Both the position numbers and the translations under genes were made by a program. 64,000 nucleotides of DNA from the IMG/VR virus record IMGVR_UViG_2627853872_000003; one strand, 5' to 3'. The stretch is from a virus. Its lineage: Duplodnaviria > Heunggongvirae > Uroviricota > Caudoviricetes. Numbering within the stretch: position 1 is the first letter of the stretch; the number at the start of each line of letters is the position of its first letter. The notes below the pieces were generated by a model. The model worked only from the letters and a program-made list of their open reading frames with translations, was not told the origin of the DNA and did not search any database. Positions 1 to 64,000 of this stretch are shown in pieces.

Positions 1-1209
1 ATGGCAAGACCACCAAAATGGGCAGTAACGGTGCAGACCAAGTCGGGCCCGCGATACGAGGTCCGGACGCACGCCAAGCGCCCGGACGGCACGCGCTACC
101 AGCAAAAGCGCAGATTCAAGACTCTCGCGTCTGCTGTCGAGTGGCACACGCTAGTCATGTCTGAACTCCACAATGGCGGCCAGAATCTCGCCGCACCCCT
201 AACGGTCCAGCAGGCTGTCGAGGACTGGCTGGCAGGACAACGGATCCGGGAGACGACCATGGCCGCATACGTGGCCAGCCTTCGCCCCATTGTGGACATG
301 CTCGGAGACAGGCCTATCAGCTCGATCACCAAAAACGATATCGAAAGCGTGGTGCAAGCGCTACGCATAGGCGCATCGGTGTCGGGCACCTGGCGCGGAC
401 CCAAGAAGCTAAAAGGTAAACAGGTGCGATCGCGGTGGGAGGCAACAAGTATCAACCCGATGCTGGCCCGGATGCGGTCAATCATGTCCGACCTTGTGGA
501 TCAGGGCGCGTTGCCCCGCAACCCCGCCTCGCTGGTGAAGTCACTGCGGCCAGTGAGATCCACCATGAACCGGACTCTGGAAGCCGAAGAGATTCCGATC
601 CTGCTGCAAGACACGGAGACCCACCCTTTCGGAATCGCATGGCGGCTGGCGCTCATGGGGCTACGGCGCAGCGAGATCCTTGCGCTGACGTGGGACATGA
701 TCGATTTCCAGAAGAATGTGTTGGGCATCGCTACGGCGCGCCTTGCCGTTGCGGGCGGCTCCCGCATTGGTCCGACTAAGACACTCAGCAGCACCCGTAA
801 ATTACCGATGCCCACCGACCTCGTCTGGGCCCTGCTTCGCCTGCAGGGCCGGCAAGCCCAGAGGAGAGAAGCCCTCGGCTATCGGTGGTCGAACTCAAAT
901 TTGATCGTTCTCGACGAAAGCGGGAAGCCCCCGCATCCGCGCACACTGACGAAGGCGTGGAAGGAGGCGCTCAGAGCAGCCAATCTCCCCCTTGTTCGTC
1001 TTCATGACGCACGGCATTCGTGTGCCACGTTGATGCACCTGAACGGCGTCCCAGCCGTGGTAATCGCTGCCTGGTTGGGTCACGCAGACCCCGCGTTCAC
1101 CTTACGGACGTATACGCATTCGAACCCTGCAGCACTGTCTGCAGCAGCGCAGTATCTCGACAGCGTCACTCAGCAGATCGCGACGCCGGAACCGGACGCA
1201 GCCGCCTAG
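1..1209 (+). CDS. int: Tyrosine recombinase / phage-type integrase
   Basis: 402-aa ORF. C-terminal catalytic region HDARHSCATLMHLNGVPAVVIAAWLGHADPAFTLRTYTH has the R..H..R..Y signature of tyrosine recombinases. The N-terminal SAM-like core-binding region is typical of phage integrases. ATG at position 1. Confidence 0.9.
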   Translation: MARPPKWAVTVQTKSGPRYEVRTHAKRPDGTRYQQKRRFKTLASAVEWHTLVMSELHNGGQNLAAPLTVQQAVEDWLAGQRIRETTMAAYVASLRPIVDMLGDRPISSITKNDIESVVQALRIGASVSGTWRGPKKLKGKQVRSRWEATSINPMLARMRSIMSDLVDQGALPRNPASLVKSLRPVRSTMNRTLEAEEIPILLQDTETHPFGIAWRLALMGLRRSEILALTWDMIDFQKNVLGIATARLAVAGGSRIGPTKTLSSTRKLPMPTDLVWALLRLQGRQAQRREALGYRWSNSNLIVLDESGKPPHPRTLTKAWKEALRAANLPLVRLHDARHSCATLMHLNGVPAVVIAAWLGHADPAFTLRTYTHSNPAALSAAAQYLDSVTQQIATPEPDAAA

Positions 1210-1339
1210 CCGCCAGTTTTGACAAGCCGCTACTTCCACGTTGAGAGATTCGCAGACCGAGAGGTTAAGGCGCGAAAGCTGTTGCACAAGTATGCATTGC
1301 AACAACGACAACAGGTTTCTACATCCCCAGAAACAGCGA

Positions 1340-1369
1340 GACCTCCTTACCCACGGGTGTGGGGAGGTC
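1340..1369 (+). terminator. Imperfect stem-loop downstream of int (candidate terminator)
   Basis: gacctcc ... ggaggtc outer stem with nested cccac/gtggg inner stem, about 130 bp after the int stop. No clear U-tract. Confidence 0.35.
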
Positions 1370-1806
1370 TGCAATAACAAGAGTACCGCGCCTCAGCAAG
1401 CCACACGACTCCATTACTAATCTGCAAGAAACTGCGCAGTAGCCGGGGCGCGCTGCGGTGCGCCAAGCACTTTCAGGTCACATACACCAACGAGTTTCTC
1501 GGCTGAGCTGACACGCGTCGACCACTTGACTGGGGGTCAAGTGGTCACGGGCTCAAATCTTGCCAGCCCGGCCAGATATGAGGCGGTTTCGATGCCCCAA
1601 CTGGTTCAGTTGGGGCCGCAGGTAATTGGACAGCAGCTCACCTGCATGAACGACGCCAAAGCCGGGTACCGACCGGGCGAAAGCGGCGCCGGATTGCGGA
1701 TAGTCATTTGTGTGCCTGGTTCGAATTGTCGGGGGGCGGTCGTTCACCGACTTCGCATTCTGGGTCCGAGGTAGTTCGCCACGTACTTCAACGGTTTGTG
1801 GGCTTG

Positions 1807-2415
1807 CTACCGGCCCTGGCTCGCCTTTGCGTCAAGCTCGGTAACTGTGGATGCTCCGACCGTTTCGGCTAGTCGCAGTGCGACATTTGCGGCGGAGAGT
1901 GCGTCGGAGCCAGCTTCGTGGTGTTGGTCGAGTGTGATTCCCAGGTGCTTGCAGACGGCGGGAAGCTTGTAAGTGGGCAGTTGGAGCAACTTTTTTGACC
2001 ATTCCATGGTGCAGTGGTGGGCCGCTACGTGATGGGTATGTCCACACGCTTCCAGCGCCTGACGCAGGACACTGATGTCGAATTTTGCGTTGTGCGCCAG
2101 GACCGGCAGTCCGTCGAGGCGGGCCAGCAAGTCGGGTATCCGTTCGGCGAAGGTTGGCTGCCCGGCTACTTTATCTGGAGTGATCCCGTGGACCTTGATG
2201 TTCCATGCACCGAATGTTGTGTGCCCAGCTGGTGGTTGACACAACCAGGAACCGTGATCAACGATCTGCCCGCCGCGTACGGTGGCCCAGCCCGCTGCGC
2301 ATACCGACGCATACTTGGGGTTAGCGGTCTCGAAGTCAATCGCCACGAAATCCATTGCAGAAGAGCTCTTTTCTATTGTGTCGGTGGCATGTACGGGCGG
2401 ACTGAATGCCCTCAC
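1807..2415 (-). CDS. DnaQ-like DEDDh 3'-5' exonuclease (DNA pol III epsilon family)
   Basis: Motifs FVAIDFETAN (Exo I), HNAKFDISVL (Exo II), HHEAGSDALSAANV (Exo III with His). Likely real start at internal MDFVAIDFE (about 2355). Confidence 0.8.
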   Translation of the reverse strand: MRAFSPPVHATDTIEKSSSAMDFVAIDFETANPKYASVCAAGWATVRGGQIVDHGSWLCQPPAGHTTFGAWNIKVHGITPDKVAGQPTFAERIPDLLARLDGLPVLAHNAKFDISVLRQALEACGHTHHVAAHHCTMEWSKKLLQLPTYKLPAVCKHLGITLDQHHEAGSDALSAANVALRLAETVGASTVTELDAKASQGR

Positions 2416-2957
2416 ATGCTGGCATCAGTATCGGTGTCGTCCCATGACAGCGTTGGCAGTGGAGCCGAAAGGCCGAGCGAGCCTGGCGCGGCTAGGACAT
2501 CAAGGTGGCGCAGGCACACTCCCGGTGCGCCCTTGTAGGCCAGTACCCAGCGTCCGACACCGATCATGGGCGCCGAGGTTGCAAGCACAGCAGGGCCGAC
2601 GACGTTGTACTGTCCAAAATCGTCTTCGAAGGTGGCACGCACGATGGACCCATGCTCCAGGTCGGGCGCAGGATCTGCCGGCCCCTCGGCTCGGACTGAG
2701 CGCCCAGAGGTGTCGAAGCGCAAAATGTCGTTGGCGGGCTTGCCTTTTGACTCAATCGAGAACGCACTGAGCGCGAGGTCTCCGACGCTGACGCGCGTGA
2801 GATTGCCCCAGACCACGTACACCCCGAATGTCGGGCTCAGGAAGGTTGCCCCGATATGTGCGCCGATGCTCATCTCGCTGATCTGGAGCTTCATCTCGTT
2901 TACCGAGCGGCGCGCGGGAGGTGTCAGGAGAGCCCTGATCCAGTCTTCGTTGGTCAC
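2412..2957 (-). CDS. Hypothetical protein
   Basis: 181-aa ORF. Its stop overlaps the start of the downstream exonuclease gene by 4 nt (operon-like). No recognisable motif. Confidence 0.5.
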   Translation of the reverse strand: MTNEDWIRALLTPPARRSVNEMKLQISEMSIGAHIGATFLSPTFGVYVVWGNLTRVSVGDLALSAFSIESKGKPANDILRFDTSGRSVRAEGPADPAPDLEHGSIVRATFEDDFGQYNVVGPAVLATSAPMIGVGRWVLAYKGAPGVCLRHLDVLAAPGSLGLSAPLPTLSWDDTDTDASM

Positions 2958-3146
2958 ACCAGGGAGTATCTATGTCACGAGTCACAATTCCTGGCAGGCG
3001 CGCGGTTCGGATGCGCATGTCCGATCGTGTCTACCTGCCCGGGTGACATCCACAGCGAACCCGTTACGTCGGCTCGGACTACAGGCGCCATTTCGACCAC
3101 GCAAGTTGGGTTGCTGCATTAAATTGACGACGCGCGCTATCGATCA

Positions 3147-3758
3147 ATGGGGGGTGGATTCTTGCTCGGATTTGCGATCCTCGACAGTCAGCAATCGTCG
3201 GATGAGACCGCTGTTTGGCTTACATGCCGTGACGGGTCGCGGGTGGGCCACACCAATGCGGTCGTAATCGGCCGTGATGACGAACACCACGATTACAAGG
3301 TCTGGAGCCTGACGGCCGGCCGCGCTGTCGTTCTCACCGCGGGCACCACGCCGCCGTTAGCGTTCCAGCACACGCTTAGCCTCGATGCGTTCGACGGTCT
3401 TGTACGCGAGACGTCCGATCACCAAAAATCGATCGCTGCTGCTGTGGCCGACTACGCACGACGCGGAAAGAATCCGAATCTTGTCATACCGACATTCGCG
3501 AAGGCTCCCCAGCTCGCTATGGATAGCCGAGACCAGCCCGCGTATCGCGCACTGTCGGTAGCGAATTACGTGGCCAGTGTCTGGGCAGCATGGCTTGGTG
3601 CCGATGAGCAGCGTCTGCGTCGATCGGTAGATCCGCGAACCGGCGAGACCCCGTGGATCATGCCCGAGGAGCTTGGAAGCACCGTACTTGCCGAGTTCCC
3701 TCAGGGATTTGCACAACTGGTGCACGCAGAGCCGGCGACAAAATGCTTGATTACGTAG
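3147..3758 (+). CDS. Hypothetical protein (start uncertain)
   Basis: 203-aa ORF upstream of the exonuclease-BRCT gene. The 3' end overlaps the next gene in another frame, so the true extent may be shorter. Confidence 0.4.
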   Translation: MGGGFLLGFAILDSQQSSDETAVWLTCRDGSRVGHTNAVVIGRDDEHHDYKVWSLTAGRAVVLTAGTTPPLAFQHTLSLDAFDGLVRETSDHQKSIAAAVADYARRGKNPNLVIPTFAKAPQLAMDSRDQPAYRALSVANYVASVWAAWLGADEQRLRRSVDPRTGETPWIMPEELGSTVLAEFPQGFAQLVHAEPATKCLIT

Positions 3759-5323
3759 CCGTCGACTTTGAGACTGCGAATTCGTACCGGGGGTCGCCGT
3801 GCGCGGTGGGCCTTGTACGGGTGCGGCACGGAATGCCCGTGGCGGAACATCGTTGGCTGATACGACCGCCTGAACAAGTCGACTACTTCGACGGGTTCAA
3901 CACCGGTATTCACGGCATCACCGCTGACATGGTTGCGAACGCGCCGCGGTGGAAAGACGCGTTGCCACGCATCATCGAGTTCATCGGCAAGGACATCGTT
4001 GTCGCACACAACGCCGGTTTCGATATCGGCGTCATCCGGTACGCATGCGCTGTGGACAACATCGAATGGCCATCGCTGCGTTTCCTGTGCACGCTGGTAC
4101 TTGCGAGGCGGACCCTTTCCCTGCCTTCCTACCGATTACCGTTCGTGGTCAATGCCCTTGGAGGTCGTCTCGATGATCACCACGACCCCCTGGCAGACGC
4201 ACGTGCGGTAGTCGAAGTAATTCGAGGACTCGCAAAATCCCATAACGCTTGCGAGGTCAGCGATTTAGCTCAGTCCATCGGTATTCGTATCGGCCACATG
4301 CAAAGCGGTGTATACAAGGGCAGCGTGGCCGTTTCAAGTGGCGGCATATCCCGGCTTGTACAGCCGGATTTGAACCCGGATGCTGACCCCGAGGGATACC
4401 TGTACGGACGCGTTGTCGTCTTCACCGGCACCTTGATGTCGATGACTCGGCGGGTCGCCTGGGCCGAATGCGCGCGCGTCGGTGCGATAGCCCAAGAAGA
4501 CACCACGAAGCGAACCAACGTGCTTGTCGTCGGCGATATCAATCCTGCTGTGCTCCGGCCAGGTTCGGACCTCACTGGAAAGACGCGCCGCGCATTTGAG
4601 CTACAAGACAAAGGCCAAGCAATAGAAGTAATGACCGAGGACGACTTCCTTCGGTGCTTAGACGGAAAACCCCTGGCCGACATGGGTGTTCTGCTTGACT
4701 CAAGCCAACCGTCTCGGGTGGAACCCACCCCTCTGCCCACTGGTCTTCGGAAGTTGCCCCTAGCAGAACGCCCGGTCCCAGAACCGCCGAAGCCCCTTAA
4801 GGCTCCAAAACCGCTACGGAGGAAACGGGTTCCAACAGATCAGCAATGCTCGATTGAGGGCTGCACATCCGTAGCCGCGTTCAGAACCCGCTCGAAGCCG
4901 ACATGGTGCGAGGAGCACATTGCCAACCTACAACGACGTGGCGGGGTCGCGCCCCTCGAGCCATTTACCCATCCGAAGGACTGGCAACTGACGGAGTGCC
5001 TGACGTGCACCGTCCGCGCGCATTACCGCTTCGAGTACACCCTCGATAAGAACCGTCTCGATGAACCAACATGCAGGGCCTGCTATTGGCGCGGTTGGGC
5101 CGCACACCAGCGAGCAGTCCTAGGGGAATGGGCCAACGTGGAATCGATGCCCTACGAAGAAGTCAAGACATTCATCGAGGAGCACGGGTTTGATTACCTG
5201 GGCCCATTGACAGCCCCGTCACTGCGCGACGACCCACACCACACGCAGTGCCGAAGATGCGGCAAAATCAGCGCCGAACGCCTGGGCGACATCGCGTTCG
5301 GCTGCACCTGCACACGCGCTTAG
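3743..5323 (+). CDS. DEDDh exonuclease - BRCT - zinc-ribbon fusion protein
   Basis: Start at MLDYVAVDFETAN (Exo I). HNAGFDIGVI (Exo II) and HHDPLADARAV (Exo III) follow. BRCT-like segment RVVVFTGTLMSMTRRVAWAECARVGA...VLVVGD. Cys-rich C-terminus (CSIEGC...C..H; C..C...C..C) suggests zinc ribbons. Confidence 0.8.
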   Translation: MLDYVAVDFETANSYRGSPCAVGLVRVRHGMPVAEHRWLIRPPEQVDYFDGFNTGIHGITADMVANAPRWKDALPRIIEFIGKDIVVAHNAGFDIGVIRYACAVDNIEWPSLRFLCTLVLARRTLSLPSYRLPFVVNALGGRLDDHHDPLADARAVVEVIRGLAKSHNACEVSDLAQSIGIRIGHMQSGVYKGSVAVSSGGISRLVQPDLNPDADPEGYLYGRVVVFTGTLMSMTRRVAWAECARVGAIAQEDTTKRTNVLVVGDINPAVLRPGSDLTGKTRRAFELQDKGQAIEVMTEDDFLRCLDGKPLADMGVLLDSSQPSRVEPTPLPTGLRKLPLAERPVPEPPKPLKAPKPLRRKRVPTDQQCSIEGCTSVAAFRTRSKPTWCEEHIANLQRRGGVAPLEPFTHPKDWQLTECLTCTVRAHYRFEYTLDKNRLDEPTCRACYWRGWAAHQRAVLGEWANVESMPYEEVKTFIEEHGFDYLGPLTAPSLRDDPHHTQCRRCGKISAERLGDIAFGCTCTRA

Positions 5324-5940
5324 CGAGCTGCAACGCAGCGATCCGGAACGCTGAACCCTGCGCTTCGATCGGCGTTGATGGCCATTCCTTGGCCACGACA
5401 ACCCACAGGTCGCACGGTCAGCGAGGGGCGCGGGACCACACCGAGAACCAGACCAACGCCCGGCAGGCCCGCATCCGGACAATTCACAGCTGCTTTCGCC
5501 GCAGCATGCTCGACGGAATCCATCGCCGAATCATTCGGTCAATGTGCACCGCTACGCAGCGGTTAGCGAAATCGCGTTGGAACCGCGTAACACCGACCAG
5601 CCGCTCCACCCGCTTGGCGCCACGCAACCAGCTGCAACGTTCAGACCTCAAAAGAGGACGCCCACTACCGAGAACCTTCACCATCCAGGACTGGGTGTAG
5701 CTAGCGCGGACGGGGTCAGTACTGTGATTTCAACGCCCCACGCCGCGGGGTGGAGGTGCCCAGTTCTCGCGAGTTTAGGAAGCGACCCCTCCGCCGCAAC
5801 GCCTCATTCGATCGCTAAAGCGCCGCGAACAGCTCAGATGGATAACCCAGACTGGGTCATAAGTGGGTCAGCTCTTAATCCACTCTTAATTAACATGGAA
5901 TTCGGCTGAGTAGAAAAACCCCTCTGCCTGTACTTATACG

Positions 5941-5985
5941 GTGGTCCCGGCTGGGTTCGAACCAGCGACCCCTCGCGTGTGACTC
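5941..5985 (-). tRNA. tRNA 3'-terminal fragment (T-arm + acceptor 3' strand), putative att core
   Basis: Minus-strand sense reads ...gtc GCTGG TTCGAAC CCAGC CGGGACC A CC. This is a canonical T-stem/T-loop (TTCGAAC) followed by a 7-nt acceptor 3' strand and discriminator. No matching 5' acceptor strand (ggtcccg) or D/anticodon arms upstream, so it is partial. Confidence 0.45.
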
Positions 5986-6257
5986 GTGGCTCGTCTACGC
6001 TCGTCCATTCCGAACGTGCTGGTACAAAGCGTATCACCATTTGTCCAGGTAGAACAGGTTTGTCTAACCCTTACGGGTCATCGGCGGGTCAACGACGCTG
6101 GCGCGCGGATTCTCCAGACATGAGTCGCGAACGAGAGCTTCCCGGCTGCCGACTCAAACCTGAGTCACTGAGAACACCAAGATCCGAATCAGCTGTTTCT
6201 CGGCGTGTCGGAACCGCTCACTGGAGACCACCACACTCGCCCTAGACGATCAGAGTC

Positions 6258-6554
6258 ATGAGCAACAACGACCCCATTTCCGAGGCGCTAGGTACTTTGA
6301 TGCGCTCGGCCTCGCCTGAACAGGTTGAGCAGCTGGCGGCAATATTCCCCACAGCCAACGCGGCACAAGCTGTGTCGGCCACCGATCGTCCGAAGCTGTA
6401 TCGCGTGGAAGAAGCAGCCAAACAGCTTTGCATCAGCCGAGCCCACCTTTATGCATTGATTCGGTCAGGGGAAGTTAACGCGGTGAAACTCGGACGATCC
6501 CGACGAATCCCCACGGCTGAAGTTGAACGGCTCCTTAAAGGCAACGCGGCATAA
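6258..6554 (+). CDS. xis: Excisionase-like / MerR-type HTH DNA-binding protein
   Basis: C-terminal KLYRVEEAAKQLCISRAHLYALIRSGEVNAVKLGRSRRIPTAEVERLL is a typical HTH_17 excisionase fold. Lies about 270 bp from the tRNA-like fragment. Confidence 0.65.
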   Translation: MSNNDPISEALGTLMRSASPEQVEQLAAIFPTANAAQAVSATDRPKLYRVEEAAKQLCISRAHLYALIRSGEVNAVKLGRSRRIPTAEVERLLKGNAA

Positions 6555-6694
6555 CGGGCAATCGTCAGCGCTAATCCGCGCCGCCTTTCCACTCAAGAGC
6601 CGCACGCCGGCGCTCAGATCCGAGTTCCACCGCTGTATCGGCGTGTCGTCTCGGTCGCGGAGAGCGTAGGGCTGATCACTCCAATACTACTGTC

Positions 6695-7687
6695 ATGACG
6701 ATCCGAGACGGCGTCCAAAGTCGGCGCACAGCAGGCGAATCTTCCTCCCTGGCAGCATCGACCGGAGCTACCTCCGTCGTGATCGCGTTCCGCGGTGTCG
6801 GATCGCGTCGCGGATACGCCTATTGCGCGAAATCAGCCACCGGCGTTTGGTCGGGCATCGCGAAGTCCCCGAATCTGCAGACTGCACTGTTCGATGTCAT
6901 TGCGACTCTGCGGGTTACGCAGCCGAACCATTGTCACCTACAGGTGATGGTCCCACTCCGGGTCGTTTGGGCAGCACGGGCACAACTGACCGCTATCCAA
7001 TCGGCATTGAACGTCACCGTAATCAGCGGCGCCGAGGGGTACGTGAGACTGCTGATGGGCGAGGCCGCCCAGGTGCTCGACGAAATCGCCCCCGTTGCGC
7101 CTGAAAAGAAGAAATCCCCCAAACCACGCCCACCTGAGACCTTGCTACCGCCGGTCACAGTGGCCACCGATGGGTCGGTCCGCAAAACGTCCCTCGGTTG
7201 TGGATGGTTGGCAGACAGCGGCGCTTTCGGGTTGCGCGGATTCCAGCATTCGAATCGTATGCATGGAGGATCGAAAGTCTTGATATCGGAGCTTCGTGGA
7301 ATCGATGAGGCGTTGCGGCGTCTGGGACGACATGAGCACATCACGCTGTTCACCGACTGCCAAGCAGCGATCACGATGGCCAAGGCCTGGCAGAGAGGAG
7401 AGCAGGTAATGCCTGGCGGCTACATCACCGAGCTTGGAGAAGGCAAAGAGGCGGAACTGGTCTCAGCGTTTCGACGCATCCACCGACTCCGGGAACGCGT
7501 CGAGATCCGTTGGGTGCGCTCTCACAGCGGGGAACCACTGAACGAAGGTGCTGATGCGTTGGCGCGCCTTGCTTCCCGGTATATGCGTGGAGACAGCGGA
7601 CTGTCTCGACAGGAATACCGCCAGCGCGCCGCGGCGTTGGCCGAAGCCTTCGCCGGCGCATTCTGTGCCACGACCGCCGCAGCCTGA
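6695..7687 (+). CDS. Two-domain protein with C-terminal RNase H (type 1) domain
   Basis: RNase HI catalytic signature in order: VATDGS (D), SELRG (E), FTDCQ (D), VRSHSGEPLNEGADALAR (H, D). Linker EKKKSPKPRPPE separates it from an uncharacterised ~200-aa N-terminal domain. Confidence 0.7.
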   Translation: MTIRDGVQSRRTAGESSSLAASTGATSVVIAFRGVGSRRGYAYCAKSATGVWSGIAKSPNLQTALFDVIATLRVTQPNHCHLQVMVPLRVVWAARAQLTAIQSALNVTVISGAEGYVRLLMGEAAQVLDEIAPVAPEKKKSPKPRPPETLLPPVTVATDGSVRKTSLGCGWLADSGAFGLRGFQHSNRMHGGSKVLISELRGIDEALRRLGRHEHITLFTDCQAAITMAKAWQRGEQVMPGGYITELGEGKEAELVSAFRRIHRLRERVEIRWVRSHSGEPLNEGADALARLASRYMRGDSGLSRQEYRQRAAALAEAFAGAFCATTAAA

Positions 7688-7698
7688 AAGGACCACGC

Positions 7699-7938
7699 AT
7701 GAGCATCAAGACCCACGAGATCTCCAATCGACTCCGACAGCTCGGCGATGCTCCGATCCGAAGGCTGGTGCCAGCAGCCACGGCGGTAGCCGTGTTCTCC
7801 CTCGGCGCGATTAGCGGTGCGGCCTACATGCAGCTCCGTGATGACCGTGTCGCGCATTCGTCATCGGCCACGAGCACGGTGTCGGATGGGGAATTGAAAT
7901 ACGCTTTCTCGCGAATGGGTTGCGAAGCCGCCAGATGA
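7699..7938 (+). CDS. Hypothetical small protein
   Basis: 79-aa ORF with one hydrophobic stretch. Weak support. Confidence 0.3.
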   Translation: MSIKTHEISNRLRQLGDAPIRRLVPAATAVAVFSLGAISGAAYMQLRDDRVAHSSSATSTVSDGELKYAFSRMGCEAAR

Positions 7939-8306
7939 TCGAACTACGTGACCGGGCAGTGACCAATCTGCGCGCGGCTCGCACACAGACATCGAAATCG
8001 CTCTCCGCTGCCTGCCGCGATCCACGCGCGCTACAAGAGCCAGTCACCGGGACCACCACCGCGGCAGAGAGCGCGCTGTACGACGTCGAACGCTACAACG
8101 CGGCTCTGCACGAATACGGCACGTCAGCAGACCAGTTCCCTCTCATGACCTATCGCCCGGTAGGGCTCTACACCCGTGACGGTGCGAAGCTGGCCTACTT
8201 CACCGACGGATCCGGCCGAGTACAACGAGATCCTGCACTCGACGGAAAATCGTCGCTATACCAACTGGATTGGTGCCGGTCCCTGCGCGACTTCAACGCG
8301 GGATAG
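7920..8306 (+). CDS. Hypothetical protein
   Basis: 128-aa ORF, no motif recognised. Confidence 0.4.
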   Translation: MRSRQMIELRDRAVTNLRAARTQTSKSLSAACRDPRALQEPVTGTTTAAESALYDVERYNAALHEYGTSADQFPLMTYRPVGLYTRDGAKLAYFTDGSGRVQRDPALDGKSSLYQLDWCRSLRDFNAG

Positions 8307-8401
8307 TTCTATCCCTACTGCTGGCTCTGACCTGATTCCCGACAAACAGCGGAACCTCCTGGCGAATATGGTTTACCGCGACCTCGATAAGCGCCTGAAT
8401 G

Positions 8402-9025
8402 TCACGCCCCTCTCCGCTGCATCGACGTCCAGTAGCTCGCCGGAACCATCTTGGCTGAGGCCACTGCCCTCAACAGAACAGTGCGGTGTTTCGCGGGATC
8501 GAAGTCGGACTCGCCGATCACGACGTCGTTAGGCCCCAGCGCCTGAGTACCCGCGATGCGTACCCGGATCACGCGCAGGCCACGTCGCGCATAGAACCGA
8601 TTACGCATGATGTCCTCTGCGACCTTCTCCGGCGCTCCATGCCAGTGCGCCGGATCGACTTCCACCACCGCGAACGGCTTGCGCAGCAAGATGTCCGGCG
8701 TGAAAAAGCGGTTCTTGCCGGCGCTGTCACGTCCCATACACATCAGCGTCCCCTGCGGATAGGTGCGATACCCGGCATTTTCGAGCACCTTGCGCACACG
8801 CATCTCGGTCTTGGATGTCGCCGTGGAGCCACCAAGCGAAAGGTCACCTGGGCGCGCGTTGGCGCGGTCCATCTTCGGCAGAACCGGCGGCGTTTTGCGC
8901 TGGTGCCACCACATCATCGTCCAGACCGCCAGCAGCGCCATCGGCACCACCGGGTGCAGCAGAAACTCTTTCATGACCGAGACCGTAGGTAGACCCAGCA
9001 CACACGGGCCGACCGCGGCGCGCAC
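8402..9025 (-). CDS. Vsr/DUF559-like endonuclease-fold protein with N-terminal hydrophobic segment
   Basis: TEMRVRKVLENAGYR...FTPDILLRKPFAVVEVDPAHWHG resembles the Vsr / DUF559 core (T.E...L...G; vD..WHG). Start codon uncertain (internal Met candidates). Confidence 0.55.
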   Translation of the reverse strand: MRAAVGPCVLGLPTVSVMKEFLLHPVVPMALLAVWTMMWWHQRKTPPVLPKMDRANARPGDLSLGGSTATSKTEMRVRKVLENAGYRTYPQGTLMCMGRDSAGKNRFFTPDILLRKPFAVVEVDPAHWHGAPEKVAEDIMRNRFYARRGLRVIRVRIAGTQALGPNDVVIGESDFDPAKHRTVLLRAVASAKMVPASYWTSMQRRGA

Positions 9026-9529
9026 GTTGGGTGGTCGCGCGGCCTAACTGAGCATCGAGCTGCCTCGACTACAGAGCGTGGCGAGCTTGTTCGGCACATA
9101 TCACCAGGGAGGAGCCGTCTCAATGCACCGGCGAGAAGTCCGAATTCACTCCACCAGTCAGTACGAGCGCCACTGCCGCGCACTCGGATACAAACCAGCC
9201 GAGATCACCTTGCTCGTGATCGGATTCCACACCGGATGGGAACAGGGGTTTGCGACAAGTCAGAGTGAATTGCCGACATCGCAACTAGGCACCGCAGACC
9301 ACTAGCGCGCGGTTCACCAGTACTCCCCTCGTGCGTCCTCCCGATCCCCGCACATCCCCAAATCCGCATCGGGGTGCATAGGGGCACGGTCCATCTCGGA
9401 CATCGAAGCTCGAGCTGCTCGCGCCTCTTCGCGCTCAGCGGTATACGGGTCGTCCACGTTGTTCTCCTGTTGTTCGGTCGAATTGCGGTCGTTGAGCCGC
9501 AGCGTCTCGGCGTTTAGGGCGATTTCGGG

Positions 9530-9766
9530 TTATCCCCCACCTCCGGCCTCATAGGCGAGGCCGAGAGCCTTAAGCGCGGCGAGCGCTTGACCTTCGTCTT
9601 TCACTACGAAGTCCTCAAGATGTTCAGCGATACCGTGCGGCTGAACACGCCACCCTTCCGATCCGCCTACGACGGTTTCACCCTTGGCATACGCGAGGCA
9701 GTCGGTGTCGGAACCCGCAACATAGAGGCGATACTCGTTGTCCGCCTGGGCGATGAGGTGACTCAT
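9530..9766 (-). CDS. Hypothetical protein
   Basis: 78-aa ORF. Its start overlaps the upstream gene stop (ATGA coupling). Confidence 0.5.
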   Translation of the reverse strand: MSHLIAQADNEYRLYVAGSDTDCLAYAKGETVVGGSEGWRVQPHGIAEHLEDFVVKDEGQALAALKALGLAYEAGGGG

Positions 9767-9945
9767 GCCGCACCGGCCTGTTCAGTGCGGAGCTGACGCT
9801 GAAGGCGCATCAGCGACCTGGTCGTGTCATACACAGACTCTGGGTAGCCGCGCTCGTCCACCAACTTGCCCGCGATGGAAACGACCTCTCGCGGTGTCGA
9901 GGTCGCGGTGAAGCCAAGTTCGACAGCGTTCTCACTAAGGTCCAT
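9763..9945 (-). CDS. Hypothetical small protein
   Basis: ATG at 9945 preceded by AAAGGTGGGG RBS. The ORF-track start at 9960 would be TTG. First gene downstream of palindromic motif copy 1. Confidence 0.5.
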   Translation of the reverse strand: MDLSENAVELGFTATSTPREVVSIAGKLVDERGYPESVYDTTRSLMRLQRQLRTEQAGAA

Positions 9946-9961
9946 TACCCCACCTTTCAAT

Positions 9962-9978
9962 TTCTCTATTTTAGAGAA
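9962..9978. promoter_or_regulatory. 17-bp palindrome TTCTCTATTTTAGAGAA (copy 1), candidate operator/promoter element
   Basis: Perfect 7-bp inverted arms TTCTCTA/TAGAGAA around TTT. Lies in the divergent intergenic region, 17 bp upstream of the minus-strand start at 9945 and about 280 bp upstream of the plus gene at 10258. Confidence 0.7.
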
Positions 9979-10257
9979 TAGATGGTTGGGGTGACAAGCC
10001 GTCCAGCGGCTCGCGACACGCCGAGAGTCGTCAGTTCATCCGATTAGGTCCGATCGCAATTTGGAAGTACCTTCCCAACGGGGCCAGAACTGCTCCCGCG
10101 CCTGGACTCTCGACCAGCTCCGCTCCCCGGCGGCGGCTGACGAGAATCCGCAAGGGCCGAAGAACCTCGTGAAGGTCGCGTTCTGCGTTGCTCTCCCCTT
10201 TTCGTGGTGGGCGCGGGCCGGGGACGCACCGCTCGACGGAAAGGGAGGTCTCCTCTC

Positions 10258-12171
10258 ATGGCATCTGCCACCAATCGCACCGAAATGCTGGCCAAGGCGC
10301 TCATGCGCGCCCGGCCTGACTTCACGCTGCACAACGCCCGCGTTTTCTCTCGTGCAGTTATCGATGCGCCCGAGATCGTGTTCGGCGCCAAGCCTCTGAA
10401 ATACCTGCCTCGCGACACCGACCATGACGGCCCCGTCCGGTTCCCACTTGACGAGTTCGCGCAAGTCGGCGGCCCCCACGGCGCGATCATGGGAATCCCC
10501 AGTTACTGGAAGCCGCGCGTCACACGCTTCGCCGAACCACGGGACCACACACCACATGCGCGCCGGGACGCTCTCGCCGGGACGCAGCGACCTTCGAAAG
10601 CCGCGGCAGCCTGGTCCCAGGTAGCACTCACCGATGCTCGCCCAGGCGACCTGATACTCGACCCGGGTGGGGACGTTCTCGGCGTGGTGGTGGCCAACGG
10701 ACAGGTGTCCGTTGGCGGAAGCTGGAAACCACTGCCTGAGGTCATCCAGGCAGGTGGTTCTGTGCATCGCGTTGATGTACGCCACCTCGACCCTCTAGCT
10801 GAGCTGAAGCCGGGCGACGCCCGGGCTTGCATGCTGGCGCAGCTGCTGCCTTTGTTCGGCTGGGAGCCAACCTCAGCCGAGGCCATCTTCCTCGACAAAG
10901 TTCTCGCGGAGGATTTTCGGAAGCCACGAGGAATCGAGACGTTGCCCGAGCTGGTGCGCTGGCTGGATACCGCTGGCGAGCCGGAGGCTCGGCAGTTGCG
11001 TGAAGTGTTGCGCTTCTGGATCACTGATCCGAGCCCCTCCGCACCGACGAAAATCGACATTCGGGAACCGAACCCGCCTGCGTCGACCGACACTTCGAAG
11101 GCAAGAAGCATGATCGAGACACTGGCAGGGAGCCATTGGGACGAGCCGATACTGAAACTGTGGCCGCCGCAATCGTCGAAGCCACAGGTGCAGGCGAACG
11201 ATGCGGACCCACTGAATGACTACTGGCCCGATGAAAGTGCCGATGTCGCCGCGATCGTCGCAGACGCCGGCGGTGTCATGCCCCTCAGTGCCTTGTTCGA
11301 CCAACTCCACACGGCGCTGTCAGCGGCCAGCACGATCGTCCTTGGTGCGCTCAGTCGCGGCGACGTGTCATTGAACCCCGATCGCACCGTGACATTGCCC
11401 AACCGACAGCTGAAATCGTTTGAAACCACCACCAACAACGCCCAGTTCATCGCCGCAGTCCAGCTGGCGCGCGAGATGGAACGGCTCCCGGCACCATCAC
11501 CACATCCGTTGCCCACCGCTACCCCTAGTGCGCGCGAGCACGCGGCTTTTCCACTCGGGGTGGGTGCCACCGGTGAGCCAGTCACCTATAGCCCCGCTGC
11601 GGATGGACACTTGCTGGTATTCGGCGGCGCAGGCCGCGGTAAATCGATGCTGGTGCGAGGGTTGGTCCGGGACGCGCTAGCCACTAACTGGTGGGGTGCC
11701 AGACACCTTAATTCGCGGAAAGATCCGGACGCGGTTCTCGACCAAATCAGGGGAGTTCACGCAGAGATAGAGATACGCCGTGCCAATCCGAAACTCCACA
11801 AGCCCGAGCTCTTGGCGCTCGACGACGCACTGTGGGCTCACTTCGATGCGCCACAACGCGAAGAGCTACACACCCTGGTTACAGAACTGCTGTCCACCGG
11901 GCGCGAACTGGGTCTCCACCTGGTGCTGATCACCCTGACACTGGATAACGAGGAGAGATTCCCATCTCGGTGGCTCGACTTGTGCTCGACGGTGCTGCTG
12001 ACCTCCAAACCAACCCACGACGACGCGGTAAAGCTCATGGGCGATGATGCGGCTCAGCTTCCGCCATCAGGCTGGGACGGTTCTGGAAAGATGCTGCTGG
12101 TTCGCCGCTTGACCGGTGTATCGAGACCGCTACGCGCGTACACGCAAGCCGACAAGTACAAGGGGTACTGA
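10258..12171 (+). CDS. FtsK/SpoIIIE-family ATPase (TraB-like DNA translocase domain at C-terminus)
   Basis: Start ATG 10258 with AAGGGAGG RBS. Walker A at LLVFGGAGRGKSMLVRGL, Walker B-like GLHLVLITL. Large uncharacterised N-terminal domain. Confidence 0.75.
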   Translation: MASATNRTEMLAKALMRARPDFTLHNARVFSRAVIDAPEIVFGAKPLKYLPRDTDHDGPVRFPLDEFAQVGGPHGAIMGIPSYWKPRVTRFAEPRDHTPHARRDALAGTQRPSKAAAAWSQVALTDARPGDLILDPGGDVLGVVVANGQVSVGGSWKPLPEVIQAGGSVHRVDVRHLDPLAELKPGDARACMLAQLLPLFGWEPTSAEAIFLDKVLAEDFRKPRGIETLPELVRWLDTAGEPEARQLREVLRFWITDPSPSAPTKIDIREPNPPASTDTSKARSMIETLAGSHWDEPILKLWPPQSSKPQVQANDADPLNDYWPDESADVAAIVADAGGVMPLSALFDQLHTALSAASTIVLGALSRGDVSLNPDRTVTLPNRQLKSFETTTNNAQFIAAVQLAREMERLPAPSPHPLPTATPSAREHAAFPLGVGATGEPVTYSPAADGHLLVFGGAGRGKSMLVRGLVRDALATNWWGARHLNSRKDPDAVLDQIRGVHAEIEIRRANPKLHKPELLALDDALWAHFDAPQREELHTLVTELLSTGRELGLHLVLITLTLDNEERFPSRWLDLCSTVLLTSKPTHDDAVKLMGDDAAQLPPSGWDGSGKMLLVRRLTGVSRPLRAYTQADKYKGY

Positions 12172-12197
12172 CCTGGGAGCGACGTCATGTCCTCGAG

Positions 12198-12995
12198 TTA
12201 AAGCTCCTTGACGATCCTGATCTCGCCGGGAAGTGGTTCGGAGTCGACCAGCCGTGTGTCCAGCATGATCGCGACAGTGGCGTTCTGTCGGCGCAGAGCT
12301 TCAGCCCTGTGCTGTCCGTTGCCAAAGCGTGGCGGCTCATCCGGCTCAACAATGAGTCGGATGGGCTTGCGCCAAAACGACTGTGCGGCTTTCGCGAGGT
12401 CGCGCGGAACATGTGCTGGAAGGTCGGGCGGGAACTTCGATCCGGACGACAGACACTCCGCAGCCAGGGACACTGCGGCCGCCCAGTCAACGGCCATGAA
12501 CTTGTTCATATCGCGGAACAGATCGCCCTCCGGGAGTTCACACACTGCGACCTTCCGAAGAACCTCCAAGTGCGTGACTGGCGGATCTTGCAACGGAACG
12601 AAGCCAATCCCTTCATCCCATTCGGCTCCGAGCTGATTCAGCACAATGAGGTCGTGCTGGGAAATGTCGGTGAGACCCAGATACCTTCCGTCAGTGTCGA
12701 ACTCAGTGATGATTACTTCCCGCTCCGCATCGAACGCCGCCTTCGAACCCAACAGGTTGAAGATCACGACGGGTGGATGATGTGCATCTGAGAAGAACTC
12801 TCGCCATGCGGCCGAGCGATACTCCGCGGCGGCGACGTCGGGGCTCGCGTCGACGTCCCCATCGCGGAGCGTGATCAACGCGATGTCGCGCCCTTCCCGA
12901 TCGCGGAAAGTCTGAATACGCGCAGTGCCGCTGCCGTATTGATGGCTAGTCACCCACATGTGTACGTCGGCGCGTCGACCCGGTGCGATGTCCAT
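12198..12995 (-). CDS. Hypothetical protein with C-terminal ParB/Srx-like (GNGQHR) motif
   Basis: RFGNGQHRAEALRR near the C-terminus resembles the ParB/sulfiredoxin nuclease-domain motif. Last gene of the minus operon starting at 14352. Confidence 0.5.
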   Translation of the reverse strand: MDIAPGRRADVHMWVTSHQYGSGTARIQTFRDREGRDIALITLRDGDVDASPDVAAAEYRSAAWREFFSDAHHPPVVIFNLLGSKAAFDAEREVIITEFDTDGRYLGLTDISQHDLIVLNQLGAEWDEGIGFVPLQDPPVTHLEVLRKVAVCELPEGDLFRDMNKFMAVDWAAAVSLAAECLSSGSKFPPDLPAHVPRDLAKAAQSFWRKPIRLIVEPDEPPRFGNGQHRAEALRRQNATVAIMLDTRLVDSEPLPGEIRIVKEL

Positions 12996-13072
12996 GAATC
13001 AAGCTCAACACGGAACCGTGCCGGATTGTGCGTCATCGACCGCCGGCGTGGCGGATCGACGCAGAAGTCCGA

Positions 13073-13642
13073 CTAGCCCGAGCCAGAACCAAACAACCGG
13101 CGCAATCGCTGCTGCCATGACCTGCGGCGCTCTTCTGTTCTCGCCGCATCCATCGTCAGGCCCTGCCGCGGAGGTAGGCGAAAGCGCGAAGCATGATCAT
13201 CGCCCACAGCCAGGAGTTGATCCATGGGAGAGTCGTACCTACTGATGATCACCATCGGATCCGCGCCGGCGCGGCTAGCCATCTCCTCGGCCATTCGGTG
13301 CACGTAATCAATGAATTGGCGCATAGCCGACTCAGGATCGTCCACGGGTGGGCCCGCCGCAAAGGTGCTCGGAATGACCTGCATCGGGCCGTGACTCGCG
13401 CGCAACTCGTAGTGCTCGTCGATGTAAATCTCTCCGGCGGGTTCCTCCGATGGTTCGCGTTCCCCTACCGCGTGGCTTCCAGGGCAGCCGCCGCGGGGCA
13501 GGCCATGCCAGGGCGCACCACACCGGCATGCCGGTACACGCCCCGGCCTAGTCTCGCCGGCGGCTAGCTGACTGTCGATCAAATCGTCAGCTTCCAGCGC
13601 GTTGATCTCGGCGATCACAGCGTCTTCAGGATTTCCTTTCAA
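13073..13642 (-). CDS. Hypothetical protein
   Basis: 189-aa ORF, operon-internal (4-nt overlap with the upstream gene). Confidence 0.5.
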   Translation of the reverse strand: MKGNPEDAVIAEINALEADDLIDSQLAAGETRPGRVPACRCGAPWHGLPRGGCPGSHAVGEREPSEEPAGEIYIDEHYELRASHGPMQVIPSTFAAGPPVDDPESAMRQFIDYVHRMAEEMASRAGADPMVIISRYDSPMDQLLAVGDDHASRFRLPPRQGLTMDAARTEERRRSWQQRLRRLFGSGSG

Positions 13643-14352
13643 CGGCTCGCATCTCCCGCGTCGGCGCGCTCAATCACCGTGATCTTCGGCCGCTGCAATA
13701 CGGTCTGTAGCTGGCCTCGGTACATGCCGGTTCCGCACACTGTTCCGGTGATCTTCACACGATCGCCGCGACCTACGTCGTACAGGCAGCTGGCAGTTCC
13801 CTTGCACATGAGTACCTGACCGGTCTCCAGCGTGAACACAACGATCTTCACGTACTCGGTATGGCCGGTGTAACCGGTGCGTTCGAAGCCAGCCGAGACG
13901 GTCACCGAGGCCTCCAGATCGCGCAGACGCTCCCCTTCTGTTCCAGCCGGAGTGTTGTTCAGGACGGCGCGACGCTCCTGCTCGGCATGCGCTGCTTCCC
14001 ACGCCCAGTCGAATTCGGCGGCGCGTCTCGCGGTTTCAGCCGCCTGTGCAGCCGCCGCTGCTTCGTCGGCCAGCTGCTGTCCGTGCTCACGGAACAGCGC
14101 CTCCAGGCGTGCATCGCGACGGAACATCGACACAGCACGACTGCGCGACACGCGTCCGGCTCCGTCGCAGCCGAAGCAGGTTCCACCCGCCTGGCCGGTG
14201 CTGGTCCACCAGGTGAAGATTCCGCTACCGCCGCACCGGCCACATGTCTCGGTCCAGCAGATGCGATCTGTCGCCGCCTTGCCCGGGTAGGGGTCGACAT
14301 AGGTTTCCACCGTGAATCGGCGCCCCTGGTGAGTGACGACAGCAGTACTCAT
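13639..14352 (-). CDS. Zinc-ribbon / OB-fold-like protein
   Basis: Start MSTAVVTHQ at 14352. CGRCGGSG...CFGCDGAG four-Cys zinc ribbon. C-terminal VKIVVFTLETGQ...VKITGTV looks OB-like. Palindromic motif copy 2 sits 14 bp upstream. Confidence 0.55.
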   Translation of the reverse strand: MSTAVVTHQGRRFTVETYVDPYPGKAATDRICWTETCGRCGGSGIFTWWTSTGQAGGTCFGCDGAGRVSRSRAVSMFRRDARLEALFREHGQQLADEAAAAAQAAETARRAAEFDWAWEAAHAEQERRAVLNNTPAGTEGERLRDLEASVTVSAGFERTGYTGHTEYVKIVVFTLETGQVLMCKGTASCLYDVGRGDRVKITGTVCGTGMYRGQLQTVLQRPKITVIERADAGDASR

Positions 14353-14365
14353 ACGCCTCACTCTA

Positions 14366-14382
14366 TTCTCTATTTTAGAGAA
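14366..14382. promoter_or_regulatory. 17-bp palindrome TTCTCTATTTTAGAGAA (copy 2)
   Basis: Exact copy, preceded by a partial extra half-site ctctat. 14 bp upstream of the minus gene start at 14352. Confidence 0.7.
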
Positions 14383-14464
14383 TTTCAACGGAGAAGGACG
14401 TGCCCCCGTGTCATCACCTATCGAGATGAGCACCACGCGCACCCGTTGGGCGTACACATCGGAG

Positions 14465-14707
14465 CTATCCGATGACCTGCTGCGTCGACTTGGCCGCCAA
14501 AAGCGACAGCTGCGCGATCTGAGCAAGAAGTGCGTCAGAGGCTCCTCGGCTGAGCTTGGTCGGATTGAGGTCCAGACTCAGTCCCACCGAACCGGCTTGT
14601 CCGAAATCGAATCGCAAGCGGCCTTCTGCCGGTCCAGAGGCGGTCATCACCTCCAGCACTGTCGCTAACGGCTGCGAATCCCACCGCGCGGGCAGCCGAT
14701 CGGTCAC
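14465..14707 (-). CDS. Hypothetical small protein
   Basis: 80-aa ORF. 4-nt overlap with the upstream gene 14704-15558. Confidence 0.4.
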   Translation of the reverse strand: MTDRLPARWDSQPLATVLEVMTASGPAEGRLRFDFGQAGSVGLSLDLNPTKLSRGASDALLAQIAQLSLLAAKSTQQVIG

Positions 14708-15558
14708 TGCACTACTCCTTCAGCCCGCCGGTCCTTCTCGGCCTTCTGGGCTGCAGCGTCGGCTTCGATCGCGTCGAAGGCCGTAAGTAGCCCGAGATGT
14801 GACGGCTTATGAAAAGTCTCCGGATCGAGCATGAGCCACCAGCTCGCGTCGGGCCGGCGCTCCTCCAAAAGTGCGCTGATGGAGCGGTCCCACTGCTCTG
14901 CACCTGAAAGGGCGTCGAAGGCTTTTTCGGCGGCCCAACGCTCTTGGTCGGTTTGGCCGTCGGCGTAGAAGCCGGCCGCAGCGCCTTGCAACCAGGAAAG
15001 GGAAACGCCTTGACTGGTGGTGATGATCGCGGGGCTACGACTGTCCGACCGGAGCAGTTCAGCGGCGCCCTCCCACCCGGATTTGTCGCGCAGGATGTGT
15101 GCCTGCAGTCCGTCGTCAATGATTCCCGCGAGCCAGGATCGGTCCAGTCCCGTGACCAGCAGCCCCTCCTCTGAGTAGGCGTGAATTCGGGTCAGAAGTG
15201 CGATCGGGTCGCTACCTGCAACGACCGCGGTGTTGATCACGAACCCATCGGGACGCTCGGTCTTATCTCCGATACGAATGTCTGCCGAACCGTCCTCGTA
15301 CATCATCCCGGCTAGCGGCGCCCAGTGGGTGAAGGTATCGGTTAATGAGGCTGCGCGACCGTGCATTTGGGCGTTGAACTCTGCTTGCCGGAAAAAGATG
15401 TCCGGCAAGATGCGGCGATTGCGCTCCTGCGTGCGCTGCCCGTCGAGCTCCAGAATCGCCGCCGTGAGTCGCGCAGCCAGCGCAGCACCATATGGTCGTT
15501 CGGCGCCTCGGACGGACGCGCTGCCGTCCCGGGTTGTGAAGTCGATACCGCTCATCAT
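14704..15558 (-). CDS. Hypothetical protein
   Basis: 284-aa ORF with protein-like composition. No motif recognised. Confidence 0.55.
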   Translation of the reverse strand: MMSGIDFTTRDGSASVRGAERPYGAALAARLTAAILELDGQRTQERNRRILPDIFFRQAEFNAQMHGRAASLTDTFTHWAPLAGMMYEDGSADIRIGDKTERPDGFVINTAVVAGSDPIALLTRIHAYSEEGLLVTGLDRSWLAGIIDDGLQAHILRDKSGWEGAAELLRSDSRSPAIITTSQGVSLSWLQGAAAGFYADGQTDQERWAAEKAFDALSGAEQWDRSISALLEERRPDASWWLMLDPETFHKPSHLGLLTAFDAIEADAAAQKAEKDRRAEGVVQ

Positions 15559-15845
15559 GAGTCTCCTTGCGCTACTGGGTGATCGGTGTTAAGTGCCCAG
15601 GGCTCTGCTGGGTTATGGCAATCGGTCGGTTCCGGTGTGATGTCGAAGCGGCAGCACTGGGTGCATTCGGTTGTCCTGCACAGCTCTTCATGTGGGCACG
15701 CACACCCGACATCGGGATCACAGGCATGTTCTCGCGCAGCGGGCTCTGCTTCCGGTCTACCCTCGCTGCCCTTGGCGCCGCAGTCGCGGCAGTACCACCC
15801 CGCGACACCCACCCAGATGTCCGCGTTCCACCCGATGTCAGCCAT
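15555..15845 (-). CDS. Cys-rich small protein
   Basis: 96 aa with CRDCG, CDPDVGCACPHEELCRTTECTQCC. Possible metal-binding. Confidence 0.45.
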   Translation of the reverse strand: MADIGWNADIWVGVAGWYCRDCGAKGSEGRPEAEPAAREHACDPDVGCACPHEELCRTTECTQCCRFDITPEPTDCHNPAEPWALNTDHPVAQGDS

Positions 15846-15869
15846 GTGTGCACCATTCGTTCGGACATC

Positions 15870-16289
15870 TCAGCGGCCGTCACCGGGGTATCGGCAGACA
15901 CGGAATCCGTCGCTGTCGTAGCGCCAGTCCCCGTCAATGAGGATGGTCTTCCCATCAGCGACAGTCCGAAGCACTCGCGTACATGGGACCGAATCGTCGC
16001 CGAATCCGCGGACCGGCCGCGTAACTTCGACGGACCACCAATCAGTCCCCTGCCGCACGCGCGTTCCGGACTCACGCGACATGAAATCGTTTAGCTGCTC
16101 AGCTGATTTGAACTCGGACCACTCAATCGGTTGCGGTGGATCGCCTTCGATGAAGTGCCGCAGGCCCGGCGCAATTGCGAACCCAAAAAAGAGCGCCGCC
16201 GCTGTGATCAGCGCCCACGTTGTGATCCCCCGCGTCAGTTTGGCAGTCACAATGCGGACCAACATCGGACGCTTCTGTTCATCATTCAC
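15870..16289 (-). CDS. Membrane-anchored hypothetical protein
   Basis: N-terminal TM helix WALITAAALFFGFAIAPGL followed by a soluble domain. Confidence 0.5.
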   Translation of the reverse strand: MNDEQKRPMLVRIVTAKLTRGITTWALITAAALFFGFAIAPGLRHFIEGDPPQPIEWSEFKSAEQLNDFMSRESGTRVRQGTDWWSVEVTRPVRGFGDDSVPCTRVLRTVADGKTILIDGDWRYDSDGFRVCRYPGDGR

Positions 16290-17010
16290 GTTCGGTTCTC
16301 CTTTCTCGGAGTTCTACTTTGAGCGCCGCAGTAAGGCCGGCCCACGTAACCGGGTCAAGACCGGAGACCAGCTCGCTGAAGGCCTCGACCCATCCAGCGC
16401 CGTGAATCTTGTGGAGCTCATATGCCGCGTCTCTGAGCCGGTCCAGGTCCACCGGTTCAACGTGCTCAGCCTCCGGGAACATCTCGGCTGGATTGAACGT
16501 CCGGTCAGAGACGAAGCTCATGAACACGATGCCGTGTAGGCACATGTTTCGGCCGATCAGTTCGCGGCGTAACGCTACGGCGAGTTGGTCGCGCGCCGGA
16601 GACGACAGGGGGGCAATCGCACGTAGCGATTGATTGAACCAGTGGGCTCCGATGTATCCAGAGCCTCCCGGGTGCGGCCCGTCGTCCCGGCGGCCCGTCA
16701 ACTCTGAAATGATCCGCGCCAGAAGCGGGGTCGTACGGCAGATTCGTCCGCCGATCCACCACCACGGGTGATCCAATCGCAGGCGCCACACATGGAAGGT
16801 GTCGTCGTTGGAGACCAGCAGAGCAAGATCGCCCATCTTCTCGCGCCCGCCTGCCAATGCAACGGTGACCGGATCAGTTGAGCGCATGTGGTGGTTGTGT
16901 TTGAACCCCGGATTGGTTTCAGCGAGTGCGCCATACAGATCCAGCAGCAGTACGGCCCGCCTGTGCGCCTCCGCGCTTGGAATTACGCCGGAAGCTGTCA
17001 TACGTGTCAC
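16282..17010 (-). CDS. Hypothetical protein
   Basis: 242-aa ORF within the minus operon. Confidence 0.5.
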   Translation of the reverse strand: MTRMTASGVIPSAEAHRRAVLLLDLYGALAETNPGFKHNHHMRSTDPVTVALAGGREKMGDLALLVSNDDTFHVWRLRLDHPWWWIGGRICRTTPLLARIISELTGRRDDGPHPGGSGYIGAHWFNQSLRAIAPLSSPARDQLAVALRRELIGRNMCLHGIVFMSFVSDRTFNPAEMFPEAEHVEPVDLDRLRDAAYELHKIHGAGWVEAFSELVSGLDPVTWAGLTAALKVELRERRTERE

Positions 17011-17429
17011 TGATCGCCCTCTGGCACCGATCCGAGGTTCGACATGAGTTGACCGAGTCGGACTAGATCGCGGTCTTTCTGAGTGGGTAGTGCCGCTATG
17101 GCGCGAATGTGCTCGGATTTCAGTTCTTCGCGACTTCTGCGAAGGTGCTGAACACTCAGCTTGATCGGATCTGTTTCCGGTGGAAGGCGCTGATCCTCAG
17201 GGATGTCTTTCTCAGATTTGTAGATCTGCGGACACATCGTCGCGGCTTTGAGGCACCCGCGCGCAGCCTCGATCTGCTCATCGGACCACTGATCAGTAGG
17301 GGCGGTTGTGTCGGCATTCACGACTACCGACCGCGTCACTTCTGCCCGGGAATCGCGACGACCGCGCCCGCGCTGCCTGGCCAGCAGCCGGCAGGGCTGC
17401 CGCCCTTCTCGCGCACCAGATCCAGGCAC
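17007..17429 (-). CDS. Hypothetical protein (start uncertain; overlaps SPFH gene 3' end)
   Basis: True start may be the internal MCPQIYKSEKD (about 17237). Confidence 0.4.
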   Translation of the reverse strand: MPGSGAREGRQPCRLLARQRGRGRRDSRAEVTRSVVVNADTTAPTDQWSDEQIEAARGCLKAATMCPQIYKSEKDIPEDQRLPPETDPIKLSVQHLRRSREELKSEHIRAIAALPTQKDRDLVRLGQLMSNLGSVPEGDQ

Positions 17430-18271
17430 TTGCTCACCAAGACGTTCGGGTCGTGACTCACCGACTGGGACAGGATGCGGTTCGCTTCAGCCTCTGCCTC
17501 TGCGGTCTTCTGCCGCTGCAGCGCGATCTTGGTGTTGGCGATTTCGGTCTGTAGGTTGTTGATCGACTGCTGGGTGCGGTCATCGAAGTGAATGACTGGG
17601 ATGTTGACGCCGATCACCTCGATGCGGTTGCCTACCTTGGCCTTGAGCTTGTCAAGCACCATGGTGGCCAGCTTGCCGTTGATAGCTCCGTCGCCCTCGC
17701 CGACTTGAGTCAGTGGGTTGTACCCGGCGAGTACATCGTTGATCGCGGCAGTGAACTCACGGGTCACGAGGTTGTCGCGAATCGCGTCGAAGCCCCGGTA
17801 ATCCTGGAACAGGCTGGGCGCTGCCTCGGGCTTCAGACGCCACACCACGGTCGAGTCGACGCGTGCGGTCGAGTTGTTGCCCAATCGCGCGTCAATGGCG
17901 GTCTTCTTATCGCCTTCGTCGATGTGGTTGTCCGTCTGGATCGCGCCATCCAGTTCAGTGACTTCCTGCCAGGGCGCGGTGAGATGCAGTCCGTTGTCGA
18001 GGAACTGACTCGGCCGGCCGAAGGTCGTGACCACACCGATGTTCTTGGTGCTTACCAGCGTGATGCTCGACAAGACCAGACTCAGGACCGCCACAAAACC
18101 GACGACGGCGCTCACGCACCACGCCCAGAAGCTCGTGTCCGCTTTCTTCTCGTACACGCTCTGGGCTCCCCTCCGTTCTGCGAGCCTGGCCTGCCGGCCC
18201 GACCTGACAGCTACAGCGAAAGCGCCGATTGCGATCAGAAACAGAATGGCGATGATGATCGTGGTCCCCAC
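17336..18271 (-). CDS. SPFH/band-7 (stomatin/prohibitin-like) membrane protein
   Basis: Two N-terminal TM helices, then the SPFH core KNIGVVTTFGRP...LHLTAPWQEVTELDGAIQTD, then a coiled-coil tail (ALQRQKTAEAEAEANRIL). Confidence 0.7.
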   Translation of the reverse strand: MGTTIIIAILFLIAIGAFAVAVRSGRQARLAERRGAQSVYEKKADTSFWAWCVSAVVGFVAVLSLVLSSITLVSTKNIGVVTTFGRPSQFLDNGLHLTAPWQEVTELDGAIQTDNHIDEGDKKTAIDARLGNNSTARVDSTVVWRLKPEAAPSLFQDYRGFDAIRDNLVTREFTAAINDVLAGYNPLTQVGEGDGAINGKLATMVLDKLKAKVGNRIEVIGVNIPVIHFDDRTQQSINNLQTEIANTKIALQRQKTAEAEAEANRILSQSVSHDPNVLVSKCLDLVREKGGSPAGCWPGSAGAVVAIPGQK

Positions 18272-18328
18272 GAGAGAACTCCTTTTCGGTTTTAGCCGCG
18301 CACATCGCGACGTATCGACCCGATCGTA

Positions 18329-18345
18329 TTCTCTGTTTTAGAGAA
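18329..18345. promoter_or_regulatory. 17-bp palindrome variant TTCTCTGTTTTAGAGAA (copy 3)
   Basis: One mismatch from the consensus. Divergent intergenic region between the SPFH operon (start 18271) and the FtsK-AAA gene (start 18610). Confidence 0.65.
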
Positions 18346-18609
18346 GTCAATTGGGATACGAATCGCTTTCCTTCGGCGTGCCGCGCACTCGTGTCGCATT
18401 CGTCAGCCCCGGATGTGTGCCCGTAGCTTGCCCGTCAATCGCCGCGCCACGTGGCGGGAGCCGTGACGGCCGGGCCGCGACCCCGGTCATTCCGGCGGTC
18501 AGCCCCCCATAGGAGCCGTGGCACCGAATGAACCCTGTCCTCTGCGGATGTGGCAGGTGGTCGCGGCGCCGGTAGCCCACGTCCGCGTGAAGCAGGAGGT
18601 ACATCTCTC

Positions 18610-20616
18610 ATGGTCGATTCAGCACGCCTCAAGAAGAGCGCCCGCGAGTACATGGCAGCGCACCCGGGAGTCAAATATCAGCAGGCTCTCGCGATCGTTC
18701 GAGATCAAGACCTAGTTCCGATCGCAGCAGCGTCAGATACGCCGGTAGGTCCGCCGCCACCGGTGGCGGCGACTTCCCGTGCTGATGGCGGTGATCCGGC
18801 CGGCCCGGAGGCTTGGCTGAACGCACTCGGCGGCATCCCAACCGCCGACGAACTCGCAGCCCGCTGGGCCAATTCCGACACCGAACAGAGCCTGCGAGTT
18901 CCTATCGCAATGAGCGTCGATGACAATTTCAAGTTCAGCGATTCCCCAGAACCGGTCTGGCTAGATCTCGCCGAGGCCAAACTGGGCGGCAACGGCCCCC
19001 ACGTGTTGATCACTGGACGCACCGGCAGCGGCAGGTCGGTTGCAAGCGAAGTTTTGCTCACCGGCCTGGCAGCCCTATACAGCCCCGACCGCCTACAGTT
19101 CGTCCTCATCGGCGGCGGTGTGCACCACCCGTATTTCGATCGACTTGCACAGCTGCCCCATACCGCGGCCTGGCTCTCAGATTCATCAACAGATCGAGTA
19201 GGTCTGACGGCCCTGTTGGACCAGTTGGATGCCGAGATCGCCCGCCGCGATGATCGAATCACCAGACACGGAGTAAAAGACATAGGCGAGTATCGCCAAC
19301 TGGTGGAAGCCGGCAGCGCCGATCCGTTGCCGGATCTTCTAGTTGCGATCGAAGAAGTACGTACCGTTGTGCGCAATACCGAGTCGCTCGAAAAGCGCAT
19401 CTTGCGCGTGCTCAGGGTCGGCCGGTCACTGGGCATACACGTTCTGCTCATCGATCAAGGTAATTTTGATTCCGAACTAAGCCAGCACGTCACTGCGAGC
19501 CTGAGTCTGGTTACGGGCTCGCCAACGCGCAGCCGGACATTGTTCGGCGCCGATGCCTCGACTCTTCACGGCCAGCCGATCGGATCTGCCCTCCTCCACA
19601 CGCTCCCCCCTGTCGGAGCTGACGCCCTTACGTCACTGCGGATCTTCTGGATCTCCTCGCCAGCTGAATATGTACAGGAACTACTCAGAGTCTTGGTATC
19701 CATGCCGCGCCCGAGCTATCAGATCGTTCAACTCCCGAAGCGCCGCTGGGGTTTCGACACGTTGATCGGCTTGGACGATTTCAAGGATCAGAGCCGCGCC
19801 CTGATCGCCTCAGCACGCATCGAGGCAGAGCTCGTGCGGCGCGGTATGCCGCGCTCCCCTCGTGCCATGAACTTCGCATTCACCGGGCCGTCGGGAACAG
19901 GGAAAACACTGGCGGCAAAGGCACTTTCACACGAGCTGTTCCGGGGCGGTGTCACCACAAGGGATAGCTTCGTGCAGGCGAACCGGTCTTCATTGGTCGG
20001 CACCGTCGAGGGTGAATCGGCAGTAAAGACACGGAAAGTCCTGGAAGAAGCGCGGGGCGGAGTCATCCTCTTGGAGAACGCGCATGAACTCATACAGCAG
20101 CGAGGATTTGGAGGAGACCCCTTCGGCGCAGACGCCTTGAGCGCCTTGCTGGACTTCATGGACGGCAACAAAGGCGAACTTGTAGTGATATTCAGCGGCG
20201 ATGAACCATCCCTCGAGCGGTTCTTCAACGACAATCCCGGTGTCCGCACTCGTCTGCAGCACCAGATTCGTTTCGCCCCCGCAGATTCCGAACAACTTTG
20301 GGAAATTCTCGTTCGGCATGCAGAACAGAGCGGCCGAGTGATCGACGCCGGGGCACGTGAGAGGTTCCTTGAGACCGCTACGAAGCTCCGCGCCACGCTC
20401 AACGGTCGTGGATCATCGATGCTCGACGTACTCGGCAACGGGCGCTTCGCTTCCAGCATCTGTGAGCGCGCGCAACATCGTGCTGCGAGTCGACTCGCTG
20501 GCGCGGAATTGTTGACCCTGACTGATTTGGATCTACTGCTGCTCACGACTGACGATGTCAACGGCGCCATCGACGAACTGATCCGCACATTCAAGATCGA
20601 TCTCGCCGTTAGCTGA
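18610..20616 (+). CDS. FtsK/SpoIIIE-like ATPase fused to CbbX/EccA-type AAA+ ATPase
   Basis: N-terminal half: HVLITGRTGSGRSVASEVLL (Walker A), LLVAIEEV (Walker B-like). C-terminal half: NFAFTGPSGTGKTLAAKAL (Walker A), GGVILLENAHEL (Walker B), arginine-finger region. Resembles the CbbX-type AAA domain of EccA/SpoVK. Confidence 0.75.
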   Translation: MVDSARLKKSAREYMAAHPGVKYQQALAIVRDQDLVPIAAASDTPVGPPPPVAATSRADGGDPAGPEAWLNALGGIPTADELAARWANSDTEQSLRVPIAMSVDDNFKFSDSPEPVWLDLAEAKLGGNGPHVLITGRTGSGRSVASEVLLTGLAALYSPDRLQFVLIGGGVHHPYFDRLAQLPHTAAWLSDSSTDRVGLTALLDQLDAEIARRDDRITRHGVKDIGEYRQLVEAGSADPLPDLLVAIEEVRTVVRNTESLEKRILRVLRVGRSLGIHVLLIDQGNFDSELSQHVTASLSLVTGSPTRSRTLFGADASTLHGQPIGSALLHTLPPVGADALTSLRIFWISSPAEYVQELLRVLVSMPRPSYQIVQLPKRRWGFDTLIGLDDFKDQSRALIASARIEAELVRRGMPRSPRAMNFAFTGPSGTGKTLAAKALSHELFRGGVTTRDSFVQANRSSLVGTVEGESAVKTRKVLEEARGGVILLENAHELIQQRGFGGDPFGADALSALLDFMDGNKGELVVIFSGDEPSLERFFNDNPGVRTRLQHQIRFAPADSEQLWEILVRHAEQSGRVIDAGARERFLETATKLRATLNGRGSSMLDVLGNGRFASSICERAQHRAASRLAGAELLTLTDLDLLLLTTDDVNGAIDELIRTFKIDLAVS

Positions 20617-20624
20617 CGAAGGAC

Positions 20625-20664
20625 GCTCCCGGTGTCAGGTCCCCTCGGATTTGACACCGGGAGC
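20625..20664 (+). terminator. Intrinsic terminator-like hairpin (13-bp perfect stem)
   Basis: gctcccggtgtca ... tgacaccgggagc with a 14-nt loop, 9 bp after the stop of 18610-20616. Confidence 0.6.
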
Positions 20665-20770
20665 ATTAACTCCCGCTCGGCTGCTATGCGTCAGCTAGCC
20701 CAGATGTTGCCCTGCATGCAATCTCGCGCCGGACAGCTGTTTTGGGCCCTGGAGATGCGACTGTGCGGCC

Positions 20771-20968
20771 ATGGCAACATATACCGTCGCTCATCCGGAT
20801 CTGCCAGCGGATCTGAAAGAGACCACCATCAGCACGCTCAGCGGCCACGACGTCGCGCGGTCACTGGCAGCTGTGCATGTCGCGGGAATTCTGTGGCGCC
20901 GCGGTGATGGCACCGCTGTCCACGCGGCTGACCTACTCCCTGGAATCACCATCACGGAGGTGGCATAG
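20771..20968 (+). CDS. Hypothetical small protein
   Basis: 65-aa ORF immediately upstream of the 50-aa ORF. Confidence 0.4.
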   Translation: MATYTVAHPDLPADLKETTISTLSGHDVARSLAAVHVAGILWRRGDGTAVHAADLLPGITITEVA

Positions 20969-20970
20969 CA

Positions 20971-21123
20971 ATGCAGTTCAAGGCGATACACCCGGACTCG
21001 GCACACACTGTTCACGTCGAGGCCGAGGATGCGGTAACGGCACGCGCAATAGCCGCTACTGAATTCGGCGAAAGACTCGGCCGCACAGCCGACGCCGTGC
21101 TAGATCAGGTGTTTGTCAGCTGA
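20971..21123 (+). CDS. Small ORF (50 aa) not in ORF track
   Basis: ATG 20971 preceded by GGAGG (20956-20960). Translation MQFKAIHPDSAHTVHVEAEDAVTARAIAATEFGERLGRTADAVLDQVFVS. GC3-rich codons. Confidence 0.35.
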   Translation: MQFKAIHPDSAHTVHVEAEDAVTARAIAATEFGERLGRTADAVLDQVFVS

Positions 21124-21847
21124 TAGGTGTTTCTTGCCCCGAAACTCTGGACAGGGAGCCGATTCCGTACCGCTGGGCGAAAGCCTGGATGATCCCGATG
21201 GAGCGTCGACAGTCCTCCACGGTGCGATGACCGGACTCCGGTGTCGCCGCGGCCAACGCCTCATACCCCTGTGGGTCTATAAACCGTGCGAGTTCAGTGA
21301 GTGCCGAGGCATCGATCGTGCGATGCGTGAAGCGAGAGAACAGCTTCGGCATATACCGCTCCAGGAACGGCCCATCAAGTGACCTCACGGAGCTGCCCAC
21401 TAGCGGTACAGGTTCGAGGATCCCTTGCTCGTCGAGGAAGGCACAGAGCAGCGCCGTCGCCTGCTGATATCCCGCGACAACCGTTCGGGTTCCGTCTGCA
21501 TGGCTTTGCGCGAAGCTCATCGGCCGGTGTAGGTCACGGATTAGCCAGTTGTTCAGGTGCATGGTCTGCGCCACCGATAGCTGCGCTGATCTATCCCATT
21601 GCGCATAGGTATGTTTCGCCCAGGCCACATTCAACGGCGATGCGATCAAGACACAGAGGTGCGCAATCTCGTGCAACCTTGCATCGACGATCACGATGCC
21701 GACTTCGAGGATTAGATCGGAATCGGGGTCAAGCCCGGTTGTCTCGATGTCGAGTACAGCTAGCCGATCGAAAGCGGGTGTGCCTTGTTCAGCGGTGCCA
21801 TGTTTTCCACACATGGCAGACAGCCTGCACGAGAGCGTCACTGGCAC
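21116..21847 (-). CDS. Oligoribonuclease-like DEDDh 3'-5' exoribonuclease
   Basis: LAVLDIETTGLDPDSDLILEVGIV (Exo I, Orn-like) and HRTVEDCRRSI (Exo III His motif). Real start possibly internal (MCGKHG). Confidence 0.65.
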   Translation of the reverse strand: MPVTLSCRLSAMCGKHGTAEQGTPAFDRLAVLDIETTGLDPDSDLILEVGIVIVDARLHEIAHLCVLIASPLNVAWAKHTYAQWDRSAQLSVAQTMHLNNWLIRDLHRPMSFAQSHADGTRTVVAGYQQATALLCAFLDEQGILEPVPLVGSSVRSLDGPFLERYMPKLFSRFTHRTIDASALTELARFIDPQGYEALAAATPESGHRTVEDCRRSIGIIQAFAQRYGIGSLSRVSGQETPIS

Positions 21848-21876
21848 AAGGCGCCCGTAAGCGACACGCCGAGCCG

Positions 21877-22443
21877 CTACGGCAAAAGTGCGCGCCAGGC
21901 ATCGCGATCGATTCCGCGGGTGCGGCGATAAATCTGGTCCCGGGGCATGCCAAGGGTTCGGGCTACCCAGACCATGGGCACGGTCAACTCAACGGCAGCA
22001 GCGATGAGGCTCAACAGTGGTTGTGCATCATCACCGTTCAGCCCTCCTTCGCGGAGCTTGACCAGGGCATCGTCGAGGCCAGCGCCGGCCACCCACGCAA
22101 GTTCCAGCGTGGCGGCATCCGGGGAGTCGAAGCCTTCGACGAATTGGCGCACTGTGCGCGTCAGTTCAGTCGCCGTACTCGGATGTGGGTGCAACAACCA
22201 CCTTTCCATCGAGAGGGCCAGTGCCGGCGCCGCGCCGGTGTCGTCGGAATTCGCCGCCAGAACGTCAGCCACCAGGGATGACAACGCCCCAGCACGCCGC
22301 CGTGAGCCAGCGCCGTCACCTGCGGAATGGATCAAGGGGTACACCCGGCGCGAGGTCTGGGACCGCACCGGATCTGCTGATGTGAGCGCAGCCACGACCA
22401 GCGCGGTTGTCGCCGCGCGCTCGACGGTGTCAAACAGCTGCAT
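21877..22443 (-). CDS. Hypothetical protein with C-terminal HTH-like segment
   Basis: Start chosen at MQLFDTVERA (22443) to avoid overlap with the protease gene. C-terminal WVARTLGMPRDQIYRRTRGIDRDAW resembles a sigma-region-4-like HTH. Confidence 0.4.
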   Translation of the reverse strand: MQLFDTVERAATTALVVAALTSADPVRSQTSRRVYPLIHSAGDGAGSRRRAGALSSLVADVLAANSDDTGAAPALALSMERWLLHPHPSTATELTRTVRQFVEGFDSPDAATLELAWVAGAGLDDALVKLREGGLNGDDAQPLLSLIAAAVELTVPMVWVARTLGMPRDQIYRRTRGIDRDAWRALLP

Positions 22444-22505
22444 TCGGCCTTGCCCGCTGATCCGTCCCTGGTGACTCGTCACACCATCTGATTCGATCGT
22501 TGTCG

Positions 22506-23339
22506 TCACGCGCTGCCCTTCTTGTCGTCGACAATCAGCCGCACCTTGAGCCGCTCCAAGACCGGCGCCAGGTAAGTCGCGAAATTGTCGGTATCGCTCG
22601 GCCCACCGTGCAGCATGCCGATCGCCTGTGCGTCGCCTCTGCTGTTGACGACGAACACCGGCGCACCCGAGTCCCCCTGTACTGCGGCACCACCCCACTC
22701 GAGCTGGTCGTCTCCAGCAGCGATCAGCGGCCCGCATGTCAGACCTGAACGAGAACCATTCATGCACACCGGAGTTCCCACAGGAAGAGCCTTGGCCGAC
22801 GGGACCGACATCACGCCACGCAGCCGTATCCCGTCGTTTATCACAGTTCCGTAGGCCGTTTCTTGTTGTGCTGGAGACAAGAAGAACAGGGCCGCGTCAT
22901 ACCGGCGGCCGGCGTCATCGACTCCGCGTTCGGCGTTCTGCAGCGGCGAGAGGTTTAGGCGACCAGCGCCTTCAGCGTCGGTGTACATCCACAGGGGCGC
23001 ACCTTCTTTGCGATCGCAGTGCCCGGCTGTCAGGTACCCGATGTCGCTGCGAGTGCTGACAATCGGCCATGAAATGGTGCATTCAGACACCTCGGTGGGA
23101 TCGAACTGCTGGACCAAGCTCACCCCGGGTCGTGGGTACGCGGCAGCAGTGAATGCCACCGGCGGCCGTGAGCCGCGGACACCGGCGATCGATATCCACG
23201 CATCACTGCCGGGCGCCGGTTCGGCATTGGCCTTCGGCTCTGCGACCCAGCTGGTCGCCGTTGCAAGTACGAGCGCGACCGCCCAACCAGCGGCGCGCGC
23301 GGCGCACCTTCTCCCGCGCCGGGAGCTGGCAGATCTCAT
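22506..23339 (-). CDS. Secreted trypsin-like (S1) serine protease
   Basis: Signal peptide MRSASSRRGRRCAARAAGWAVALVLATA. Catalytic His in TAGHC and Ser in GDSGAPV. Confidence 0.75.
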   Translation of the reverse strand: MRSASSRRGRRCAARAAGWAVALVLATATSWVAEPKANAEPAPGSDAWISIAGVRGSRPPVAFTAAAYPRPGVSLVQQFDPTEVSECTISWPIVSTRSDIGYLTAGHCDRKEGAPLWMYTDAEGAGRLNLSPLQNAERGVDDAGRRYDAALFFLSPAQQETAYGTVINDGIRLRGVMSVPSAKALPVGTPVCMNGSRSGLTCGPLIAAGDDQLEWGGAAVQGDSGAPVFVVNSRGDAQAIGMLHGGPSDTDNFATYLAPVLERLKVRLIVDDKKGSA

Positions 23340-23536
23340 GGCCTCTCCTCGCTCGCGAATCTCTGCGTTCCAACGCGCGCAGAATACACAGATGCCGCTT
23401 TTGATTCGTTGGCATCACACGCGGTAACAGAACTCCCCGGACCGCACGCGCCGCAGCCCGGGCGCCAGGTCTGCGGGCCCTACTCTCCGCCGCAATATCG
23501 CGTCATCTCGACCGAGATCTTTCAGGAGACCGACTT

Positions 23537-24364
23537 ATGTCCACAGATAAGCGTCCAGTTCTGTCGGCGATAGTCGCCGCGGCGGCAATCGCTGCGATCG
23601 GAGGCGGCGTCGCGCATGCTGACCCCGCATCGGATCCGACTTCAGATGTGGCGACAATCACCTGCGATATGCCGGATTGCGGCACCGAACCGGCAACCAA
23701 ACCGATTGTCGAGCACCATCTCGTCGACGAAGAGTCAGCGCCTGAGCCGGTCATCGAGGCGACAGACGAAGAGGCCGCCGCCGAACCTGTCGACGAAGCA
23801 CCGTCAGTCGAGGATGCAGCACCCGACGAAGAACCCATCACGGTAGAGGAACCGATACCCGGCGCTGCTCCGTCACGTCCCCTGGTGCTCGTGCCGGTTG
23901 CTTCGACCAGGCCTGTCACCGAGGCAGCCGCGATCGATAAGTCCAAGATCATCTACACCGCACACCCTGTCCCCCATGTCACCGATGCGGACATCTCGGC
24001 CGGGTTGCAGGCCGCCGGCGTAAACCCACGGCTATTTGGGCAATTCGACACCGCCACACGCACGATCATGGGCGGGGAATCCGGCGGCGCAACCAACGCC
24101 GTGAACCGCGGAGATTCCAACGCCTGGGGCGCCCGGCAGCCTGACGGCGCACCAGCTGGAAGCTCGCGCGGCCTCATGCAGACTGTCCCAGGGACTTTCG
24201 CAGCCAATCATGCCCCAGGCACCTCCACGTTCATCTACGACCCGGTGGCAAATATCGCCGCGGCATGGCGCTACATCGCCGTGCGCTACCACGTTGATCT
24301 GCACACCGGCACCGGTTTGGTCACCTTCATGGCGCGCGGCGTCGGCCACGGCGTCGGCTACTGA
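23537..24364 (+). CDS. Secreted lytic transglycosylase (SLT domain) protein
   Basis: Signal peptide, acidic linker, C-terminal ESGGATNAVNRGDSNAWGARQ...SRGLMQ (ES...GLMQ motif of family-1 lytic transglycosylases). Confidence 0.7.
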   Translation: MSTDKRPVLSAIVAAAAIAAIGGGVAHADPASDPTSDVATITCDMPDCGTEPATKPIVEHHLVDEESAPEPVIEATDEEAAAEPVDEAPSVEDAAPDEEPITVEEPIPGAAPSRPLVLVPVASTRPVTEAAAIDKSKIIYTAHPVPHVTDADISAGLQAAGVNPRLFGQFDTATRTIMGGESGGATNAVNRGDSNAWGARQPDGAPAGSSRGLMQTVPGTFAANHAPGTSTFIYDPVANIAAAWRYIAVRYHVDLHTGTGLVTFMARGVGHGVGY

Positions 24365-24400
24365 GTTTCTGGCCCAGTCCCTGCCACGAGTGGAGCGCAT

Positions 24401-26635
24401 ATGACCGACCCCATCGAGCAAGCGATCGACCGCTACAACGCAGTCCTGACCCAACCAACCGGCAGACTGTGGGCGCCGGTGTGCCTCAGGCAAATCGAAG
24501 ACGCTGTCGATGCGAAGTACGGAGCGGGCACCTGGAAGCGGGACCTCGCACCCGAACTCAGTTCCGAGCTCGTCGCTGGCAAGCGCCTGGATCCGGCCAC
24601 ACTGGTCGCGCGGCTCAAGGACGCGGGATCCCACACTGACCGCACATCACCAGACTCGGGTTCGCCGGCGCCAGCTGGGACCACACCGGCAATCTCGACG
24701 CTGCTGTCGGGACCACCGGACGGTGAACGTAAATGGCTCCAGGGCAACGCAGTTCTCCCCGCATTGGATCCGAGCGACAACACCGCGCTCAACGCGCTCG
24801 ACGCAGGTATCGAGGCACTCAATCAGTCCTGGTTTGTCGTCGACCCGGCTCAAGCCTGGTTTCCGGACGGCGCGCGTTTCCCCGGTTCCGGCACGAACAT
24901 CTCCTCTCTGGGCGCAACGTACGATCTGGCCAAGAACCTGATCCCGCAATGGCGCATCGCAATCGACACTCTGCTCAAGGCATTCGAGGGTTCGGGTGAG
25001 CAACTGATCGAACAGCAGCTGGTGAAGATCCGAGCTTCGCTCACCACGCTGGCCACCGACGCCGAGTCGTCGAGCGATCTGCACAATCAGATTGCGCGCT
25101 ACGGGATCGCGGCAAACGACAGTTTCCAGCAGCTGCGCGGCGAGGAGCTGGCGAAACGAAAAGACATCGCCGACACCGCCAGGGAAGTGGCACGCGCGAA
25201 GATGAACGCGAGCCTCCCTCAAGGCATCCATGTCACCGACGAAGCAGTGGACAAGGCAGACGTCACCGCCTACAACTCGCGCGGCGAGTTCGTAAAGATT
25301 GCCCCCGTAGCGACCACGCTGAGCAAGACCGACGAAGTGACACGCCACGGCGCCGCAATCGCTGCCATCGCCAAACAGATCACCGTCCCGGCAACCGTGG
25401 CACCGGAGCTGATTAGTGCTGGAGTGACCGGCGCAGACAATGGCATCACGCATGTGACTACGCAGGCTGGTCGCCCCGGATCCTCTGTCGCCGCACCTGG
25501 CGGTCGGCCCGGGGCTTCGACTCCAGCCGGAGCGGGCAAAGGCGCCACTTCCGATCTGTCCAAACTGCTCTCTGCACTGGGCACCGGAGGACTCGGTCAA
25601 CAGCTTCCGGGCGCTATCGCGCCCGCTCAACAAGCCGCTCAACAAGCCGCTCAACCCCTCAATCAGGCTGCCCAACAAGCCGCACAACAGGCAGGGAAGG
25701 TTCCCGAAGAGCTGCTCAAGTCATTGAAAAGCGCAGCTCCGGACAATCAGCGCCACACCGGTCTGGACACCGCGGCGGCCAAGGCCGCGGGCAAGGATCG
25801 CTCAGCGGCGACCACAGCCACATTCAGCCCGCCCGGGCAGGCCACGCCGAAGTCTGTGGGCATGCCGGGCAGTGACGCGCGTCCGCACCAGCTCGATGCC
25901 ACCGGGAAGCCAGTGGATAAGGAACACACGGGGAAAGTCGACAAAGACGCTGTCCCCCTGTCCAAGAAGTCGATCAAGCCGTTCGATCTCGCCGTTCCGG
26001 CCAACGGACACAACGTCCAGGTCAAGAACATCCCGGACCCCCGCCTTGGCGAGATGATGCTGAACATGGCCGACGCCACGGCAGACAAGCCGTGTTCGGT
26101 GATCGATGCTGCGAAGGCCTCCGGGATGGATCTGACGTCCCTGGGCGATCCCATCGACCCCGAAGACGTTCAGGTGGGCAACGCGGTGATCGGCGCCTAT
26201 CAGTCCGGAATGTACCTAGGTGAGGGGCTGGTGATGACTTCGACCGGATTGATCGAGAACCTCGCAGAGGTGCTCGGCGACAACGGTTTCATCTCCGAGA
26301 TCCCGCTTCCGGATCTCCCCGATGATGCACCGCTGCCATCCGCCAACGGCGAAGCACCGCCGGCCAATCCGGCACCTGCTCCGTCTGACTCTGCGGCAAG
26401 GGACGTGACACCGCTTCCGCCGAATCCTGCTCCGGCCGTACCGAACGCGGCGCCGGCGCCCGCTGCAACACCGGCCGAGCCCGCGGCAGCACCACCACAA
26501 GTCGCGCCCATTCCTCCCCCGCCTCCGCCGGTGCAACCCTCTGCACCACCCGCACCGCCGGCAGCCGCGCCAGAGGTAGCGCCCACGGGCCCGATGCCCC
26601 AGCAGGTCAACTACCAAGGGCACGCATTGGGATGA
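24401..26635 (+). CDS. Large multidomain protein with Ala/Gln/Pro-rich linkers and NlpC/P60-like C-terminal region
   Basis: 744 aa. A/Q repeats (QQAAQQAAQ). C-terminal KPCSVIDAAKASG...GNAVIGAYQSGMYLGEGLVM resembles the NlpC/P60 Cys and G.Y.G.G motifs, but the catalytic His is not evident. Pro-rich tail. Confidence 0.5.
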   Translation: MTDPIEQAIDRYNAVLTQPTGRLWAPVCLRQIEDAVDAKYGAGTWKRDLAPELSSELVAGKRLDPATLVARLKDAGSHTDRTSPDSGSPAPAGTTPAISTLLSGPPDGERKWLQGNAVLPALDPSDNTALNALDAGIEALNQSWFVVDPAQAWFPDGARFPGSGTNISSLGATYDLAKNLIPQWRIAIDTLLKAFEGSGEQLIEQQLVKIRASLTTLATDAESSSDLHNQIARYGIAANDSFQQLRGEELAKRKDIADTAREVARAKMNASLPQGIHVTDEAVDKADVTAYNSRGEFVKIAPVATTLSKTDEVTRHGAAIAAIAKQITVPATVAPELISAGVTGADNGITHVTTQAGRPGSSVAAPGGRPGASTPAGAGKGATSDLSKLLSALGTGGLGQQLPGAIAPAQQAAQQAAQPLNQAAQQAAQQAGKVPEELLKSLKSAAPDNQRHTGLDTAAAKAAGKDRSAATTATFSPPGQATPKSVGMPGSDARPHQLDATGKPVDKEHTGKVDKDAVPLSKKSIKPFDLAVPANGHNVQVKNIPDPRLGEMMLNMADATADKPCSVIDAAKASGMDLTSLGDPIDPEDVQVGNAVIGAYQSGMYLGEGLVMTSTGLIENLAEVLGDNGFISEIPLPDLPDDAPLPSANGEAPPANPAPAPSDSAARDVTPLPPNPAPAVPNAAPAPAATPAEPAAAPPQVAPIPPPPPPVQPSAPPAPPAAAPEVAPTGPMPQQVNYQGHALG

Positions 26636-26682
26636 CGCGCCTCTGGCCATGATTCGGCCCGTGTCCGGGCACCCTGCGCCCC

Positions 26683-28053
26683 GTGATCAATGAGCAACTT
26701 CAGGCGATCCTCGAATCCGGAGCGAGCACGACAACCGACGAACAGCCACCCACGTCAGATGCGCTAGCACAGCAAGATCCACCGCTGTCGGAGTTCGGAG
26801 ACAGTCGTGGTGAATCCGCCCAGGACACAAACGAAGACGGCCAGGCTCGGCCCACCGAGGCGGATAAGCCCAAAGACACGGTTCAAGCGCGCATCCAGGC
26901 GGCCTTGACCGCCTATCCAGAAATGGCGCCGATCGCTGAGTCTGCCGGGGCCGATATTCGCATGAACCCTGACGGCACCATCAAAGTCTCCGACGCCATG
27001 CGCGCTGCGATGCGTGCGCTGGTTCCGGGACGTGACAAGGCCCCAGCTGACGGCCCCTATCGCCGCATCAACAGCTGGCTCACTGCTGACAACACCGTCA
27101 CACCGGTGACCGAGACGTCACCGTACTTCACGGTCTCCCACTGGCATTGGCTGGCTGCCAAATCGATGGTGCGCCAGATCCCGATCGAGCTGGGGCCGAC
27201 TTTTCCGCATCTATCCACCTCAGAGGCGCAGATTAGTCACGACCTCACGGCGTGGCAGGCCCTCGACGAACACGGCCACTTGACCGACGAGGCCAAGCAG
27301 ATGTTCGACGCAGTAACAGGTCACGCCGAACTGACTGTGTACTGCACGGTGCTTCTCTACGCACAGCGACGGGCGCCTGTAGAGGTTCCTGCCGAATTGA
27401 AGCCGTACGGCGTTCAGGCCGCGGTACGTGATGTTCCCCGTGTGACTTTCGTGATCGGCGTGGGCAAGCGCGAAGTGGTCTCAGCGCTGATCAACAACAC
27501 CACCGTGGTGTTCAGCCGCCGACTGCGCCGCGATGGAGCCAGCGCCGACGCCGCGGCTGCTGTTCTTGACCTCTTGGATCCTGAAGGCCAATGGCCGGCC
27601 TACCCGCTCAAGACCCCGATCGTCCTGCCGGGGGCTGTGGTCGATCAACTCCACTCGGACTCGGATGCCTCGAAACTCTTCGACAGCGAACCCGAGCCGG
27701 ACGCTGACGAGAAGATTCGTGCCGAAGCCGATGCGGTACGTGAGCGTGCCCGCAAGGCAGCCCGCAACGTGCTGAAAGCAGCCAAGACGCCCGCAGGAGC
27801 CCAGGCAGCAATTGCGGAAATCGCGGGGTGCACAACCCACGCGCTGGCGACAGTGACGGTCAGCACAAGTGATGTCGATGTGTCACGAGGCGAACCCGGC
27901 GCTCTGGCCTTGGCCTTCATGCGGGGCCGGGGAATTATCGCCTCATACCCAAGCGGCTCGGGCATGTTCAAACGCGTCACGTTCAAATCCGGCAACATAG
28001 ACGGCATCAAAAACGGCATCGATGCGCTCAGCAATGCCTTCAGAGGGGCTTAG
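26683..28053 (+). CDS. Hypothetical protein
   Basis: 456-aa ORF with GTG start. Acidic N-terminus. No motif recognised. Confidence 0.5.
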   Translation: MINEQLQAILESGASTTTDEQPPTSDALAQQDPPLSEFGDSRGESAQDTNEDGQARPTEADKPKDTVQARIQAALTAYPEMAPIAESAGADIRMNPDGTIKVSDAMRAAMRALVPGRDKAPADGPYRRINSWLTADNTVTPVTETSPYFTVSHWHWLAAKSMVRQIPIELGPTFPHLSTSEAQISHDLTAWQALDEHGHLTDEAKQMFDAVTGHAELTVYCTVLLYAQRRAPVEVPAELKPYGVQAAVRDVPRVTFVIGVGKREVVSALINNTTVVFSRRLRRDGASADAAAAVLDLLDPEGQWPAYPLKTPIVLPGAVVDQLHSDSDASKLFDSEPEPDADEKIRAEADAVRERARKAARNVLKAAKTPAGAQAAIAEIAGCTTHALATVTVSTSDVDVSRGEPGALALAFMRGRGIIASYPSGSGMFKRVTFKSGNIDGIKNGIDALSNAFRGA

Positions 28054-28116
28054 CGCGGATTTTTGCGCTACCATCTGCCTTGGAATCACCCATCGGCTAC
28101 GACCATCGGAGAAAAC

Positions 28117-28425
28117 ATGGGTACAAGCGGCAGCGTTGCGATCGCTCCCGAAGACGCACTCAAGATCTGCGACAACCTGCAGAACGACACCGACACTATG
28201 CGCCAGGCACTGGGACGGATCGGCAACACCATTGGCGATCTACAGGCCCACAGCTACATCTCGGACACCATGGACGCGTTCCAGGGCAAGTTTGAGAGTG
28301 AGTCCAGCCCCCAGCTGCTGAAGGTCCTTAACCGGGCGGACGCCGCTGTAGCCGGCACGCGTGAAGTGATCCGGGTCCAGCTGGAGCGCCAGGCCAGCGG
28401 CGCCCAAGCGGTGCAGCGAGCGTAA
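28117..28425 (+). CDS. Small helical protein (Esx/WXG100-like size, no WXG)
   Basis: About 102 aa from ATG 28117. First of a tandem pair. Confidence 0.5.
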   Translation: MGTSGSVAIAPEDALKICDNLQNDTDTMRQALGRIGNTIGDLQAHSYISDTMDAFQGKFESESSPQLLKVLNRADAAVAGTREVIRVQLERQASGAQAVQRA

Positions 28426-28463
28426 TCGGTCTCGGACAACCGACTCAGGAAAGGACCTAAACC

Positions 28464-28763
28464 ATGACCAAGCAACTTCACCTCGACATTCCCGGAGCCC
28501 AGGGCGACGTCCACAAGCTCGACACGGATCTGAAGATCCTCGACGAAGCCGCGGGCCGGCAGCTTCAGGCATACCAGCAGCTTGCGGGCTCCGTTAAGGG
28601 CGTCGGCATGGACACCGCCACCGACTTCTCGCGTGAGCAGAACTCGGCGATCACCAGCGTTCACAGTGTCGTCGAGCATTGCCGGACCTCGACGCAGGAC
28701 GCCATCAACGAGACGATCGGTTACGACCACAGCATCGCCGGCGGCAAGATGACCGGGCAGTAA
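28464..28763 (+). CDS. Small helical protein (Esx/WXG100-like size, no WXG)
   Basis: 99 aa. Second of the tandem pair, followed by a strong terminator. Confidence 0.5.
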   Translation: MTKQLHLDIPGAQGDVHKLDTDLKILDEAAGRQLQAYQQLAGSVKGVGMDTATDFSREQNSAITSVHSVVEHCRTSTQDAINETIGYDHSIAGGKMTGQ

Positions 28764-28785
28764 GCCGGATTTCCGGCGCAACAAG

Positions 28786-28820
28786 AAGGCCCCGCTCACC
28801 GAAATGGTGGCGGGGCCTTC
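28786..28820. terminator. Bidirectional intrinsic terminator hairpin
   Basis: gaaggccccgc ... gcggggccttc (11-bp perfect stem, 13-nt loop) followed by ctgctttg. Sits between convergent genes. Confidence 0.7.
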
Positions 28821-28843
28821 TGCTTTGACGAAGCAAAATGACT

Positions 28844-29734
28844 TCACGCGGCCGACAGCGGCACGCTCTGGGAGCCGTGTTCCCGAAGTGCTGCGTCCAG
28901 CCAGGCTGGCAACTTCCGGCATGGGCCCAGGCGCATCACAGGTGCCCCGCCCATCCGCGTAGGGGGGATCGGCACCGTCACCTGGCCGGCGCTGACGATG
29001 ATGTCCCCGACCGCGAAGTTCAGTCCGGTAACCGGTGCGTATCCGATGGCGGCGGGGTGCTGGTGATCAGCACCGGTGTCCGGTGTGGTGAACAGGTACA
29101 CACCACCACCGGGCAGCCCGGGCACCAGTAGCGTTGGTGCGGTGTGAAGCTCGAAGCGGTCACCGCTTGTCTCGGCCGCCCACCTACGCCATTGCGCCAG
29201 CGCGGTCCCGTCGGGAACGGCGACGGCGACCATATGAGAAAACGGTATGTAGATCCCGGCGCTTGGCGTAATCACTCCAGCATCAAGCAAGGCTGGCGCG
29301 CGCTGAGCTCCAACGATTTTGGTGATGTGCCGGTAGTAGGTGGTCACACGTGCGTTGATCTGCTCGCCAGTTCTGTCCACCTGGCCTTGGCCCGAGAGCT
29401 TGCCGGTGGACTCCTCCGGCATCGCGGCCTGCGAAGGGAAGCGCTGAGTCAGTTCCGCCAGCACAGTGAGAGTTTCGGCATCAAGACCGTCGGGAACTAC
29501 GACGTCCGGACCGAGCATGGTCACTGCGCAACCCGCGGCTGCGAGCTTGCGCAGGTATCCCTTCCACACCACCTGCGGTGAACGCGCGTCGAGCCCGGCG
29601 CCGAGTAGCGCTGCGATCGGGTCAGATCCGAGCATCATTGTCTCCCTGCTGATTGGAGGGGACGGGTTCGATATAGCGCGGAAGTCCAGGCGTATCTTCG
29701 TCACTCCAGCTGATGGCGAGTGTGTAGCTGCCAC
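28844..29734 (-). CDS. Hypothetical protein
   Basis: 296-aa ORF (start may be internal MMLGSDP). No motif recognised with confidence. Confidence 0.5.
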   Translation of the reverse strand: MAATHSPSAGVTKIRLDFRAISNPSPPISRETMMLGSDPIAALLGAGLDARSPQVVWKGYLRKLAAAGCAVTMLGPDVVVPDGLDAETLTVLAELTQRFPSQAAMPEESTGKLSGQGQVDRTGEQINARVTTYYRHITKIVGAQRAPALLDAGVITPSAGIYIPFSHMVAVAVPDGTALAQWRRWAAETSGDRFELHTAPTLLVPGLPGGGVYLFTTPDTGADHQHPAAIGYAPVTGLNFAVGDIIVSAGQVTVPIPPTRMGGAPVMRLGPCRKLPAWLDAALREHGSQSVPLSAA

Positions 29735-30016
29735 TCATGATGTCTCCTCCCCCTCTGCTCGTGATGCGTCGTGTCGCTGATGGCGTGTTTCTCGGTTCTT
29801 GGCCACGGCCCGCATCCACATACGCACGTAGTCGGACTCGTTGAGCGCAATGGGGACGGTGTTGATCCCAAAGAAGTTCGTGCCGACCAAGACGCCATGC
29901 GCGACGTGGTTGGTGGCCAACTCCGCCAGCGTCGGCATGGTCGCGGACGCCCCATCGTGTCCTCCGCGTTCGAGTGCCCCGTGCTGCCGCGCATACGAAT
30001 TCTCTTTACTCACACG
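29735..30016 (-). CDS. Small hypothetical protein downstream of polA
   Basis: Possible start [11 protein letters not shown]. Weak support. Confidence 0.3.
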
Positions 30017-32805
30017 TACTCCCATCGGCTGCCCATCTCGTTCACGTCGACGGCCAAGAACGCCTCGATACCGTGGTACTGCGCCACCGCTTCCAGGAAC
30101 GGGGGCGGCGTGGCCATGACTTCGGCCAGTTCCTCGGCAATCTCCTTGTCCGCCACGATCTCGTCGTGCATCCACAGATGGACGTGATCAGATAGCCCGC
30201 GGCGATCCAATTCGAGAATCGCGTAGTGCATGATGTCCAGCGCCGAGCCTTGGCAGAAGTGGTTGGGCGCAATGCGTTGTGCCACATCGCTCACCAGACG
30301 TCCACCCTCGTAGAAGCTGAATTTCTGATCGACCACCCTGCCGGTAAGCGTGGTCACGTGCCCGAATCGTTGCGACTGCGCCTTGAGTGCGTCGATCAGC
30401 TTGTACAGAATCGGCAGCGATCCGCGGATCGTGTTCTGAACGAACCGAGCTTGATCCAGTGACCAACCGTATTGCAGCGAAGCGGCTTTGAGTCCCTGCC
30501 CGTACATATCCGCAAGCATCTTTCGCTTGGCAAGCTTGCGATCAATACCGGCCGCTTGCCCCACCGGCTCGTACGGATCCATGCCGGCGCGCATGTCGGC
30601 GATGAACTGCCTGTCTCCGGACGCAGTCGCCAGCACCACGGGTTCGATCGATTTCCAGTCCGCCGAAATCCAGCCCTCGGCGTCTGAATCAGCGACGATG
30701 ACTCCTCGTGCCCGTTTGGGAAACTGTTGAATCTCCGGCTTGCTCGCACTGTTGCCCGTCAGGTACGGGCCATGTTCGCCCCATGCGGTGAATGTGCCCG
30801 AATCAGTTGTCACACACCACACATCGCCTTCTCCGGCATCACTCACAACCATGTTGGCCAGGCCGGAGCGCCCTCGATGTAGCACGACGGCAGCCCCTGC
30901 GGGTGCGTCAAAGATCAGGGATCGCAGACCGAGGCGATATCCCGCCAGCGCGAAAGCCTCGGCGTAGCGCCTATTGGGTGTAGGCAGCACGGTGACACCA
31001 GTGTGACTGGCGTTTGTCGCGTAGTGGCTCGCACCCTCCAGCATGTTCCAAAGCTCATCGAGAGACTTGTCGCACACCGAGTGCAGCGCGGTGTCTCGTG
31101 GCGCATGCTCGGGTACCCAGCAGGTTTCACCTTCGGTCTGCCAGCGCTCACGCAGGCTAGTCACCGTCGCGCGCCGCGTCTCGGCTGGACCGCATAGAGC
31201 ATCGGACAACTCGCCGGTGCGTTGTCGCGCAAGCTGAACAGTGACACGCCCGATGGTGTACGCGTCGTGCTGCGGAGCGGTCATGGAGTTCCCGCCTCCG
31301 CAGACCCCGGGAGTAATAGGCGGCGTGAGACGCAGATGGTCGGATTGCCGGGCACGGTCAAGAGACTGAACCTTGCGTTTACCGGCGGTGTTCTCGGTAA
31401 CCCAGCGGTGCTCGCGTGTGCAAATCAGTTCGATTCCGTCATCGAGTGTGTAACGGCGAAGCGGCGCATCGCTGTATCGGTGCACCTCCAGCACCGTCGT
31501 CCAGCGCCCGTCTGCATCCAGGGTTCGATCGCCGGTCCGGATCTCGTTCACAGACACGATGCCCCGGCGGGTCAGCAGCCGCTGATTCTCGGGCAGGCAC
31601 ATGCGGCCGGTGGCACTGGCGCCCAAAATCTTGATTTCTGGATGTAGGCGCCCTGTGGGCCCTGCATTTTCGACCACCTTCTCGACATAGCCGCGGTCCT
31701 TCTCGTTGTCGAAAACAGCACGGTGCGCCATCACCAGCGGGTTCTTCAGCGCGTCACTGATGTGCTCGCCGGTGAAGACCTCCAATGCCTTCTTATCGGC
31801 TTTCAGGCGGCCTGTGTCGGTACGCGGCCATTGCTGGTGCAGCAGACCGCGGGCATCGAGGGTGTTGACCAGGTCAGCGGCATTGCCCGGGCGGATTCCC
31901 GCCTCAGCGAGAGTCGTTGCGGCAGCCCGCGTCTGCTCAGCAGTCTCTTCAAGGAAACGCTGGGGGAACTCTTTGTCGACCGCGTATCCGCGTGCCGTCC
32001 GTTCCAGCACTATCGCGTTGACGCGCTGGATGTCCTCGACGAGTGCTTCAGCGTCAGTGGCTGTGAGAACACCATGGCCGCCGAAACCCGCTGACGGGGC
32101 CGTCAGGTAGCGAGCGGCCTTGGCCATGATGCCGTGTCCGTTAACGCCCGGGACACCCCAAAGGCGCTTTGTCGCGACGGTGTCGGACAACGCACCCACT
32201 ACATAGGTCGGAGTGTCGATATCAGTTCCCCGCCAACCGTCGTCCTTCTTAAGTCCTCGAGCGGAGAACACTTCGGTCATCGACGTGCGATCGTCGTCCA
32301 TCACGCGGAACACGTTCGCGAGGTCTTCGAGCGTGCGGCCGGCCTTGGCGTTGGTCCCCACCATCCGCGCGGCGACCAGCGTGTCGCCGAGCTTGCGAAT
32401 ATGCGCCTTCGTCATGAGCCTGTGGGCGTACAGCGGGGCGATGTCGAAGCTGGCGCCGTGGAAGACCAGGCGGTCCGCGTGGTCGAAGACCCGGGCCAGC
32501 ATCCCGCGGTGTTCAGCGCGGCGCAGAGGATCGAACAACAGCGCCACCATGTCTTGACCGAGTTCGAAGGCCACGGTGACACACGTGATGGTGAACTTGT
32601 TGACGTCAAGACCATGGGTCTCGATGTCGACGGCCACTGCGGCTGGCGGTGCCGACCGAAGCTCGTCGATCCACCTCGCCATCTGTTTGTCAGCGGTAAC
32701 TAGATGCGCCCCGACCGTGTGGTCATAGAACTGGAACTCGACCGCGTTGACACGCGGCAGATCGACCACTGGCACGTTGGGCTCATCGGACACGCGGCCA
32801 GTCAA
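30010..32805 (-). CDS. polA: Family-A DNA polymerase I (3'-5' exo + pol domains) interrupted by an intein
   Basis: Exo [12 protein letters not shown]. Pol motif A region LGASATGRM|C...N|[11 protein letters not shown] split by the insert. Motif B RQFIADMR...[12 protein letters not shown]. Motif [10 protein letters not shown]. Extein total about 648 aa. Confidence 0.85.
30751..31599 (-). other. Intein (283 aa) within polA
   Basis: Begins [33 protein letters not shown] (block A). Block B TREH. Ends ...[11 protein letters not shown] followed by Ser(+1). Inserted in the conserved TGR-SS/NLQNIP region. Confidence 0.7.
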
Positions 32806-33026
32806 GCATTCGATGCCGACATCATTGCCATCTAGTTGCCGACACGCCGATAGGTGGCATCGAAATAGGCATATTGCCCATTCGCCTGATCTCTACATCG
32901 AAATATCGCCAATGCTGATCTCGCCGACACCAGCCCCCCGCTCGCCACTGCTGCACATTTCCGCCTCTGCGATGTGCACCTGTGTTCACGGTGCGAATCG
33001 TTCGGTGTGCACGGTTTCTCGCCGCG

Positions 33027-33358
33027 TTGACCTGCGTAAATGGTCAAAATGGCGCGCACTTCTCGGCCTACCAGCAGTTTTACGCAGATGCCTTGTAGAT
33101 GGGGGGTGCCTCGGCGCGGCTCTGACTTCATAAAATTGCCCACACGGTAGGCCTATAAAGAAACCCCAGGTAGATATATGTAATTAGTTTAGCTAATGCT
33201 TTGTTTTACCCGTTACGTGAGGCAAAGCCGGTCAGAACGCGTGTGTATATGTGCACGCCGAGGGGGTCTCCGAGGCACCCCCCACTTACAAGGCATCAAC
33301 GCAAACACGCAGGTAGCCCAACAAGTGCACGCCATGTTGACAGAAACCGCAGGTCAAC
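33027..33358. repeat. Large imperfect palindrome around AT-rich core (candidate origin / divergent control region)
   Basis: 28-bp arms gatgccttgtagatggggggtgcctcgg (33088-33115) and ccgaggcaccccccacttacaaggcatc (33270-33297), 26/28 matching. AT-rich centre 33160-33210. Symmetric outer sub-IRs ttgacc-N9-ggtcaa (33027-33047) and gttgac-N11-gtcaac (33336-33358). Confidence 0.55.
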
Positions 33359-33830
33359 ACGGAAAGTTACACACCACGACGAACAGATTCACGCCAGCCG
33401 GCGGAGAGCCGGGGCTGGCGGGCGGGCTGTGAGTCGATGCCGGGTAGCCAGACATAGTTGGAGGCCTGGCGCGAGTTTGACGGGAACCCGTCGACCAACC
33501 TGCCGAAACTTACTTTCGCGCAATGCCCTGGGGACGTGACAGGCAACAACCGGCAACTAGCCACGCGCCCGCCCATTCACTCCCCACTGACTTCCCCGCA
33601 CATTTCCCCAGGCTGAGGGCGGGATAGTGCCCACTTGTCAGACCCCAGGCGTACAACGACACGCAGAAACAGAACAGGTGTTGCGTAGGCATCACAACCG
33701 GCATTACGCTCACCGAGACGACGGCAATTGCCGGTGATGGAAACGTGGATGATTCGCAAATTCGATTCATCTCCTCCGGATGCCGGACATCCTCGTCACT
33801 CGGACCGACCACTTCGAGGAGACCGCACTC

Positions 33831-34280
33831 ATGACCGCTTCACCGCCGTTAGTACCCACGGCTCCGCCTTTACACGGGGTTGCCCCCGCGGGCCTGCTCG
33901 CACCACAAGCGCCTGCCCCGACAGGTGCCACATCGACTCTGTCGACAGACGAAATCGTGGCGTTCATCGAGGCGTCGGCTGACCCCGCTGCCGAACTCGC
34001 ACACCTGGTCCTGCAGGTGTCCATGCGGGCAGCCACGGCGACGCGACAGGGCCAGATTCTGAGCTCCGTCAGCAGCCGGTGCGCGAAGGCCTTGAAGGCG
34101 GTCCGTGTTGCGCTGCTCACCGCCGTGGCCAACACCCCTGGCGTCTACGACGGATTCACGGTCACTCAGAAGGCAGGGGCGCGCTCGGTCAAGTACGACC
34201 TGTTCGAGGAGCGCTACCCCGATGTGTACGCCGAGCTGGTCTCCGTCGCCGCGCCAACGCTGAACCTCAGCTACACCTGA
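33831..34280 (+). CDS. Hypothetical protein
   Basis: 149 aa from ATG 33831. First gene rightward of the palindromic control region. Confidence 0.55.
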   Translation: MTASPPLVPTAPPLHGVAPAGLLAPQAPAPTGATSTLSTDEIVAFIEASADPAAELAHLVLQVSMRAATATRQGQILSSVSSRCAKALKAVRVALLTAVANTPGVYDGFTVTQKAGARSVKYDLFEERYPDVYAELVSVAAPTLNLSYT

Positions 34281-34330
34281 GGACCGTTTCCACTCACCTG
34301 ATTCACCCACCACCCAAGGAGATATCCACC

Positions 34331-35485
34331 ATGTCTGCACCAGTAGCCGTTCCCGCACTCAGTGACATCACACACCCGCCCGCCGCCGCTGTCGCCCCAC
34401 CTGTTGTCGCTCCGGCGGCCGCTCCCGTTGCGCCCGTTGCACCGCCGGCAGCTCCGGCCACACCAACGGTCAGCCCGGTTGCACCCGTTGCGCCGGTCGT
34501 ACCCTTGAACGTCGCGGCGCCGATTGTTCCGGCTCCCACATCCGTTCCAGATGCCCCGGTTACTTCGTCTGAGCCGGTCCCCGTACCTGCGCCAGCCGCT
34601 CCCGCCGTCACCCCAGTGACCGTGGCTGCAGTCGAGCCAGCACCCTCGACTTCCCCGATCGCCGGAATTGCTCCGGTCACACCGCCTCCGGTCGCGCCGC
34701 CTGTCACTCCTCCGGTGGCCCCGATCTCTGCACCAGTTGCGGCTGCTCAACCGGCACAGACCGCAGAACCCGCCCCGGCGCCTGAACCGGTCTATGCCCA
34801 GGGCACGGTCGTCGGCGCCGTTGATGTGGCACCGGTGGTTGCACCGGTTGTCGCAGCACCGAGTATCGAATCGGTAGCTGCGCAAGCTGTCTCGGTGCCT
34901 GTGTCGGACAGCGTGCGGGCATTCGCAGCCCGGCACAACATCGACCTATCGACCGTGACAGGAACCGGCAGTCGCGGGCGTATCACCCGCAAGGATCTCG
35001 AAGCGATCGTCGCAGCAGCTGCGGCACTTAGCTCCGAGGCCCCTGTCGCAGAGCCCGAAGTCGCCGCAGCGCCGGTAGCCGAGCCTGTTGCGCCTCCGGT
35101 GGTTCCTGCGCCCTCCCCCGCCTCGGTGGCGCCGGTTATCGTTGAGCCCACCACCACACCGGTGGAACCGGCTCCCGCACCTGCTTTCTCGGCGCCGATC
35201 GTGGCCGCCCCGAGCGCCACAGAGGAGCCCGCACCTTCGGCTCTTACACCGGCAGCACCCGTTGACTCATCCCCGTCCCAGGTGGTCAGTGGCGGAATCA
35301 ATCTGCGCGTGCCGATCGACCTGAGTGCCGGGAACAAGTTCGCGTTCGATGCCGGAACCGACTTGGTAGCGCTTGCTCGCGATGTCCTGCCCGCTCTGAA
35401 CGTGCTGTCGGCGTTCGTCGAGCTCACCGTCGAAGGTCCTGCACTTGTGGTCACCGTGGCCGCGACGACGGCGGTCAGCTTGTGA
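34331..35485 (+). CDS. Pro/Ala/Val-rich protein containing an E3-binding (PSBD-like) domain
   Basis: ATG 34331 with AAGGAGATATCCACC RBS. Long PAAPV-type low-complexity linkers flank SVRAFAARHNIDLSTVTGTGSRGRITRKDLEAIV, which matches the peripheral-subunit-binding-domain consensus of 2-oxoacid dehydrogenase E2 proteins. Confidence 0.6.
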   Translation: MSAPVAVPALSDITHPPAAAVAPPVVAPAAAPVAPVAPPAAPATPTVSPVAPVAPVVPLNVAAPIVPAPTSVPDAPVTSSEPVPVPAPAAPAVTPVTVAAVEPAPSTSPIAGIAPVTPPPVAPPVTPPVAPISAPVAAAQPAQTAEPAPAPEPVYAQGTVVGAVDVAPVVAPVVAAPSIESVAAQAVSVPVSDSVRAFAARHNIDLSTVTGTGSRGRITRKDLEAIVAAAAALSSEAPVAEPEVAAAPVAEPVAPPVVPAPSPASVAPVIVEPTTTPVEPAPAPAFSAPIVAAPSATEEPAPSALTPAAPVDSSPSQVVSGGINLRVPIDLSAGNKFAFDAGTDLVALARDVLPALNVLSAFVELTVEGPALVVTVAATTAVSL

Positions 35486-36279
35486 CCGCTGTACCTTCAG
35501 ACATTCTCGACAGCCGGGCATTGGGTGCGCAAGCACCCGGTGCGCAGCCGATCCTGTTGCCTCGCGCGGTATCTGGCCGCAGCGATGGCCTGATTCCTGT
35601 GCGTGTTGCTCCCCTGGTCTCGCACGATTCCGAAGAGTCGAGCGCTGCTGCTGAGAAAGTCACCGAGACTGTCATGGACATGCAGCTGATCGTGGATTAC
35701 ACGAACGCGTTGGCCAAGCGAACAGCCGCCAATATCCAGGCCGACAACATCACTGAGCTCGCGCAAGCACACGAACACCCGCAGCAGGGTGCCGCGTGCC
35801 TGCGGTGCTCGATTCTTGGTTCCTCGCGCAACCTGACACTGGGAACCACGCTGCTGGAAATTCTCGCGCGCACCAATGCCGACGAAGAGTGGAACCACAG
35901 CCAGGAGTGCACGGACACCAAAATCATCTCGCGGCTGAAGCGATTGGTGGTCAGCGCTGCATCTCTGAAGGACATCTACGGCCCCTACTGGGGTCCAGTG
36001 ATGCTCACGTGCCTGCGTATCGAGGCTGCTGATTTCGCACTGCTGCACCATCTCACGCAGAAATACCAACACAGCAAGGTGCTGACCGTGCACACGCGAG
36101 AAGCACTGGCGGCCTACCACCTCGCCATGGTGACTTGCCCATTCACGAGCACCGTGCGCGGTACGGCCAATCCGATGCTTCGCAGCGCGGTAGCCGTGCG
36201 TCTGGCCACCGCAACCGCAATGGTCGCCGTCGGCAAGCCACCGGTCTGGCTTGATCACCTGCCTGCCCCGGTTCTGTGA
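35482..36279 (+). CDS. Hypothetical protein
   Basis: 265-aa ORF. Start overlaps the previous stop. Confidence 0.5.
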   Translation: MTAVPSDILDSRALGAQAPGAQPILLPRAVSGRSDGLIPVRVAPLVSHDSEESSAAAEKVTETVMDMQLIVDYTNALAKRTAANIQADNITELAQAHEHPQQGAACLRCSILGSSRNLTLGTTLLEILARTNADEEWNHSQECTDTKIISRLKRLVVSAASLKDIYGPYWGPVMLTCLRIEAADFALLHHLTQKYQHSKVLTVHTREALAAYHLAMVTCPFTSTVRGTANPMLRSAVAVRLATATAMVAVGKPPVWLDHLPAPVL

Positions 36280-37046
36280 ACACTCACGCACAGCCGCTCG
36301 ACACGGCGATACCGACCCCTGACGGATTCCGCCGTCTGGATGATCTCGTCCCCGGCGACATGGTGTTTGGTTCCGATGGAACCCCGATACCGGTTCTTGC
36401 CGTCAACGACATCGGATCCGTTTCGATGGCGCGTCTGCATTTCGATGACGGCGCCAAGACCGACGTAGCCGCGGAAACTCTGTGGCAGGCTCGTGACGGC
36501 GCCACCGGCGCGATCGGCATCTATCGCACCGCTGATATCTGCGCCAATCTGGTGCTGCCGGGAGGTGCACCGCGTTGGACGATCCCGACTGCGGCAGCCG
36601 TTGCGTTCCCGGAGGCCGCTGGTCTCCCGGTCGACCCACTAACATTCGGGTCCGAACTGCGTAGCGGCGAGGCTACTGACGCAGGCCTTCTTTGGCGGTA
36701 CCTCACCGCGGACGTCTCACAGCGGCGCGAAACGCTCGCCGGTGTACTGGGCACGCGGTCCAGCATCGGGGCGTCGGCTCCCCCCATGGCGCTGGCCGCC
36801 GCCGGCTCTCTGATCCGTTCGCTTGGCGGACTGCCCACATGGGTTCGGCACGGAGCCGGATACAGCCTCGTGCCGTTGTGGGGGCGCGACGACGAACTAC
36901 GCCGCGAAATCGTTTCGTTCGAGCAGGTTCCCGATCAGCCTTGCCGCGCAATCACGGTGGCCGCAGCTGACGGGCTGTACGTCACTGGCGGTGACTTCGT
37001 TCTCACGCTCGGCGCCGCGATCGCCGAACAGCGAGGCGCTGCATGA
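36276..37046 (+). CDS. Stand-alone Hint (Hedgehog/intein)-like domain protein
   Basis: N-terminal DTAIPTPDGFRRLDDLVPGDMVFGSDGTPIPVLAV resembles intein block A without Cys1. C-terminal DGLYVTGGDFVLTLG resembles block G but lacks the terminal HN. Confidence 0.45.
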   Translation: MNTHAQPLDTAIPTPDGFRRLDDLVPGDMVFGSDGTPIPVLAVNDIGSVSMARLHFDDGAKTDVAAETLWQARDGATGAIGIYRTADICANLVLPGGAPRWTIPTAAAVAFPEAAGLPVDPLTFGSELRSGEATDAGLLWRYLTADVSQRRETLAGVLGTRSSIGASAPPMALAAAGSLIRSLGGLPTWVRHGAGYSLVPLWGRDDELRREIVSFEQVPDQPCRAITVAAADGLYVTGGDFVLTLGAAIAEQRGAA

Positions 37047-39016
37047 CAGTCACCGACTTGGCTCCCGCCGCAGATCAAGAGCAGATGGCTTTCCCTGTCG
37101 CAGCCCCTGCAACCAACGAGCCACGTGCACTGCGCGAGTATCAGATCGAAGCCGCCGACGCGGTATGCGCTGCCTACAACCGTGGCGTCGTGGGACCGGC
37201 GGTCGTGCTGCCGACCGGGACGGGAAAATCGACCGTCATCGCAGAGCTGGCGCGCCGTGAGGTGACCAACAGCGGCCGGGTGCTGCTGATGGCCCACCGC
37301 GACGAATTGATCAAGCAGATGGCCATTGCCGTCTCAGCGGTGAACCCGGCCGGCCCCGTCCCCTCGCTGATCGGAGGAGGCAATCGCGATGACCCAACTG
37401 CTCAGATTGTCTCGGCCACAGTGCAATCACTACAGACTGAGGCAGCCCTAGCCAGAATCGGACACCGCGACCTCGTCATCGTCGACGAGGCCCACCACGC
37501 GCCCGCCCGAACCTACCGCAAGGTGCTCGACCACTTCACTGCTCTGGGCGCGCGCCGTGCCGGATTCACCGCGACGATGATCCGCCACGCCCCGAGCAGG
37601 GACGAGCCCGCCTTGAGGACCATCTGGGAAGAGGTGGTTTTCGAGCGGGACATCAACTGGGCCATCGAAAACGGCTTCTTGATCGCGCCAGAAGGCGTGA
37701 CCGTTGAACTCCCGGAACTTGATGTCTCGAAGCTGTCCTCCGGTAGTGGCGGAGACATCTCCGACGAGGTCGCCGAAGAGGCGATGATGCGAGAGACCAC
37801 GCTAAACGCCACTGTCGAGGCGGTGTTGACACGCACCGAGGGCCGCTCGTCCATCGTCTTTGGCGCTTCGTTGTTGCACTGCGAGCAACTAGCCAAGTCC
37901 CTTGTCGAACAAGGCGTGTCCGCCGAAGTGGTCGTCGGAGAGACCAAAACCCGCGTCCGTAACGGCATTTACAACCGATTCCGACACGGGAGCACCCAGG
38001 TGCTGGTGACGGTCGACGTGCTCACTGAGGGAGCAGACTTCCCTCGCTGCGAAGCGGTCGTGCTGGCCAGACCGACGCGCAGCCAGTCCAGGCTTGTCCA
38101 ATGTGTAGGGCGCGCTCTCCGGCCACACACCTTCGAAGACGGAACCGTCAAAGACACCGCTCTCGTCGTGGACCTCGTGGGCGCCGGATCTCTCGGGCTG
38201 ATCGTCAAGACCCGCCTGGACCCCGAACACCGCGAGAAACCGGAGAGCGACGAAGACGGGTTCGGTTGCTTCTGCCAGCAGCCCTGCACAAGTGACGAGT
38301 GCGACTTCTCCTGCACGGGAATAGGTTGTGAATGCAACTGCACGTGTGCGAACGAGTCGTCTGAGTCAGGCCCAGCCAGCGACCCCGTGTCCAGTGTCCC
38401 CTGCACATGCACATGCACGCTGACCTTCGGACTCTGCCGTTGCGGTTGTGAATGCGACCTGCACCGAGTAGATCCGCTGCGGACTTTCGATCCGGTTACC
38501 GGCGACGTCCTAGCCGCCGGAAAACAGCGGCGAGGCGACTCCAGCTGGTCGCAGCGCACCTCCACCATCCGCTGGGTACACCACCCCCGCGGCCTCGTGC
38601 GCTCGGTGTACCGCGCCAACGGCCACAAAGGCGTACTGATGCTCGCCGATATGCGTGGTGTCACGGGGACCGTCGCGGGCCGTGATTGGGCCTTCGGATT
38701 CTTCGACAGCACGGTGCACCGCATGTTCTGGGTCGGCCTCGATGGGCAGTGGACCGAACCGGGCCCCAGGTGCTACCTGCAAGGGCTGAGCCTGGCAGAG
38801 GCAGACGCGCTGGCGCAGAATATCTTTCCCGATCACATGCGTGATCTCCCCCGCGCTAAGTCCTCCGATGCGCAGATCGACTTCGCGTCGCAATTGGGAG
38901 TCCCCGACGCCGGCCAGCTCGACCGCCGTGACCTCAGCGACCTGATCGCACTTGCCCAAGCCGAGAAGTGGCTCCCGGCCTTCCAGCGCCCCGGCGCCGT
39001 TGAAACCGCAGCTTGA
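37043..39016 (+). CDS. SF2 DEAH-box helicase with Cys-rich insertion
   Basis: Walker A VVLPTGTGKST. Motif II IVDEAHH. Motif VI-like VQCVGRALR. Unusual Cys-rich block GFGCFCQQPCTSDECDFSCTGIGCECNCTCAN...CTCTCTLTFGLCRCGCECD. Confidence 0.8.
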   Translation: MTVTDLAPAADQEQMAFPVAAPATNEPRALREYQIEAADAVCAAYNRGVVGPAVVLPTGTGKSTVIAELARREVTNSGRVLLMAHRDELIKQMAIAVSAVNPAGPVPSLIGGGNRDDPTAQIVSATVQSLQTEAALARIGHRDLVIVDEAHHAPARTYRKVLDHFTALGARRAGFTATMIRHAPSRDEPALRTIWEEVVFERDINWAIENGFLIAPEGVTVELPELDVSKLSSGSGGDISDEVAEEAMMRETTLNATVEAVLTRTEGRSSIVFGASLLHCEQLAKSLVEQGVSAEVVVGETKTRVRNGIYNRFRHGSTQVLVTVDVLTEGADFPRCEAVVLARPTRSQSRLVQCVGRALRPHTFEDGTVKDTALVVDLVGAGSLGLIVKTRLDPEHREKPESDEDGFGCFCQQPCTSDECDFSCTGIGCECNCTCANESSESGPASDPVSSVPCTCTCTLTFGLCRCGCECDLHRVDPLRTFDPVTGDVLAAGKQRRGDSSWSQRTSTIRWVHHPRGLVRSVYRANGHKGVLMLADMRGVTGTVAGRDWAFGFFDSTVHRMFWVGLDGQWTEPGPRCYLQGLSLAEADALAQNIFPDHMRDLPRAKSSDAQIDFASQLGVPDAGQLDRRDLSDLIALAQAEKWLPAFQRPGAVETAA

Positions 39017-39048
39017 CAGACCGACCACGAAACGCAGGAGGAGGACCG

Positions 39049-40044
39049 ATGTCGATGACGCAGGAAGTGCGTGACGAGTTGAGTCGCGCCACATCAATAC
39101 ACCAGGGGTGCAGGCGTGTTCAGGTCGCAGCTATCGTCCGACTCGCTGGTGAGCTTCGTGTCTCCCGTACCGGGCTGACGGTGCACATCGAGGTCGGCAC
39201 CGGTGCCGTCGCGCGGTACCTGCGCCGGGAAATCGCAGCGCTGTATGGCCACAAAGCAGTAGTGATCGTGAACAGCGAAACCGGATTGCGCCGTGGTGCC
39301 CGTTACACGGTGCGCGTGAGCGAAGGTGGGCGTGATCTCGCCCTACAGACTGGTCTCATCGACCTGCGCGGCCGGCCCGTCACCGGGCTACCCGCGATGG
39401 TGGTCGGCGGATCACCGGGCGAGGTCGCCGCAGCCTGGCGCGGCGCCTTCATGGTCGCTGGATCATTGATCGGACCGAGCCGATCCAGCGCGCTGGAGAT
39501 CAGCTGCCCCAACCCCGAAGTGGCATTCGCGCTGACCAGCTGCGCGCGCCGGCTGGGTGTTCAGTCGATGGTGCGCACGGCTCGTGGCATCGACCGTGTC
39601 GTGATTCACGACCATGACAGCATCGGAACGCTCTTGACCCGAATCGGTGCAGACGAGTCGCGCATCTCCTGGGAGAGGCGAATCGCTCAGCGCGCAATGC
39701 AGTCGACCGCAATCCGGCTGGTCAACCTCGATGACGCCAACGCGCGTAGATCAGCACGAGCAGCGGCAGCCACGGCGGCCAAGGTGAAGCAGGCACTAGC
39801 GATTTTGGGGGCAGAAGCACCCGAGCACCTGGTGCACACCGGACAGCTCCGCCTGGATCACCGCGAGGCATCTCTGGAAGAGCTTGGGCAGCTCGCCCAG
39901 CCGCCCATCACCAAAGACGCTGTCGCAGGCCGGTTGCGGCGGTTGCTCATCATGGCCGACCGCCGCGCCGCCGGAGAAGAGCAGGACGAGTTCGATTCAG
40001 AGCGCCCCGACGGTGGGGCCGTCCGACTCCTGGCAGGTGCGTAA
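39049..40044 (+). CDS. WhiA-like transcription regulator (paralog 1)
   Basis: ATG 39049 with CAGGAGGAGG RBS. C-terminal HTH region LDHREASLEELGQLAQPPITKDAVAGRLRRLL matches the WhiA C-terminal domain. Degenerate LAGLIDADG-like N-terminal domains. Confidence 0.65.
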   Translation: MSMTQEVRDELSRATSIHQGCRRVQVAAIVRLAGELRVSRTGLTVHIEVGTGAVARYLRREIAALYGHKAVVIVNSETGLRRGARYTVRVSEGGRDLALQTGLIDLRGRPVTGLPAMVVGGSPGEVAAAWRGAFMVAGSLIGPSRSSALEISCPNPEVAFALTSCARRLGVQSMVRTARGIDRVVIHDHDSIGTLLTRIGADESRISWERRIAQRAMQSTAIRLVNLDDANARRSARAAAATAAKVKQALAILGAEAPEHLVHTGQLRLDHREASLEELGQLAQPPITKDAVAGRLRRLLIMADRRAAGEEQDEFDSERPDGGAVRLLAGA

Positions 40045-40047
40045 TCC

Positions 40048-40290
40048 ATGGATACCACCGATGTGTGCACCTGCCCTGATGGCCGCAATCACGTGGACTG
40101 CCAAGAACATCGGTGTAGCGACATTCGCCAAGCCCTGGACACTCCCATCTGGATTGAGCTCGCCTGGGAGATGGACCTCAACTGGGCGGGCAATGCCGGT
40201 GAGTTGTTCTGGCAGCACGGCCGGATCGAGCTGTGGACGTTCGACCAGCCCCCAACCGAGAAAGCACAGGAGACTAAGCATGTTGAGTGA
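40048..40290 (+). CDS. Small Cys/His-containing hypothetical protein
   Basis: 80-aa ORF. Confidence 0.4.
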   Translation: MDTTDVCTCPDGRNHVDCQEHRCSDIRQALDTPIWIELAWEMDLNWAGNAGELFWQHGRIELWTFDQPPTEKAQETKHVE

Positions 40291-40549
40291 CTGGGAATCC
40301 CATAACATTCCACCTTTCAAGTTGCCTGATATGAGCCCGCGGCATGCGCCAGAGACCTTGTTTCGGCCGCACACGGTGAACGTTCAGCGCGATCAGGACG
40401 CAGAAGTCGTGATCGTCAGTATTTCCGGAAATCGACTGTTCAACGGAACACCGCATTTCGGCTGGCTCGACAAGTGGGAATGGGATCGCGATCGTGACCC
40501 TCGGGAGCCATGGATCGACGACCTTATCGCCGAGGTGGTGAATCGATGA
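40280..40549 (+). CDS. Hypothetical small protein
   Basis: 89 aa from ATG 40280. Confidence 0.4.
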   Translation: MLSDWESHNIPPFKLPDMSPRHAPETLFRPHTVNVQRDQDAEVVIVSISGNRLFNGTPHFGWLDKWEWDRDRDPREPWIDDLIAEVVNR

Positions 40550-40884
40550 GTCCACGAAGATGGCCCATTGCTATCGCGTTGGTTTGTGCGCTCACCGCCT
40601 GCGGCAATGGCCCCGCTGAAGGAAAGGTCGTAGACACCGAGTACAGCCCCGCGTGGACCCAGTACGTGCCGGGCACCCCGGGATCAACGACATGTAGTGG
40701 GAGCCCGCCACGCTGCAACACATATCCCGGCACGCCGCCACAGTGGATCCCCCACTCGGAATCTTGGCGCCTGAGATTGGACAACGGGAAAGAGATCGGC
40801 TGGCGTGAGGTTAGCCGCGAGGAATACGAGGCTTGCTCACGGGACGAGCACTACCCCGAATGCGCGAAGGGCGAGACTCGATGA
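40546..40884 (+). CDS. Putative lipoprotein
   Basis: MSPRRWPIAIALVCALTACGNG: signal peptide with a lipobox-like LTAC. Confidence 0.5.
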   Translation: MSPRRWPIAIALVCALTACGNGPAEGKVVDTEYSPAWTQYVPGTPGSTTCSGSPPRCNTYPGTPPQWIPHSESWRLRLDNGKEIGWREVSREEYEACSRDEHYPECAKGETR

Positions 40885-41195
40885 GCTGCCGATACGCGAC
40901 GAAGCACCTGTTTCTGACACGCGAACTCGCCCAGGCAGGCGCCCAGAATATCCGCGCGACAGTGGAATCCGCGGGCCGCACTTTCCAGACGCTCCACCCA
41001 TACAAGTGCCCCGACGACGCGGGGCACTGGCACCTTTCGCACTACCCGCAGGGCTTTGCCACCTGCTCATGGTGCCGACGTCGGGCGGAGGCTTGGTACG
41101 GCGGGAAGTTCTGGGTGATGGCCGCACACACCACCGACGCCGGGCCTTGCCTGGGCGTTGGCGGCATGGGCAGCGACGGAGGTGACTCCCTGTGA
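40881..41195 (+). CDS. Hypothetical Cys/His-containing protein
   Basis: 104 aa from ATG 40881. Confidence 0.4.
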   Translation: MSCRYATKHLFLTRELAQAGAQNIRATVESAGRTFQTLHPYKCPDDAGHWHLSHYPQGFATCSWCRRRAEAWYGGKFWVMAAHTTDAGPCLGVGGMGSDGGDSL

Positions 41196-41279
41196 GCGAT
41201 GCGCCGATGCCCCACCAGACCCTGTGCACGGGTCGCTTTCCTGCCTCGGGCCGTCAGCAGCCTGAGAGGAGCAAGTGAT

Positions 41280-41537
41280 ATGCGGCGAACCCCGTACCTG
41301 GCCACGCTGACCGAGAATGGCACCCAGATCGAGCATGCCGACGCCTATGCACACAACTCGGCTGTTCGTAAGTCTGAAGCTCTGGTACGCAAACACGCCC
41401 GCACCCGTGGGATCACATTGACCGGTGACAAGCCGACTCGTGACGGCACCGTGTACATGCGCCGCTGGCACGCATCAACCTGCGAAGTGATAGTCACAGT
41501 ACGGCCGAAGTCGCCTGTACCCGAGGAAACCCCATGA
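41280..41537 (+). CDS. Hypothetical small protein
   Basis: 85 aa from ATG 41280. Confidence 0.4.
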   Translation: MRRTPYLATLTENGTQIEHADAYAHNSAVRKSEALVRKHARTRGITLTGDKPTRDGTVYMRRWHASTCEVIVTVRPKSPVPEETP

Positions 41538-41851
41538 GCACCGCTGAGGTGCCCACGAGCATCGCCCAGCAGTACCCAGCGCGCACCGACACCAACGGAA
41601 ACACCTGGTACCGGCCAGTGCGCCCCAAGGGATTTGACTTCGATCAGTGGGGCTGGACGTCCGACCCCGCGCAGGCTGATCCGAGCTACGCAGCCGATGC
41701 GGCGTCCTGCACATTGACGGCGCCGGGCACTTCGTTGACGCCGGAGGACCGCGCTGCTGTCTTGGAGTTCCGGCAGTACCTCACCGGCGTGTCCCTCCCA
41801 TACTTGCCGGTTCTCGTCGACGTTCCCAGCCACACCACTGATCAGGGATAG
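41534..41851 (+). CDS. Hypothetical small protein
   Basis: 105-aa ORF. Start overlaps the previous stop. Confidence 0.4.
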   Translation: MSTAEVPTSIAQQYPARTDTNGNTWYRPVRPKGFDFDQWGWTSDPAQADPSYAADAASCTLTAPGTSLTPEDRAAVLEFRQYLTGVSLPYLPVLVDVPSHTTDQG

Positions 41852-41860
41852 GAGTATCCG

Positions 41861-42814
41861 GTGAATCCACTGACGCAACGGGTCAAATACGAATTGAATC
41901 GTGTACTTCCGTCGATCAGCGACAAGCCTTCGACCAGACGTGCGCAGGTCTCAGCGATGCTGCGCTTCGGCGGCGGGTTTTTCAGTGAGGGCCGCCGCTG
42001 CTGGATCGACGTCGAGCTCGATACGCGCGAAGCCGCGGTGTTCTTGCGCGACGAGATCACCAAGCTCTTCGACGCGGCGCCGCGCGCGTTCGAGCTATCG
42101 GCGGGAACCTTCAAGGTGCGCCAGATACATCGCGCCCACAACCTAGCGGCGCAGGTGGGCCTGCTCAGCCCATCGGGCCGGCCGGTACTGGGTATGTCGC
42201 CGGCGGTCGTGGCAGGCACACGCGCTGACGCGGCAGCCGCACTTCGCGGTGCGTTCTTGGCAAGCGGACAGATCATCACCCACGAGCTCCGCCGACCGCG
42301 CCTCGAGGTTGTGTGCCCGACTGCCCCAGCGGCGATGGCACTCGGTGGGTTCGCCCGCCGCCACGGAGTACAGAGTCAGATGCGCGAATACACCCGCGAC
42401 GGAGCATCTGTCGATGTATTCGAGATTCGCAAAACCCCGGAGATAGGTAGATTCCTCATAGCCGTGGGAGCACCCGAAGCTGCACACACCCTCATGAGCA
42501 CGCGCCGCGAATCGATGAGCGTCGAGAACCTCGAGGCTGCCAACAGATCCAGGTTCATCCAGGCGGCACACGACCAAGCCGAATCAGTGGGGCGTGCGCT
42601 CCGAATCCTCGGCGATGACGTGCCACCACAGCTGGCCGAGGCGGCGCGACTACGCCTGGAGAACCCGGAAGCCCGAATGAGCGAGCTTGCAGCCAACGCC
42701 GATCCACCGATCACCAAGGACGCCTACGCCGGCCGAATCTGGCGCCTGCTGCAGCGCGCGGAAGAGCGCGCGAGGGACTCGGCAGCAGTTTCCGACAATG
42801 CCGCCGTTCGATAG
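41861..42814 (+). CDS. WhiA-like transcription regulator (paralog 2)
   Basis: C-terminal LENPEARMSELAANADPPITKDAYAGRIWRLLQRAE mirrors the WhiA HTH domain of paralog 1. Same overall architecture. Confidence 0.65.
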   Translation: MNPLTQRVKYELNRVLPSISDKPSTRRAQVSAMLRFGGGFFSEGRRCWIDVELDTREAAVFLRDEITKLFDAAPRAFELSAGTFKVRQIHRAHNLAAQVGLLSPSGRPVLGMSPAVVAGTRADAAAALRGAFLASGQIITHELRRPRLEVVCPTAPAAMALGGFARRHGVQSQMREYTRDGASVDVFEIRKTPEIGRFLIAVGAPEAAHTLMSTRRESMSVENLEAANRSRFIQAAHDQAESVGRALRILGDDVPPQLAEAARLRLENPEARMSELAANADPPITKDAYAGRIWRLLQRAEERARDSAAVSDNAAVR

Positions 42815-42836
42815 ACCGCCACCATCACGAGTGATA

Positions 42837-42853
42837 TTCTCTATTTTAGAGAA
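42837..42853. promoter_or_regulatory. 17-bp palindrome TTCTCTATTTTAGAGAA (copy 4)
   Basis: Exact copy. 23 bp after the WhiA-2 stop and 23 bp upstream of ATG 42876 (RBS AAAGGGG). Confidence 0.7.
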
Positions 42854-42875
42854 TAAGCGAAAGGGGCACGCCTGC

Positions 42876-43718
42876 ATGCCAGCAATCACACCGCTACAGG
42901 GGCCGATGACTCTGGCGGCTCAAACCATCGCTGACAGCGTCTCCGCGAGGTTCGCGGGAAGCCCGACCCGGTTCTACCCGTCGATCGAGCGTGACCCCAA
43001 AGAACCATACTCGGCGGCCATCGCACAGAGCTCAGATCTAACCTGGCGCAAAGGTCGTGGAAAGTCCCGCAAGGGATTCGGTCTCTGGATTCGCCCCAGA
43101 ACCGCACCCACGATGAAAGCCGTGCCTACCCGCATCTGCGAAAACATCGCTGCCTGCGCCGCACTTGGACTGAGCTACTGGAGCGAAGCGCCGGATCATG
43201 GGGCGTTGTGGGCGTTAGACACCGAGACCGTCATTCACATGGTGATGATCACTCGTCATTCGAATACCGCGAAGCACATCTGCGGCACCGACAAGGCGCT
43301 GCGCTACGGGGACACTCGCAGGCGTTGCACCGGTACTGGCGAAAGCGCCGAGTACGCGGCTACACCTGACGACGAAGGATTATGGGCGCTCGCCGATTTT
43401 CGACCCACCCCAGGTGCCTTCATTGGCACGGTCGACGCACCCGCACAACGGGACCCGCGGAAGGCGGTGAAACTCAAAATCGACCAACAGTTGCTGCTGT
43501 TCGTTGCTGCTCAGATCCGCGAAAACAACAGCGCCATCACCGCCCTTGATGCGGAGATACTTGCCGCTCTGTACTCGACCCGTCAGTATTCGAGCTCCTT
43601 AACACTCAGCGTCTCGGTCGCACGCGACCTCATGCCACTCATCGAAGCTGAGATCAAGCGCCGAGCCGAGGCCGCCAATGAATGCGCCACCAACATGCGA
43701 GAGGCTGCCATAGCATGA
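42876..43718 (+). CDS. Hypothetical protein
   Basis: 280 aa. First gene after motif copy 4. Confidence 0.5.
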   Translation: MPAITPLQGPMTLAAQTIADSVSARFAGSPTRFYPSIERDPKEPYSAAIAQSSDLTWRKGRGKSRKGFGLWIRPRTAPTMKAVPTRICENIAACAALGLSYWSEAPDHGALWALDTETVIHMVMITRHSNTAKHICGTDKALRYGDTRRRCTGTGESAEYAATPDDEGLWALADFRPTPGAFIGTVDAPAQRDPRKAVKLKIDQQLLLFVAAQIRENNSAITALDAEILAALYSTRQYSSSLTLSVSVARDLMPLIEAEIKRRAEAANECATNMREAAIA

Positions 43719-44350
43719 GCTACTATCCCGATCGAATGAAACTGCGGCCCTTGGAGAATTGGCCTGGAACGTTTCCAAGCCTGCACATCCGCTCCCCTTT
43801 CTCGGCGCCACTGCGGACGACACTCGAAGAGCTCGACCGTGAGTTATCGTTCCTCGGCTCGGACGGCTCGAACGCCCCGTCTGTACTTGAGCTGGCTCTC
43901 AGAGAGGGGGATTTTCGTATCGACGGCTTGCCTCGCGCTGATGCGCGGGTGCAGCACCCGGGCGTGATTCTGCGTATCGAGTCGCGCTTCGGCCCTCTGT
44001 CGTATCCCGCGGCGAAGTTCGCGACATGGCAAGACAACCTGCGCGCGATCACCCTGGGGCTCAATGGGCTCCGGCGTCTCGATCGCTATGGAATCACTCC
44101 AGGAAGCGAGCAGTACACCGGGTGGAAGCAGCTTCCGCCTGCTGGCCGGTCGAGTGTGACGACGCCCAGCGCGGATGACGCCGAGAAGTTCCTGCGCGAT
44201 CTCACAGGAAACTACGACGCACCACTGGACAAGGTGTACCGAACCTCACGGCGTGAAATGCATCCTGACCGCCACGATAACGACCAGGAGATGTGGGACA
44301 GGGTCGAGGCGGCTGGCGACGTTCTGCGACGCGCCGGACGCCTGGCGTGA
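43715..44350 (+). CDS. J-domain (DnaJ-like) protein
   Basis: C-terminal LDKVYRTSRREMHPDRHDNDQEMWDRVEAAGDVL contains the HPD tripeptide in J-domain context. Confidence 0.6.
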   Translation: MSYYPDRMKLRPLENWPGTFPSLHIRSPFSAPLRTTLEELDRELSFLGSDGSNAPSVLELALREGDFRIDGLPRADARVQHPGVILRIESRFGPLSYPAAKFATWQDNLRAITLGLNGLRRLDRYGITPGSEQYTGWKQLPPAGRSSVTTPSADDAEKFLRDLTGNYDAPLDKVYRTSRREMHPDRHDNDQEMWDRVEAAGDVLRRAGRLA

Positions 44351-44446
44351 GATTCCGGAATCCCGCAACCAACCGATACCTGTTGATACTCCCTCCACCG
44401 TCGGCCCCGTGTTATCGCCAACAGCATCGAAAGGACTCGAGCAGCC

Positions 44447-44788
44447 TTGAACGACAAAGAGGCACTACCCATCGGCACCGAAGTGGTCGTATACGGACGA
44501 TCACTCCAACTCGGCATCATTGAGAGCGGTCCAGAAGAGAATCTGTTGGGAAACGTCGCATACCGGATCCGTTGCGAGAACGGCGAGATCCTCAGACGCG
44601 CACCGTCGATTGTCGTGCGACGCACCGACTTCGCCACCAGCTGGCATGTCTGGAAAGCCGACCAGGTCGTCGCCGGCGGCCCAGAAATCTCACGCGAACG
44701 AATGGACCAGTATGCCGCTGAGCACGGTGGAGAGGTCCTCTACGGCTGGCCAGAAGGTCATCCGGAAGCGCAGACACCGGCGCAGTGA
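44447..44788 (+). CDS. Hypothetical protein
   Basis: 113-aa ORF with TTG start. Confidence 0.45.
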   Translation: MNDKEALPIGTEVVVYGRSLQLGIIESGPEENLLGNVAYRIRCENGEILRRAPSIVVRRTDFATSWHVWKADQVVAGGPEISRERMDQYAAEHGGEVLYGWPEGHPEAQTPAQ

Positions 44789-44810
44789 ACTGAAAGGACT
44801 ATGAACCACC

Positions 44811-45878
44811 GTGAGTGACAAGACCATTGCGCGCATCGCCGCACTGCTGAACAAAGCGGACAACACCGACAACGAGCACGAGGCCGACGCGTTCCTCAAG
44901 GCCGCACAGCGCATCGCCACGCTCGAATCGATCGACCTGGCCAAAGCACGGGCACACACTCGGTCCAAGGAATCAACGACGCCGGAGCAGCGGGAGATTG
45001 TCATAGGAGGGCGCCGCCAGCGAGGCTTGACCACACTCATCGAGCTGTTCTTGGAGATCGCTGCGGCCAACGATGTGCGCGTAGCCGTGGCACACAACAA
45101 CACGCGGGTCTACGCCCACGGGTACCGCGATGACATCGACGTGGTGCAGGCCCTGTACGTTCGCCTGCTCCCACAGATGGCCGCGGCTAGCCACGCGTTC
45201 CTGGCGCGCGGGGACTACCAGCGCGAGGAAGTGCCATATTCCGTTCGGGTTCGCGATCGTGGCACCGGCGCCCAGGTCTGGGAAACGCGCTACAAGCCGA
45301 TGGCCACCATCACCGCGCGGCTGGAATTCCAAGCGGGTTTTGCACGGCGCATCGGCCGGCGGCTCTGGGAAGCCCGACGCGACGCCGAGGCTGAGTCTCG
45401 CGCGACCGATCCCATCGACCCTGGACAAGGTGCATCCACAGAGCTGGTTCTGGCAGACAAGCGCAAGGCAGTGGCGGACTACTACAAGAAGTACTCGAAC
45501 ACCGGTCGGCGAACACACCGTGGATACCGCCCCAATACCGTGAGCTTCGTCAGTCGCGACGCCGGCCAGATCCGGGTGAGATTCCCAGCCGCTGTCGGGA
45601 TCGGCACCGCGGATCCGCCATGGCGTGAACACGTTTTGTGCCGGCTGCGAAGCATCACCTTCCTGATCGCGGGCCGTCACTGCCCCTTCGGCGTCGCTGA
45701 TCTCGACGTGCCAGAGCCGAATGTCTTTGAGGGGCTCACTGGGTTGTCCTTCCCAGCCGGGCAGGGTCGTCACCGGGCTGTATCTATCGCCGTCATCACG
45801 AAACATCTTGTACAACCCATCGCACACGTAGGCCTGCCACCCTCCGGGAACTTTCTTCAACGACTGGATGTGAAGTAA
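44811..45878 (+). CDS. DUF2786-type N-terminal domain protein (3' extent uncertain)
   Basis: N-terminal IARIAALLNKADNTDNEHEADAFLKAAQRIA is a phage-common DUF2786 signature. GC3 is about 83% in the first 150 nt but falls to about 55% near 45420-45480. The long antiparallel overlap with 44973-46313 is unresolved. Confidence 0.5.
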   Translation: MSDKTIARIAALLNKADNTDNEHEADAFLKAAQRIATLESIDLAKARAHTRSKESTTPEQREIVIGGRRQRGLTTLIELFLEIAAANDVRVAVAHNNTRVYAHGYRDDIDVVQALYVRLLPQMAAASHAFLARGDYQREEVPYSVRVRDRGTGAQVWETRYKPMATITARLEFQAGFARRIGRRLWEARRDAEAESRATDPIDPGQGASTELVLADKRKAVADYYKKYSNTGRRTHRGYRPNTVSFVSRDAGQIRVRFPAAVGIGTADPPWREHVLCRLRSITFLIAGRHCPFGVADLDVPEPNVFEGLTGLSFPAGQGRHRAVSIAVITKHLVQPIAHVGLPPSGNFLQRLDVK

Positions 45879-46313
45879 CTCATTGCCGTAGAAGCGTTTT
45901 GAGGTGTATCGCTGTTGATCACTTCGATAGATATCGCCGTAGGATTCGTCCAATGTCGGCCGTGTGCTGGTCAGCATGTACGGCGGGACCTCGCGGGGCT
46001 GTATGAAATTTTCGTAGGTGAGCTCTTGGTTCTCCGGAACTGCCGCCTCAAACCCAGGGTATGCCGCGCCCATGTTCGACTCCATCAGCACAACGCGCCA
46101 GGACTCCACATACGCACGTAACGGCACCGCGGGCCCGGACGCAAGGTCTATCCCCGGCTCGGCTGTCCACCGGAATTGGAAATCGGCCAGATTCGCCCGC
46201 CAGTCCAACGGTGTATCGGGTAGCTGTCCGGGGGTTCGCCACAGCGGCACGCTCCCCACCAGAGCGGCGGCCAGCAGCGCAGCTGCCGCACCTCCAAACA
46301 CCGTCCTGATCAT
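44973..46313 (-). CDS. Putative secreted protein (only the N-terminal ~215 aa look genuine; conflicts with the plus-strand ORF)
   Basis: Signal-peptide-like MIRTVFGGAAAALLAAALVGS and protein-like composition to about 45650. Minus-frame GC3 is about 75% at 46200-46260 and at 45420-45480. No in-frame stop before 44973. Confidence 0.3.
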   Translation of the reverse strand: MIRTVFGGAAAALLAAALVGSVPLWRTPGQLPDTPLDWRANLADFQFRWTAEPGIDLASGPAVPLRAYVESWRVVLMESNMGAAYPGFEAAVPENQELTYENFIQPREVPPYMLTSTRPTLDESYGDIYRSDQQRYTSKRFYGNELLHIQSLKKVPGGWQAYVCDGLYKMFRDDGDRYSPVTTLPGWEGQPSEPLKDIRLWHVEISDAEGAVTARDQEGDASQPAQNVFTPWRIRGADPDSGWESHPDLAGVATDEAHGIGAVSTVCSPTGVRVLLVVVRHCLALVCQNQLCGCTLSRVDGIGRARLSLGVASGFPEPPADAPCKTRLEFQPRGDGGHRLVARFPDLGAGATIANPNGIWHFLALVVPARQERVASRGHLWEQANVQGLHHVDVIAVPVGVDPRVVVCHGYAHIVGRSDLQEQLDECGQASLAAPSYDNLPLLRRR

Positions 46314-46604
46314 GCACTCCCCCTCTACGCATTGGGAATGGCCCCTAATACCCGTCCCAAACCGCTCGCGCTGATCCTATCCTCGCCTTCACGACGCAGA
46401 ACAGGGCCACTCAGCGCCCGGTCTTCCTCTAGTCGGTGATCAGTCGGAGGTGCCGACCGTCATGCCCCTCACAACGCGCAAGCAGCGCGATCGCGTCGTC
46501 GCGGAGGCTGCGGCCAACCGGCGACAGCAGGCGTGGATCGCGCGCGGCAAGGCGCCGCGCTGACGCGAGCATTTGCGCCTCCAGCCAATGTGCGTCCTTG
46601 GCAC

Positions 46605-47171
46605 TCACGTCAGCTCCTGCGCTCCGGGATGCCTTTCCCCGGCTTCAGCCTCCGGGTGTAGATCCTTGGCGATCCGGGCAGCTGTACGTAGACCCATCAC
46701 GGAGTAGGCGATCACCGACAACCCCCACAGGACCAGCATCGCGTACCGGATTGGGTCGAGGTACTCAGGGCCTGGCGTCGGGATTATCAGTGCTAGCGCG
46801 CCGATGGCGGCATATAGCGCAAACGCCAACCCGCGGGAGGTGCGCAGCCATTGCCGACTTGCGAGGAATGGTCCGGCCAGCAGCCCGATACCGAATGCGA
46901 GGACGAAGGCGGCCCAGCCGAGCACAGCTGAGAAATCATGAATCATGTCGTAGCTCGACATACCGAAGCGATCACAACCCACACGCCGCGGATCGTCGTA
47001 CTCAAGTGCGCATAAGAACTCGCTTGTTCGTGTGCGCACTAGCCAGCGCAGTGCCATGAACAGCCCGGTCACCGCGCTGAACACCAGCGATGCGATGGCC
47101 AGGTCCGACGCGGCGGGATCTCGTCCTTCGCCGCTGGATCCGCTTGGAACAACAATGGGAATCGGAATCAT
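46605..47171 (-). CDS. Integral membrane protein (about 4 TM)
   Basis: Hydrophobic segments IASLVFSAVTGLFMAL, LGWAAFVLAFGIGLLAG, LAFALYAAIGALALII, AMLVLWGLSVIAYSV. Confidence 0.55.
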   Translation of the reverse strand: MIPIPIVVPSGSSGEGRDPAASDLAIASLVFSAVTGLFMALRWLVRTRTSEFLCALEYDDPRRVGCDRFGMSSYDMIHDFSAVLGWAAFVLAFGIGLLAGPFLASRQWLRTSRGLAFALYAAIGALALIIPTPGPEYLDPIRYAMLVLWGLSVIAYSVMGLRTAARIAKDLHPEAEAGERHPGAQELT

Positions 47172-47575
47172 TGGGTCTGCCTGCTTTCGTGTTTGGTGTA
47201 GATGTATGGGCCAGCGCCAGAATCGACGATCACAGGTATTCCCGCGGCGTCCGCCCGCCTGACGCAGTCCCAGGTACCGCGAGAATCCGCGTCAGGAAAA
47301 GCAAGGCAGACGTCGGCACCAAGGTCGACCATCTCTTGGTTTCGCAAGGGGCCAGCGGCTTTACCGTGTTCTTGCCACGCCGCTGGATGAGGTTCGACCA
47401 CGAACCCAAGCCTGTCGCCAATCGCGGCTGCGATGATGTCCGCCCCGCCGCAGGGGCATGCACCATGCACCACTGTCACCGTTCTCGGGTGGAGGTCGGC
47501 TGCAGTTTCACGGAGGGCGGTTTCGATTGTGGCCCGATCTGTCCAGCGGCGACTGCCGGTAATCAGAACGCGCAT
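47168..47575 (-). CDS. SLOG/DUF2493 (DprA-LOG-like Rossmann) protein
   Basis: MRVLITGSRRWTD...VVHGACPCGGADIIAAAIG...GADVCLAFP matches the GSR-motif SLOG fold frequently found in phages. Confidence 0.55.
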   Translation of the reverse strand: MRVLITGSRRWTDRATIETALRETAADLHPRTVTVVHGACPCGGADIIAAAIGDRLGFVVEPHPAAWQEHGKAAGPLRNQEMVDLGADVCLAFPDADSRGTWDCVRRADAAGIPVIVDSGAGPYIYTKHESRQTQ

Positions 47576-47877
47576 CAGCTCTCTCCTGCAATCGCTTTGG
47601 CCCGGATAGGCTCACCGTCGTCCGGCTCGGTCACTGCGCGACACAACAGCTCTTTGAGCACCGAGTCTGCGACGCCATCGAGAACCATTCGAACCACGAA
47701 ATCAACGTCACCATGATCGGCGCCGCACTTCTTCTTGTGACACTCAGGAAACCGCCATTGCACATCCGCGCGACTTAGCGCGGTCGCATAGATGGCCTGC
47801 CGGACGCGTGGCCACAAAGCCATTTCGTCCACGAGTGGTGGAGTTTTGACCGCCCCGCTGTCGACGCCGCCGGTCAT
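47575..47877 (-). CDS. Hypothetical protein
   Basis: About 100 aa from MTGGVDSGAV. The upstream part of the ORF looks spurious. Confidence 0.35.
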   Translation of the reverse strand: MTGGVDSGAVKTPPLVDEMALWPRVRQAIYATALSRADVQWRFPECHKKKCGADHGDVDFVVRMVLDGVADSVLKELLCRAVTEPDDGEPIRAKAIAGES

Positions 47878-48224
47878 GCTGTGTCCGCTGTGGATTCGCA
47901 CACTCTGGCCACGCGACGAAGGCCACTGCGGGTCCGGTGTTGTATCACAACTTCGAACGTGAGAAAGAGGATGCCGATGAAACTTGCCGCTAGCGGCGGA
48001 AGCGCCGTACAGGTAAAGGCCAGAAGGCCTATTTCGAGTACAAAGATGCCCGCCTGATTGGCCGCACCGATGCGGCGCCACCGTCGATAGTCCTGAGCTC
48101 CGGCGTCATTAGCTATCTGCGAAAGCGCGAGCGTCGCGCGCTCTCGTGGTGTGAGTCGGAATAGAGAAACGGCCACCGCGCCGTCCATGAAAGGCACGAG
48201 GCGTGACCGGACGCGGACGCTCAC
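47874..48224 (-). CDS. Possible small membrane protein
   Basis: Hydrophobic GIFVLEIGLLAFTCTALPPLAASFIGILFLTF. Weak support. Confidence 0.3.
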   Translation of the reverse strand: MSVRVRSRLVPFMDGAVAVSLFRLTPRERATLALSQIANDAGAQDYRRWRRIGAANQAGIFVLEIGLLAFTCTALPPLAASFIGILFLTFEVVIQHRTRSGLRRVARVCESTADTA

Positions 48225-48565
48225 CTGTCACCACCAGCGACCGGCTGCTTATCGTTCCAATCACAGTCGGCAGCAACGCCGTTCACATGGTTGTAGCGGG
48301 GGTCGCCGTCATAGGCGTGCTCGTAACACAGCACCTTCTCCTTGCCACCAGGAAGAAGCATCCAGTAGGTGCTGAACCCGCCATCGACATTGGGGGTTTT
48401 CGTCTCTGGCGCCGGGGCCGGAATCGGCCTCGTCGTTGGTGTAGCAGGGCTCTCGAACCCGGGAAGCAGGGTGTCCGTACTGCACCCCACCACTGACCCA
48501 GCCACGCCACCGAAGATCAGCGATGCCGCCACGATGCGGGGGACCAGGCGGCGGGTCACTGGCAT
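48221..48565 (-). CDS. Putative lipoprotein
   Basis: Signal peptide plus VVGCS lipobox, Pro/Thr-rich linker, Cys-containing C-terminus. Confidence 0.5.
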   Translation of the reverse strand: MPVTRRLVPRIVAASLIFGGVAGSVVGCSTDTLLPGFESPATPTTRPIPAPAPETKTPNVDGGFSTYWMLLPGGKEKVLCYEHAYDGDPRYNHVNGVAADCDWNDKQPVAGGDR

Positions 48566-48666
48566 ATCCCAGCAATCAAAACAGCAGCGATCGCCACGAC
48601 GATGGCGATGAGCACCGCTGCCGCAGGCCAGCCATGCAAGCTCTGCAATGGTGTGTTGAAGTCCAT
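48558..48666 (-). CDS. Small hydrophobic peptide (36 aa) not in ORF track
   Basis: MDFNTPLQSLHGWPAAAVLIAIVVAIAAVLIAGICQ. Stop overlaps the start of the lipoprotein gene (ATGCCAGTGA). Confidence 0.35.
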
Positions 48667-48671
48667 GTTCC

Positions 48672-48953
48672 TCAGCCCTTCTCGCTGCGTGGCTCGGACC
48701 CCAGACTCAGCAGCGAGGTGAGGTTGAGATCGCGCTGAATGTTCCCGCCCGTCACGGTGTCGACGACGAGCAAGGTCCCGGTCACGATGATGGCGATCAG
48801 GGCGACGTGCAGGAGCTTTCTCACGATGCCGCTGACAGCAGTGACCACGGCGACAACAACGGCCACCGACGCGGTCGGCCAGTGATTCATGCCAGGCACA
48901 AGGGTTGTAGCGGTACCGCCGACACCCGTCGTCAACGCTCCCGCCAACGCCAT
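48672..48953 (-). CDS. Small membrane protein
   Basis: Two hydrophobic helices (VAVVVAVVTAVSGIV; LHVALIAIIVTGTLLVV). First gene downstream of motif copy 5. Confidence 0.45.
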   Translation of the reverse strand: MALAGALTTGVGGTATTLVPGMNHWPTASVAVVVAVVTAVSGIVRKLLHVALIAIIVTGTLLVVDTVTGGNIQRDLNLTSLLSLGSEPRSEKG

Positions 48954-48999
48954 GCGGCGAAAAGCTGCCGTTCTGAACACGACTACCACCTATTCCAAG

Positions 49000-49016
49000 T
49001 TCTCTAAAATGGAGAA
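49000..49016. promoter_or_regulatory. 17-bp palindrome variant TTCTCTAAAATGGAGAA (copy 5)
   Basis: Reverse-orientation spacer with one arm mismatch. Followed by TAGAT as in copy 1. Upstream of the minus-strand membrane-protein operon. Confidence 0.6.
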
Positions 49017-49020
49017 TAGA

Positions 49021-49296
49021 TCAGTTGCGTTGCGTAGACAACACTCGGCGCGCGACACGCGCAAACATGGCGGGACACGTTGCCCCCTCCCCTCTCGTCG
49101 ACTCCCGAGAGCCGCCGGTCACGTCCCCGACAAGTTGCCTGGCTCGCGTTCGAAGCTCATGGGCCTCAGCATGTTTACCCATCCCCTCCAACTTCTTGGC
49201 ACGGGTCAAGAAGACATCCGCAGCGATTCGATCGGGGGTTCTCGCAGCAGGGTCGACAGAGCGCTTCACAGCGGCAACACCTTTCTGCCCGCGCAA
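49021..49296 (-). CDS. Hypothetical small basic protein
   Basis: 91-aa ORF. Weak support. Confidence 0.35.
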   Translation of the reverse strand: MRGQKGVAAVKRSVDPAARTPDRIAADVFLTRAKKLEGMGKHAEAHELRTRARQLVGDVTGGSRESTRGEGATCPAMFARVARRVLSTQRN

Positions 49297-49389
49297 CTGG
49301 TGCCCGGGGCAATGGGGACACAGACCTATGACATGAACAAGGCCGGAGACGGGGGCGCTTCCTGCACCCGCCTCCGGCCTTCCGGTAGC

Positions 49390-49956
49390 TCAGTCGAACA
49401 GGTTTCTCATGTCCCCGATCACTTCGGAGTCGAAGGGATTGGCACCCGCCTTGGCATATTTCTCAGCAGCTGCAGCCCTTTCAGAGTCTGCCTTCGCAGT
49501 GTACCGGCGCGCCGCTTCTGCGTTGGTGCGCTCTTCCTCCTGCAGCGCGGCTTCGCTGGCGGTCGTGGGGATTTCGAACTCGACGTGGGCATCGACCCGT
49601 TCTCCGAAAAATCCCTCGGCCAACGCGGACAGTCGCGGGTCGTCCGGTTCAGCGTCGGTGAGATAGGCGATAACCGTGGAGAACACCATCGGTGTCTGAT
49701 TCACGCCGCTCTCGTCGGGCTCAATCTCCTGCATGATGCGGATGCGGCCATGCGTGATCGTTGGGCGAATACCGATTCCAAGACGGTCCAGCTCATCGCG
49801 TACGTCAGCTGCGAGCTCATCAGTTTGTTTGGCGAGGTCGTACTCGTGAGCGCGCAGGATGTCGAACAGCGCAGCTGTGAAGTACACCGCCAACGTCGGG
49901 GCTCCCGTATCGGCATTGATCGGCCGGAGGTAGGTAGTGCTATCGAGGGCAGTCAT
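49390..49956 (-). CDS. Hypothetical acidic protein
   Basis: 188 aa with protein-like composition. Confidence 0.5.
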   Translation of the reverse strand: MTALDSTTYLRPINADTGAPTLAVYFTAALFDILRAHEYDLAKQTDELAADVRDELDRLGIGIRPTITHGRIRIMQEIEPDESGVNQTPMVFSTVIAYLTDAEPDDPRLSALAEGFFGERVDAHVEFEIPTTASEAALQEEERTNAEAARRYTAKADSERAAAAEKYAKAGANPFDSEVIGDMRNLFD

Positions 49957-50046
49957 GATTCAAAGTGCCTTTCATTGGCAGTGATATTCATGCGAGATGC
50001 TAGGTCTAATGCGTGGTGCATGCGGAGCGCAACACCTATGAAGACA

Positions 50047-50080
50047 GAAGACCCGCACCCAGTTGCGAGTGCGGGTCTTC
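50047..50080 (-). terminator. Intrinsic terminator-like hairpin (12-bp perfect stem)
   Basis: gaagacccgcac ... gtgcgggtcttc with a 10-nt loop, 28 bp after the stop of 50108-50758. Confidence 0.55.
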
Positions 50081-50107
50081 ATATGCCGTCACACAGCGGT
50101 TCGCCGA

Positions 50108-50758
50108 TTAGGCGGCGGACGTCGTCCACCACTGGAATTGGCTGATGGCGGCTTCACGAAGGAAGCCGATCACCTGCTCGACGCTGTATCCAACGGCGGC
50201 GTATCCCGAGTTCTGATCGTCCAGCGCTCGCAGAACCTTCGCGTCGTTGTCATTGTTGGTAGGGACCTTGATCGCGACACCGGTAACCGCCTGTTCGCCG
50301 CGATGGAAGCAGGTCACCAGTTCATTGCGGATGTTCTTCTGCATGATCGTGATGTTCTTGGCCTCCGTGAACTGACCGGTGGCCGGATCAAGCACGATGT
50401 AGTCGACGGTCGGAGCCATGACCTGCTCCTTCTCGTACTTGCTGGTGCGCTGAGCGATGCCCAGAAGCCGGAAAAGGATCGGCTTGTTGAAGTGCTCTTC
50501 CGGAATTCCGCCTCCGCCACTGTTCGGGATAACGCCGATGTTGGGTGCGACAGAACTGACGCCCGCGTAACCCGCCGGCAGACCGACAGGAGCGGCGGTC
50601 GGCACGGCTGCAGCTGCCACAGGCGCCGCAGCGACGGGGGCAGCGGCAGGAACAGCGGCCGGTGCTGGAGCTGCGGCCACCGGGGCGGCTGCCACTGGAG
50701 CGGGGGCTGCTGGAGCGGCTGCCACAGGAACAGCGGCAGGAGCGATAGGAGCGGTCAT
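50108..50758 (-). CDS. Protein with Ala/Pro-rich N-terminus and conserved-looking C-terminal domain
   Basis: Start MTAPIAPAAV (ATG 50758, RBS AAGAGG). C-terminal domain is K/N/I-rich (IPEEHFNKPILFRLLGIAQRTSKYEKEQV...), unlike the local GC-driven composition. Confidence 0.55.
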   Translation of the reverse strand: MTAPIAPAAVPVAAAPAAPAPVAAAPVAAAPAPAAVPAAAPVAAAPVAAAAVPTAAPVGLPAGYAGVSSVAPNIGVIPNSGGGGIPEEHFNKPILFRLLGIAQRTSKYEKEQVMAPTVDYIVLDPATGQFTEAKNITIMQKNIRNELVTCFHRGEQAVTGVAIKVPTNNDNDAKVLRALDDQNSGYAAVGYSVEQVIGFLREAAISQFQWWTTSAA

Positions 50759-51160
50759 GGTAGTGCCTCTTTTCTGGTGCTGTTGAGTTGCTGTTGCTGA
50801 TCTATGCCGGTGTGGATGCATCGTCGACGGGCTTCCCTACCTGTCGAAGATGCATGCATCCGTGCCGACTGCCTAACTATTTACACCCCATGACCGACAA
50901 GCAACTGAGACGGCAAATGCCGGTTTTCTCGGCGTGTCGCGGCTTCAGTAGTGCCCCTTACACCGCGCGAAGACCGCTGTGATGTGGGGGCGTTGACGTA
51001 ACGCACGCGGTGGTCATCGGCCTGGCTGTGCGCCGTTTCAGGATCAGACAAAGTCAGCTCGTACAACTGGTGAAGCCTCTGCAGCCGTTGCGGTTTGGTC
51101 GCAGGTGACAGGTGCGCCGTCTATGCGCATCGGCGACCGTAGCCTTGCTCGGCGCGGCAC

Positions 51161-51814
51161 CTACACCAGGAATCGGTATACGTGCCCTGGACGGCCGGTT
51201 GGTGCTGGCTTACGCAGCTCCTCGGTTCGGCGGTATAGCAGTGAGCGGTCCAGGCGCTTGCGGGCTGCACCCGCGGTTGTCGGGCCGCAGACACTGAGCA
51301 GCGCGCGAACTTGGGCGAGAGTGGTCTCGTCGCCGAGCATGGCGCGTGTGGTGTCCGGGTCGACCAGCAGGCGCTCCCCCAGGCGCAAGATGGCCGACCT
51401 TGCGATCGCCGTGTGGCCGAATGGCATTGCCTCCGGTATCTGGGTCACTGGCACTGCGCCCCTGACCTCGGCGGGGACACGGGCCACCACGACGATCGAT
51501 ACGGTGTGTCCCCGTTCGTCGCGACCCGGGTCGCTGACGACGTCGACGACAGCGATGCCGCCGGTCAACTCGGTACCGGCCTTGTCCCGCACGATGCGCT
51601 GCGCGCACTGCTCGACGGTCTCCCCCTCCCAGGCGGCCAGCAGCCCACCAGGCAAAGTGATTTCGCCTTTGTGCGGTGCACCGGCGCGCTCGATCAGCAC
51701 GATCTTCGGCTCAGGGTCATCGGTGAGTGCAACGACATCCACGCTGAGCCAGGTGCCGTGCACCGGATGATCGTCGGGTGGCACGGCCAGGTTCGATTCG
51801 GTCATCGATCTCAT
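51161..51814 (-). CDS. NrtR-like protein: degenerate Nudix domain + C-terminal winged-helix-like domain
   Basis: Nudix-fold region LPGGLLAAWEGETVEQCAQRIVRDKAGTE has a degenerate REx2EE box. C-terminal TLAQVRALLSVCGPTTAGAARKRLDRSLL...GRPGHVYRF looks like a wHTH. The architecture matches NrtR-family ADP-ribose-responsive regulators. Confidence 0.6.
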   Translation of the reverse strand: MRSMTESNLAVPPDDHPVHGTWLSVDVVALTDDPEPKIVLIERAGAPHKGEITLPGGLLAAWEGETVEQCAQRIVRDKAGTELTGGIAVVDVVSDPGRDERGHTVSIVVVARVPAEVRGAVPVTQIPEAMPFGHTAIARSAILRLGERLLVDPDTTRAMLGDETTLAQVRALLSVCGPTTAGAARKRLDRSLLYRRTEELRKPAPTGRPGHVYRFLV

Positions 51815-53334
51815 GACCGCTGCCTCCTCGAGTGGCTGTAACGCTGATAGACACCGGTCTCACGGGCCAACGTTTCGCGCACTTCGGTGAAGCTGTATTG
51901 CCGCAACAGCTTTCCATCCTCGAACACCAGCTTCAGTTCGTTGTCGGCTTCCTGATCGGCATCGGCGTGTTCGATCAGGTACGGCTCGCCGCTCATCGCG
52001 CGTCGCACCGCCAATCGTCCGGTAGCCGACTTCTTGGATCCGTCATCGGTGACCGGGTCTTTGAGGATGCCGTGGCCGACACCGTCGATCTGAACCCATG
52101 TCGCCTTGACGGCCAGCTTGAAAACGTCGCGTGTTTGGTATTGGTAGGTGTAGGAACCGAAGCCGAAAACCACAGTGGTGGAGGCATAGCCCTGCACCAT
52201 CAGGTTCCGCGTGATCGCGTCAGCGCGCTCAAAGGTGATCGAATCCCCATAGATCGCGCCGATGTGAGGCTCCAGCTCGCGGTACCCCTTTGCGTTGGTC
52301 ACGGTGCCGAACGTCTCGGCTAGCAGGTTCACCACGCCCTTGCGAGCCGGACTGCCTTCGGGCGCCGCTGGATCTCCGCACAGGATCAGCTCAGGGTCAC
52401 CGCTGTCGGGCCGGATCACGAGCTTTCCGTCGCGAGCCATGATCTGTTCCTTGCGCGCGGGCAGATACTCGGTGAGCACCCGCCACAGATCCCAGGTGTC
52501 GGAGACGACCGACAGGATTCCTTCGGGATACAGGCTCAGCAGCCGATCGAAGGTCACCAGCTCGCCGTCTTGTCCGCCGGCACACATCACCGAGTGCTCG
52601 GTCGCCGGAACTGATGCGCCGATCAAGGCGTCGCCGTTGCCGGGATAGAACCGTTCGATGAACCGGATCGCGGGCAATCCGTCGGTGCCCGTGAAGCTGA
52701 CCAGGTGGCCCGCACCTGATGCGGCCGCCGCTGCGTCTCCAGCCATGCCCCGGTAGGAGAAGTCATGACCCTGGAACTGCACCGCGGTTTCATCGCCAGA
52801 CTCGGCAGCGCGTTCGTCGAGCAGCTTGCGGTTGTTCCAGGCGATGGTGGCACTGGTGATCGGCTGCCACAGCTCAGCCGACAACTGCGTCTCGAAGTAG
52901 TTGGTCAGCCAGAAGAACCGGGAATCGGTGTTCTCCACAGTTAGATACGGAACCCGCAAAGGTACTAGCGATCCTTCCCGCACCGCCCGCACACGCAGTG
53001 GCAGGTAGCCCAACGTGTGTAGGTCGCGGAAGTGCTGAACGCCAACCGTGTTCGGCCCCAACAGCGCGGTCACAAACCGCTCGTATCCGGCCAGCACCGG
53101 TTCGAGTTCGTCGGCGGTCAGGTCGAAGAACACCTGCCAGTCTTCGATCAGCCGCTGCAGATATGCCTGCAGACCGAAGAACACCGTGGCATCGATGCCC
53201 GGCACCCGGGTACCCCGCGCGGTGAGGTTGGAGTAGACGAACTCGGTTCCGTCCGGGTACTGGCGCCGGTGGTCGAGCTTGTAGGCGTCGGTGGCCAGCA
53301 GCGTGTCCAGCGCACGGTTCTGCTTGTCGTTCAT
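51811..53334 (-). CDS. Nicotinamide phosphoribosyltransferase (NAMPT/NadV)-family protein, candidate nicotinamide-ADPR transferase
   Basis: DTLLATDAYKLDHRRQYP and VFFGLQAYL motifs of the NAMPT family. Alternative start 53375. RBS AGGGGGAA before ATG 53334. Confidence 0.8.
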   Translation of the reverse strand: MNDKQNRALDTLLATDAYKLDHRRQYPDGTEFVYSNLTARGTRVPGIDATVFFGLQAYLQRLIEDWQVFFDLTADELEPVLAGYERFVTALLGPNTVGVQHFRDLHTLGYLPLRVRAVREGSLVPLRVPYLTVENTDSRFFWLTNYFETQLSAELWQPITSATIAWNNRKLLDERAAESGDETAVQFQGHDFSYRGMAGDAAAAASGAGHLVSFTGTDGLPAIRFIERFYPGNGDALIGASVPATEHSVMCAGGQDGELVTFDRLLSLYPEGILSVVSDTWDLWRVLTEYLPARKEQIMARDGKLVIRPDSGDPELILCGDPAAPEGSPARKGVVNLLAETFGTVTNAKGYRELEPHIGAIYGDSITFERADAITRNLMVQGYASTTVVFGFGSYTYQYQTRDVFKLAVKATWVQIDGVGHGILKDPVTDDGSKKSATGRLAVRRAMSGEPYLIEHADADQEADNELKLVFEDGKLLRQYSFTEVRETLARETGVYQRYSHSRRQRS

Positions 53335-53381
53335 CGGTTCCCCCTGTGTGTTGGTGTTGTCGGCAGTCCTGGCCTGCGTGT

Positions 53382-53792
53382 TCATCGTTGGTCCTCTGCT
53401 ATCCATTGACGGGCGATCTCGCAGAGCGCGATCCACACGGCGTCCTTCACACGCTCTTCCCAGCCCAGTTCGTTGAACGGGACCATGTCCGGATGTGTCT
53501 TCGCAGCTACATCGCGCACGGGGCCGTATGTCCACCCCAGCTGCTCGTACGCATGCCACCAACTGTCGTGCGCCTGTTCAGGCGTCGCATACCGGTCGGG
53601 GCCCATCATCTTCTCGGTGATTTCCAGGAACTGCGCCCGGAAATGCTCCTCGCGCGCCGACCAGGGCTCCGGTACGACGGGCGCGTTCACTGCGGCTGCC
53701 TGTAGCCGCGCGGCCTCGTAGATGAAGATGGCTTGTCGCTCAAGCAGAGTGCCTTTGGTCGGCCATTCGATGGCAGAAAAATTCTGAGTCAT
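53382..53792 (-). CDS. RyR (ryanodine-receptor Ry) domain protein
   Basis: [46 protein letters not shown] matches the bacterial/phage RyR-domain consensus (H..W....GW.YG....D...K.HP.lVP...L). Confidence 0.6.
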
Positions 53793-54676
53793 TTCGGTTC
53801 CTCGCTGATGTTGTGCAGGACGTCGATCACGTAGCGGCCAAGTGGGTGGATCTGTACTGCCGCGCCCTCGGGTGATGTCACGGCGGCCGCTACTGCCGAG
53901 CGCAGCGAGTCGGTGGTGTGGATGCTCCGGTAGTTGTCAGTCAAGACATCGGTGCCCTTGGTGAACCCGCCGTGGGTGATCCACAGATCAAGCTCGAAGC
54001 CGGCACCCAGTCCCTGAGCCAGCAGCGCGAACGTTCCACCGCCGTCGCAGATGTCATCGACCACCAAGTACCGGCCCGGTCGATCCTTCACCTCAGCGGG
54101 GGCGTTGTAGCCCAGAAGTTGTCCGGTGGCGGGATCGCGCTTCTTGTCGGCCACCGACACCGGCAGCTCTAGCTGCGCGGCGACTGTGCTCGCGCGCCGC
54201 AGCGAGCCGGCATCCGGACCGATCACCCCGAGGTAGTCGCCAGCGTCAACCGCCGCAGCCGCAACCTCGGCCAGGGAGATCATGTGAACGGAAACAGTGG
54301 GGTTGACGGCCCGCAGCGTGTCCAGCCACACCGGCGAGTGCGGGTCGATGGTGACTATCCCGGTGATTCCTGACAGCGCGGCCAGACGCGCGTTGGTGTG
54401 CGCGGGGCAGGGCGTGTCTTTGTCGCCGCGGGCGCTGGGCAGAAACGGCATCACCAAGATTCGGTGCGGGTACGCCGCTGTCAGAGCTGCCCAGTTGAAC
54501 ACGACGGTCCAGTCCGGCGCGGCTGTGTGCACCCAGAGCACCTGCACACCCGGGACGAGATCTGCCCCATCGACGGAGCGCACCGTCAGATCACCCATCG
54601 GGTAGGCGAATATCTCTATCGCAGCTGCTGTGAGCTGCCCCCCGTCATAGGCGAAGAACTCGTAGTCGTTCGTCAT
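53789..54676 (-). CDS. Ribose-phosphate pyrophosphokinase (Prs)-like protein, candidate ADP-ribose pyrophosphokinase
   Basis: PRTase type-I fold motifs [21 protein letters not shown] and the PRPP-binding loop [16 protein letters not shown]. Confidence 0.75.
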
Positions 54677-54684
54677 AGCAGAGA

Positions 54685-54727
54685 CCCTACACCACTTTCG
54701 TACATTTTGTACGTAAGTGGTGTAGGG
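54685..54727. promoter_or_regulatory. 43-bp nested palindrome (candidate NrtR operator / intra-operon attenuator)
   Basis: Outer arms ccctacaccact / agtggtgtaggg (12 bp perfect). Inner cgtaca-ttt-tgtacg. Located 8 bp upstream of the Prs-like start and 9 bp after the macro gene stop, overlapping the RBS region. Confidence 0.6.
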
Positions 54728-54736
54728 CTCAGGTGT

Positions 54737-55192
54737 TCAGCCGAACAGAACCAGCGTCACAGCGACCGGCGAAGCCTCTGCGACCTCACGAATGATCTGC
54801 TCGGCCACGGCAGGATCCAGACCGCCGATACCGCCGCCGATAAGTGGTAGCGCGACAGAACCGATCCCCTGCTTATGCGCCAGGTCTAGCCCCTGAGTCA
54901 GAGATGCGCGCAGCCACTGCTCGGTCGCATCGGGACCTGGCTGATCCTGACTCGCACAGTGGATGATGGGGCGACCCAGCCCGGCGTCACGGCTCGTGTT
55001 ACGAGTGAACACGGCCGACCCGGGCGTGATCCGCCCCTGCTGCGCAAGGATGCCGTACTGAGTCATCGCGTCGGGATAGCGGTCCGCCATCACCGAGGCC
55101 AGGCCCCCGGTGACGCCCTGGCAATTCACTCCGTGCGCCAATGCCTCAGCTGGATGGGCGAACAAGTCGCCGGTCTCGACGGTGAAGCTCAT
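54737..55192 (-). CDS. Macro domain (ADP-ribose binding/processing) protein
   Basis: GDLFAHPAEALAHGVNCQGVTGGLA, GSAVFT, ALPLIGGGIGGLDP are typical MacroD/YmdB-type motifs. Confidence 0.75.
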   Translation of the reverse strand: MSFTVETGDLFAHPAEALAHGVNCQGVTGGLASVMADRYPDAMTQYGILAQQGRITPGSAVFTRNTSRDAGLGRPIIHCASQDQPGPDATEQWLRASLTQGLDLAHKQGIGSVALPLIGGGIGGLDPAVAEQIIREVAEASPVAVTLVLFG

Positions 55193-56262
55193 CGATGCCT
55201 CCTCAGACTCGATCCGAATGGGGGACGTGACAGATTGTCTTGTATGTCCCCCAGCTGCCAGGGTTCAATGGCACGGGCCCGGCTCAGTTTTGCGAGCTTG
55301 CCGAGCAGTAGGTCCGACATCTTGTCGCCCTGAGCTTCGGCGTCACAGTCACCTTGGACGTCTACGAGAGCCGGATACCTTGCGTCGATGTGGAAGCCGA
55401 CCATTGGGGTTGGATACAGATCCGATGGCAACTTGCGCAGCATTTTTCCGTACGGTCGGCCAGCCGTTATGTGAGCGGCCTCGTCAGTCCCAATCAGCGC
55501 ACGTGAGTGCTCCGGTCTGTTGACTCTCAGTGAGAACTTGAATCCCAGTTGAGCATCCAGACCTTCAAGCGTCGACTCGGAGAAGTGTTCCCCGGCCAGA
55601 ACCACGTGCACTCCGGTCAAGCCTCCGTCCAGTGCGATGCCCATGAGCCGGTATCGCTTCTCTGGACTCTCCTGCAGGACCCAGCAGAAATCGTCGATGA
55701 CCGCTACCAGATCTGGTAGTGGCGGCCAGTCGCCTTCGACAGAGTGTGCACAGCGTCTGCGGCGGTACTCAGCGCTACTTCGGCATCGATGTAGTGCGAG
55801 CAGTTTTGTGCGCCGTTGAATCTCCTCGGCGATCGCGGAGATCACCATGTCAAAGGATTCTTCGGAGGAGTTGTCGGCCCACACGTTAGCGACCGTGTGG
55901 GGCAACTTTTCGAAACCTCGGAACATAGCGGGCCCCATGCCGTCAGCCAAGAACAGCGAAAGCCGATCCGGCCCATACCTGGTCGCGAGCGACAAGACCA
56001 TCGATCGCAGGAAGTAACTTCTTCCTGCCCCGGTGCGCCCCTGCACGGCACCGTTGGTTCCGTCACGTGAAAAGTCCAGGGTGCTCAGCTCTGGGATAAG
56101 CGCATCGCCCACACGCAGATGGCCTATCGGTATCGCGACCGAGTCAGCGTTAGCGTTCCGCGCCCATGCCGCCTCGGGGTCGTAGGTTTCGATGTCGCTG
56201 ATACCGAGCACGTCGAAGAAGCCCGGAACCCTGCCCTCATTTTCTGTATCGATGGTGCTCAT
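55189..56262 (-). CDS. FtsK/SpoIIIE-like single-domain ATPase
   Basis: Walker A GRTGAGRSYFLRSMVLSL, Walker B VAVIDDF. Stop overlaps the macro gene start (ATGA), indicating translational coupling. Confidence 0.7.
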   Translation of the reverse strand: MSTIDTENEGRVPGFFDVLGISDIETYDPEAAWARNANADSVAIPIGHLRVGDALIPELSTLDFSRDGTNGAVQGRTGAGRSYFLRSMVLSLATRYGPDRLSLFLADGMGPAMFRGFEKLPHTVANVWADNSSEESFDMVISAIAEEIQRRTKLLALHRCRSSAEYRRRRCAHSVEGDWPPLPDLVAVIDDFCWVLQESPEKRYRLMGIALDGGLTGVHVVLAGEHFSESTLEGLDAQLGFKFSLRVNRPEHSRALIGTDEAAHITAGRPYGKMLRKLPSDLYPTPMVGFHIDARYPALVDVQGDCDAEAQGDKMSDLLLGKLAKLSRARAIEPWQLGDIQDNLSRPPFGSSLRRHR

Positions 56263-57050
56263 GTGGCATCGTGATCCTCATCGTCCTCCTCATCCATTCC
56301 GAGGGAGACGGCTACGGGGACTTCCGGGTCGTCAACGTCCAGATCCGGGTGATACGTGTGCGCAGACAGCACCGCTCGAAACACTCCAGCACACGTGAGG
56401 GTGACAATCGATGCTGGGTGCTCTCGCGTGTACAGCTCGACGGGTTCCTTGAATACCGCGGCGATAGCGCTCATCTTCTTGATCACGTCCGAGCCGAACG
56501 CCTGGACCTTGCCGACCTTCAGCGGTGCCGTCGTCTGGTCGTCACCAAGACCGCGCGTGCTCAGAATTTCCTTGGCGCCGCGGGCCGACAGTCGAGAGAT
56601 CGTCGATGCGATCGGGAAGTCGTCGACGTCTTGCAACGGGATGTAGTGCCGCGAGTCCGCTTCTCCAGGGGCTCCGTCGGTGAGTGTGCGCATGAGCAGC
56701 GTGGAGCCGTTATCGACGACCGACAACTCGACATCACACTGAGATTCCTTGTCGATCTTCTTGACGGCCGACGCCGCGTTCTTGGCTGCCGACAGCAACT
56801 GGGAAGCCTGATCGGTCGAGAACTTCACCAGAGGCAGCGTTCCGTCACATCCGAAGATCGCTTGGCCCGGACTGTTTCCGTCCGAGGCGATGAACGCCAA
56901 GCTGTTCTGCGTCCCAACTTCGCCGGTCTCGACGCGCGTGGAGCCCAGTACGACAGCGGCATGCGTGGGGTCATCGTTGCCTGCATACGCCATGACCTTG
57001 GCTGCTGAGAGTCCTTGCACGAATAGTTGGTTGTCGATAACAACGGTCAT
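56259..57050 (-). CDS. Hypothetical protein with acidic C-terminal tail
   Basis: 263 aa ending DEEDDEDHDAT. 4-nt overlap with the downstream FtsK-like gene. Two repeated about 120-aa halves are possible (clamp-like?), which is unsupported. Confidence 0.45.
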   Translation of the reverse strand: MTVVIDNQLFVQGLSAAKVMAYAGNDDPTHAAVVLGSTRVETGEVGTQNSLAFIASDGNSPGQAIFGCDGTLPLVKFSTDQASQLLSAAKNAASAVKKIDKESQCDVELSVVDNGSTLLMRTLTDGAPGEADSRHYIPLQDVDDFPIASTISRLSARGAKEILSTRGLGDDQTTAPLKVGKVQAFGSDVIKKMSAIAAVFKEPVELYTREHPASIVTLTCAGVFRAVLSAHTYHPDLDVDDPEVPVAVSLGMDEEDDEDHDAT

Positions 57051-57199
57051 GTCCCGTCGTCCCTTCCATTGATTGAAACGGCGCCTGGTCGTTCACGCGT
57101 TGTGTCCGCGCTAGATGAAGCGAGCCGCAATCTAGGGCTGATCGACCGACGATCCAGACAGCGGCGCGTTGCCGGAAATGCCTGAGAGCACACCCACGA

Positions 57200-57487
57200 T
57201 CACGCATCGCTCAAATCGCCCCTATCAATTGCCCCGCTGACCGGTTTCATCAGCAGATCCGATCCAATGCGGATCCGGGTCGTGGAGTTGTCGCCAACGC
57301 GCGTGCGTACGCGCAAGACTGCCGTTGCCCCGGATTCGCTCAATGTCACGCTCAGAGGTGCGTTCAGTGCGTCGATCAGCACCTCGCTCACACGACCCGT
57401 CAGAATTCCGCTCAAATCTGCAGTCAATGTTGTGATACGGGTTAAACCGCCACGGCGGAACAGCTTTTCGCGATCCTGCACGATCAA
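57200..57487 (-). CDS. Hypothetical small protein
   Basis: 95-aa ORF. Confidence 0.4.
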   Translation of the reverse strand: MIVQDREKLFRRGGLTRITTLTADLSGILTGRVSEVLIDALNAPLSVTLSESGATAVLRVRTRVGDNSTTRIRIGSDLLMKPVSGAIDRGDLSDA

Positions 57488-57668
57488 CGCTCAGATGTCC
57501 GCCCAGTCTTTACATCGCTCAGCTGCGTGCTCAATGCGACGATACGAAACCTCCGGCTGCGGCCCGGCGCACGAAGACCGTGAAACAGGGACGTGACATA
57601 CATAGCGCCGCGGCCGCTGTCGTGTCGCGTGCGATCTGTTTCCAGGTTCCGCCGCACACTGCGCCACC

Positions 57669-58445
57669 ATGAGCTCGCTGAAATCTCCACCTGAAAACGA
57701 CAAGCTGCTGAGTCAGCTCCTACAGACGCTATTCGCGCTGGCTGCCGTGGCGGTCATTGTGGTGCTGATCGTGAACGGCACCTTGTTCGGCAAGGACAAC
57801 CGGATACCGTCGGAGCTCAGCAAAATCACCGGTCAGGAACAACGCGATGAAGGAGCGCCACCGAGCGAATCGACAATAAGCGGTACCGGAACTCCCAGTC
57901 CTGATCCATCCACACTGACCGTCGCTGCGCCCGGATCCAAAAATGGATACGCCCGAGCACGATTCGGACAACCGTGGACAGATGACGTCGACATCGAAGG
58001 TGGGCACAACGGCTGCAGTACCCGAGACGATATTTTGCAGCGCGACCTCACTGGCATAACCCTTTCCGGCTCATGCAAAGTCATGTCCGGAACACTTGCC
58101 GACCCGTACACCGGACAGGTCATTTCGTTCGTCTACGGCAAGAAGACATCCGCACTCGTACAGATCGATCATCTGGTGAGTTTGGCGAACGTTTGGGTCT
58201 CCGGCGCAGCGACCTGGGACTTGCCCGAACTCAAGAAGATCGCGAATGATCCACTGAATCTGCTTGCCGTCAACGGATCTTCAAACGAGAGCAAGGGCGA
58301 GAAATCAGCCGATCAGTGGCTGCCGGAAAACACAGCTTTCGACTGCTCGTACGTCAAGCGCCAAGTGATGGTGAAGAACAAGTACCGGCTGACGGTGACA
58401 GCTGCCGAGAAAGCCACTATGCAGCAGTTTTACGGCGCCTGCTGA
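57669..58445 (+). CDS. Membrane-anchored DUF1524/HNH-like (GmrSD C-terminal type) nuclease
   Basis: N-terminal TM helix LFALAAVAVIVVLIV. Motifs IDHLVSLANVW...NLLAVNGSSNESKGEKSADQWLP resemble the His-Me finger DUF1524 family. Confidence 0.55.
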   Translation: MSSLKSPPENDKLLSQLLQTLFALAAVAVIVVLIVNGTLFGKDNRIPSELSKITGQEQRDEGAPPSESTISGTGTPSPDPSTLTVAAPGSKNGYARARFGQPWTDDVDIEGGHNGCSTRDDILQRDLTGITLSGSCKVMSGTLADPYTGQVISFVYGKKTSALVQIDHLVSLANVWVSGAATWDLPELKKIANDPLNLLAVNGSSNESKGEKSADQWLPENTAFDCSYVKRQVMVKNKYRLTVTAAEKATMQQFYGAC

Positions 58446-58501
58446 ACGGCTCGACGTGCCGTACCCTTCGGCCTCGTTGACCGGGATCTACGGTGCCCGC
58501 C

Positions 58502-59236
58502 ATGACAAACACACTTACGCGTTTAGCCGCTGTCGGGTTCAGCGCCGCCGTCGCGCTCCTGGCCGTCGGATGCCAACAGCAGCGGCCCAGCGAGAACACG
58601 GCGGCCAGCGCTTATGTTTCCGCGACGGCAGGAGCCGAAACCCACCTTGATGTGAACCAATTGATGAATGCTGCGATAGCAACAGCCCGGGCGATGCGGT
58701 CCGCACACCTGATGTTCTCCAGTACTGGAGTTACAGATCTGCTGGCGAAGGCCTACGCCGCTGACGTGACCCTCACCCCGATCGTTGCAGCGCGGGGAAA
58801 CGCCACGCTGAAGATCAACGGAGACTACAGCCAGACGCAGTTCCAGACTGTAGAGGCGGATTTGTGGATCCAGGACGCCAACGGCACATTCGTCGATGCC
58901 GGGCCGGCGCAGGGCACTCTGAACCCTGCGGCCCTCTTGGACCCACAACACGGAGTCGCCAGTGTGCTCGCCGCCGTGGCATCTCCTGTAATTGTTGATC
59001 CCAAGGCACACGCCGGTCCGGACGAGGCTGTGAAAGTCGCTGGGACTTTGTCCGCCGCGGCAGCCAGCGTGCTGGTGCCGCGGTCCTCGCTGGGAGACGC
59101 GACGGATTTTTCGGTGGCCGTGTGGCTGGCTCCAGTCGACCCGCATCCCCTTCTCCAGATAATCGTCACCGTCGGTGAAGGATCACTGACCCTCAGAGCC
59201 GATAGGGCCGAGCCTTTCGCCGTTTCGGTCCCGTAG
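58502..59236 (+). CDS. Lipoprotein (LppX/LprAFG-like)
   Basis: MTNTLTRLAAVGFSAAVALLAVGC lipobox. Size (about 244 aa) and composition fit the family. Confidence 0.5.
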   Translation: MTNTLTRLAAVGFSAAVALLAVGCQQQRPSENTAASAYVSATAGAETHLDVNQLMNAAIATARAMRSAHLMFSSTGVTDLLAKAYAADVTLTPIVAARGNATLKINGDYSQTQFQTVEADLWIQDANGTFVDAGPAQGTLNPAALLDPQHGVASVLAAVASPVIVDPKAHAGPDEAVKVAGTLSAAAASVLVPRSSLGDATDFSVAVWLAPVDPHPLLQIIVTVGEGSLTLRADRAEPFAVSVP

Positions 59237-59252
59237 ACGGATCCGAACGATA

Positions 59253-59289
59253 CAGCGCCCCGGCGCCTTTCACAGATACCGGGGCGCTG
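59253..59289. terminator. Bidirectional terminator hairpin
   Basis: cagcgccccgg ... ccggggcgctg (11-bp perfect stem, 15-nt loop) between convergent genes. Confidence 0.65.
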
Positions 59290-59307
59290 CGCTGAGCAAC
59301 ATCGATG

Positions 59308-62300
59308 CTATGCAGACTGCCGAAGCGCCTGCTGCTCTTGCTGCGATCGCCGGGCCACCGCGTCGACGTCGATTCGTGCGGTCTGCACCATCACGTAGTC
59401 GTCGGCGTCGACGATGATCCGCCCCTGTCCGGCACGCCAGCGCATCGGCTTGAGGTGGTACGCCTGACCGATCGGATCGCCGGACGACGGCGGGCTGGCC
59501 AGCTGCAGGATGGGCGCCATCATGTTCTCGCGCAACGCCACCAGGAACTCAGATGACTTCACCCTGCCCGCGAACCCGCTGCTGCTGTCCGAGACGATGA
59601 AGTGCACGCCGAGGTCCGTTCCGGTAGCGAGCAGTTCACTGACGCTCACGCCGCCGTATCGCACCTCATCGAACACCGACTTGGCCGAGTGCCCCTTGGA
59701 CATGTTGGCGAAGTTGTCGACAAACACGTACACCTCGGGTCCGGTGAAGAACGTCCGCGAGCTCAGTTGCTCGGCGGTCGCATCATCGGTGGGACGGCGC
59801 GACCCCATCAGCTTGACCAACATCTCCGCTGTGTCAGCGATGTCCTCGGCGCTGGTGACATATCCCGGTGGACGTATCCGCTCGCGAACCATCGCTCCGT
59901 CGCGCTCCACTTCCCGGAACTTGGCAGGCTTGACGAATCCTCGCGCGTACAGACGATCTCGTTCTCCTAGGTGCTGCCGCAACGGATCGATCACAATGAT
60001 GATCGCGTCCTTCGGGGTGAATTGACGCATCACCGACTCCATGACGCTGCGCAGCAAGTTGGTCTTGCCGGCGCCCTTCTCGCTGTAGACCAACAAGTTC
60101 TGCGAGAAGTTCGGAACCGGAGCCAAGGACAAGGTGTCCATCCGCACGCCCAGCGGGATGATCGTGTTCACAGGGTGGCGGTCCTTGTCGCTGAGCGGGG
60201 CGAAGGCAGACCACACCTGCTCGTAGTCGATCACCGGGTCTGCCGGCAGCACCCTGACCACGCGCTGCTCGGCCAGTTCAGCTGATAGATGCAGGCACAG
60301 GTTCCGAATCTCTTCACCATGATCGTGGATCTTGAAATCCTTCATACCCTTGACATAACCGTCCTCTTCGATCTCCCGGAAGATCGGAACAGCGGTGCGG
60401 CACTGCAGCAGTGTCAGCGGGTCCAAAGACCGACCAGGCTGATCCACCGGAATGCGCTCGCTCAGGGTGAAGCGCACTTCGGAAGAAACCTTGGCCCCGG
60501 CGTAGTCCGTCGACGGCAGCTGAACACCGCCGTTGACCTCCGCGGTGTAGTGAGTCACGTTGCCCGCGTTACCCGACCCTCCCGAGTCCGCGGTGTACAC
60601 CAGGTGCACACCCACAGCTGCACCCTTATCGAGGATCGGGCGCAGCAGCTGCGCACGCACAGCGCGGTCATCCTTCTCACCGAGGAATCCACCAATGCCG
60701 TCAATGGCCACAATCACGTACCCATACGGGTCATCTGCCACAGGGGTATTGGCCTTGGACGCCAAATATGCGTCAACCGAGGATGCTTGGCGGTCGACCA
60801 TCTCGCGGCGTCGCACTTCGATCAAGCGTGAAGCCTCACCGAGAATGCGCGCGGTGGTCTCGTCGTCTTCCGGTCGTGCGTACGCCGCGACATTGGGGCT
60901 GTCTTTGACCTCTCCGAGCTTGCCGGTGCCGTAGTCGGCGAGCATGAATGCCAAACGCTCCGGGCCGTGTTGAATGCAGCCGCACACGACCAGTGTCTGA
61001 AGCAGCGTGGTACGCCCCGACTTGCCTGCACCGGCGATCACCTGGTGCGGGATGTTCCCGCCGAAGTCCATGAACCACGGCAGTCGCGTGTGCTTTTCGG
61101 GGGCATCAAGGTCGCCCACGCGGATTTTCAACCCCTTCACCTCTCGGGTCAGATTGAGCGTCGGCAGCGACAAAGGCTCGCGCAGCGACGGCTTCCACAG
61201 GTCCAAGGTGCGCATATCGGACAGTCGCGAGGCCTTCTCCAGGAGCACGTCGGCCATCTTCTCGCCGAATTGTTCCTCGGTGACCTCCACCGTGTCTTCT
61301 CCGACCTCCGGAGTGAATCCCCGGGTAGTGAACAGCGTGAACGGAACTACAGGCTCTGCAACTACACCTGAGCCGTCCGCCCGGGAGCGGGCACGCTCTG
61401 TCACGGTTCGTCGGATGTAGGGGGCCTCGTGGTGGAACGCCGCCACTTCGACAGGAGCTGCGTCAGTGGTGAACTTGCGCAGGATCTTTCCCTTGAGGCC
61501 ACCTTTCTTGCCCACCATCGTCGCTGCGTCGTCGGTGCCGAGCATCGCGATGGAATAGCTCGCGCTGTTAACCGACAGCGAGTAGCGGAAACTCAAGTGC
61601 TCAAAGAGGTCACCGATCACGTCCTTGTTGATGAACTGGCTGCACATCACCAGGTGCATACCCAGCGAGCGACCAACGCGACCGACGCGGATCAACAGAT
61701 CCAAGTAGCCGGGACGTTCCTTGAGAAACTCACCGAACTCGTCGATGATGACGATCAAGTCCGGAAGCGGAGGCCAGCTTGGATCGTTCGGGTGCTTCTT
61801 CTGCTGCTCCCGGTAGTCGAAGATGTCCTTGCAACCCTTTTCGGTGGTGATGAACTCCTCGCGGCGATTCACTTCGCCGTTGATCACCGCACCGAGCCGG
61901 TCGACCAGCTCCATCGTGTTCTCAAGGTTGGAGATAGATGCCACGACATGCGGCAGCCCGTCCATTCCCAGGAACGTTGCGCCGCCCTTGAAGTCGGCCA
62001 GGATCAGTGCGACTTTGTCCGGGCCGTACATGGCGATGAGCGCCAGCACTATCGCGCGCAGGAAGTACGACTTACCCGATCCGGTACGTCCGGCCACCGC
62101 GCCGTGTGGGCCGTTGCCGTCGCGGTTCTCCTCGTAGAAGTTCAGGTAGGTCAGCTCTGAGGTGAGTTCGTCGCCCTTGCGGTAGTAGCCGAACGGAACC
62201 TTGATTTCATCGGTATAGGCGTTGCGCTTCCACACTTCGATCAAGTCGTGGGTCTCGATATCGCCGATCTCGAGTACTTCGAAGAAGTCCGGAATGTGGT

Positions 62301-63585
62301 CGGGGCGATCGTCGACGACGGCTCCGTCGACGCCGTAGTTGCGTGGGCGCCACTTGTACATGGCCCGTGCGAATACCTCGGCTTGCGCGATCGTTACCGA
62401 GTCCGCGGCGGCCGCGTCGTAGTCGTCGACTGTTGAAACACGGCCGTCCTTGAGCAGAATGCGGCTCTTCATCTTTACGGGATCGGTGACCAGGTCTTGG
62501 CCGTAGCGCACCACGAACCAGGTCATGCCGTTGACTCCGCCGGAGATGTTCGCCGGCCATGACACCATCGCGTCGGGCAGATCGATGATCAGTAGCAGAT
62601 GTGGTGGGCGATCGTCGCTGTCCTCGTTGCGCATCCGCTCGATCTGCGCCGCGTGCATCGCTGCGAATTCGTCGAGGCTGCGCCATGTGAGCAGCCGTGC
62701 GCCCAACCCCTTTTCAACCCGCGTCACATCTTCGGTATGTGGCAGCCACTTCACCCATTCCCACGTCTTGGGGTCGTTGGTCACCACGCCGATGTTCAGA
62801 TCACTGGGCCGATGGTTGAATGCCAGCGACATAAGCATGGCCCGTACAAGCCCTAGCCTGCCTTCCTCGTCACCGCGCATCGCATACGCAGGAAACTCGT
62901 TGAGCCGCACATCGATCGGAAGGTTTGCCACTACAGACAACGTGTTGATGGCGCGGTCGTAGCGCACCATTGTCGCCGGTTCCTGCATCTCGGGGACGAC
63001 GTCGTCCGCCTGGATCAGCTTGGGATACAAGGGCGCCACACCGATCCCGACACGGGCACGCAGGTATGGGTTGGACGTCAGATTCTTGACATCCGGGTCC
63101 GATTCATCGGCTGGCGCAACTACCCGGCCGATGTCGAGATTACGGTCGGCCTGCCACATCTCGTGAGTGCCGACCAGCGACAGAAGGTCAGCCGGATGCG
63201 GGAAGCACATGGTACGTAGGTCGTGCATAGCGCGGCCCTGGTCGTAGATCTCGAAACGCCTCTCGCGCAGCTCGAGATCGTATTCCTCTATCTCTTGGTC
63301 GATGTCGCCCCCGCTGCTGCCCTGGTTGCGCATCTGCATGGCGTACATCAGCGGCATCATGAGCATGAGCGGCATGCTGGAGAGCATGGTGACGATGGCG
63401 CGCTGACCGGTGACCAGTGACATCACCACCATGCCGATCATCGCGGCGACCATGATCAAAGGCATTGCGCGAAGCCAAATGGGCCGCTTGTCCGGAGCGG
63501 GCAAGCCGAGCGGTTCCTTGATCTGCACACCGGTGGGCAACAGCTGAACTGACTCTCGCGGCGGAGCCCGGAAAACGGTAAACAT
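59308..63585 (-). CDS. EccC/EssC-like type VII secretion FtsK/SpoIIIE triple-ATPase
   Basis: 1425 aa. Two N-terminal TM helices. ATPase domain 1 GRTGSGKSYFLRAIVLAL / IIDEFGEF, domain 2 AGAGKSGRTTLLQTL, domain 3 SEKGAGKTNLLRSVMESV. Domains 2 and 3 are degenerate, as in EccC. Confidence 0.85.
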   Translation of the reverse strand: MFTVFRAPPRESVQLLPTGVQIKEPLGLPAPDKRPIWLRAMPLIMVAAMIGMVVMSLVTGQRAIVTMLSSMPLMLMMPLMYAMQMRNQGSSGGDIDQEIEEYDLELRERRFEIYDQGRAMHDLRTMCFPHPADLLSLVGTHEMWQADRNLDIGRVVAPADESDPDVKNLTSNPYLRARVGIGVAPLYPKLIQADDVVPEMQEPATMVRYDRAINTLSVVANLPIDVRLNEFPAYAMRGDEEGRLGLVRAMLMSLAFNHRPSDLNIGVVTNDPKTWEWVKWLPHTEDVTRVEKGLGARLLTWRSLDEFAAMHAAQIERMRNEDSDDRPPHLLLIIDLPDAMVSWPANISGGVNGMTWFVVRYGQDLVTDPVKMKSRILLKDGRVSTVDDYDAAAADSVTIAQAEVFARAMYKWRPRNYGVDGAVVDDRPDHIPDFFEVLEIGDIETHDLIEVWKRNAYTDEIKVPFGYYRKGDELTSELTYLNFYEENRDGNGPHGAVAGRTGSGKSYFLRAIVLALIAMYGPDKVALILADFKGGATFLGMDGLPHVVASISNLENTMELVDRLGAVINGEVNRREEFITTEKGCKDIFDYREQQKKHPNDPSWPPLPDLIVIIDEFGEFLKERPGYLDLLIRVGRVGRSLGMHLVMCSQFINKDVIGDLFEHLSFRYSLSVNSASYSIAMLGTDDAATMVGKKGGLKGKILRKFTTDAAPVEVAAFHHEAPYIRRTVTERARSRADGSGVVAEPVVPFTLFTTRGFTPEVGEDTVEVTEEQFGEKMADVLLEKASRLSDMRTLDLWKPSLREPLSLPTLNLTREVKGLKIRVGDLDAPEKHTRLPWFMDFGGNIPHQVIAGAGKSGRTTLLQTLVVCGCIQHGPERLAFMLADYGTGKLGEVKDSPNVAAYARPEDDETTARILGEASRLIEVRRREMVDRQASSVDAYLASKANTPVADDPYGYVIVAIDGIGGFLGEKDDRAVRAQLLRPILDKGAAVGVHLVYTADSGGSGNAGNVTHYTAEVNGGVQLPSTDYAGAKVSSEVRFTLSERIPVDQPGRSLDPLTLLQCRTAVPIFREIEEDGYVKGMKDFKIHDHGEEIRNLCLHLSAELAEQRVVRVLPADPVIDYEQVWSAFAPLSDKDRHPVNTIIPLGVRMDTLSLAPVPNFSQNLLVYSEKGAGKTNLLRSVMESVMRQFTPKDAIIIVIDPLRQHLGERDRLYARGFVKPAKFREVERDGAMVRERIRPPGYVTSAEDIADTAEMLVKLMGSRRPTDDATAEQLSSRTFFTGPEVYVFVDNFANMSKGHSAKSVFDEVRYGGVSVSELLATGTDLGVHFIVSDSSSGFAGRVKSSEFLVALRENMMAPILQLASPPSSGDPIGQAYHLKPMRWRAGQGRIIVDADDYVMVQTARIDVDAVARRSQQEQQALRQSA

Positions 63586-63605
63586 GGGTGTTCCTTCCTT
63601 GGCGG

Positions 63606-64000
63606 TCAGCGACCGGCAGTTGAGGGATCGTTGACGGCGGGCACAGGCGTGGCGGTCTCACCGCTTGCATTGGCCGCGGGATCAGCGGTGGGCGAGCCCG
63701 GTTGTTGTGGGGACGAGGGTTCTTGCGCTTCTTCTTCGGAAGGCGGGGGCGGTGGCGGTTGCCCTTGCGTGGAGGGCGGATTCGGAACCTGGGATGAGGG
63801 GTTGATGGTTCCTTGCATGACTTGGGCGTTCTTGATCGACAAGGTCGCGCCAGGGGCATAGAGCTTGGCAACAGCCGCCGGAATCGGTGTCGGCGAAATC
63901 GAATCGAATCCCAGCGCTTTGACGGTTGGGTCATACGAGACTCCGCCGTTGCGCGCGATTACTACATCGATGGGGAATCGGGTTCCGTTGGGGTCGATCC
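63606..64000 (-). CDS. Partial CDS (C-terminal Pro/Gln-rich end of a gene continuing beyond the window)
   Basis: Open minus-strand frame ending 21 bp upstream of the EccC-like start. Pro-rich tail PPPPPPSEEEAQEP. Identity unknown. Confidence 0.35.
   Translation of the reverse strand, partial: IDPNGTRFPIDVVIARNGGVSYDPTVKALGFDSISPTPIPAAVAKLYAPGATLSIKNAQVMQGTINPSSQVPNPPSTQGQPPPPPPSEEEAQEPSSPQQPGSPTADPAANASGETATPVPAVNDPSTAGR

Follow-up and report, generated by a model that had tools for sequence, protein, structure and literature searches.

Why does a short palindrome recur in front of genes on a mycobacterial mobile element? The window, the whole stretch of 64,000 nt that was analysed, was scanned with TTCTCTATTTTAGAGAA, and five copies were found, three exact and two with one mismatch, at the positions that the earlier note had reported:

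9962..9978, no strand assigned: site 1, exact TTCTCTATTTTAGAGAA; 16 nt from ATG 9945 (minus strand)
14366..14382, no strand assigned: site 2, exact; 13 nt from ATG 14352 (minus strand) and 25 nt from GTG 14408 (plus strand)
18329..18345, no strand assigned, match on the plus strand: site 3, TTCTCTGTTTTAGAGAA; one mismatch, G at position 7
42837..42853, no strand assigned, match on the plus strand: site 4, exact; follows the second WhiA paralogue and precedes ATG 42876 by 22 nt
49000..49016, no strand assigned, match on the minus strand: site 5, TTCTCCATTTTAGAGAA; one mismatch, C at position 6; 19 nt upstream of GTG 48980

This occurrence is not random. In 100 dinucleotide-preserving shuffles the expectation was 0.02 sites and the largest number 1, and the arms-only pattern TTCTC-N7-GAGAA returned the same five sites of the window against 0.03 expected. 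The recurrence had been rightly placed beyond chance, whereas the GC content of 65% quoted with it was too high, as the 2-kb blocks range from 60 to 65.5% and mostly lie lower. Beyond the five copies, a scan of the window at up to 3 mismatches gave no further motif site. All five are intergenic and proximal to promoters, 13-57 nt from a start codon, which agrees with the range of 11-60 nt given before. Sites 1-3 lie between divergent genes, as had been noted for three copies, and the extended form described for two copies was found at sites 1 and 5, which read ...GAGAATAGAT on the plus strand.

The motif has dyad symmetry. Its architecture is a 7-3-7 palindrome, TTCTCTA-TTT-TAGAGAA, made of two 7-bp inverted repeats whose centres are spaced by about 10-11 bp. 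TA often flanks it on each side, and this extends it to a palindrome of 21 bp, TA-TTCTCTA-TTT-TAGAGAA-TA. The half-sites are about one helical turn apart, as in the operator of a dimeric Cro/C1 (XRE) protein, and either arm may face the nearest gene. In an alignment of 24 sites the symmetry was incomplete: position 6 was T in 19 sites, C in 4 and G in 1, and position 7 was A in 14 and G in 10, whereas the mirror positions 11-12 were almost invariant. We propose, on sequence evidence, that the 17-mer is probably the operator of an element-encoded dimeric HTH repressor, most likely the 100-aa XRE protein XRE100, which would block promoters across the element.

The motif-bearing DNA belongs to a large element of plasmid-like character that has integrated in Mycobacteroides abscessus. 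It has eccB/eccC along with a tRNA array, and it is not a phage. No match to phages was found at the DNA level, and the FtsK+AAA protein matches phage weakly and partially. Plasmid-like elements of this family carry tRNA arrays and NAD-salvage genes. Its left boundary and the gene at the right end of the window are:

5942..5983, no strand assigned: attL, left element boundary, the duplicated 3' half of tRNA-Val(CAC)
63606..64000, minus strand: 3' part of an eccB-like gene, which runs past the window end

The empty site L193 has an intact tRNA and places the breakpoint at window position 5983. All motif sites lie to the right of attL, and a scan that allowed up to 4 mismatches gave none in the 6-kb integrase island or in 15 kb of flanking host DNA. 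Over window positions 49308-64000, L185 and L186 show a difference of 1 base in 14693 and represent the same element. The pattern search through the element and the 15 kb of host flank, which had been named as a check, gave extra copies in the element beyond the window and none in that flank.

The motif is also strongly conserved. The 17-mer is 98-100% conserved, compared to an average of 74% for the surrounding 11 kb and 61-89% for the genes. Among the relatives, the flanks of sites 1 and 2 are unrelated while the motif stays: site 1 is exact in L061, L063 and L064 despite a differing upstream flank, and site 2 is exact in L061 and L063 and has G at position 7 in L064, where the downstream flank is unrelated. 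Sites 3, 4 and 5 persist at orthologous positions, other genera included, beside proteins that are 49-82% identical. Site 3 was unchanged in all relatives compared, and in Tsukamurella plasmid 13 its orthologue adjoins the SPFH gene (L199 64-78). The orthologue of site 4 follows WhiA in Mycobacterium sp. D16Q14 (L121), in L195-L198 and in Tsukamurella plasmid 13 (L199 42972), and that of site 5 precedes a homologous gene of about 100 aa in L195, L196, L197 and L198. On a syntenic Tsukamurella plasmid, 11 motif sites were found in 90 kb, every one of them between genes and at a gene start, as CTCTCTATTTTAGAGAG. At the outermost pair, four of the five L191 sites of the Tsukamurella plasmid have a T-to-C change in the left arm; the symmetric A-to-G change in the right arm is present in two of those (CTCTCTATTTTAGAGAG at 19841 and 21796), and the others end with T or C. 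Judged from these alignments, the motif is under strong selection. The earlier view of a dimeric-repressor operator or promoter element that marks an element-wide regulon is supported by the comparative evidence, that is, by the conservation, the orthologous gene starts and the other genera.

At least five gene clusters in the window have a promoter-proximal motif, and eight when its flank is counted. The genes adjoining the five sites are:

9763..9945, minus strand: 60-aa gene, first of the operon downstream of site 1; 82% identical in L064
10258..12171, plus strand: FtsK-like ATPase, 280 nt right of site 1, with a near-invariant leader
13639..14352, minus strand: 237-aa gene with no function assigned, adjoining site 2; possibly leaderless
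17336..18271, minus strand: SPFH/Band 7 gene, first of the operon left of site 3 (Pfam PF01145, E 1e-21)
18610..20616, plus strand: FtsK/SpoIIIE + AAA (EccA-like) ATPase, 265 nt right of site 3, with a near-invariant leader
42876..43718, plus strand: DUF7457 gene, first downstream of site 4 (Pfam PF24256, E 5e-17)
48672..48980, minus strand: 102-aa gene, first downstream of site 5; homologues called in L195-L198

The 60-aa gene gave no Pfam match, and its minus-strand operon runs on with 9530-9766 and 8402-9025. Site 3 lies between the SPFH operon, 57 nt from the SPFH start at 18271, and the FtsK+AAA ATPase gene on the plus strand. The ATPases had been counted as regulon members with a motif within 60 nt, but their starts, ATG 10258 and ATG 18610, are 265-280 nt from sites 1 and 3. 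Their membership is uncertain because each is set apart from the motif by a long conserved leader, and in the leader at site 1 there is also another motif, CGACACGCCGA at 10014-10024, in between.

Which protein binds the motif? The window encodes no XRE-family gene. Such a gene, with a motif copy of its own, follows just beyond it:

65490-65506 (extrapolated), beyond the window: motif copy of the XRE100 gene; positions from L185
65536-65838 (extrapolated), plus strand: 100-aa XRE (Cro/C1-type) gene, about 1.5 kb past the right end of the window, divergent from eccB-eccC

In L185 the XRE100 gene (7748-8050) has TTCTCCGTTTTAGAGAA 29 nt upstream, and a 91-aa XRE paralogue, XRE91 (4308-4583), has TTCTCCGCATTAGAGAA 22 nt upstream, so that both XRE genes of the same element are preceded by a motif variant. 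This co-occurrence was found again at homologues of 79%, 74%, 49% and 46% identity (L187, L190, L188 and L191) and at an XRE91-like gene of M. canariasense; in two Tsukamurella loci the motif lies about 100 nt upstream of XRE genes. An XRE gene that repeatedly has its own site is a classic signature of autoregulation, and its recurrence across homologues 46-100% identical argues against an operator for a different protein. The AlphaFold model of the XRE protein has a pLDDT of 94-97 over residues 21-80, and the folds that match it best are those of ClgR, restriction-modification controller proteins and P22 c2, which are all dimeric palindrome binders. The best PDB sequence match is an 'immunity repressor protein'. 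The earlier note had named the WhiA paralogues, the 21877-22443 product and the Xis-like protein as candidate binders; these are not the best ones, as an XRE gene outside the window carries its own motif copy.

We consider it unlikely that the sites serve a WhiA paralogue, the HTH_17 Xis-like protein (6258-6554), a small element protein or a conserved host regulator, with the XRE genes being members of the regulon. The recognition-helix start, which is predicted to contact the bases, differs among the motif-associated XREs (NLSVY, DWRVL, GFKVL, DERVF, HWTNL), and only the following SRIERGERP is conserved. Since this start varies beside the same motif, the XRE genes could be targets and not the binder. 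Two WhiA paralogues and the HTH_17 protein are encoded in the window, and WhiA genes adjoin site 4 in every relative examined. WhiA recognises a short asymmetric GACAC (PMC3781837, PMC10243135). The palindrome has no GACAC core, whereas the separate 11-mer CGACACGCCGA contains GACAC and fits WhiA better, and the motif was rejected as a WhiA binding site. A 129-aa HTH_23 protein of the relatives' site-1 operon is absent from the window, yet the sites persist there. Also against a different binder, most of the matches listed from high-GC genomes fall in related mobile elements; a Nocardia match among them sits in a metabolic operon and may be due to chance.

The position of the motif relative to predicted promoters was analysed with sigma-70-like matches. 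The region 9800-18700 holds only three such matches and all overlap sites 1-3, while none was found at sites 4 and 5. At site 1 the minus-strand match has its -10 hexamer TAAAAT (9973-9968) inside the motif and agrees with the consensus at 10 of 12 positions. Site 2 fills the spacer between a minus-strand -35 TTGAAA and -10 TAGAGT, and site 3 that between TTGACT and TACGAT, also on the minus strand. In 15-16 of the 24 sites, TA precedes the motif and generates TATTCT (TANNNT), and several add an extended TGn; at site 4 the upstream flank TGATA together with TTCT gives an extended -10-like TGnTATTCT.

These features suggested that the motif could mainly be a compact bidirectional core promoter with TATTCT at each end and TATTTT/TAAAAT in the centre, read by the host RNA polymerase or a dedicated sigma factor. 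The central TAAAAT of site 1 and the short, fairly uniform distance of 13-29 nt to many start codons fit this, and a dual role as promoter plus operator is compatible with it. As the main function it is quite improbable. The G at position 7 in 10 of the 24 sites destroys both central hexamers, sites 2 and 3 place the motif in the spacer and not at the -10, both arms are used facing genes, and a promoter does not require nearly perfect dyad symmetry across 17-21 bp. A sigma-factor gene was looked for in the window and not found. A sigma-factor-specific promoter element was rejected because the motif is symmetric, occurs in both orientations and has a -10/-35 register that differs between site 1 and sites 2-3. 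A more far-reaching idea, which we regard as doubtful and speculative, is that the 21-bp palindrome is a self-contained bidirectional promoter-plus-operator cassette with a TATTCT -10 at each end, read asymmetrically by XRE100 and XRE91, which together would form a master on/off switch that controls how an uncharacterised Mycobacteriales-wide family of plasmid-like elements is excised and transferred. If this held, the elements would move with eccB/eccC and several FtsK-like ATPases.

The motif could also function at the RNA level, as a hairpin of the 5' untranslated region that affects mRNA stability or translation, or as a DNA site used by a recombinase or by the FtsK-like translocases of the element. 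A 6-bp stem is possible within the 17-mer, and the change of A7 to G would keep a G-U pair in it; the element encodes five FtsK-like ATPases. We regard both as very improbable. The stem is weak (-4.9 kcal/mol) and site 5 in its context folds no better than shuffles (z 0.37). The sequence is conserved and not the pairing, which is broken by T6-to-C and several variants of the outer pair, and the motif of sites 2 and 3 would precede the minus-strand transcription start. A structured RNA family was rejected, as the hairpin is weak, the leaders fold at z +0.6 compared to shuffles and no Rfam match was obtained at the gathering score or with E up to 1. The recognition sequences known for FtsK/TraB are short asymmetric repeats, rich in G, that cluster at a single locus, and a palindrome at gene starts is unlike them.

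According to the preferred reading, a repressor operator, one TTCTCTA arm would be read by each monomer, and the conserved T-tract would fix the spacing and the DNA shape. Since the sites, 13-57 nt from the starts, would overlap core promoters, RNA polymerase would be blocked when the repressor is bound, and it would be occluded at several operons simultaneously. The repressor would also occupy its own promoter and so regulate itself, and the 91-aa XRE paralogue may act together with XRE100. The result would be a single switch over the secretion/transfer, SPFH, post-WhiA and small-gene operons of the integrated element.

The proposed system resembles lambda cI/Cro, P22 c2 and ImmR of ICEBs1 in having a small element-encoded Cro/C1 (XRE) protein, putative palindromic operators, which at sites 1-3 overlap predicted promoters, and a putative operator at its own gene. 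Unlike those of the immunity repressors, these putative operators are scattered across at least 60 kb, among eight or more transcription units, and not clustered in one immunity region; two paralogous XRE genes are present, and the element is plasmid-like and not a phage. No ImmA-like anti-repressor protease/peptidase domain was found in the window. The stoperators of cluster A mycobacteriophages (L5 gp71) are 13-bp asymmetric sites that follow the direction of transcription, are often found inside transcribed regions and bind their repressor as a monomer. They silence genome-wide, and the similarity to our element is a mycobacterial mobile element with many copies of one putative repressor site throughout its genome. 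In contrast, the site described here is a palindrome of 17-21 bp that occurs only at gene starts with either arm facing the gene. A cluster A stoperator was rejected because the motif is palindromic, either arm faces the gene and the element gave no phage match at the DNA level.

The folds closest to the XRE model are ClgR and the restriction-modification controller (C) proteins, with TM scores of 0.62-0.76; both autoregulate and bind, as dimers, palindromic sites whose centre is AT-rich. The boxes of ClgR have a high GC content (CGC-N5-GCG type), and C-boxes come as a pair ahead of a single restriction-modification operon. The motif resembles neither of them in sequence or in its dispersed layout. 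The XRE-family protein SinR of Bacillus subtilis has the half-site GTTCTYT and binds it best as an inverted repeat (PMC3163267). This half-site contains the TTCTCT arm of our motif, which is preceded by A or T and not by G, and the spacing may differ. With an approximate SinR query sequence no specific similarity to XRE100 was found, and XRE100 has no SinR tetramerisation domain. A SinR-type operator was rejected because the G of the half-site is replaced by A/T and the search gave no SinR-like protein; the likeness may be a coincidence. In conclusion, the proposed genetic switch is of an ordinary kind, and this particular one is previously undescribed.

The palindromic 17-mer TTCTCTATTTTAGAGAA was found at exactly five places in the window by a pattern search that allowed up to three mismatches. 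Three copies are exact (starting at 9962, 14366 and 42837) and two carry one mismatch, a G at position 7 in the copy at 18329 and a C at position 6 in the minus-strand copy at 49000. Dinucleotide-preserving shuffles gave 0.02 matches on average, which bears out the claim of the earlier note that five exact or one-mismatch copies are beyond chance. The arms-only pattern TTCTC-N7-GAGAA recovered the same five sites (0.03 expected), and no weaker site was detected in the window by either search. The AT-rich 17-mer stands out because the window has a GC content of 60-65.5% per 2-kb block. The better description is that of a 7-3-7 palindrome, TTCTCTA-TTT-TAGAGAA. Queries with the motif sequence, with the core and with the reverse complement gave no match in the searchable literature.

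Genes were mapped with a codon-usage score trained on long open reading frames, the five site regions were inspected in all frames, and Pfam was run on about 60 predicted products of the window. The following genes lie beside the sites.

Site 1 (9962): 16 nt to ATG 9945, minus strand, 60-aa gene at the head of a minus-strand operon
Site 1, other side: 280 nt to ATG 10258, FtsK-like ATPase gene
Site 2 (14366): 13 nt to ATG 14352, minus strand, 237-aa gene
Site 2, other side: 25 nt to GTG 14408, plus strand, small gene present in this lineage only
Site 3 (18329): 57 nt to start 18271, minus strand, SPFH gene
Site 3, other side: 265 nt to ATG 18610, FtsK+AAA ATPase gene
Site 4 (42837): 22 nt to ATG 42876, plus strand, between the second WhiA paralogue (5' side) and a DUF7457 gene
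Site 5 (49000): 19 nt to GTG 48980, minus strand, 102-aa gene

The position close to a start codon, as described before, held with site-to-start distances of 13-57 nt, but not for the two ATPase genes, which are far off (265-280 nt). The leaders of these two genes (10060-10350 and 18300-18700) are 93-99% conserved among relatives, compared with 74% for the region overall and 61% and 81% for the ATPase genes themselves, and both terminate in GGAGGT..TCTCATGG. No Rfam family matched the leaders, and their folding was not stronger than that of shuffled sequences (z +0.6); they may represent a DNA cis-site, a small ORF or a recombination tract.

Conservation was analysed in three diverged versions of the element, whose FtsK+AAA protein is 76-81% identical to that of the window. 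At sites 1-3 the 17-mer is retained in all three, exactly or with one mismatch, despite changed flanks: site 1 has a different upstream flank, and downstream of site 2 the flanking sequence is unrelated. In the four-way alignment, conservation is 98-100% in the motif columns, 74% on average over the whole 11 kb and between 61% and 89% in the genes. Mycobacterium sp. D16Q14 has an exact site 4 between homologues of WhiA (49% identical) and of the DUF7457 protein (54% identical). Sites 4 and 5 occur at orthologous positions in three more lineages (neighbouring protein 82%, 65% and 54% identical), which also have sites not shared with the window, in front of a ligase-like gene and a DUF2786 gene. 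On the Tsukamurella plasmid, 11 sites were found in 90 kb, every one intergenic at a gene start, the SPFH and post-WhiA positions among them. The outer base T is changed to C at several of the 11, paired at some with a symmetric A-to-G change on the opposite arm (CTCTCTATTTTAGAGAG).

When 24 non-redundant sites were aligned, TTCTC and TTTTAGAGA were invariant or nearly so, position 6 was a T in 19/24, position 7 was an A (14/24) or a G (10/24), and TA was favoured immediately outside each arm. What is conserved is the sequence and not the pairing, and an action of the motif as an RNA hairpin is unlikely; its stem is also weak (-4.9 kcal/mol) and the motif had no Rfam match. The motif is judged to be a real and functional feature. 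In the relative L063 an inserted helicase/HA-domain gene pair (13186-16552) has a two-mismatch copy of its own (TTTTCTGTTTTAGAGAA), located 22 nt from the gene start, which points to recruitment of newly acquired genes into the regulon.

A consensus scan of the region 9800-18700 for sigma-70-like promoters (expectation 1.9) returned only three. Each of them reads on the minus strand and overlaps one of sites 1-3. The motif contains the -10 element (TAAAAT) at site 1 and occupies the spacer between -35 and -10 at sites 2 and 3. Sites 4 and 5 had no sigma-70-like match in the consensus scan. The TA that often precedes the motif forms TATTCT together with TTCT, and several sites add an extended TGn. 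Mycobacterial -10 elements follow the pattern TANNNT, which TATTCT at the motif end fits. A protein on the palindrome would thus occlude RNA polymerase, and repression is most likely the effect of the bound protein. Two readings were rejected. The TTT/AAA centre does not track gene direction; in the diverged relatives L061, L063 and L064, a minus-strand gene is the only one that site 2 serves. Nor are the central hexamers a general -10, as the G at position 7 destroys them in 10/24 sites. Since either arm can face the nearest gene and position 7 is often a G, the motif is not simply a -10 element.

The helix-turn-helix proteins encoded in the window are two WhiA paralogues (39013-40044 and 41861-42814) and one HTH_17 (Xis-like) protein. 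No XRE-family gene was detected in the window with Pfam on about 60 ORFs or with phmmer in all six frames. A 129-aa HTH_23/sigma-70 region-4-like protein, encoded in the site-1 operon of the relatives, was rejected as the binder because its gene is absent from the window and therefore cannot be required. Just outside the right end of the window, divergent from eccB-eccC, lies an HTH_3/HTH_31 gene for a 100-aa XRE protein (XRE100) with TTCTCCGTTTTAGAGAA 29 nt upstream of its ATG. Its 91-aa paralogue (XRE91) has TTCTCCGCATTAGAGAA 22 nt upstream, and a 118-aa gene between the two has an exact motif copy 16 nt upstream. The pairing of gene and site also occurs in homologues of 79% and 74% identity, in a metagenome contig with a 49% identical homologue (L188; TTCTCTATATTAGAGAC), on the Tsukamurella plasmid with a 46% identical one (CTCTCTGTTTTAGAGAG, 24 nt upstream) and at an XRE91-like gene of M. 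canariasense. At two other Tsukamurella loci the motif lies about 100 nt upstream of an XRE gene, and no motif was seen near a Rhodococcus plasmid homologue (40% identity). Contig L188 has the XRE gene and candidate operator twice (2229-2571 and 5525-5867), in inverted orientation on either side of the eccB-like gene, and the two copies have identical upstream sequence.

An XRE gene paired with its own site is the classic sequence signature of an autoregulated repressor. The AlphaFold model of the XRE protein, confident across the five-helix domain, is closest in fold to ClgR, restriction-modification controller proteins, P22 c2 and DdrO, and the best PDB sequence match is an immunity repressor. 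All of these bind palindromes as dimers. We infer from the gene pairing and the model that the XRE protein is the putative binder of the motif; it remains a candidate because the motif-associated XRE proteins begin their recognition helix with different residues and have only SRIERGERP in common.

Binding of the palindrome by a host factor is possible. Against it, most of the high-GC matches among those listed in a public-genome scan belong to related mobile elements, and a search of the integrase island and 15 kb of host flank detected no site. The scan gave at least 120 matches, mostly chance ones in AT-rich genomes, and is not evidence of a motif-free host chromosome. Three Niallia matches among those listed are copies of one larger repeat, and the Nocardia and fen-MAG matches may be chance. 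A scan of viral contigs gave 58 single matches in AT-rich contigs, which were rejected as related elements and attributed to chance.

It is unlikely that WhiA binds the palindrome, as the published WhiA recognition core is GACAC (PMC3781837, PMC10243135). This core is contained in CGACACGCCGA, a second over-represented motif with six exact copies in the window against 0.18 expected.

6200-6210, minus strand, CGACACGCCGA
6638-6648, minus strand, CGACACGCCGA
10014-10024, plus strand, CGACACGCCGA
21862-21872, plus strand, CGACACGCCGA
32840-32850, plus strand, CGACACGCCGA
50929-50939, minus strand, CGACACGCCGA

All six copies lie outside the called gene set, and CGACACGCCGA is conserved in the relatives downstream of site 1. 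With mismatches, TCGCGACACGCCG occurred only at chance level, and the exact 11-mer core was above chance. From its sequence, CGACACGCCGA is a possible mark of WhiA-dependent promoters on the element.

The left boundary of the large element is at window position 5983. Its attL is a 42-bp duplicate of the tRNA-Val(CAC) 3' half, after which the element begins at 5984. In contig FSET01000012.1 the site is empty, the tRNA is intact and the integrase island is still present, so the island is a separate unit. It spans window position 1 to about 5.9 kb, with a tyrosine integrase (1-1209) and exonuclease genes; no integrase of the large element's own was seen in the window. The right-flank contigs, with a single base difference from the window in 14.7 kb, continue the element with an eccB-like gene, small operons, the two XRE-family genes and 11-23 tRNA genes in an array. 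The array adjoins an HNH gene there (L185, 184-3371) and at two loci of XRE homologues (L190, 15932-20220; L187, 14785-19061). It resembles the 'tRNA array units' of mycobacterial plasmids, and mycobacterial elements with tRNA arrays and eccB were recently noted (PMC12803027).

The element is common in assemblies of Mycobacteroides abscessus. Many of them, e.g. CP065033.1, have an identical FtsK+AAA protein, and the index of the assembly collection lists one element protein in 262 blocks. Relatives occur in Mycolicibacterium, Mycobacterium and Tsukamurella, either as plasmids or in integrated form. A megablast search of 9000-21000 against phage and plasmid collections gave no DNA match, and a known phage was rejected, the FtsK+AAA protein having only weak matches in a phage protein search. 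The circular 264-kb plasmid 13 of Tsukamurella tyrosinosolvens (NZ_LR134455.1) is syntenic with most of the window and the right flank. It carries the genes for SPFH, FtsK-like ATPase, helicases, S1 peptidase, SLT, DNA polymerase, E3-binding protein, WhiA, Thg1, SLOG protein, GmrSD/HNH, LppX, eccC and eccB and a divergent XRE gene. This makes the M. abscessus element an integrated representative of a plasmid-like family. PLSDB types plasmid 13 as non-mobilizable despite eccB/eccC, SLT and several FtsK-like genes.

The element encodes eccB/eccC-like genes, five FtsK-like ATPases, two WhiA paralogues, a DNA polymerase, an NAD-salvage/ADP-ribose cluster and the tRNA array, with almost no genes of known function. 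The cluster (51161-55192, minus strand) holds NUDIX, NAMPT-like phosphoribosyltransferase, PRPP-type phosphoribosyltransferase and Macro-domain genes and adjoins a further FtsK-like ATPase gene (55189-56262). M. canariasense has it conserved as well, and it resembles an NAD-salvage/ADP-ribose module of a type associated with counter-defence. On the element itself, only general mobilome and tRNA-array papers were found in the literature.

One conserved candidate operator and a small candidate repressor give a practical handle on the element. Depletion of the repressor should turn on the whole element and reveal its role, e.g. in transfer, secretion or anti-phage functions, and the motif is a simple marker for spotting the family in genomes. 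As a principle of regulation this is conventional. The element family is poorly characterised but widespread. The SinR half-site GTTCTYT (PMC3163267) coincides with the motif arm TTCTCT, which may be a coincidence. The stoperators of cluster A mycobacteriophages are alike in their genome-wide reach but unlike in site architecture. In conclusion, the putative system works similarly to the immunity repressors of temperate phages and integrative elements, but differs from them in that its candidate operators are dispersed at eight or more transcription units and that it has two paralogous candidate regulators.

Follow-up and report, generated by a model that had tools for sequence, protein, structure and literature searches.

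In plasmid pRAW of M. marinum, ESX-P is needed for conjugation and DNA transfer, and a complete ESX-P1 is accompanied there by a T4SS-like locus with VirB4, TcpC, a VirD4-like protein and a relaxase. M. abscessus itself has ESX-3 and ESX-4, and in the T7SSb of Firmicutes an EccC/EssC-type ATPase is able to work without EccD, EccE or MycP, in that case with membrane partners of its own (EsaA/EssA/EssB) and no EccB or EspG. The hybrid T7/T4SS loci of giant mycobacterial plasmids have been termed ESX-P5, and their carriers are large, relaxase-free elements that also hold tRNA array units (PMC12803027). Besides EccB, EccC, EspG and an SLT protein, ESX-P5 loci hold full-length EccA, VirB4, TcpC/VirB8, a MinD-type ATPase, EccD, MycP, EccE, and PPE and EspC/WXG-like genes; in pMYCSM02, EccA, EccB, EccC, VirB4, EccD, MycP and EccE all lie together.

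The locus described here, found in a window of 64,000 nucleotides (the whole stretch of DNA that was analysed), has its nearest outgroup EccB and EccC (31-44% identity) in these hybrid loci of large plasmids, pMYCSM02 and the MAC plasmids among them. Set against the ESX-P5-type loci of pS2b-type linear plasmids of M. avium, of pMYCSM02 (Mycobacterium sp. JS623) and of M. intracellulare and CBMA213 plasmids, the nearest matches reach 31-33% identity for EccC, 37-44% for EccB and 29-39% for EspG, and an SLT protein is shared; the additional ESX-P5 genes are absent or unrecognisable here, all that remains of EccA is an AAA domain in fusion with a D1-like one, and the carrier is integrated in a tRNA gene instead of being a plasmid. 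With chromosomal ESX-1 to ESX-5 it has in common homologous EccB, EccC (TM, DUF and three ATPase domains), EspG and an EccA-type AAA, but it is without EccD, MycP, EccE or recognisable Esx, PE or PPE genes; its EccC shares ~24-26% identity with the canonical EccC proteins of plasmids (ESX-P). It resembles pRAW in being an ESX-derived system on a mobile element with an SLT-type hydrolase, whereas the T4SS parts of that plasmid were not found. On balance, we favour the idea that this partial type VII set (an eccB-eccC operon, an EspG chaperone, an EccA-type AAA+/D1 fusion and a free-standing D1-like domain, with no EccD, EccE or MycP) is of ESX-P5-like plasmid ancestry and represents a reduced export module, possibly one for cell-to-cell transfer.

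The host of the carrier element is the chromosome of Mycobacteroides (M. abscessus group), and its left boundary lies within the window:

5940-5982, minus strand: attachment-site repeat of 43 nt, a copy of the 3' part of tRNA-Val(CAC), at the left boundary of the large element

Everything in the window from 5983 on belongs to an integrative mobile element in tRNA-Val(CAC) and makes up its larger part; the element's length of >78 kb is a lower bound, as its right end lies beyond the stretch covered. Both occupied and empty alleles of this site are seen; strains without the large element match positions 1-5982 at 100% and then continue into the rest of tRNA-Val, tRNA-Gly/Cys/Val and chromosomal genes. 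Positions 1-5939 are thus a separate resident islet outside the large element, and the integrase at 1-1209 is not part of the element that carries the ATPases. The exact EccC sequence occurs in several Mycobacteroides species (the identical protein carries a MULTISPECIES label), and mobility of the element, between species as well as strains, is clear. An array of 36 tRNA genes with an HNH endonuclease sits ~6.6 kb past the window, inside the same element, and is reminiscent of the tRNA array units described in the M. abscessus complex. The study of those chromosomal arrays reported no trace of recent integration around them (Morgado and Vicente 2018, PMC5966550), whereas the element that encloses the present array has both a defined junction at tRNA-Val and an empty-site allele. 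A possible toxin and a partner protein were observed near the far end.

The original prediction described four FtsK/SpoIIIE-family open reading frames, and all four are real and carry P-loop domains of this type. It also held that a complete EccC was present without any visible EccB; the first of these statements was borne out, and the second was not:

59308-63585, minus strand: complete EccC of 1425 aa, with two TM segments, a DUF/stalk region and three ATPase domains
63606-64000, minus strand: 3' end of eccB (131 codons and stop) in the last 395 bases of the window, matching PF05108

EccC passes the equivalog cutoff of TIGR03924 (EccCa; 525 bits, cutoff 509), with 313 bits against TIGR03925 (EccCb; cutoff 347) and 314 bits against the EssC model. 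Its N-terminus contains two hydrophobic segments, residues 7 to 1001 align with EccC5, and alignments were also obtained with the D3 domain of EccC3 and with T. curvata EccC over TM, DUF, D1 and D2. Both Walker motifs are canonical in D1 (A, GSGKS; B, IIDE), D2 has a Walker-A Lys-to-Arg change (GKSGRT), and D3 reads GAGKT. Of 15 members listed from a cluster of 90, 14 are intact proteins of 1425-1426 aa. The C-terminal 131 residues of EccB that fall within the window align with Tsukamurella EccB, and the full gene encodes 576 aa (L004, 8250-9980), scores 297 bits against TIGR03919 (cutoff 154) and ends 20 nt upstream of eccC.

Nor is EccB the only type VII component that had been overlooked, as an EspG-family gene lies in a group of genes nearer the left end:

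22506-23339, minus strand: secreted serine protease (S1, chymotrypsin fold) with TAGHC and GDSGAP motifs and a signal peptide rich in Arg
23537-24364, plus strand: exported SLT-domain lytic transglycosylase with an N-terminal hydrophobic segment (Pfam SLT, 24.6 bits; cutoff 21.3)
24401-26635, plus strand: protein of 744 aa, helical in its N-terminal half and rich in Pro/Ala at the C-terminus, directly upstream of the espG-like gene
26683-28053, plus strand: T7SS chaperone of the EspG family, extended by 145 aa at its N-terminus
28063-28763, plus strand: two helical proteins of ~100 aa, encoded at 28063/28117-28425 and 28464-28763 just after the espG-like gene

Assignment of 26683-28053 to the EspG family is transitive: it is homologous to the EspG of pMYCSM02 (phmmer, 4.7e-25), which itself passes PF14011 (44 bits, cutoff 27). 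The BLASTP alignment, which pairs residues 149-424 with EspG 6-264, covers 286 aa at 29% identity (E 1.5e-24), and tblastn matches EspG-annotated genes of ESX-P5-type plasmids at E values of 2e-14 to 6e-9. Nothing informative came from searching this ORF directly by Pfam and hhalign, or from modelling it with AF2 from its single sequence. The 744-aa protein, syntenic in Tsukamurella at 42% identity, has no signal peptide, TM segment or match in Pfam, NCBIfam, PHROG or PDB, and we infer that it is a candidate T7SS substrate. Both ~100-aa genes are likewise kept beside the EspG-like gene in Tsukamurella; their ‘Esx-sized’ label lacks profile support, with no WXG100 match by Pfam or hhalign and, as the sole sequence signal, an E value of ~1 to B. 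anthracis EsxB, such that they are possible small T7SS substrates or partners. Neither they nor the 744-aa protein show a WXG100, PE or PPE signature. The protease and the transglycosylase had been correctly recognised: the former combines its catalytic motifs with a below-cutoff match to the NCBIfam Rv1815 family (1.7e-10) and 48% identity to a Tsukamurella gene annotated as an S1-family peptidase at the same position, and the latter shares 63% identity with its Tsukamurella orthologue and 41% with the SLT protein that the T7/T4SS locus of pMYCSM02 encodes. An ‘NlpC/P60-like’ label found no profile match.

The three further FtsK-family ATPases are dispersed across the element:

10204-12171, plus strand: FtsK/HerA-superfamily P-loop ATPase, likely start 10258, 637 aa
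18550-20616, plus strand: fusion of an EccC-D1-like FtsK domain with an EccA/CbbX-type AAA+ and AAA lid, likely start 18610
55189-56262, minus strand: free-standing EccC-D1-like domain protein of 357 aa (PF01580, 59.6 bits)

The second had been called an ‘FtsK-CbbX’ fusion, and while both domain types are present, this name missed its EccA character: it matches TIGR03922 (EccA) at positions 276-557 with 175 bits and TIGR03924 at positions 392-656 with 126 bits (NCBIfam), and in the PDB the EccA1 AAA domain (3.4e-39) and T. curvata EccC D1 (2e-37). The AAA+ domain carries GPSGTGKT and is accompanied by AAA_lid_6, with no EccA TPR domain, and the FtsK domain has degenerate motifs, with GSGRS as Walker A and IEE as Walker B; in the Tsukamurella orthologue, the AAA is combined with two FtsK domains. 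The single-domain protein, as predicted, is FtsK-like, and corresponds to the D1 part of EccCa (TIGR03924 positions 396-647, 155 bits). It has the same Walker-A Lys-to-Arg change as the fusion (GAGRS; Walker B IDD) where its relatives retain GKS, and the M. aubagnense and M. fortuitum versions lack its gene; the protein is a probable pseudo-ATPase or regulator.

Three conserved genes adjoin eccC:

56259-57050, minus strand: conserved protein of 263 aa, overlapping the D1-like gene (55189-56262) by 4 nt and always near eccC
57669-58445, plus strand: membrane-anchored GmrSD_C (DUF1524) HNH-type nuclease with an N-terminal TM segment (Pfam GmrSD_C, 3e-12)
58493-59236, plus strand: LppX_LprAFG-family lipoprotein with lipobox LAVGC, convergent with eccC (Pfam, 1.5e-24)

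The 263-aa protein has no family match and is 63% identical to a Tsukamurella orthologue, and in M. aubagnense and M. fortuitum its place is taken by proteins of 262-263 aa. The nuclease gene is syntenic in Tsukamurella and M. fortuitum, and the lipoprotein, predicted at the outset, is encoded in all orthologous modules examined. In M. fortuitum, an Imm61 immunity gene adjoins eccB.

Profile searches had been proposed for EccB, EccD, EccE, MycP, VirB4 and TcpC, and of these only EccB was found. Pfam scans of all open reading frames called in the window, by a heuristic gene call, contain no EccD, EccE or MycP, as originally stated, and the same is true of the 20 kb beyond eccC, which hold an HTH regulator, NT5C, small ORFs, the 36-tRNA array, HNH and RtcB; VirB4, TcpC and a relaxase were not found in either, and no T7SSb membrane partners were detected. 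No polytopic EccD-like protein is encoded in the window, in those 20 kb or in 138 kb of the Tsukamurella element, which is colinear with the window from 18.5 to 63.6 kb. As the sequence covered stops short of the element's right end, absent genes could sit more than 20 kb beyond eccC. The order HTH, eccB-eccC, lppX recurs in Tsukamurella, M. aubagnense, M. fortuitum and a metagenome contig, with no EccD, MycP or EccE within 10 kb of eccB-eccC in any of the four, and full-length EccC and EccB are kept in the same gene order in many genomes of four genera. Because it is conserved in related elements of other genera, the partial set is probably a working variant, and not a broken or cut-off one.

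A different view, which we regard as unlikely, is that the carrier is a large temperate prophage or phage-derived element whose ESX-like genes are accessory, reprogramming host ESX-3 or ESX-4 (for example, with a new EccC/EspG specificity for phage effectors or toxins) and not forming a self-contained apparatus. M. abscessus prophages carry ESX-dependent polymorphic toxin cassettes, and the possible toxin with its partner protein and the Imm61 gene noted above would fit such a scheme, as would phage-like cargo: PolA with an intein, helicases, RNase H, exonucleases, DUF2786, a NAMPT/PRPP-synthetase/NUDIX/Macro block, the tRNA array and RtcB, together with RNA ligases, Thg1 and many tiny ORFs in the Tsukamurella element, and an ORF at 13639-14526 that strongly matches the phage-only family phrog_4095 (PHROGs). 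Against this, neither 84 kb of Mycobacteroides sequence nor the large ORFs of the Tsukamurella element give a Pfam or PHROGs match to a terminase, portal, capsid or tail protein, no DNA match was found in a phage collection or IMG/VR, and no true phage record encodes EccB. ‘Phage Adler’, the sole EccB match among phage records, is a mislabelled ESX plasmid.

Somewhat more doubtful is the proposal that the FtsK-family ATPases act on DNA, with 10204-12171 and/or EccC as relaxase-independent pumps that would pass the element to a neighbouring cell as double-stranded DNA, an idea also raised for the relaxase-free giant plasmids with ESX-P5 (PMC12803027). The element does resemble actinomycete ICEs with TraB (pSAM2, pSVH1) in its tRNA-gene integration, FtsK-fold ATPase and lack of a relaxase, its evident mobility would also fit, and 10258-12171, described at the outset as a ‘TraB-like’ FtsK ATPase, does model with an FtsK-type fold: the C-terminal 200 residues adopt an FtsK/HerA fold in the AF2 model (domain pLDDT 72-85), with Foldseek top matches to the FtsK motor, EccC, EssC, HerA and TcpA, and carry Walker A GAGRGKS and Walker B LLALDD. 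The TraB label itself gained no profile support, as the NCBIfam plasmid_TraB equivalog model is unmatched and PF01580 (Pfam FtsK_SpoIIIE) scores 21.5 bits, below its gathering threshold; furthermore, no clt-like repeat array was found near the gene, and the element is far larger than the typical 9-24 kb of such ICEs. The protein pairs its conserved C-terminal ATPase core with a variable N-terminal 440 aa and has only 13 homologues, nearly all in Mycobacteroides, with a weak Tsukamurella counterpart, and both the protein-secretion architecture of EccC and its cognate EspG chaperone point to protein cargo.

That eccB-eccC and the extra ATPase domains are decaying, currently functionless ESX-P remnants might be suggested by the missing core genes and by the Lys-to-Arg changes in both extra D1-like domains and EccC D2, but is highly improbable given that eccB is under purifying selection (dN/dS 0.05-0.08), that the Walker motifs of EccC D1 are canonical, and that both full-length proteins persist across four genera. 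An ordinary, complete plasmid-type ESX locus cut by the window edge, with eccD, mycP and eccE just outside (the outcome named beforehand as decisive against the original prediction), is already largely refuted, for although eccB does straddle the edge and the pMYCSM02 relatives (31-33% identity) keep a full core together, the other three genes are missing from the 20 kb beyond eccC, the four orthologous contexts and the 138 kb of Tsukamurella element.

The original view of a non-canonical T7SS-related apparatus on a mobile element thus stands in so far as this is not an ordinary complete ESX locus, and with more ESX parts (EccB, EccC, EspG, EccA-type AAA) than had been claimed; its conjugative part is our inference too, with no VirB4, TcpC, relaxase or TraB equivalog in support. 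Several considerations count against the reduced export module that we favour, among them the lack of a WXG100, PE or PPE signature in the candidate substrates. EccD is integral to the membrane complex in the solved ESX-3 and ESX-5 structures, and an EccD-less machine is therefore, to our knowledge, unprecedented in T7SSa; and complementation by the host would need interfaces conserved at roughly 25% identity. As a model for such a module, we suggest that EccC, with its intact D1 catalytic motifs, and EccB might form an inner-membrane export unit, acting alone or borrowing EccD/MycP from host ESX-3 or ESX-4. EspG could bring element-encoded substrate(s), for which the 744-aa and two ~100-aa helical proteins flanking espG are candidates, whilst the EccA-like AAA fusion and the two Lys-to-Arg D1-like domains may be cytosolic adaptors or regulators of the EccC hexamer, and the signal-peptide-bearing S1 protease and SLT transglycosylase may remodel the envelope alongside the exported proteins. 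Finally, and as the least certain step, we speculate that the module would serve cell-to-cell transfer or establishment of the element; by analogy, this seems its most likely role, given that its plasmid relatives belong to transfer loci of the hybrid T7/T4SS type and that conjugation of pRAW depends on ESX-P.

We describe here a reduced, ESX-P-derived type VII module that is conserved on large integrative elements carrying tRNA arrays. By sequence, the Mycobacteroides element carries EccB, EccC, EspG and an EccA-type AAA domain, encoded among the features set out below (D1 being the first ATPase domain of EccC).

Type VII-related and ATPase features of the window
59308-63585, minus strand: complete EccC, a membrane-anchored FtsK/SpoIIIE ATPase with three ATPase domains
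63606-64000, minus strand: 3' end of eccB; the translation at the right edge is the EccB C-terminus
26683-28053, plus strand: EspG-family chaperone, by similarity to EspG of ESX-P5-type plasmids
55189-56262, minus strand: free-standing D1 copy, matching EccCa positions 396-647 at 155 bits, with motifs GAGRS and IDD
18550-20616, plus strand: fusion of a D1-like domain (motifs GSGRS and IEE) to an EccA-type AAA+ domain with lid
10204-12171, plus strand: FtsK/HerA-fold ATPase, its C-terminal 200 residues modelled; 13 homologues

The product of the first of these scores 525 bits against the NCBIfam model for EccCa (TIGR03924), above the equivalog cutoff of 509, and 313 bits against that for EccCb (TIGR03925), slightly below the cutoff of 347. 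EccC5 and T. curvata EccC from the PDB match it at 1e-99 to 1e-103; the alignment with M. tuberculosis EccC5 spans residues 7 to 1001, and the last domain aligns to D3 of EccC3. Two hydrophobic segments lie at the N-terminus, and the nucleotide-binding motifs are canonical in D1 (GSGKS and IIDE), reading GKSGRT in D2 and GAGKT in D3. The original prediction held that no EccB was visible, which is wrong: the C-terminus of the protein is encoded at the right edge of the window, and contigs with the exact EccC show an eccB of 576 codons that ends 20 nt ahead of eccC, the full protein scoring 297 bits against TIGR03919 (cutoff 154). Between element variants, dN/dS for eccB is 0.05-0.08, and we therefore take the genes to be maintained.

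The remainder of the canonical ESX gene set is another matter. EccD, composed of a YukD-like domain and about 11 transmembrane helices, is regarded as a core subunit that actinobacterial type VII secretion cannot do without; EccE is missing from some ESX-4 loci. Gene calling in the window (G+C ~62%) relied on a heuristic that combined ORF length with codon-position G+C, and all called ORFs were scanned against Pfam. None matched EccD, and no polytopic EccD-like protein was found there, in the 20 kb past eccC or in the orthologous loci; nor did the window or its flanks yield a match to EccE or to a Peptidase_S8/mycosin (MycP), the sole protease being an S1-fold enzyme. The predicted lack of EccD, EccE and MycP thus holds, both for the window ORFs and for the 20 kb beyond eccC.

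The same arrangement, in which a regulator is followed by eccB-eccC and a convergent lppX lipoprotein gene, occurs on a M. aubagnense chromosome, in M. fortuitum, on a metagenomic contig (EccB identity 61%) and in Tsukamurella tyrosinosolvens, with no EccD, MycP or EccE within 10 kb of any of these four modules. Genes for a GmrSD-type nuclease, a 263-aa protein and a Macro protein recur in some of these contexts, not in all. The Tsukamurella element is colinear, gene for gene, with window positions 18.5-63.6 kb: the FtsK-AAA fusion, S1 protease, SLT, large protein, EspG-like protein and two small proteins are followed by a primase-like protein, PolA, helicase, WhiA, the 263-aa protein, nuclease, LppX, EccC and EccB. 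No EccD-like protein is present in 138 kb of this element, and a DUF87/HerA-like gene is found only in this version. PLSDB lists the Tsukamurella sequence as ‘plasmid 13’ (NZ_LR134455.1), with the labels ‘circular’ and ‘non-mobilizable plasmid’, but these are misleading: its housekeeping genes (cobalamin synthesis, lnt, rbpA, uvrA) mark it as a chromosomal contig, and this relative is therefore no evidence of a plasmid lifestyle. In M. fortuitum (contig L023, 3806-4345), an Imm61 immunity gene adjoins eccB.

Among its relatives, the EccB falls in a tight clade of at least 52% identity that holds the EccD-less modules, the next clade (37-44%) taking in plasmids of the M. avium complex; the next EccC relatives, at 31-33%, are those of pMYCSM02 (an ESX-P5-type plasmid of Mycobacterium sp. 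JS623), of M. intracellulare, M. avium and CBMA213 plasmids, and of a Rhodococcus plasmid. Whereas the pMYCSM02 locus has TcpC, EccA, EccB, EccC, VirB4, a MinD-like protein, EccD, MycP, EccE, EspG and PPE, the Rhodococcus plasmid and one metagenomic contig have EccA-EccB-EccC, already without EccD nearby. The plasmid group has been described as giant, relaxase-free linear plasmids with ESX-P5 hybrid T7/T4SS loci and tRNA array units (Yano et al. 2026, PMC12803027). Our literature search found no description of an EccD-less module.

That four FtsK-family ATPases are encoded was borne out for EccC, the free-standing D1 copy and the fusion; the case for the product of 10204-12171 is much weaker, its PF01580 score being under threshold. 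EccA consists of a TPR N-domain and a CbbX-type AAA domain, and the fusion possesses only the AAA half, with an EccC-D1-like domain in place of the TPR. This AAA domain matches TIGR03922 (EccA) over positions 276-557 at 175 bits (cutoff 467), and the AAA domain of EccA1 from the PDB matches the protein at 3.4e-39. Since relatives of the same fusion architecture exist and retain GKS, the Lys-to-Arg changes are peculiar to the copies found here. The start of the fusion is probably at 18610, as initially proposed. Ahead of its D1-like domain (18610-18700) sits a motif, RLKK.AREYMA.HPG..YQQALA.V, that is common to the fusion and its relatives of 640-1000 aa. For the 10204-12171 product, the label ‘TraB-like’ was not borne out: there is no match to NF041214 (plasmid_TraB) and no clt-like repeat array nearby, leaving a generic FtsK/HerA fold as the supported assignment. 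The AF2 model is poor for the whole protein (pLDDT 55), with the ATPase core alone usable.

EspG is the chaperone of those ESX systems that secrete PE/PPE proteins. Assignment of the 26683-28053 product to the EspG family follows from tblastn matches to genes annotated as EspG in ESX-P5-type plasmids, and from a BLASTP alignment with pMYCSM02 EspG (29% identity over 286 residues, E 1.5e-24), a protein that itself passes PF14011. Pfam, phmmer against the PDB and hhalign with a two-sequence profile gave no EspG signal, and a single-sequence AF2 model (pLDDT 37) was uninformative. Together, this chaperone and the intact D1 of EccC point to protein export. The conserved neighbours are two exported wall enzymes, a 744-aa protein without signal peptide (24401-26635, plus strand) and two ~100-aa helical proteins (28063-28763, plus strand) that adjoin espG; we regard these as obvious candidate clients or partners. 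No WXG100, PE or PPE signature was detectable in the 744-aa protein or the ~100-aa pair. The best signal for the pair was E ~1 to EsxB, with an hhalign probability of 0.1% from two-sequence profiles, so WXG100 status is unsupported at the sensitivity available. The proposed ‘NlpC/P60-like’ protein also lacks support from Pfam, which matches neither the 744-aa protein nor its C-terminal fragment.

The carrier is defined on its left side by comparison with strains that lack it, in which window positions 1-5982 are matched exactly and are followed by the rest of tRNA-Val(CAC), three more tRNAs and chromosomal genes. Positions 5940-5982 are the 43-nt 3' part of that tRNA, and the large element therefore begins near 5983, with a demonstrated tRNA-Val att junction. 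To its left lies an islet of ~6 kb (1-5900), encoding a tyrosine integrase (1-1209) and two RNase T-like exonucleases, which stays when the element is absent and is 100% identical in those strains; no third copy of the att repeat was found to the left of the integrase to mark an outer boundary for the islet. This integrase, the sole one seen, belongs to the neighbouring islet and not to the large element, whose right end and own integrase were not met within 20 kb beyond eccC.

Those 20 kb, reached through exact-protein look-ups and an HNH homologue, contain a divergent XRE regulator, NT5C, small ORFs and a 36-gene tRNA array with HNH and RtcB genes, then, at the far end, a possible toxin-partner pair. 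The array, ~6.6-19 kb past eccC (5538-17104 in L014 and 7235-18792 in L015, two Mycobacteroides records that continue past the window), is on the same element as eccB-eccC; it has anticodons for all 20 amino acids, is broken by the HNH endonuclease, by IS elements and, in some strains, by RtcB, and seems to correspond to the ‘tRNA array unit’ already known in M. abscessus. Outside the genus, HNH homologues served poorly as markers, the Tsukamurella gene being a housekeeping one. At L014 18091-20468, ~20 kb past eccC, an ORF that matches Tox-REase-5 weakly is followed by a 524-aa protein composed of two internal repeats; these may form a toxin-immunity pair.

Many Mycobacteroides genomes (M. 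immunogenum, M. saopaulense and the subspecies of M. abscessus) have exact copies of the integrase and of the EccC-like and D1-like proteins, and the contigs concerned reach 5.3 Mb, which places the locus on the chromosome. The database entry for this EccC sequence bears the label MULTISPECIES which, with the existence of occupied and empty alleles, indicates recent mobility. The element is common across the M. abscessus complex; it is apparently absent from GTDB representative genomes, one scan each of genome contigs and viral contigs gave no EccC relatives, and megablast of the window against plasmid and phage collections returned 47-55 bp matches or nothing.

How, then, might the module be used? 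A role in cell-to-cell transfer may be suggested by analogy with the plasmid relatives and pRAW; a relaxase is present in the pRAW type and missing in the pS2b type. EccB-EccC may act by themselves or together with EccD and MycP of the host, and the element may be either conjugative or a phage derivative without a capsid. No T4SS part or TraB equivalog supports such a role here: searches of the window ORFs with Pfam, and by tblastn against the pMYCSM02 and Rhodococcus loci, gave no homologue of VirB4 or of TcpC/VirB8, the one 78-aa local match between 10204-12171 and VirB4 being too weak to count, and no ORF scanned has a relaxase domain. A bolder variant, in which EccB-EccC, EspG and the EccA-like and D1-like domains constitute an autonomous EccD- and MycP-free machine that moves capsid-less, phage-like, tRNA-array elements between cells of the Mycobacteriales, we consider improbable; were it true, the module would count as a minimal T7SSa, and the M. 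abscessus group would have a new means of transferring genes horizontally. As for a phage proper, Pfam and PHROGs detected no terminase, portal, capsid or tail gene in the window or scanned flank ORFs, and the scanned large ORFs of the Tsukamurella element matched no phage structural family. Overall, the original observation of several such ATPases without the other ESX core genes is partly confirmed, and its interpretation as a secretion or transfer apparatus partly supported.

The record ‘Mycobacterium phage Adler’ (KC960489; L029 in our set) was considered as a phage precedent and set aside as a mislabelled ESX-P plasmid. Flagged UNVERIFIED_ORG, circular and 95.7 kb in length, it has an apparently complete ESX-P locus with EccB, EccC, PPE, two WXG100 genes, EspG, a MinD-like gene and EccA, together with ORFs that fit EccD, MycP and EccE by size and position alone.

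Several other genes of the element merit mention. PolA (30010-32805, minus strand) contains a 283-aa intein-like insertion at 30751-31599, with Cys as its first residue and Asn as its last, followed by Ser, placed precisely within the conserved motif TGR(L)S/S..P..Q (...ATGRM/CLPENQ...YLTGN/[11 protein letters not shown]); no such insertion is present in the 641-aa orthologue from Tsukamurella. The replication region also has two WhiA-like paralogues with the full set of three WhiA domains (39013-40044 and 41861-42814, both plus strand), separated by 1.8 kb. An NAD-salvage/ADP-ribose block at 51161-55192 (minus strand), comprising NUDIX, NAMPT, a RyR-domain protein, a PRPP-synthetase-like protein and Macro, resembles phage NAD-reconstitution counter-defence modules, and NAD salvage, Macro and RtcB are candidate anti-defence functions. 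A PRPP-synthetase fragment matches mycobacteriophage Tourach (55 bp, 89% identity), and 13639-14526 (minus strand) matches phrog_4095, a phage family with no assigned function, at 3e-97.

Taken as a reduced type VII module, EccB-EccC-EspG is conserved without EccD, EccE or MycP, under purifying selection, on mobile elements of several genera, and so offers a natural test of which T7SS subunits are needed, or of whether mobile elements supply an ATPase and a chaperone of their own to the ESX machinery of the host. For the tRNA array, the tRNA-Val insertion site and the existence of an empty-site allele now define a mobile setting; this was missed by an earlier survey, which catalogued the chromosomal arrays of M. 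abscessus and found no signs of integration (Morgado and Vicente 2018, PMC5966550). Given how common the element is among members of the M. abscessus complex, and that it carries both the array and candidate anti-defence genes, its movement bears on gene flow and, possibly, on resistance to phage therapy in M. abscessus.

What the first reader, a model, noticed from the sequence alone, without database searches (positions are those of the whole stretch)
51161..55192. Compact NAD+-reconstitution-like counter-defence operon: macro + Prs-like + RyR + NAMPT-like + NrtR-like
Five co-directional, tightly packed minus-strand genes: a macro domain protein, a ribose-phosphate pyrophosphokinase homolog with an intact PRPP loop, a RyR-domain protein, a NAMPT-family protein and a Nudix-wHTH regulator. 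The Prs-like plus NAMPT-like pair is the signature of the described phage NAD+ reconstitution route (ADP-ribose pyrophosphokinase + nicotinamide-ADPR transferase). That route rebuilds NAD+ after NADase-type immunity (Thoeris, SIR2, DSR, SEFIR). The macro domain, the RyR domain, an NrtR-type sensor-regulator and coupling to an FtsK-like ATPase do not belong to the minimal two-gene pathway. Together they suggest an expanded, regulated variant on a non-virion mobile element.
Basis: partly seen in the sequence, partly recalled or inferred. Interest (0 to 1): 0.85.

Follow-up and report, generated by a model that had tools for sequence, protein, structure and literature searches.

The report
ADP-ribose-switched NAD+ rebuilding operon, mycobacterial island
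A strain-variable genomic island of Mycobacteroides abscessus carries the known phage pathway that rebuilds NAD+ from ADP-ribose, together with the known enzyme that destroys Thoeris alarm signals and a dedicated repressor that probably switches the operon on only when ADP-ribose appears; the parts are known, while this regulated, non-phage packaging is a new variant.

Summary
The five minus-strand genes are real and correctly typed. The Prs-like and NAMPT-like pair is NARP1 (Adps + Namat). The NAMPT-like protein carries the Namat clamp motif GSYTYQYQTRD, and its best solved relative is the SpβL1 Namat crystal structure. The RyR protein is a 75% identical, gapless orthologue of RyDEP (mycobacteriophage DyoEdafos gp78) and keeps all four active-site residues. 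It sits in the same slot, between Adps and Namat.

The Nudix protein folds like NrtR-family repressors and has a degenerate Nudix box. In 22 of 22 mycobacterial loci its relatives lie directly after Adps-Namat. Each locus has a clade-specific palindrome over a leaderless promoter in front of Adps. Phages that lack the regulator lack the palindrome.

So there are probably two units: p263-FtsK-macro, then an autoregulated adps-rydep-namat-nrtR operon. The FtsK gene, RyDEP and the whole NARP1 block are independent insertions in sister islands. The macro protein is DarG-like, not Adpp-like.

The element is inserted in tRNA-Val(cac), is absent from some strains and shows no virion genes in 58 kb.

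NARP1, NARP1 with a macro phosphatase, RyDEP and nrtR-prs-nadV operons are all published. Verdict: a new variant of a known kind, of moderate interest.

The parts
54737..55192 (-). Stand-alone macro-domain protein (151 aa) of the DarG-like clade. It is the last gene of the upstream unit p263-FtsK-macro.
   Evidence: Family hits: PF01661 1.2e-11; PADLOC DarG 64 bits; best PDB match is the M. tuberculosis DarG macrodomain 5M3I at 1.8e-10. The DarG 'PTKK' lysine position is an invariant Gln in this family. No tblastn hit to the Vibrio-type NARP1-AP macros. The gene is present in an island without NARP1 (L073).
54685..54727 (.). 43-bp palindrome (20-nt arms, core CGTACA-AAA-TGTACG). Predicted operator of the NrtR-like repressor. 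If transcribed it would also form a strong hairpin.
   Evidence: Arms are 95% complementary. The site is unique in the window. It is conserved in L004, L016, L072 and L075/76, and clade-specific palindromes occupy the same position in all Nudix-carrying loci. It is absent in phages DyoEdafos and Aegeus and in L073. RNA fold is -35.5 kcal/mol, z = -7.2.
54684..54689 (-). -10-like hexamer TAGGGT, 7 nt upstream of the Adps ATG. This is a leaderless-type promoter and it overlaps the right arm of the palindrome.
   Evidence: Read from the sequence. A TAnnnT box lies 6-7 nt before the Adps ATG in all 22 related loci. The promoter function itself is inferred.
53789..54676 (-). Adps (ADP-ribose pyrophosphokinase; Prs-like), 295 aa.
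   Evidence: phrog_619 5.5e-42. 123 bits and 36% identity to DyoEdafos gp77, against at most 37 bits to any solved Prs. Below the TIGR01251 cut-off. tblastn hits 1148 phage records.
53382..53792 (-). RyDEP orthologue (RyR-domain 2'/3'cADPR glycosidase), 136 aa.
   Evidence: 75% identical, without gaps, to DyoEdafos gp78. 240 bits to its crystal structure. H75, W78, H100 and D117 are all conserved. The gene is a 471-bp indel relative to sister island L075.
51811..53385 (-). Namat (nicotinamide ADP-ribose transferase; NAMPT-like), 524 aa. An alternative start at 53340 would give 509 aa.
   Evidence: Best PDB matches are 9W5W/9W5X (SpβL1 Namat) at 487 bits, against about 245 bits for NAMPTs. The SCH motif GSYTYQYQTRD fits the Namat consensus. 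56% identity to DyoEdafos gp79.
51161..51814 (-). NrtR-family regulator (degenerate Nudix domain plus C-terminal winged HTH), 217 aa. Predicted ADPR-responsive autorepressor.
   Evidence: AlphaFold2 pLDDT 87. Foldseek top hits are AraR 5BS6/5DEQ, Shewanella NrtR 3GZ5/3GZ6 and 2FML, full length, TM 0.63-0.69. The Nudix box RE.xEE is replaced by RI.xDK. The C-terminal GRPxxVY motif is present. In 22 of 22 loci the gene follows Adps-Namat.
55189..56262 (-). Single-domain FtsK/EccC-like ATPase (357 aa). Its Walker A reads GAGRS. It is an accessory insertion and not a conserved partner.
   Evidence: PF01580 4e-16; TIGR03924 EccCa domain 155 bits. The gene is missing in L016 and L075/76, where 42 bp replace about 1.06 kb.
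56259..57050 (-). p263, a conserved backbone protein of unknown function that precedes macro in all island variants.
   Evidence: No Pfam, PHROG or PADLOC hit. Homologues occur in Mycolicibacterium and on plasmid pCBMA213_1. The AlphaFold model failed at pLDDT 35.
5940..5982 (-). 43-nt 3' fragment of tRNA-Val(cac). It marks the left junction of the >58-kb island that carries the operon.
   Evidence: Strains L066 and L068 are identical to the window up to 5982. There they carry an intact tRNA-Val(cac) followed by chromosomal genes.

Best explanation
Window 51161-54676 is a four-gene, translationally coupled operon, adps-rydep-namat-nrtR. It is a regulated form of NAD+ reconstitution pathway 1 (NARP1).

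Proposed mechanism:
1. At rest, a dimer of the NrtR-like protein sits on the 43-bp palindrome that overlaps the leaderless Adps promoter. This keeps the operon, including its own gene, repressed.
2. When NAD+ is cleaved (by TIR, SIR2 or other NADases), ADP-ribose accumulates. It binds the catalytically dead Nudix domain and releases the repressor.
3. [quoted passage not shown] This silences the alarm and yields more substrate and more inducer.
4. Adps converts ADPR + ATP to ADPR-pyrophosphate.
5. Namat joins ADPR-pyrophosphate to nicotinamide to give NAD+.
6. As ADPR is consumed, repression returns.

The upstream macro gene belongs to the island backbone (p263-[FtsK]-macro). It probably supplies free ADPR from ADPR derivatives, such as ADPR-1''-phosphate made by RES-type NAD+ phosphorylases, or ADP-ribosylated targets.

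The whole block is cargo of a >58-kb island inserted in tRNA-Val(cac) of Mycobacteroides abscessus. The island carries EccB/EccC and several FtsK-like ATPases, and no virion genes are visible.

What is shown: gene content, orthology, motif and residue conservation, the predicted fold, operator conservation, the modular indels and the insertion site.

What is inferred: every biochemical activity, ADPR as the effector, repression itself, and the benefit as counter-defence.
For: Namat:
- 487 bits to the 9W5W/9W5X Namat structures, against about 245 bits to NAMPTs.
- The clamp motif GSYTYQYQTRD fits the consensus GSXΦXΦXΦTRD.

Adps:
- 123 bits to DyoEdafos gp77. That protein, together with gp79, made NAD+ from RyDEP-treated 2'cADPR in vitro.
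- At most 37 bits to any solved Prs.

RyDEP:
- 75% identity without gaps; H75, W78, H100 and D117 kept; 240 bits to the crystal structure.
- Same slot between Adps and Namat, with the same 4-bp overlap with Adps, as in phages DyoEdafos and Aegeus.

Regulator:
- NrtR-family fold over the full length.
- The Nudix box carries the same EE-to-(E/D)K change as the inactive, ADPR-responsive M. smegmatis NrtR.
- In 22 of 22 mycobacterial loci the gene follows Adps-Namat.

Operator:
- A palindrome lies 17-19 nt upstream of a TAnnnT box, which itself lies 6-7 nt before the ATG, in all regulator-containing loci. The palindrome sequence differs by clade.
- It is absent in the two regulator-less phage operons and in the NARP1-less island.

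Precedent: nrtR-prs-nadV operons with ADPR as anti-repressor.

Modularity and island.
Against: - No experiment exists on these proteins. ADPR as ligand, DNA binding and repression are all inferred.
- The palindromes do not contain the GT-N7-AC core typical of NrtR operators, nor the mycobacterial GTTTTCGA-N7-TCGAAAAC site.
- The long palindrome could instead, or also, act as a U-less terminator after macro.
- Adps is only 36% identical to the tested phage enzyme.
- The macro protein is not of the Adpp/Poa1p type, and it occurs without NARP1 in M. aubagnense. Its link to the pathway therefore rests on adjacency alone.
- The Adps-Namat-NrtR core is syntenic and chromosomal in several species groups. 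NARP1 is reported to be enriched in non-mobile DNA. A housekeeping role is therefore as plausible as counter-defence for the core.
Confidence: 0.7

Rival explanations
1. The module is housekeeping ADPR recycling, not counter-defence. The Adps-Namat-NrtR core would be a normal mycobacterial NAD+ homeostasis device. It would rebuild NAD+ after self-inflicted cleavage (RES/MbcT-type toxins, sirtuins, ADP-ribosyltransferases), and the island merely carries a copy.
For: - The triad has conserved flanks for 10 kb or more within the M. fortuitum, M. llatzerense and M. gordonae species groups.
- It sits in ordinary chromosomal context in M. camsae.
- No relative of the regulator was found in 50,697 phage genomes or in IMG/VR.
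- The AntiDefenseFinder preprint reports NARP1 enriched in non-mobile DNA and suggests housekeeping roles.
- NrtR regulators are classic NAD-metabolism regulators.
Against: - In this window the operon is cargo of a strain-variable island.
- It has acquired RyDEP, whose only known activity is destroying or sequestering Thoeris signals.
- Between species groups only the 3.1-kb triad is shared. Copies occur on a 344-kb linear plasmid and in prophage-like regions.
- The two readings are not mutually exclusive.
Confidence: 0.3
2. The macro protein is not part of the NAD+ route. It is a DarG-like de-ADP-ribosylase: either an antitoxin-like or anti-DarT function that removes ADP-ribose from DNA, or the partner of the unknown upstream p263.
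For: - Best family matches are DarG (PADLOC 64 bits, NCBIfam DarG 57 bits, PDB 5M3I).
- It always follows p263, and it is present, duplicated, in an island without NARP1.
- It is separated from Adps by the promoter/operator.
Against: - The position of the DarG/TARG1 catalytic lysine is an invariant Gln in this family. The identification of that lysine as catalytic comes from my own recollection of the DarG literature.
- There is no DarG C-terminal domain.
- p263 has no DarT (DUF4433) or other ART signature.
- In three island variants macro lies directly upstream of NARP1, as in NARP1-AP.
Confidence: 0.3
3. This is ordinary nicotinamide salvage. The Prs-like enzyme makes PRPP and the NAMPT-like enzyme makes NMN, as first assumed for nrtR-prs-nadV operons.
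For: - Pfam, PHROG and NCBIfam names say Prs and NAMPT/NAPRT.
- Namat retains some Nam-PRPP activity in vitro (section heading listed).
Against: - The Prs-like protein scores below every Prs family cut-off and at most 37 bits to solved Prs enzymes.
- The Namat clamp motif is present.
- The closest tested relatives make NAD+ from ADPR.
- No NMN adenylyltransferase is encoded in the operon.
Confidence: 0.03
4. The 43-bp palindrome is a transcription terminator or insulator hairpin after macro, not a protein operator. The Nudix protein would then be an enzyme or would regulate something else.
For: The predicted RNA hairpin is very stable (-35.5 kcal/mol, z = -7.2) and begins about 10 nt after the macro stop codon. 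U-less terminators are known in mycobacteria (own knowledge).
Against: - Shorter palindromes occupy the same position relative to the -10 box and ATG in loci where the upstream gene is divergent or absent (L008, L026-L029), so nothing is there to terminate.
- The palindrome sequence changes with the regulator clade.
- It is absent wherever the regulator is absent.
Confidence: 0.1

Closest known systems
NARP1 with RyDEP in mycobacteriophage DyoEdafos (gp77-gp78-gp79; bioRxiv 10.64898/2026.05.28.727677)
   Same: Identical gene order Adps-RyDEP-Namat with overlapping stop/start codons. RyDEP is 75% identical with all catalytic and ligand residues kept. Namat is 56% identical. The host family is also Mycobacteriaceae.
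   Different: Adps is only 36% identical, so RyDEP appears to have moved between two diverged NARP1 lineages. The phage operon has no regulator, no palindrome and no macro gene, and it sits among phage replication genes. Here the operon is on an integrated island without visible virion genes.
nrtR-prs-nadV operons of gamma-proteobacteria (Shewanella, Acinetobacter ADP1, Chromobacterium; Rodionov et al. 2008, PMC2330246)
   Same: An NrtR-family Nudix-wHTH repressor is encoded in or next to a Prs-paralogue plus NadV-like operon. A palindromic operator lies at the promoter, and ADPR is the anti-repressor. The Acinetobacter order, prs-nadV-nrtR, is the same as here.
   Different: The phylum differs, the regulator subfamily is distinct and the operator lacks the GT-N7-AC core. 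Those operons were read as PRPP/NMN salvage. I did not test whether they are true Adps/Namat, although AntiDefenseFinder counts 469 NARP1 in Acinetobacter. They have no RyDEP and no macro, and they were not described on mobile elements.
NARP1-AP (Adps-Adpp-Namat of Vibrio phage Gary; bioRxiv 10.64898/2026.01.28.702374)
   Same: A macro-domain gene lies next to NARP1. The plausible logic is the same: convert an ADPR derivative into the ADPR that Adps needs.
   Different: Adpp is Poa1p-like and sits inside the operon. The macro here is DarG-like, lies upstream of the operon's own promoter, is not detectably similar to phage Adpp by tblastn, and also occurs in an island lacking NARP1.
Bacterial NARP1 (Paenibacillus foliorum pfAdps/pfNamat; PMC12774641)
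   Same: Adps-Namat is encoded in bacterial DNA rather than in a phage, and the Namat clamp motif is conserved.
   Different: No regulator or accessory genes were reported for that system, and it is only distantly related in sequence.
MsNrtR (MSMEG_3198), the nadABC repressor of M. smegmatis (PMC6800001)
   Same: Nudix + wHTH architecture. The Nudix box is degenerate with the same EE-to-EK type change. It is an autorepressor released by ADPR.
   Different: The operator differs (GTTTTCGA-N7-TCGAAAAC against CGTACA-N3-TGTACG and its clade variants). The target differs (de novo nadABC against NARP1). The gene lies at the 3' end of its target operon rather than divergent from it. I did not compare the two protein sequences directly.

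Membership tests
NARP1 (Adps + Namat) | The Adps-clade Prs homologue lies immediately next to a Namat homologue. | tested here: met
   The genes are adjacent and separated only by RyDEP. Adps scores 123 bits to DyoEdafos gp77 against at most 37 bits to solved Prs enzymes, and it has 1148 phage relatives.
NARP1 (Adps + Namat) | Namat selectivity-clamp helix motif GSXΦXΦXΦTRD, with aromatic residues at the X positions. | tested here: met
   The protein has GSYTYQYQTRD, which fits the consensus given in PMC12774641. The top PDB hits are the Namat structures 9W5W/9W5X.
NARP1 (Adps + Namat) | Namat SCL loop (β1-β2) supplies an Arg/Lys/Tyr-type residue that stacks on adenine. | not tested
   The loop is variable in sequence and length. 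I made no structural model of this Namat.
NARP1 (Adps + Namat) | Biochemistry: ADPR + ATP gives ADPR-PP; ADPR-PP + nicotinamide gives NAD+. | not testable with these tools
   Inferred from the DyoEdafos and SpβL1 enzymes.
RyDEP (RyR/R12-domain defence-evasion proteins) | PF02026 RyR domain in a small stand-alone protein, homologous to DyoEdafos gp78. | tested here: met
   PF02026 9e-9. 75% identity over 135 aa with no gaps. 240 bits to the RyDEP crystal chain.
RyDEP (RyR/R12-domain defence-evasion proteins) | Catalytic dyad H75/D117 plus ligand residues W78 and H100. These mark the glycosidase type rather than the sponge type. | tested here: met
   All four residues are conserved at identical positions. 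Conservation alone does not prove catalysis: the tested homologues that did not cleave the signals (six of eight bound them) are described as highly conserved with DyoEdafos RyDEP.
NrtR family (Nudix-related transcriptional regulators) | N-terminal Nudix-like domain plus C-terminal winged-HTH domain. | tested here: met
   The AlphaFold2 model has pLDDT 87 and pTM 0.84. Full-length Foldseek hits are AraR, Shewanella NrtR (including the DNA complex 3GZ6), 2FML and NadQ.
NrtR family (Nudix-related transcriptional regulators) | Perturbed Nudix signature, consistent with a sensor rather than a hydrolase. | tested here: met
   GX5EX7REUXEEXGU is replaced by G-x7-E-x7-RIVRDKAG here, and by RIVREK in the family consensus. 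MsNrtR has RQUXEKXDU.
NrtR family (Nudix-related transcriptional regulators) | Palindromic operator upstream of a co-localised NAD-related target operon. | tested here: met
   Clade-specific palindromes overlap the Adps promoter in all regulator-containing loci and are absent from regulator-less loci.
NrtR family (Nudix-related transcriptional regulators) | Typical operator form: a 21-bp palindrome with a GT-N7-AC core. | tested here: not met
   The cores here are CGTACA-N3-TGTACG, CTCACA-N3-TGTGAG, GGACA-N4-TGTCC and GGGCA-N4-TGCCC. The 2008 paper itself notes divergent motifs in some groups.
NrtR family (Nudix-related transcriptional regulators) | ADPR releases the protein from DNA. | not testable with these tools
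   Inferred from the Shewanella, Synechocystis and M. smegmatis NrtR proteins.
NARP1-AP phosphatase Adpp (Poa1p-like macro) | Macro-domain gene within two genes of Adps/Namat. | tested here: met
   The macro stop codon lies 60 bp upstream of the Adps start. The adjacency is the same in L016, L072 and L075/76.
NARP1-AP phosphatase Adpp (Poa1p-like macro) | Homology to Poa1p or to Vibrio phage Gary Adpp. | tested here: not met
   tblastn against 50,697 phages gave 26 hits, none in Vibrio phages, and the one neighbourhood I checked (Rhodococcus phage Trina) has no NARP1 nearby. No Poa1p hit in the PDB at E < 0.01. The best matches are DarG macrodomains.
DarG antitoxin | Macrodomain with a catalytic Lys (the PTK motif) plus a C-terminal DarT-binding domain, next to darT. 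| tested here: not met
   Only the N-terminal 141 positions of the 329-position DarG profile are matched. Lys is replaced by an invariant Gln. There is no DUF4433/DarT neighbour.
Integrative (possibly conjugative) element | Site-specific insertion, with empty sites in other strains. | tested here: met
   The junction lies at 5982/5983 inside tRNA-Val(cac). L066 and L068 have the intact tRNA and lack the element.
Integrative (possibly conjugative) element | Own integrase, a complete transfer apparatus and a right-hand att site. | tested here: inconclusive
   The right end lies beyond the window. Only EccB/EccC, several FtsK-like ATPases and an SLT lysozyme are seen. The integrase at 1-1209 lies outside the insertion.

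The most novel reading that the evidence does not exclude
In mycobacteria the common form of NARP1 may not be the constitutive phage pair. It may instead be a self-limiting, damage-inducible module in which a dedicated NrtR-family repressor uses ADP-ribose, the debris of NAD+ cleavage, as both inducer and pathway substrate. Resident elements (islands, giant plasmids, prophage-like regions, chromosomes) would carry this regulated form. In M. abscessus it has been stacked with the Thoeris-signal glycosidase RyDEP and a new Gln-type macro clade on an island bearing type VII secretion genes. Strains carrying the island would then blunt NADase-based immunity from inside the cell, which could alter their susceptibility to therapeutic phages and to incoming plasmids. 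By extension, the long-puzzling nrtR-prs-nadV operons of 2008 would be regulated NARP1 systems.
Probability: 0.4. Interest if true: 0.65.

Novelty: new variant of a known kind. Interest (0 to 1): 0.5.

Why it matters
It would show how an anti-immunity metabolic pathway is domesticated by resident elements: expression is tied to the very breakdown product it recycles. It offers a concrete, testable explanation for the old observation that NrtR controls a second 'prs' together with nadV. It shows RyDEP moving as a cassette between phage and non-phage NARP1 lineages. It also concerns M. abscessus, a pathogen treated with phages. A common, strain-variable island that rebuilds NAD+ and destroys Thoeris signals could influence phage susceptibility and gene flow. 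The biochemical core, however, is already published, so the gain is in regulation, modular evolution and host range rather than in a new mechanism.

Tried and rejected
1. Whole-region megablast gave no context. Against phages it found only a 55-bp match to Mycobacterium phage Tourach gp74 (the PRPP-loop region). Against plasmids it found only p263 on pCBMA213_1, which is not syntenic.
2. I looked for virion genes. The 'tape measure' PHROG hits are just an SLT lysozyme domain in a 275-aa protein, and the 'terminase' hits are weak P-loop matches of FtsK-like ATPases. I rejected both as evidence of a prophage.
3. The AlphaFold model of p263, built to test whether it is a toxin partner of macro, failed (pLDDT 35). 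A profile search of the PDB found nothing. Its function remains unknown.
4. Rfam found no RNA family in 50000-58000. The sigma-70 consensus scan found no promoter, as expected for mycobacterial promoters.
5. I searched the window for further copies of the operator and found none, so I saw no wider regulon.
6. A scan of IMG/VR for the regulator found none. This scan depends on peptide patterns, so distant relatives could have been missed.
7. I considered and rejected an active ADPR pyrophosphatase role for the Nudix protein, because the box is degenerate, a wHTH is present and an operator is present.
8. I considered and rejected canonical Prs/NadV salvage.
9. I did not build an Adps/Prs phylogeny because no housekeeping Prs sequences were available locally. 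I relied on the score gap instead.

Full report
**1. Observation**

The window contains five co-directional minus-strand ORFs at the coordinates given. Pfam assigns the following:
- Macro, 54737-55192.
- A weak type-I phosphoribosyltransferase hit, 53789-54676.
- RyR, 53382-53792.
- NAMPT_N plus NAPRTase, 51811-53385.
- NUDIX, 51161-51814.

PHROGs calls the second 'ribose-phosphate pyrophosphokinase' (5.5e-42) and the fourth 'nicotinamide phosphoribosyl transferase' (5.8e-179). The PRPP loop [11 protein letters not shown] is present. Three junctions are 4-bp stop/start overlaps: Adps/RyR, RyR/NAMPT-like and NAMPT-like/Nudix. The only gap is 60 bp, between macro and the Prs-like gene. Upstream, an FtsK-like gene (55189-56262) and an unknown 263-aa gene (56259-57050) are likewise overlapped onto macro.

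**2. The Prs-like/NAMPT-like pair is NARP1**

- The best solved relatives of the NAMPT-like protein are 9W5W/9W5X at 487 bits, against about 245 bits for genuine NAMPTs. Those two entries are the SpβL1 Namat structures.
- That paper defines a Namat-specific clamp motif, GSXΦXΦXΦTRD. The window protein has GSYTYQYQTRD.
- The Prs-like protein scores at most 37 bits to any solved Prs, including mycobacterial enzymes. It falls below every NCBIfam Prs cut-off.
- It scores 123 bits (36% identity) to DyoEdafos gp77. It has 1148 phage relatives annotated as Prs.
- DyoEdafos gp77 and gp79 were shown in vitro to make NAD+ from RyDEP-treated 2'cADPR.

**3. The RyR protein is RyDEP**

A May 2026 preprint describes DyoEdafos gp78, inserted between Adps and Namat, as a glycosidase. 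[quoted passage not shown] Its catalytic residues are H75/D117, and W78 and H100 hold the ligand.
- The window protein is 75% identical to gp78 over 135 residues without a gap. All four residues are at the same positions.
- It scores 240 bits to the deposited crystal chain.
- Phages DyoEdafos and Aegeus have the same order Adps-RyDEP-Namat, with the same 4-bp Adps/RyDEP overlap as here. They have neither a macro nor a Nudix gene.
- RyDEP is 75% identical but Adps only 36% and Namat 56%. RyDEP therefore seems to have moved as a cassette between two diverged NARP1 lineages.
- The sister island L075 supports this. It is collinear with the window at about 79% nucleotide identity but lacks exactly 471 bp containing RyDEP.

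**4. The Nudix protein is an NrtR-family regulator dedicated to NARP1**

- Its Nudix box is degenerate: RE.xEE is replaced by RI.xDK here and by RIVREK in the family. This resembles the inactive, ADPR-responsive M. smegmatis NrtR, which has RQUXEKXDU.
- The C-terminus ends in the GRPxxVY motif seen in 2FML.
- An AlphaFold2 model built on 36 homologues is confident (pLDDT 87, pTM 0.84).
- Its best PDB matches cover the full length: AraR (5BS6/5DEQ), Shewanella NrtR including the DNA complex (3GZ5/3GZ6), 2FML and NadQ, with query-normalised TM-scores of 0.63-0.69.
- Homologues at 41-83% identity were found in 22 mycobacterial species-representative genomes. In 22 of 22 the gene lies directly after Adps-Namat in the same orientation.
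- A further copy lies on the 344-kb linear M. avium plasmid pS2b.
- No relative was found in 50,697 phage genomes, although 104 Mycobacterium phage records carry Adps. None was found in IMG/VR either.

**5. A conserved operator and promoter**

In every regulator-containing locus, the roughly 50 bp before the Adps ATG holds a palindrome. It is followed 17-19 nt from its centre by a TAnnnT box that lies 6-7 nt before the ATG. This is the layout of a mycobacterial leaderless promoter with a repressor site between -35 and -10 (the promoter rule is my own knowledge).

The palindrome changes with the regulator clade:
- CGTACA-AAA-TGTACG in M. abscessus.
- TTCTCACAWTTTGTGAGAA in the M. gordonae/M. 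camsae group.
- ATATGGACATTTATGTCCATAT in the M. llatzerense group.
- AGATATGGGCAAATATGCCCATATCT in the M. fortuitum group.

Other findings on the site:
- The two phage operons without the regulator have no palindrome. Nor does the M. aubagnense island without NARP1.
- In the window the site is a 43-bp palindrome at 54685-54727 with 20-nt arms at 95% complementarity. It is unique in the window.
- It does not match the GT-N7-AC core of classical NrtR sites or the mycobacterial nadABC site. It should therefore be insulated from the host NrtR.
- If transcribed from upstream it would also form a -35.5 kcal/mol hairpin. An additional insulator or terminator role cannot be excluded.
- Rfam finds no RNA family here.

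**6. Consequence for the 'five-gene operon'**

The data favour two units: p263-FtsK-macro, and an autoregulated adps-rydep-namat-nrtR operon. Comparison of island variants shows the pieces are independent modules:
- Window and L072: p263-FtsK-macro-Adps-RyDEP-Namat-NrtR.
- L016: the same without FtsK.
- L075/76: without FtsK and without RyDEP.
- M. aubagnense L073: p262, two tandem macro genes and no NARP1 at all. The downstream genes follow directly.

So the FtsK-like gene is an occasional insertion. Its Walker A also reads GAGRS rather than GAGKS. Macro belongs to the island backbone rather than strictly to NARP1.

**7. The macro protein**

A January 2026 preprint shows that 15% of phage NARP1 operons include a Poa1p-like macro phosphatase, Adpp. 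It converts ADPR-1''-phosphate, the product of RES-type NAD+ cleavage, into ADPR. The window macro is not of that type:
- tblastn finds 26 phage homologues, none in Vibrio phages, and the one neighbourhood I checked (Rhodococcus phage Trina) has no NARP1 nearby.
- Poa1p is not hit in the PDB.
- The best matches are DarG macrodomains: 5M3I, PADLOC DarG at 64 bits and NCBIfam DarG.
- Yet the DarG 'PTKK' lysine position is an invariant Gln in this family, there is no DarG C-terminal domain, and there is no DarT neighbour.

The substrate is therefore open. Feeding free ADPR to the pathway is plausible but rests on adjacency only.

**8. The element**

- Sequence left of 5982 is identical in strains that lack everything to the right. 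There an intact tRNA-Val(cac) and ordinary chromosomal genes follow.
- The window keeps only the 43-nt 3' fragment of that tRNA (5940-5982). The operon therefore lies about 45 kb inside an island of more than 58 kb inserted in tRNA-Val.
- The integrase at 1-1209 belongs to a separate 6-kb islet that is present in all these strains.
- The island encodes a family-A DNA polymerase, helicase, two WhiA paralogues, an SLT lysozyme, an SPFH protein, several FtsK-like ATPases and EccB/EccC. There is no capsid, portal, terminase or tail gene in the part seen.
- Its right end and its own recombinase lie outside the window. 'Non-virion' therefore holds only for the visible 58 kb.

**9. Counter-defence or housekeeping?**

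Within species groups the Adps-Namat-NrtR triad has conserved flanks. Between groups only the 3.1-kb triad is shared. The AntiDefenseFinder preprint reports NARP1 enriched in non-mobile chromosomal DNA and very common in Acinetobacter. Acinetobacter is the genus whose prs-nadV-nrtR operon was described in 2008, with ADPR as anti-repressor. The original NARP1 paper also noted non-mobile bacterial copies and hinted at regulation by ADPR.

The core may thus be a general ADPR-recycling device. In this island, the acquisition of RyDEP and the mobile context argue for a role against NADase and Thoeris immunity. The two roles are compatible.

**10. Comparison and verdict**

Everything enzymatic here has a published counterpart:
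- NARP1 (2024).
- Bacterial NARP1 (NAR 2026).
- NARP1-AP (January 2026).
- RyDEP within a mycobacteriophage NARP1 (May 2026).

NrtR control of prs-nadV dates from 2008. I found no paper in the searchable library that links NrtR to NARP1 mechanistically.

What is new here:
- A dedicated NrtR subfamily and operator system attached to NARP1 across Mycobacteriaceae.
- Its absence from sequenced phages.
- The stacking with RyDEP and a Gln-type DarG-like macro on a tRNA-Val island of M. abscessus.
- The clear modular indels.

I rate it a new variant of a known kind, with interest 0.5.

Noticed in passing
window 5940-5983; L066 15940-16013: The left junction of the large island lies inside tRNA-Val(cac). 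The window keeps only the 43-nt 3' fragment of the tRNA. Strains L066 and L068 have the intact tRNA followed by a tRNA-Gly/Cys/Val cluster and chromosomal genes.
   Followed up: yes
window 1-5982: A separate islet of about 6 kb carries a tyrosine integrase (1-1209) and two RNase_T/DEDDh exonuclease genes. It is present even in strains that lack the big island, so this integrase is probably not the island's own recombinase.
   Followed up: partly
window 47168-47575 (-): A small YAcAr/SLOG-family protein (PF10686) lies 3.6 kb downstream of the operon. SLOG domains are predicted nucleotide or ADPR-derivative binders (own knowledge), so this may be a second NAD/ADPR-related cargo gene on the island.
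   Followed up: no
window 55189-56262 (-): The FtsK/EccC-like single-domain ATPase has Arg in place of the Walker A lysine (GRTGAGRS). It may be a non-catalytic or regulatory domain. Relative to sister islands it is a clean insertion of about 1.06 kb.
   Followed up: partly
window 56259-57050 (-): p263 is a conserved backbone protein with an acidic C-terminal tail and no family hit. It also occurs on Mycolicibacterium plasmid pCBMA213_1, and on a Tsukamurella plasmid where a source names it a DNA polymerase III subunit. AlphaFold2 failed (pLDDT 35).
   Followed up: partly
window 10204-12171, 18550-20616, 59308-63585 and beyond 64000: The island carries at least four FtsK/SpoIIIE-type ATPases. 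They include a 1425-aa EccC and an FtsK+AAA fusion, and EccB lies next to EccC. No other ESX core genes (EccD, MycP) were seen within 10 kb beyond EccB, which suggests a reduced or repurposed type VII-like apparatus.
   Followed up: partly
window 39013-40044 and 41861-42814 (+): Two WhiA paralogues (LAGLIDADG-like plus HTH) are encoded 1.8 kb apart on the island, near a family-A DNA polymerase (30010-32805) and a ResIII/DEAD helicase (37043-39016).
   Followed up: no
window 57669-58445 (+) and 58493-59236 (+): A protein with only the C-terminal GmrSD (DUF1524-type) nuclease domain and a hydrophobic N-terminus sits next to an LppX/LprAFG-family lipoprotein, between EccC and the p263 unit. The arrangement is conserved across island variants.
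   Followed up: no
L073 6001-6949 (Mycolicibacterium aubagnense AP022577.1): A related island carries two tandem paralogues of the Gln-type macro protein and no NARP1 genes. The macro gene therefore has a role independent of NAD+ reconstitution.
   Followed up: partly
L013-L015 (M. abscessus), upstream of Adps: In a prophage-like M. abscessus locus the Adps-Namat-NrtR triad is preceded by a GmrSD_N-only protein and a resolvase instead of macro. Its operator is a degenerate version of the window's (GGGACAAAATGTACC).
   Followed up: partly
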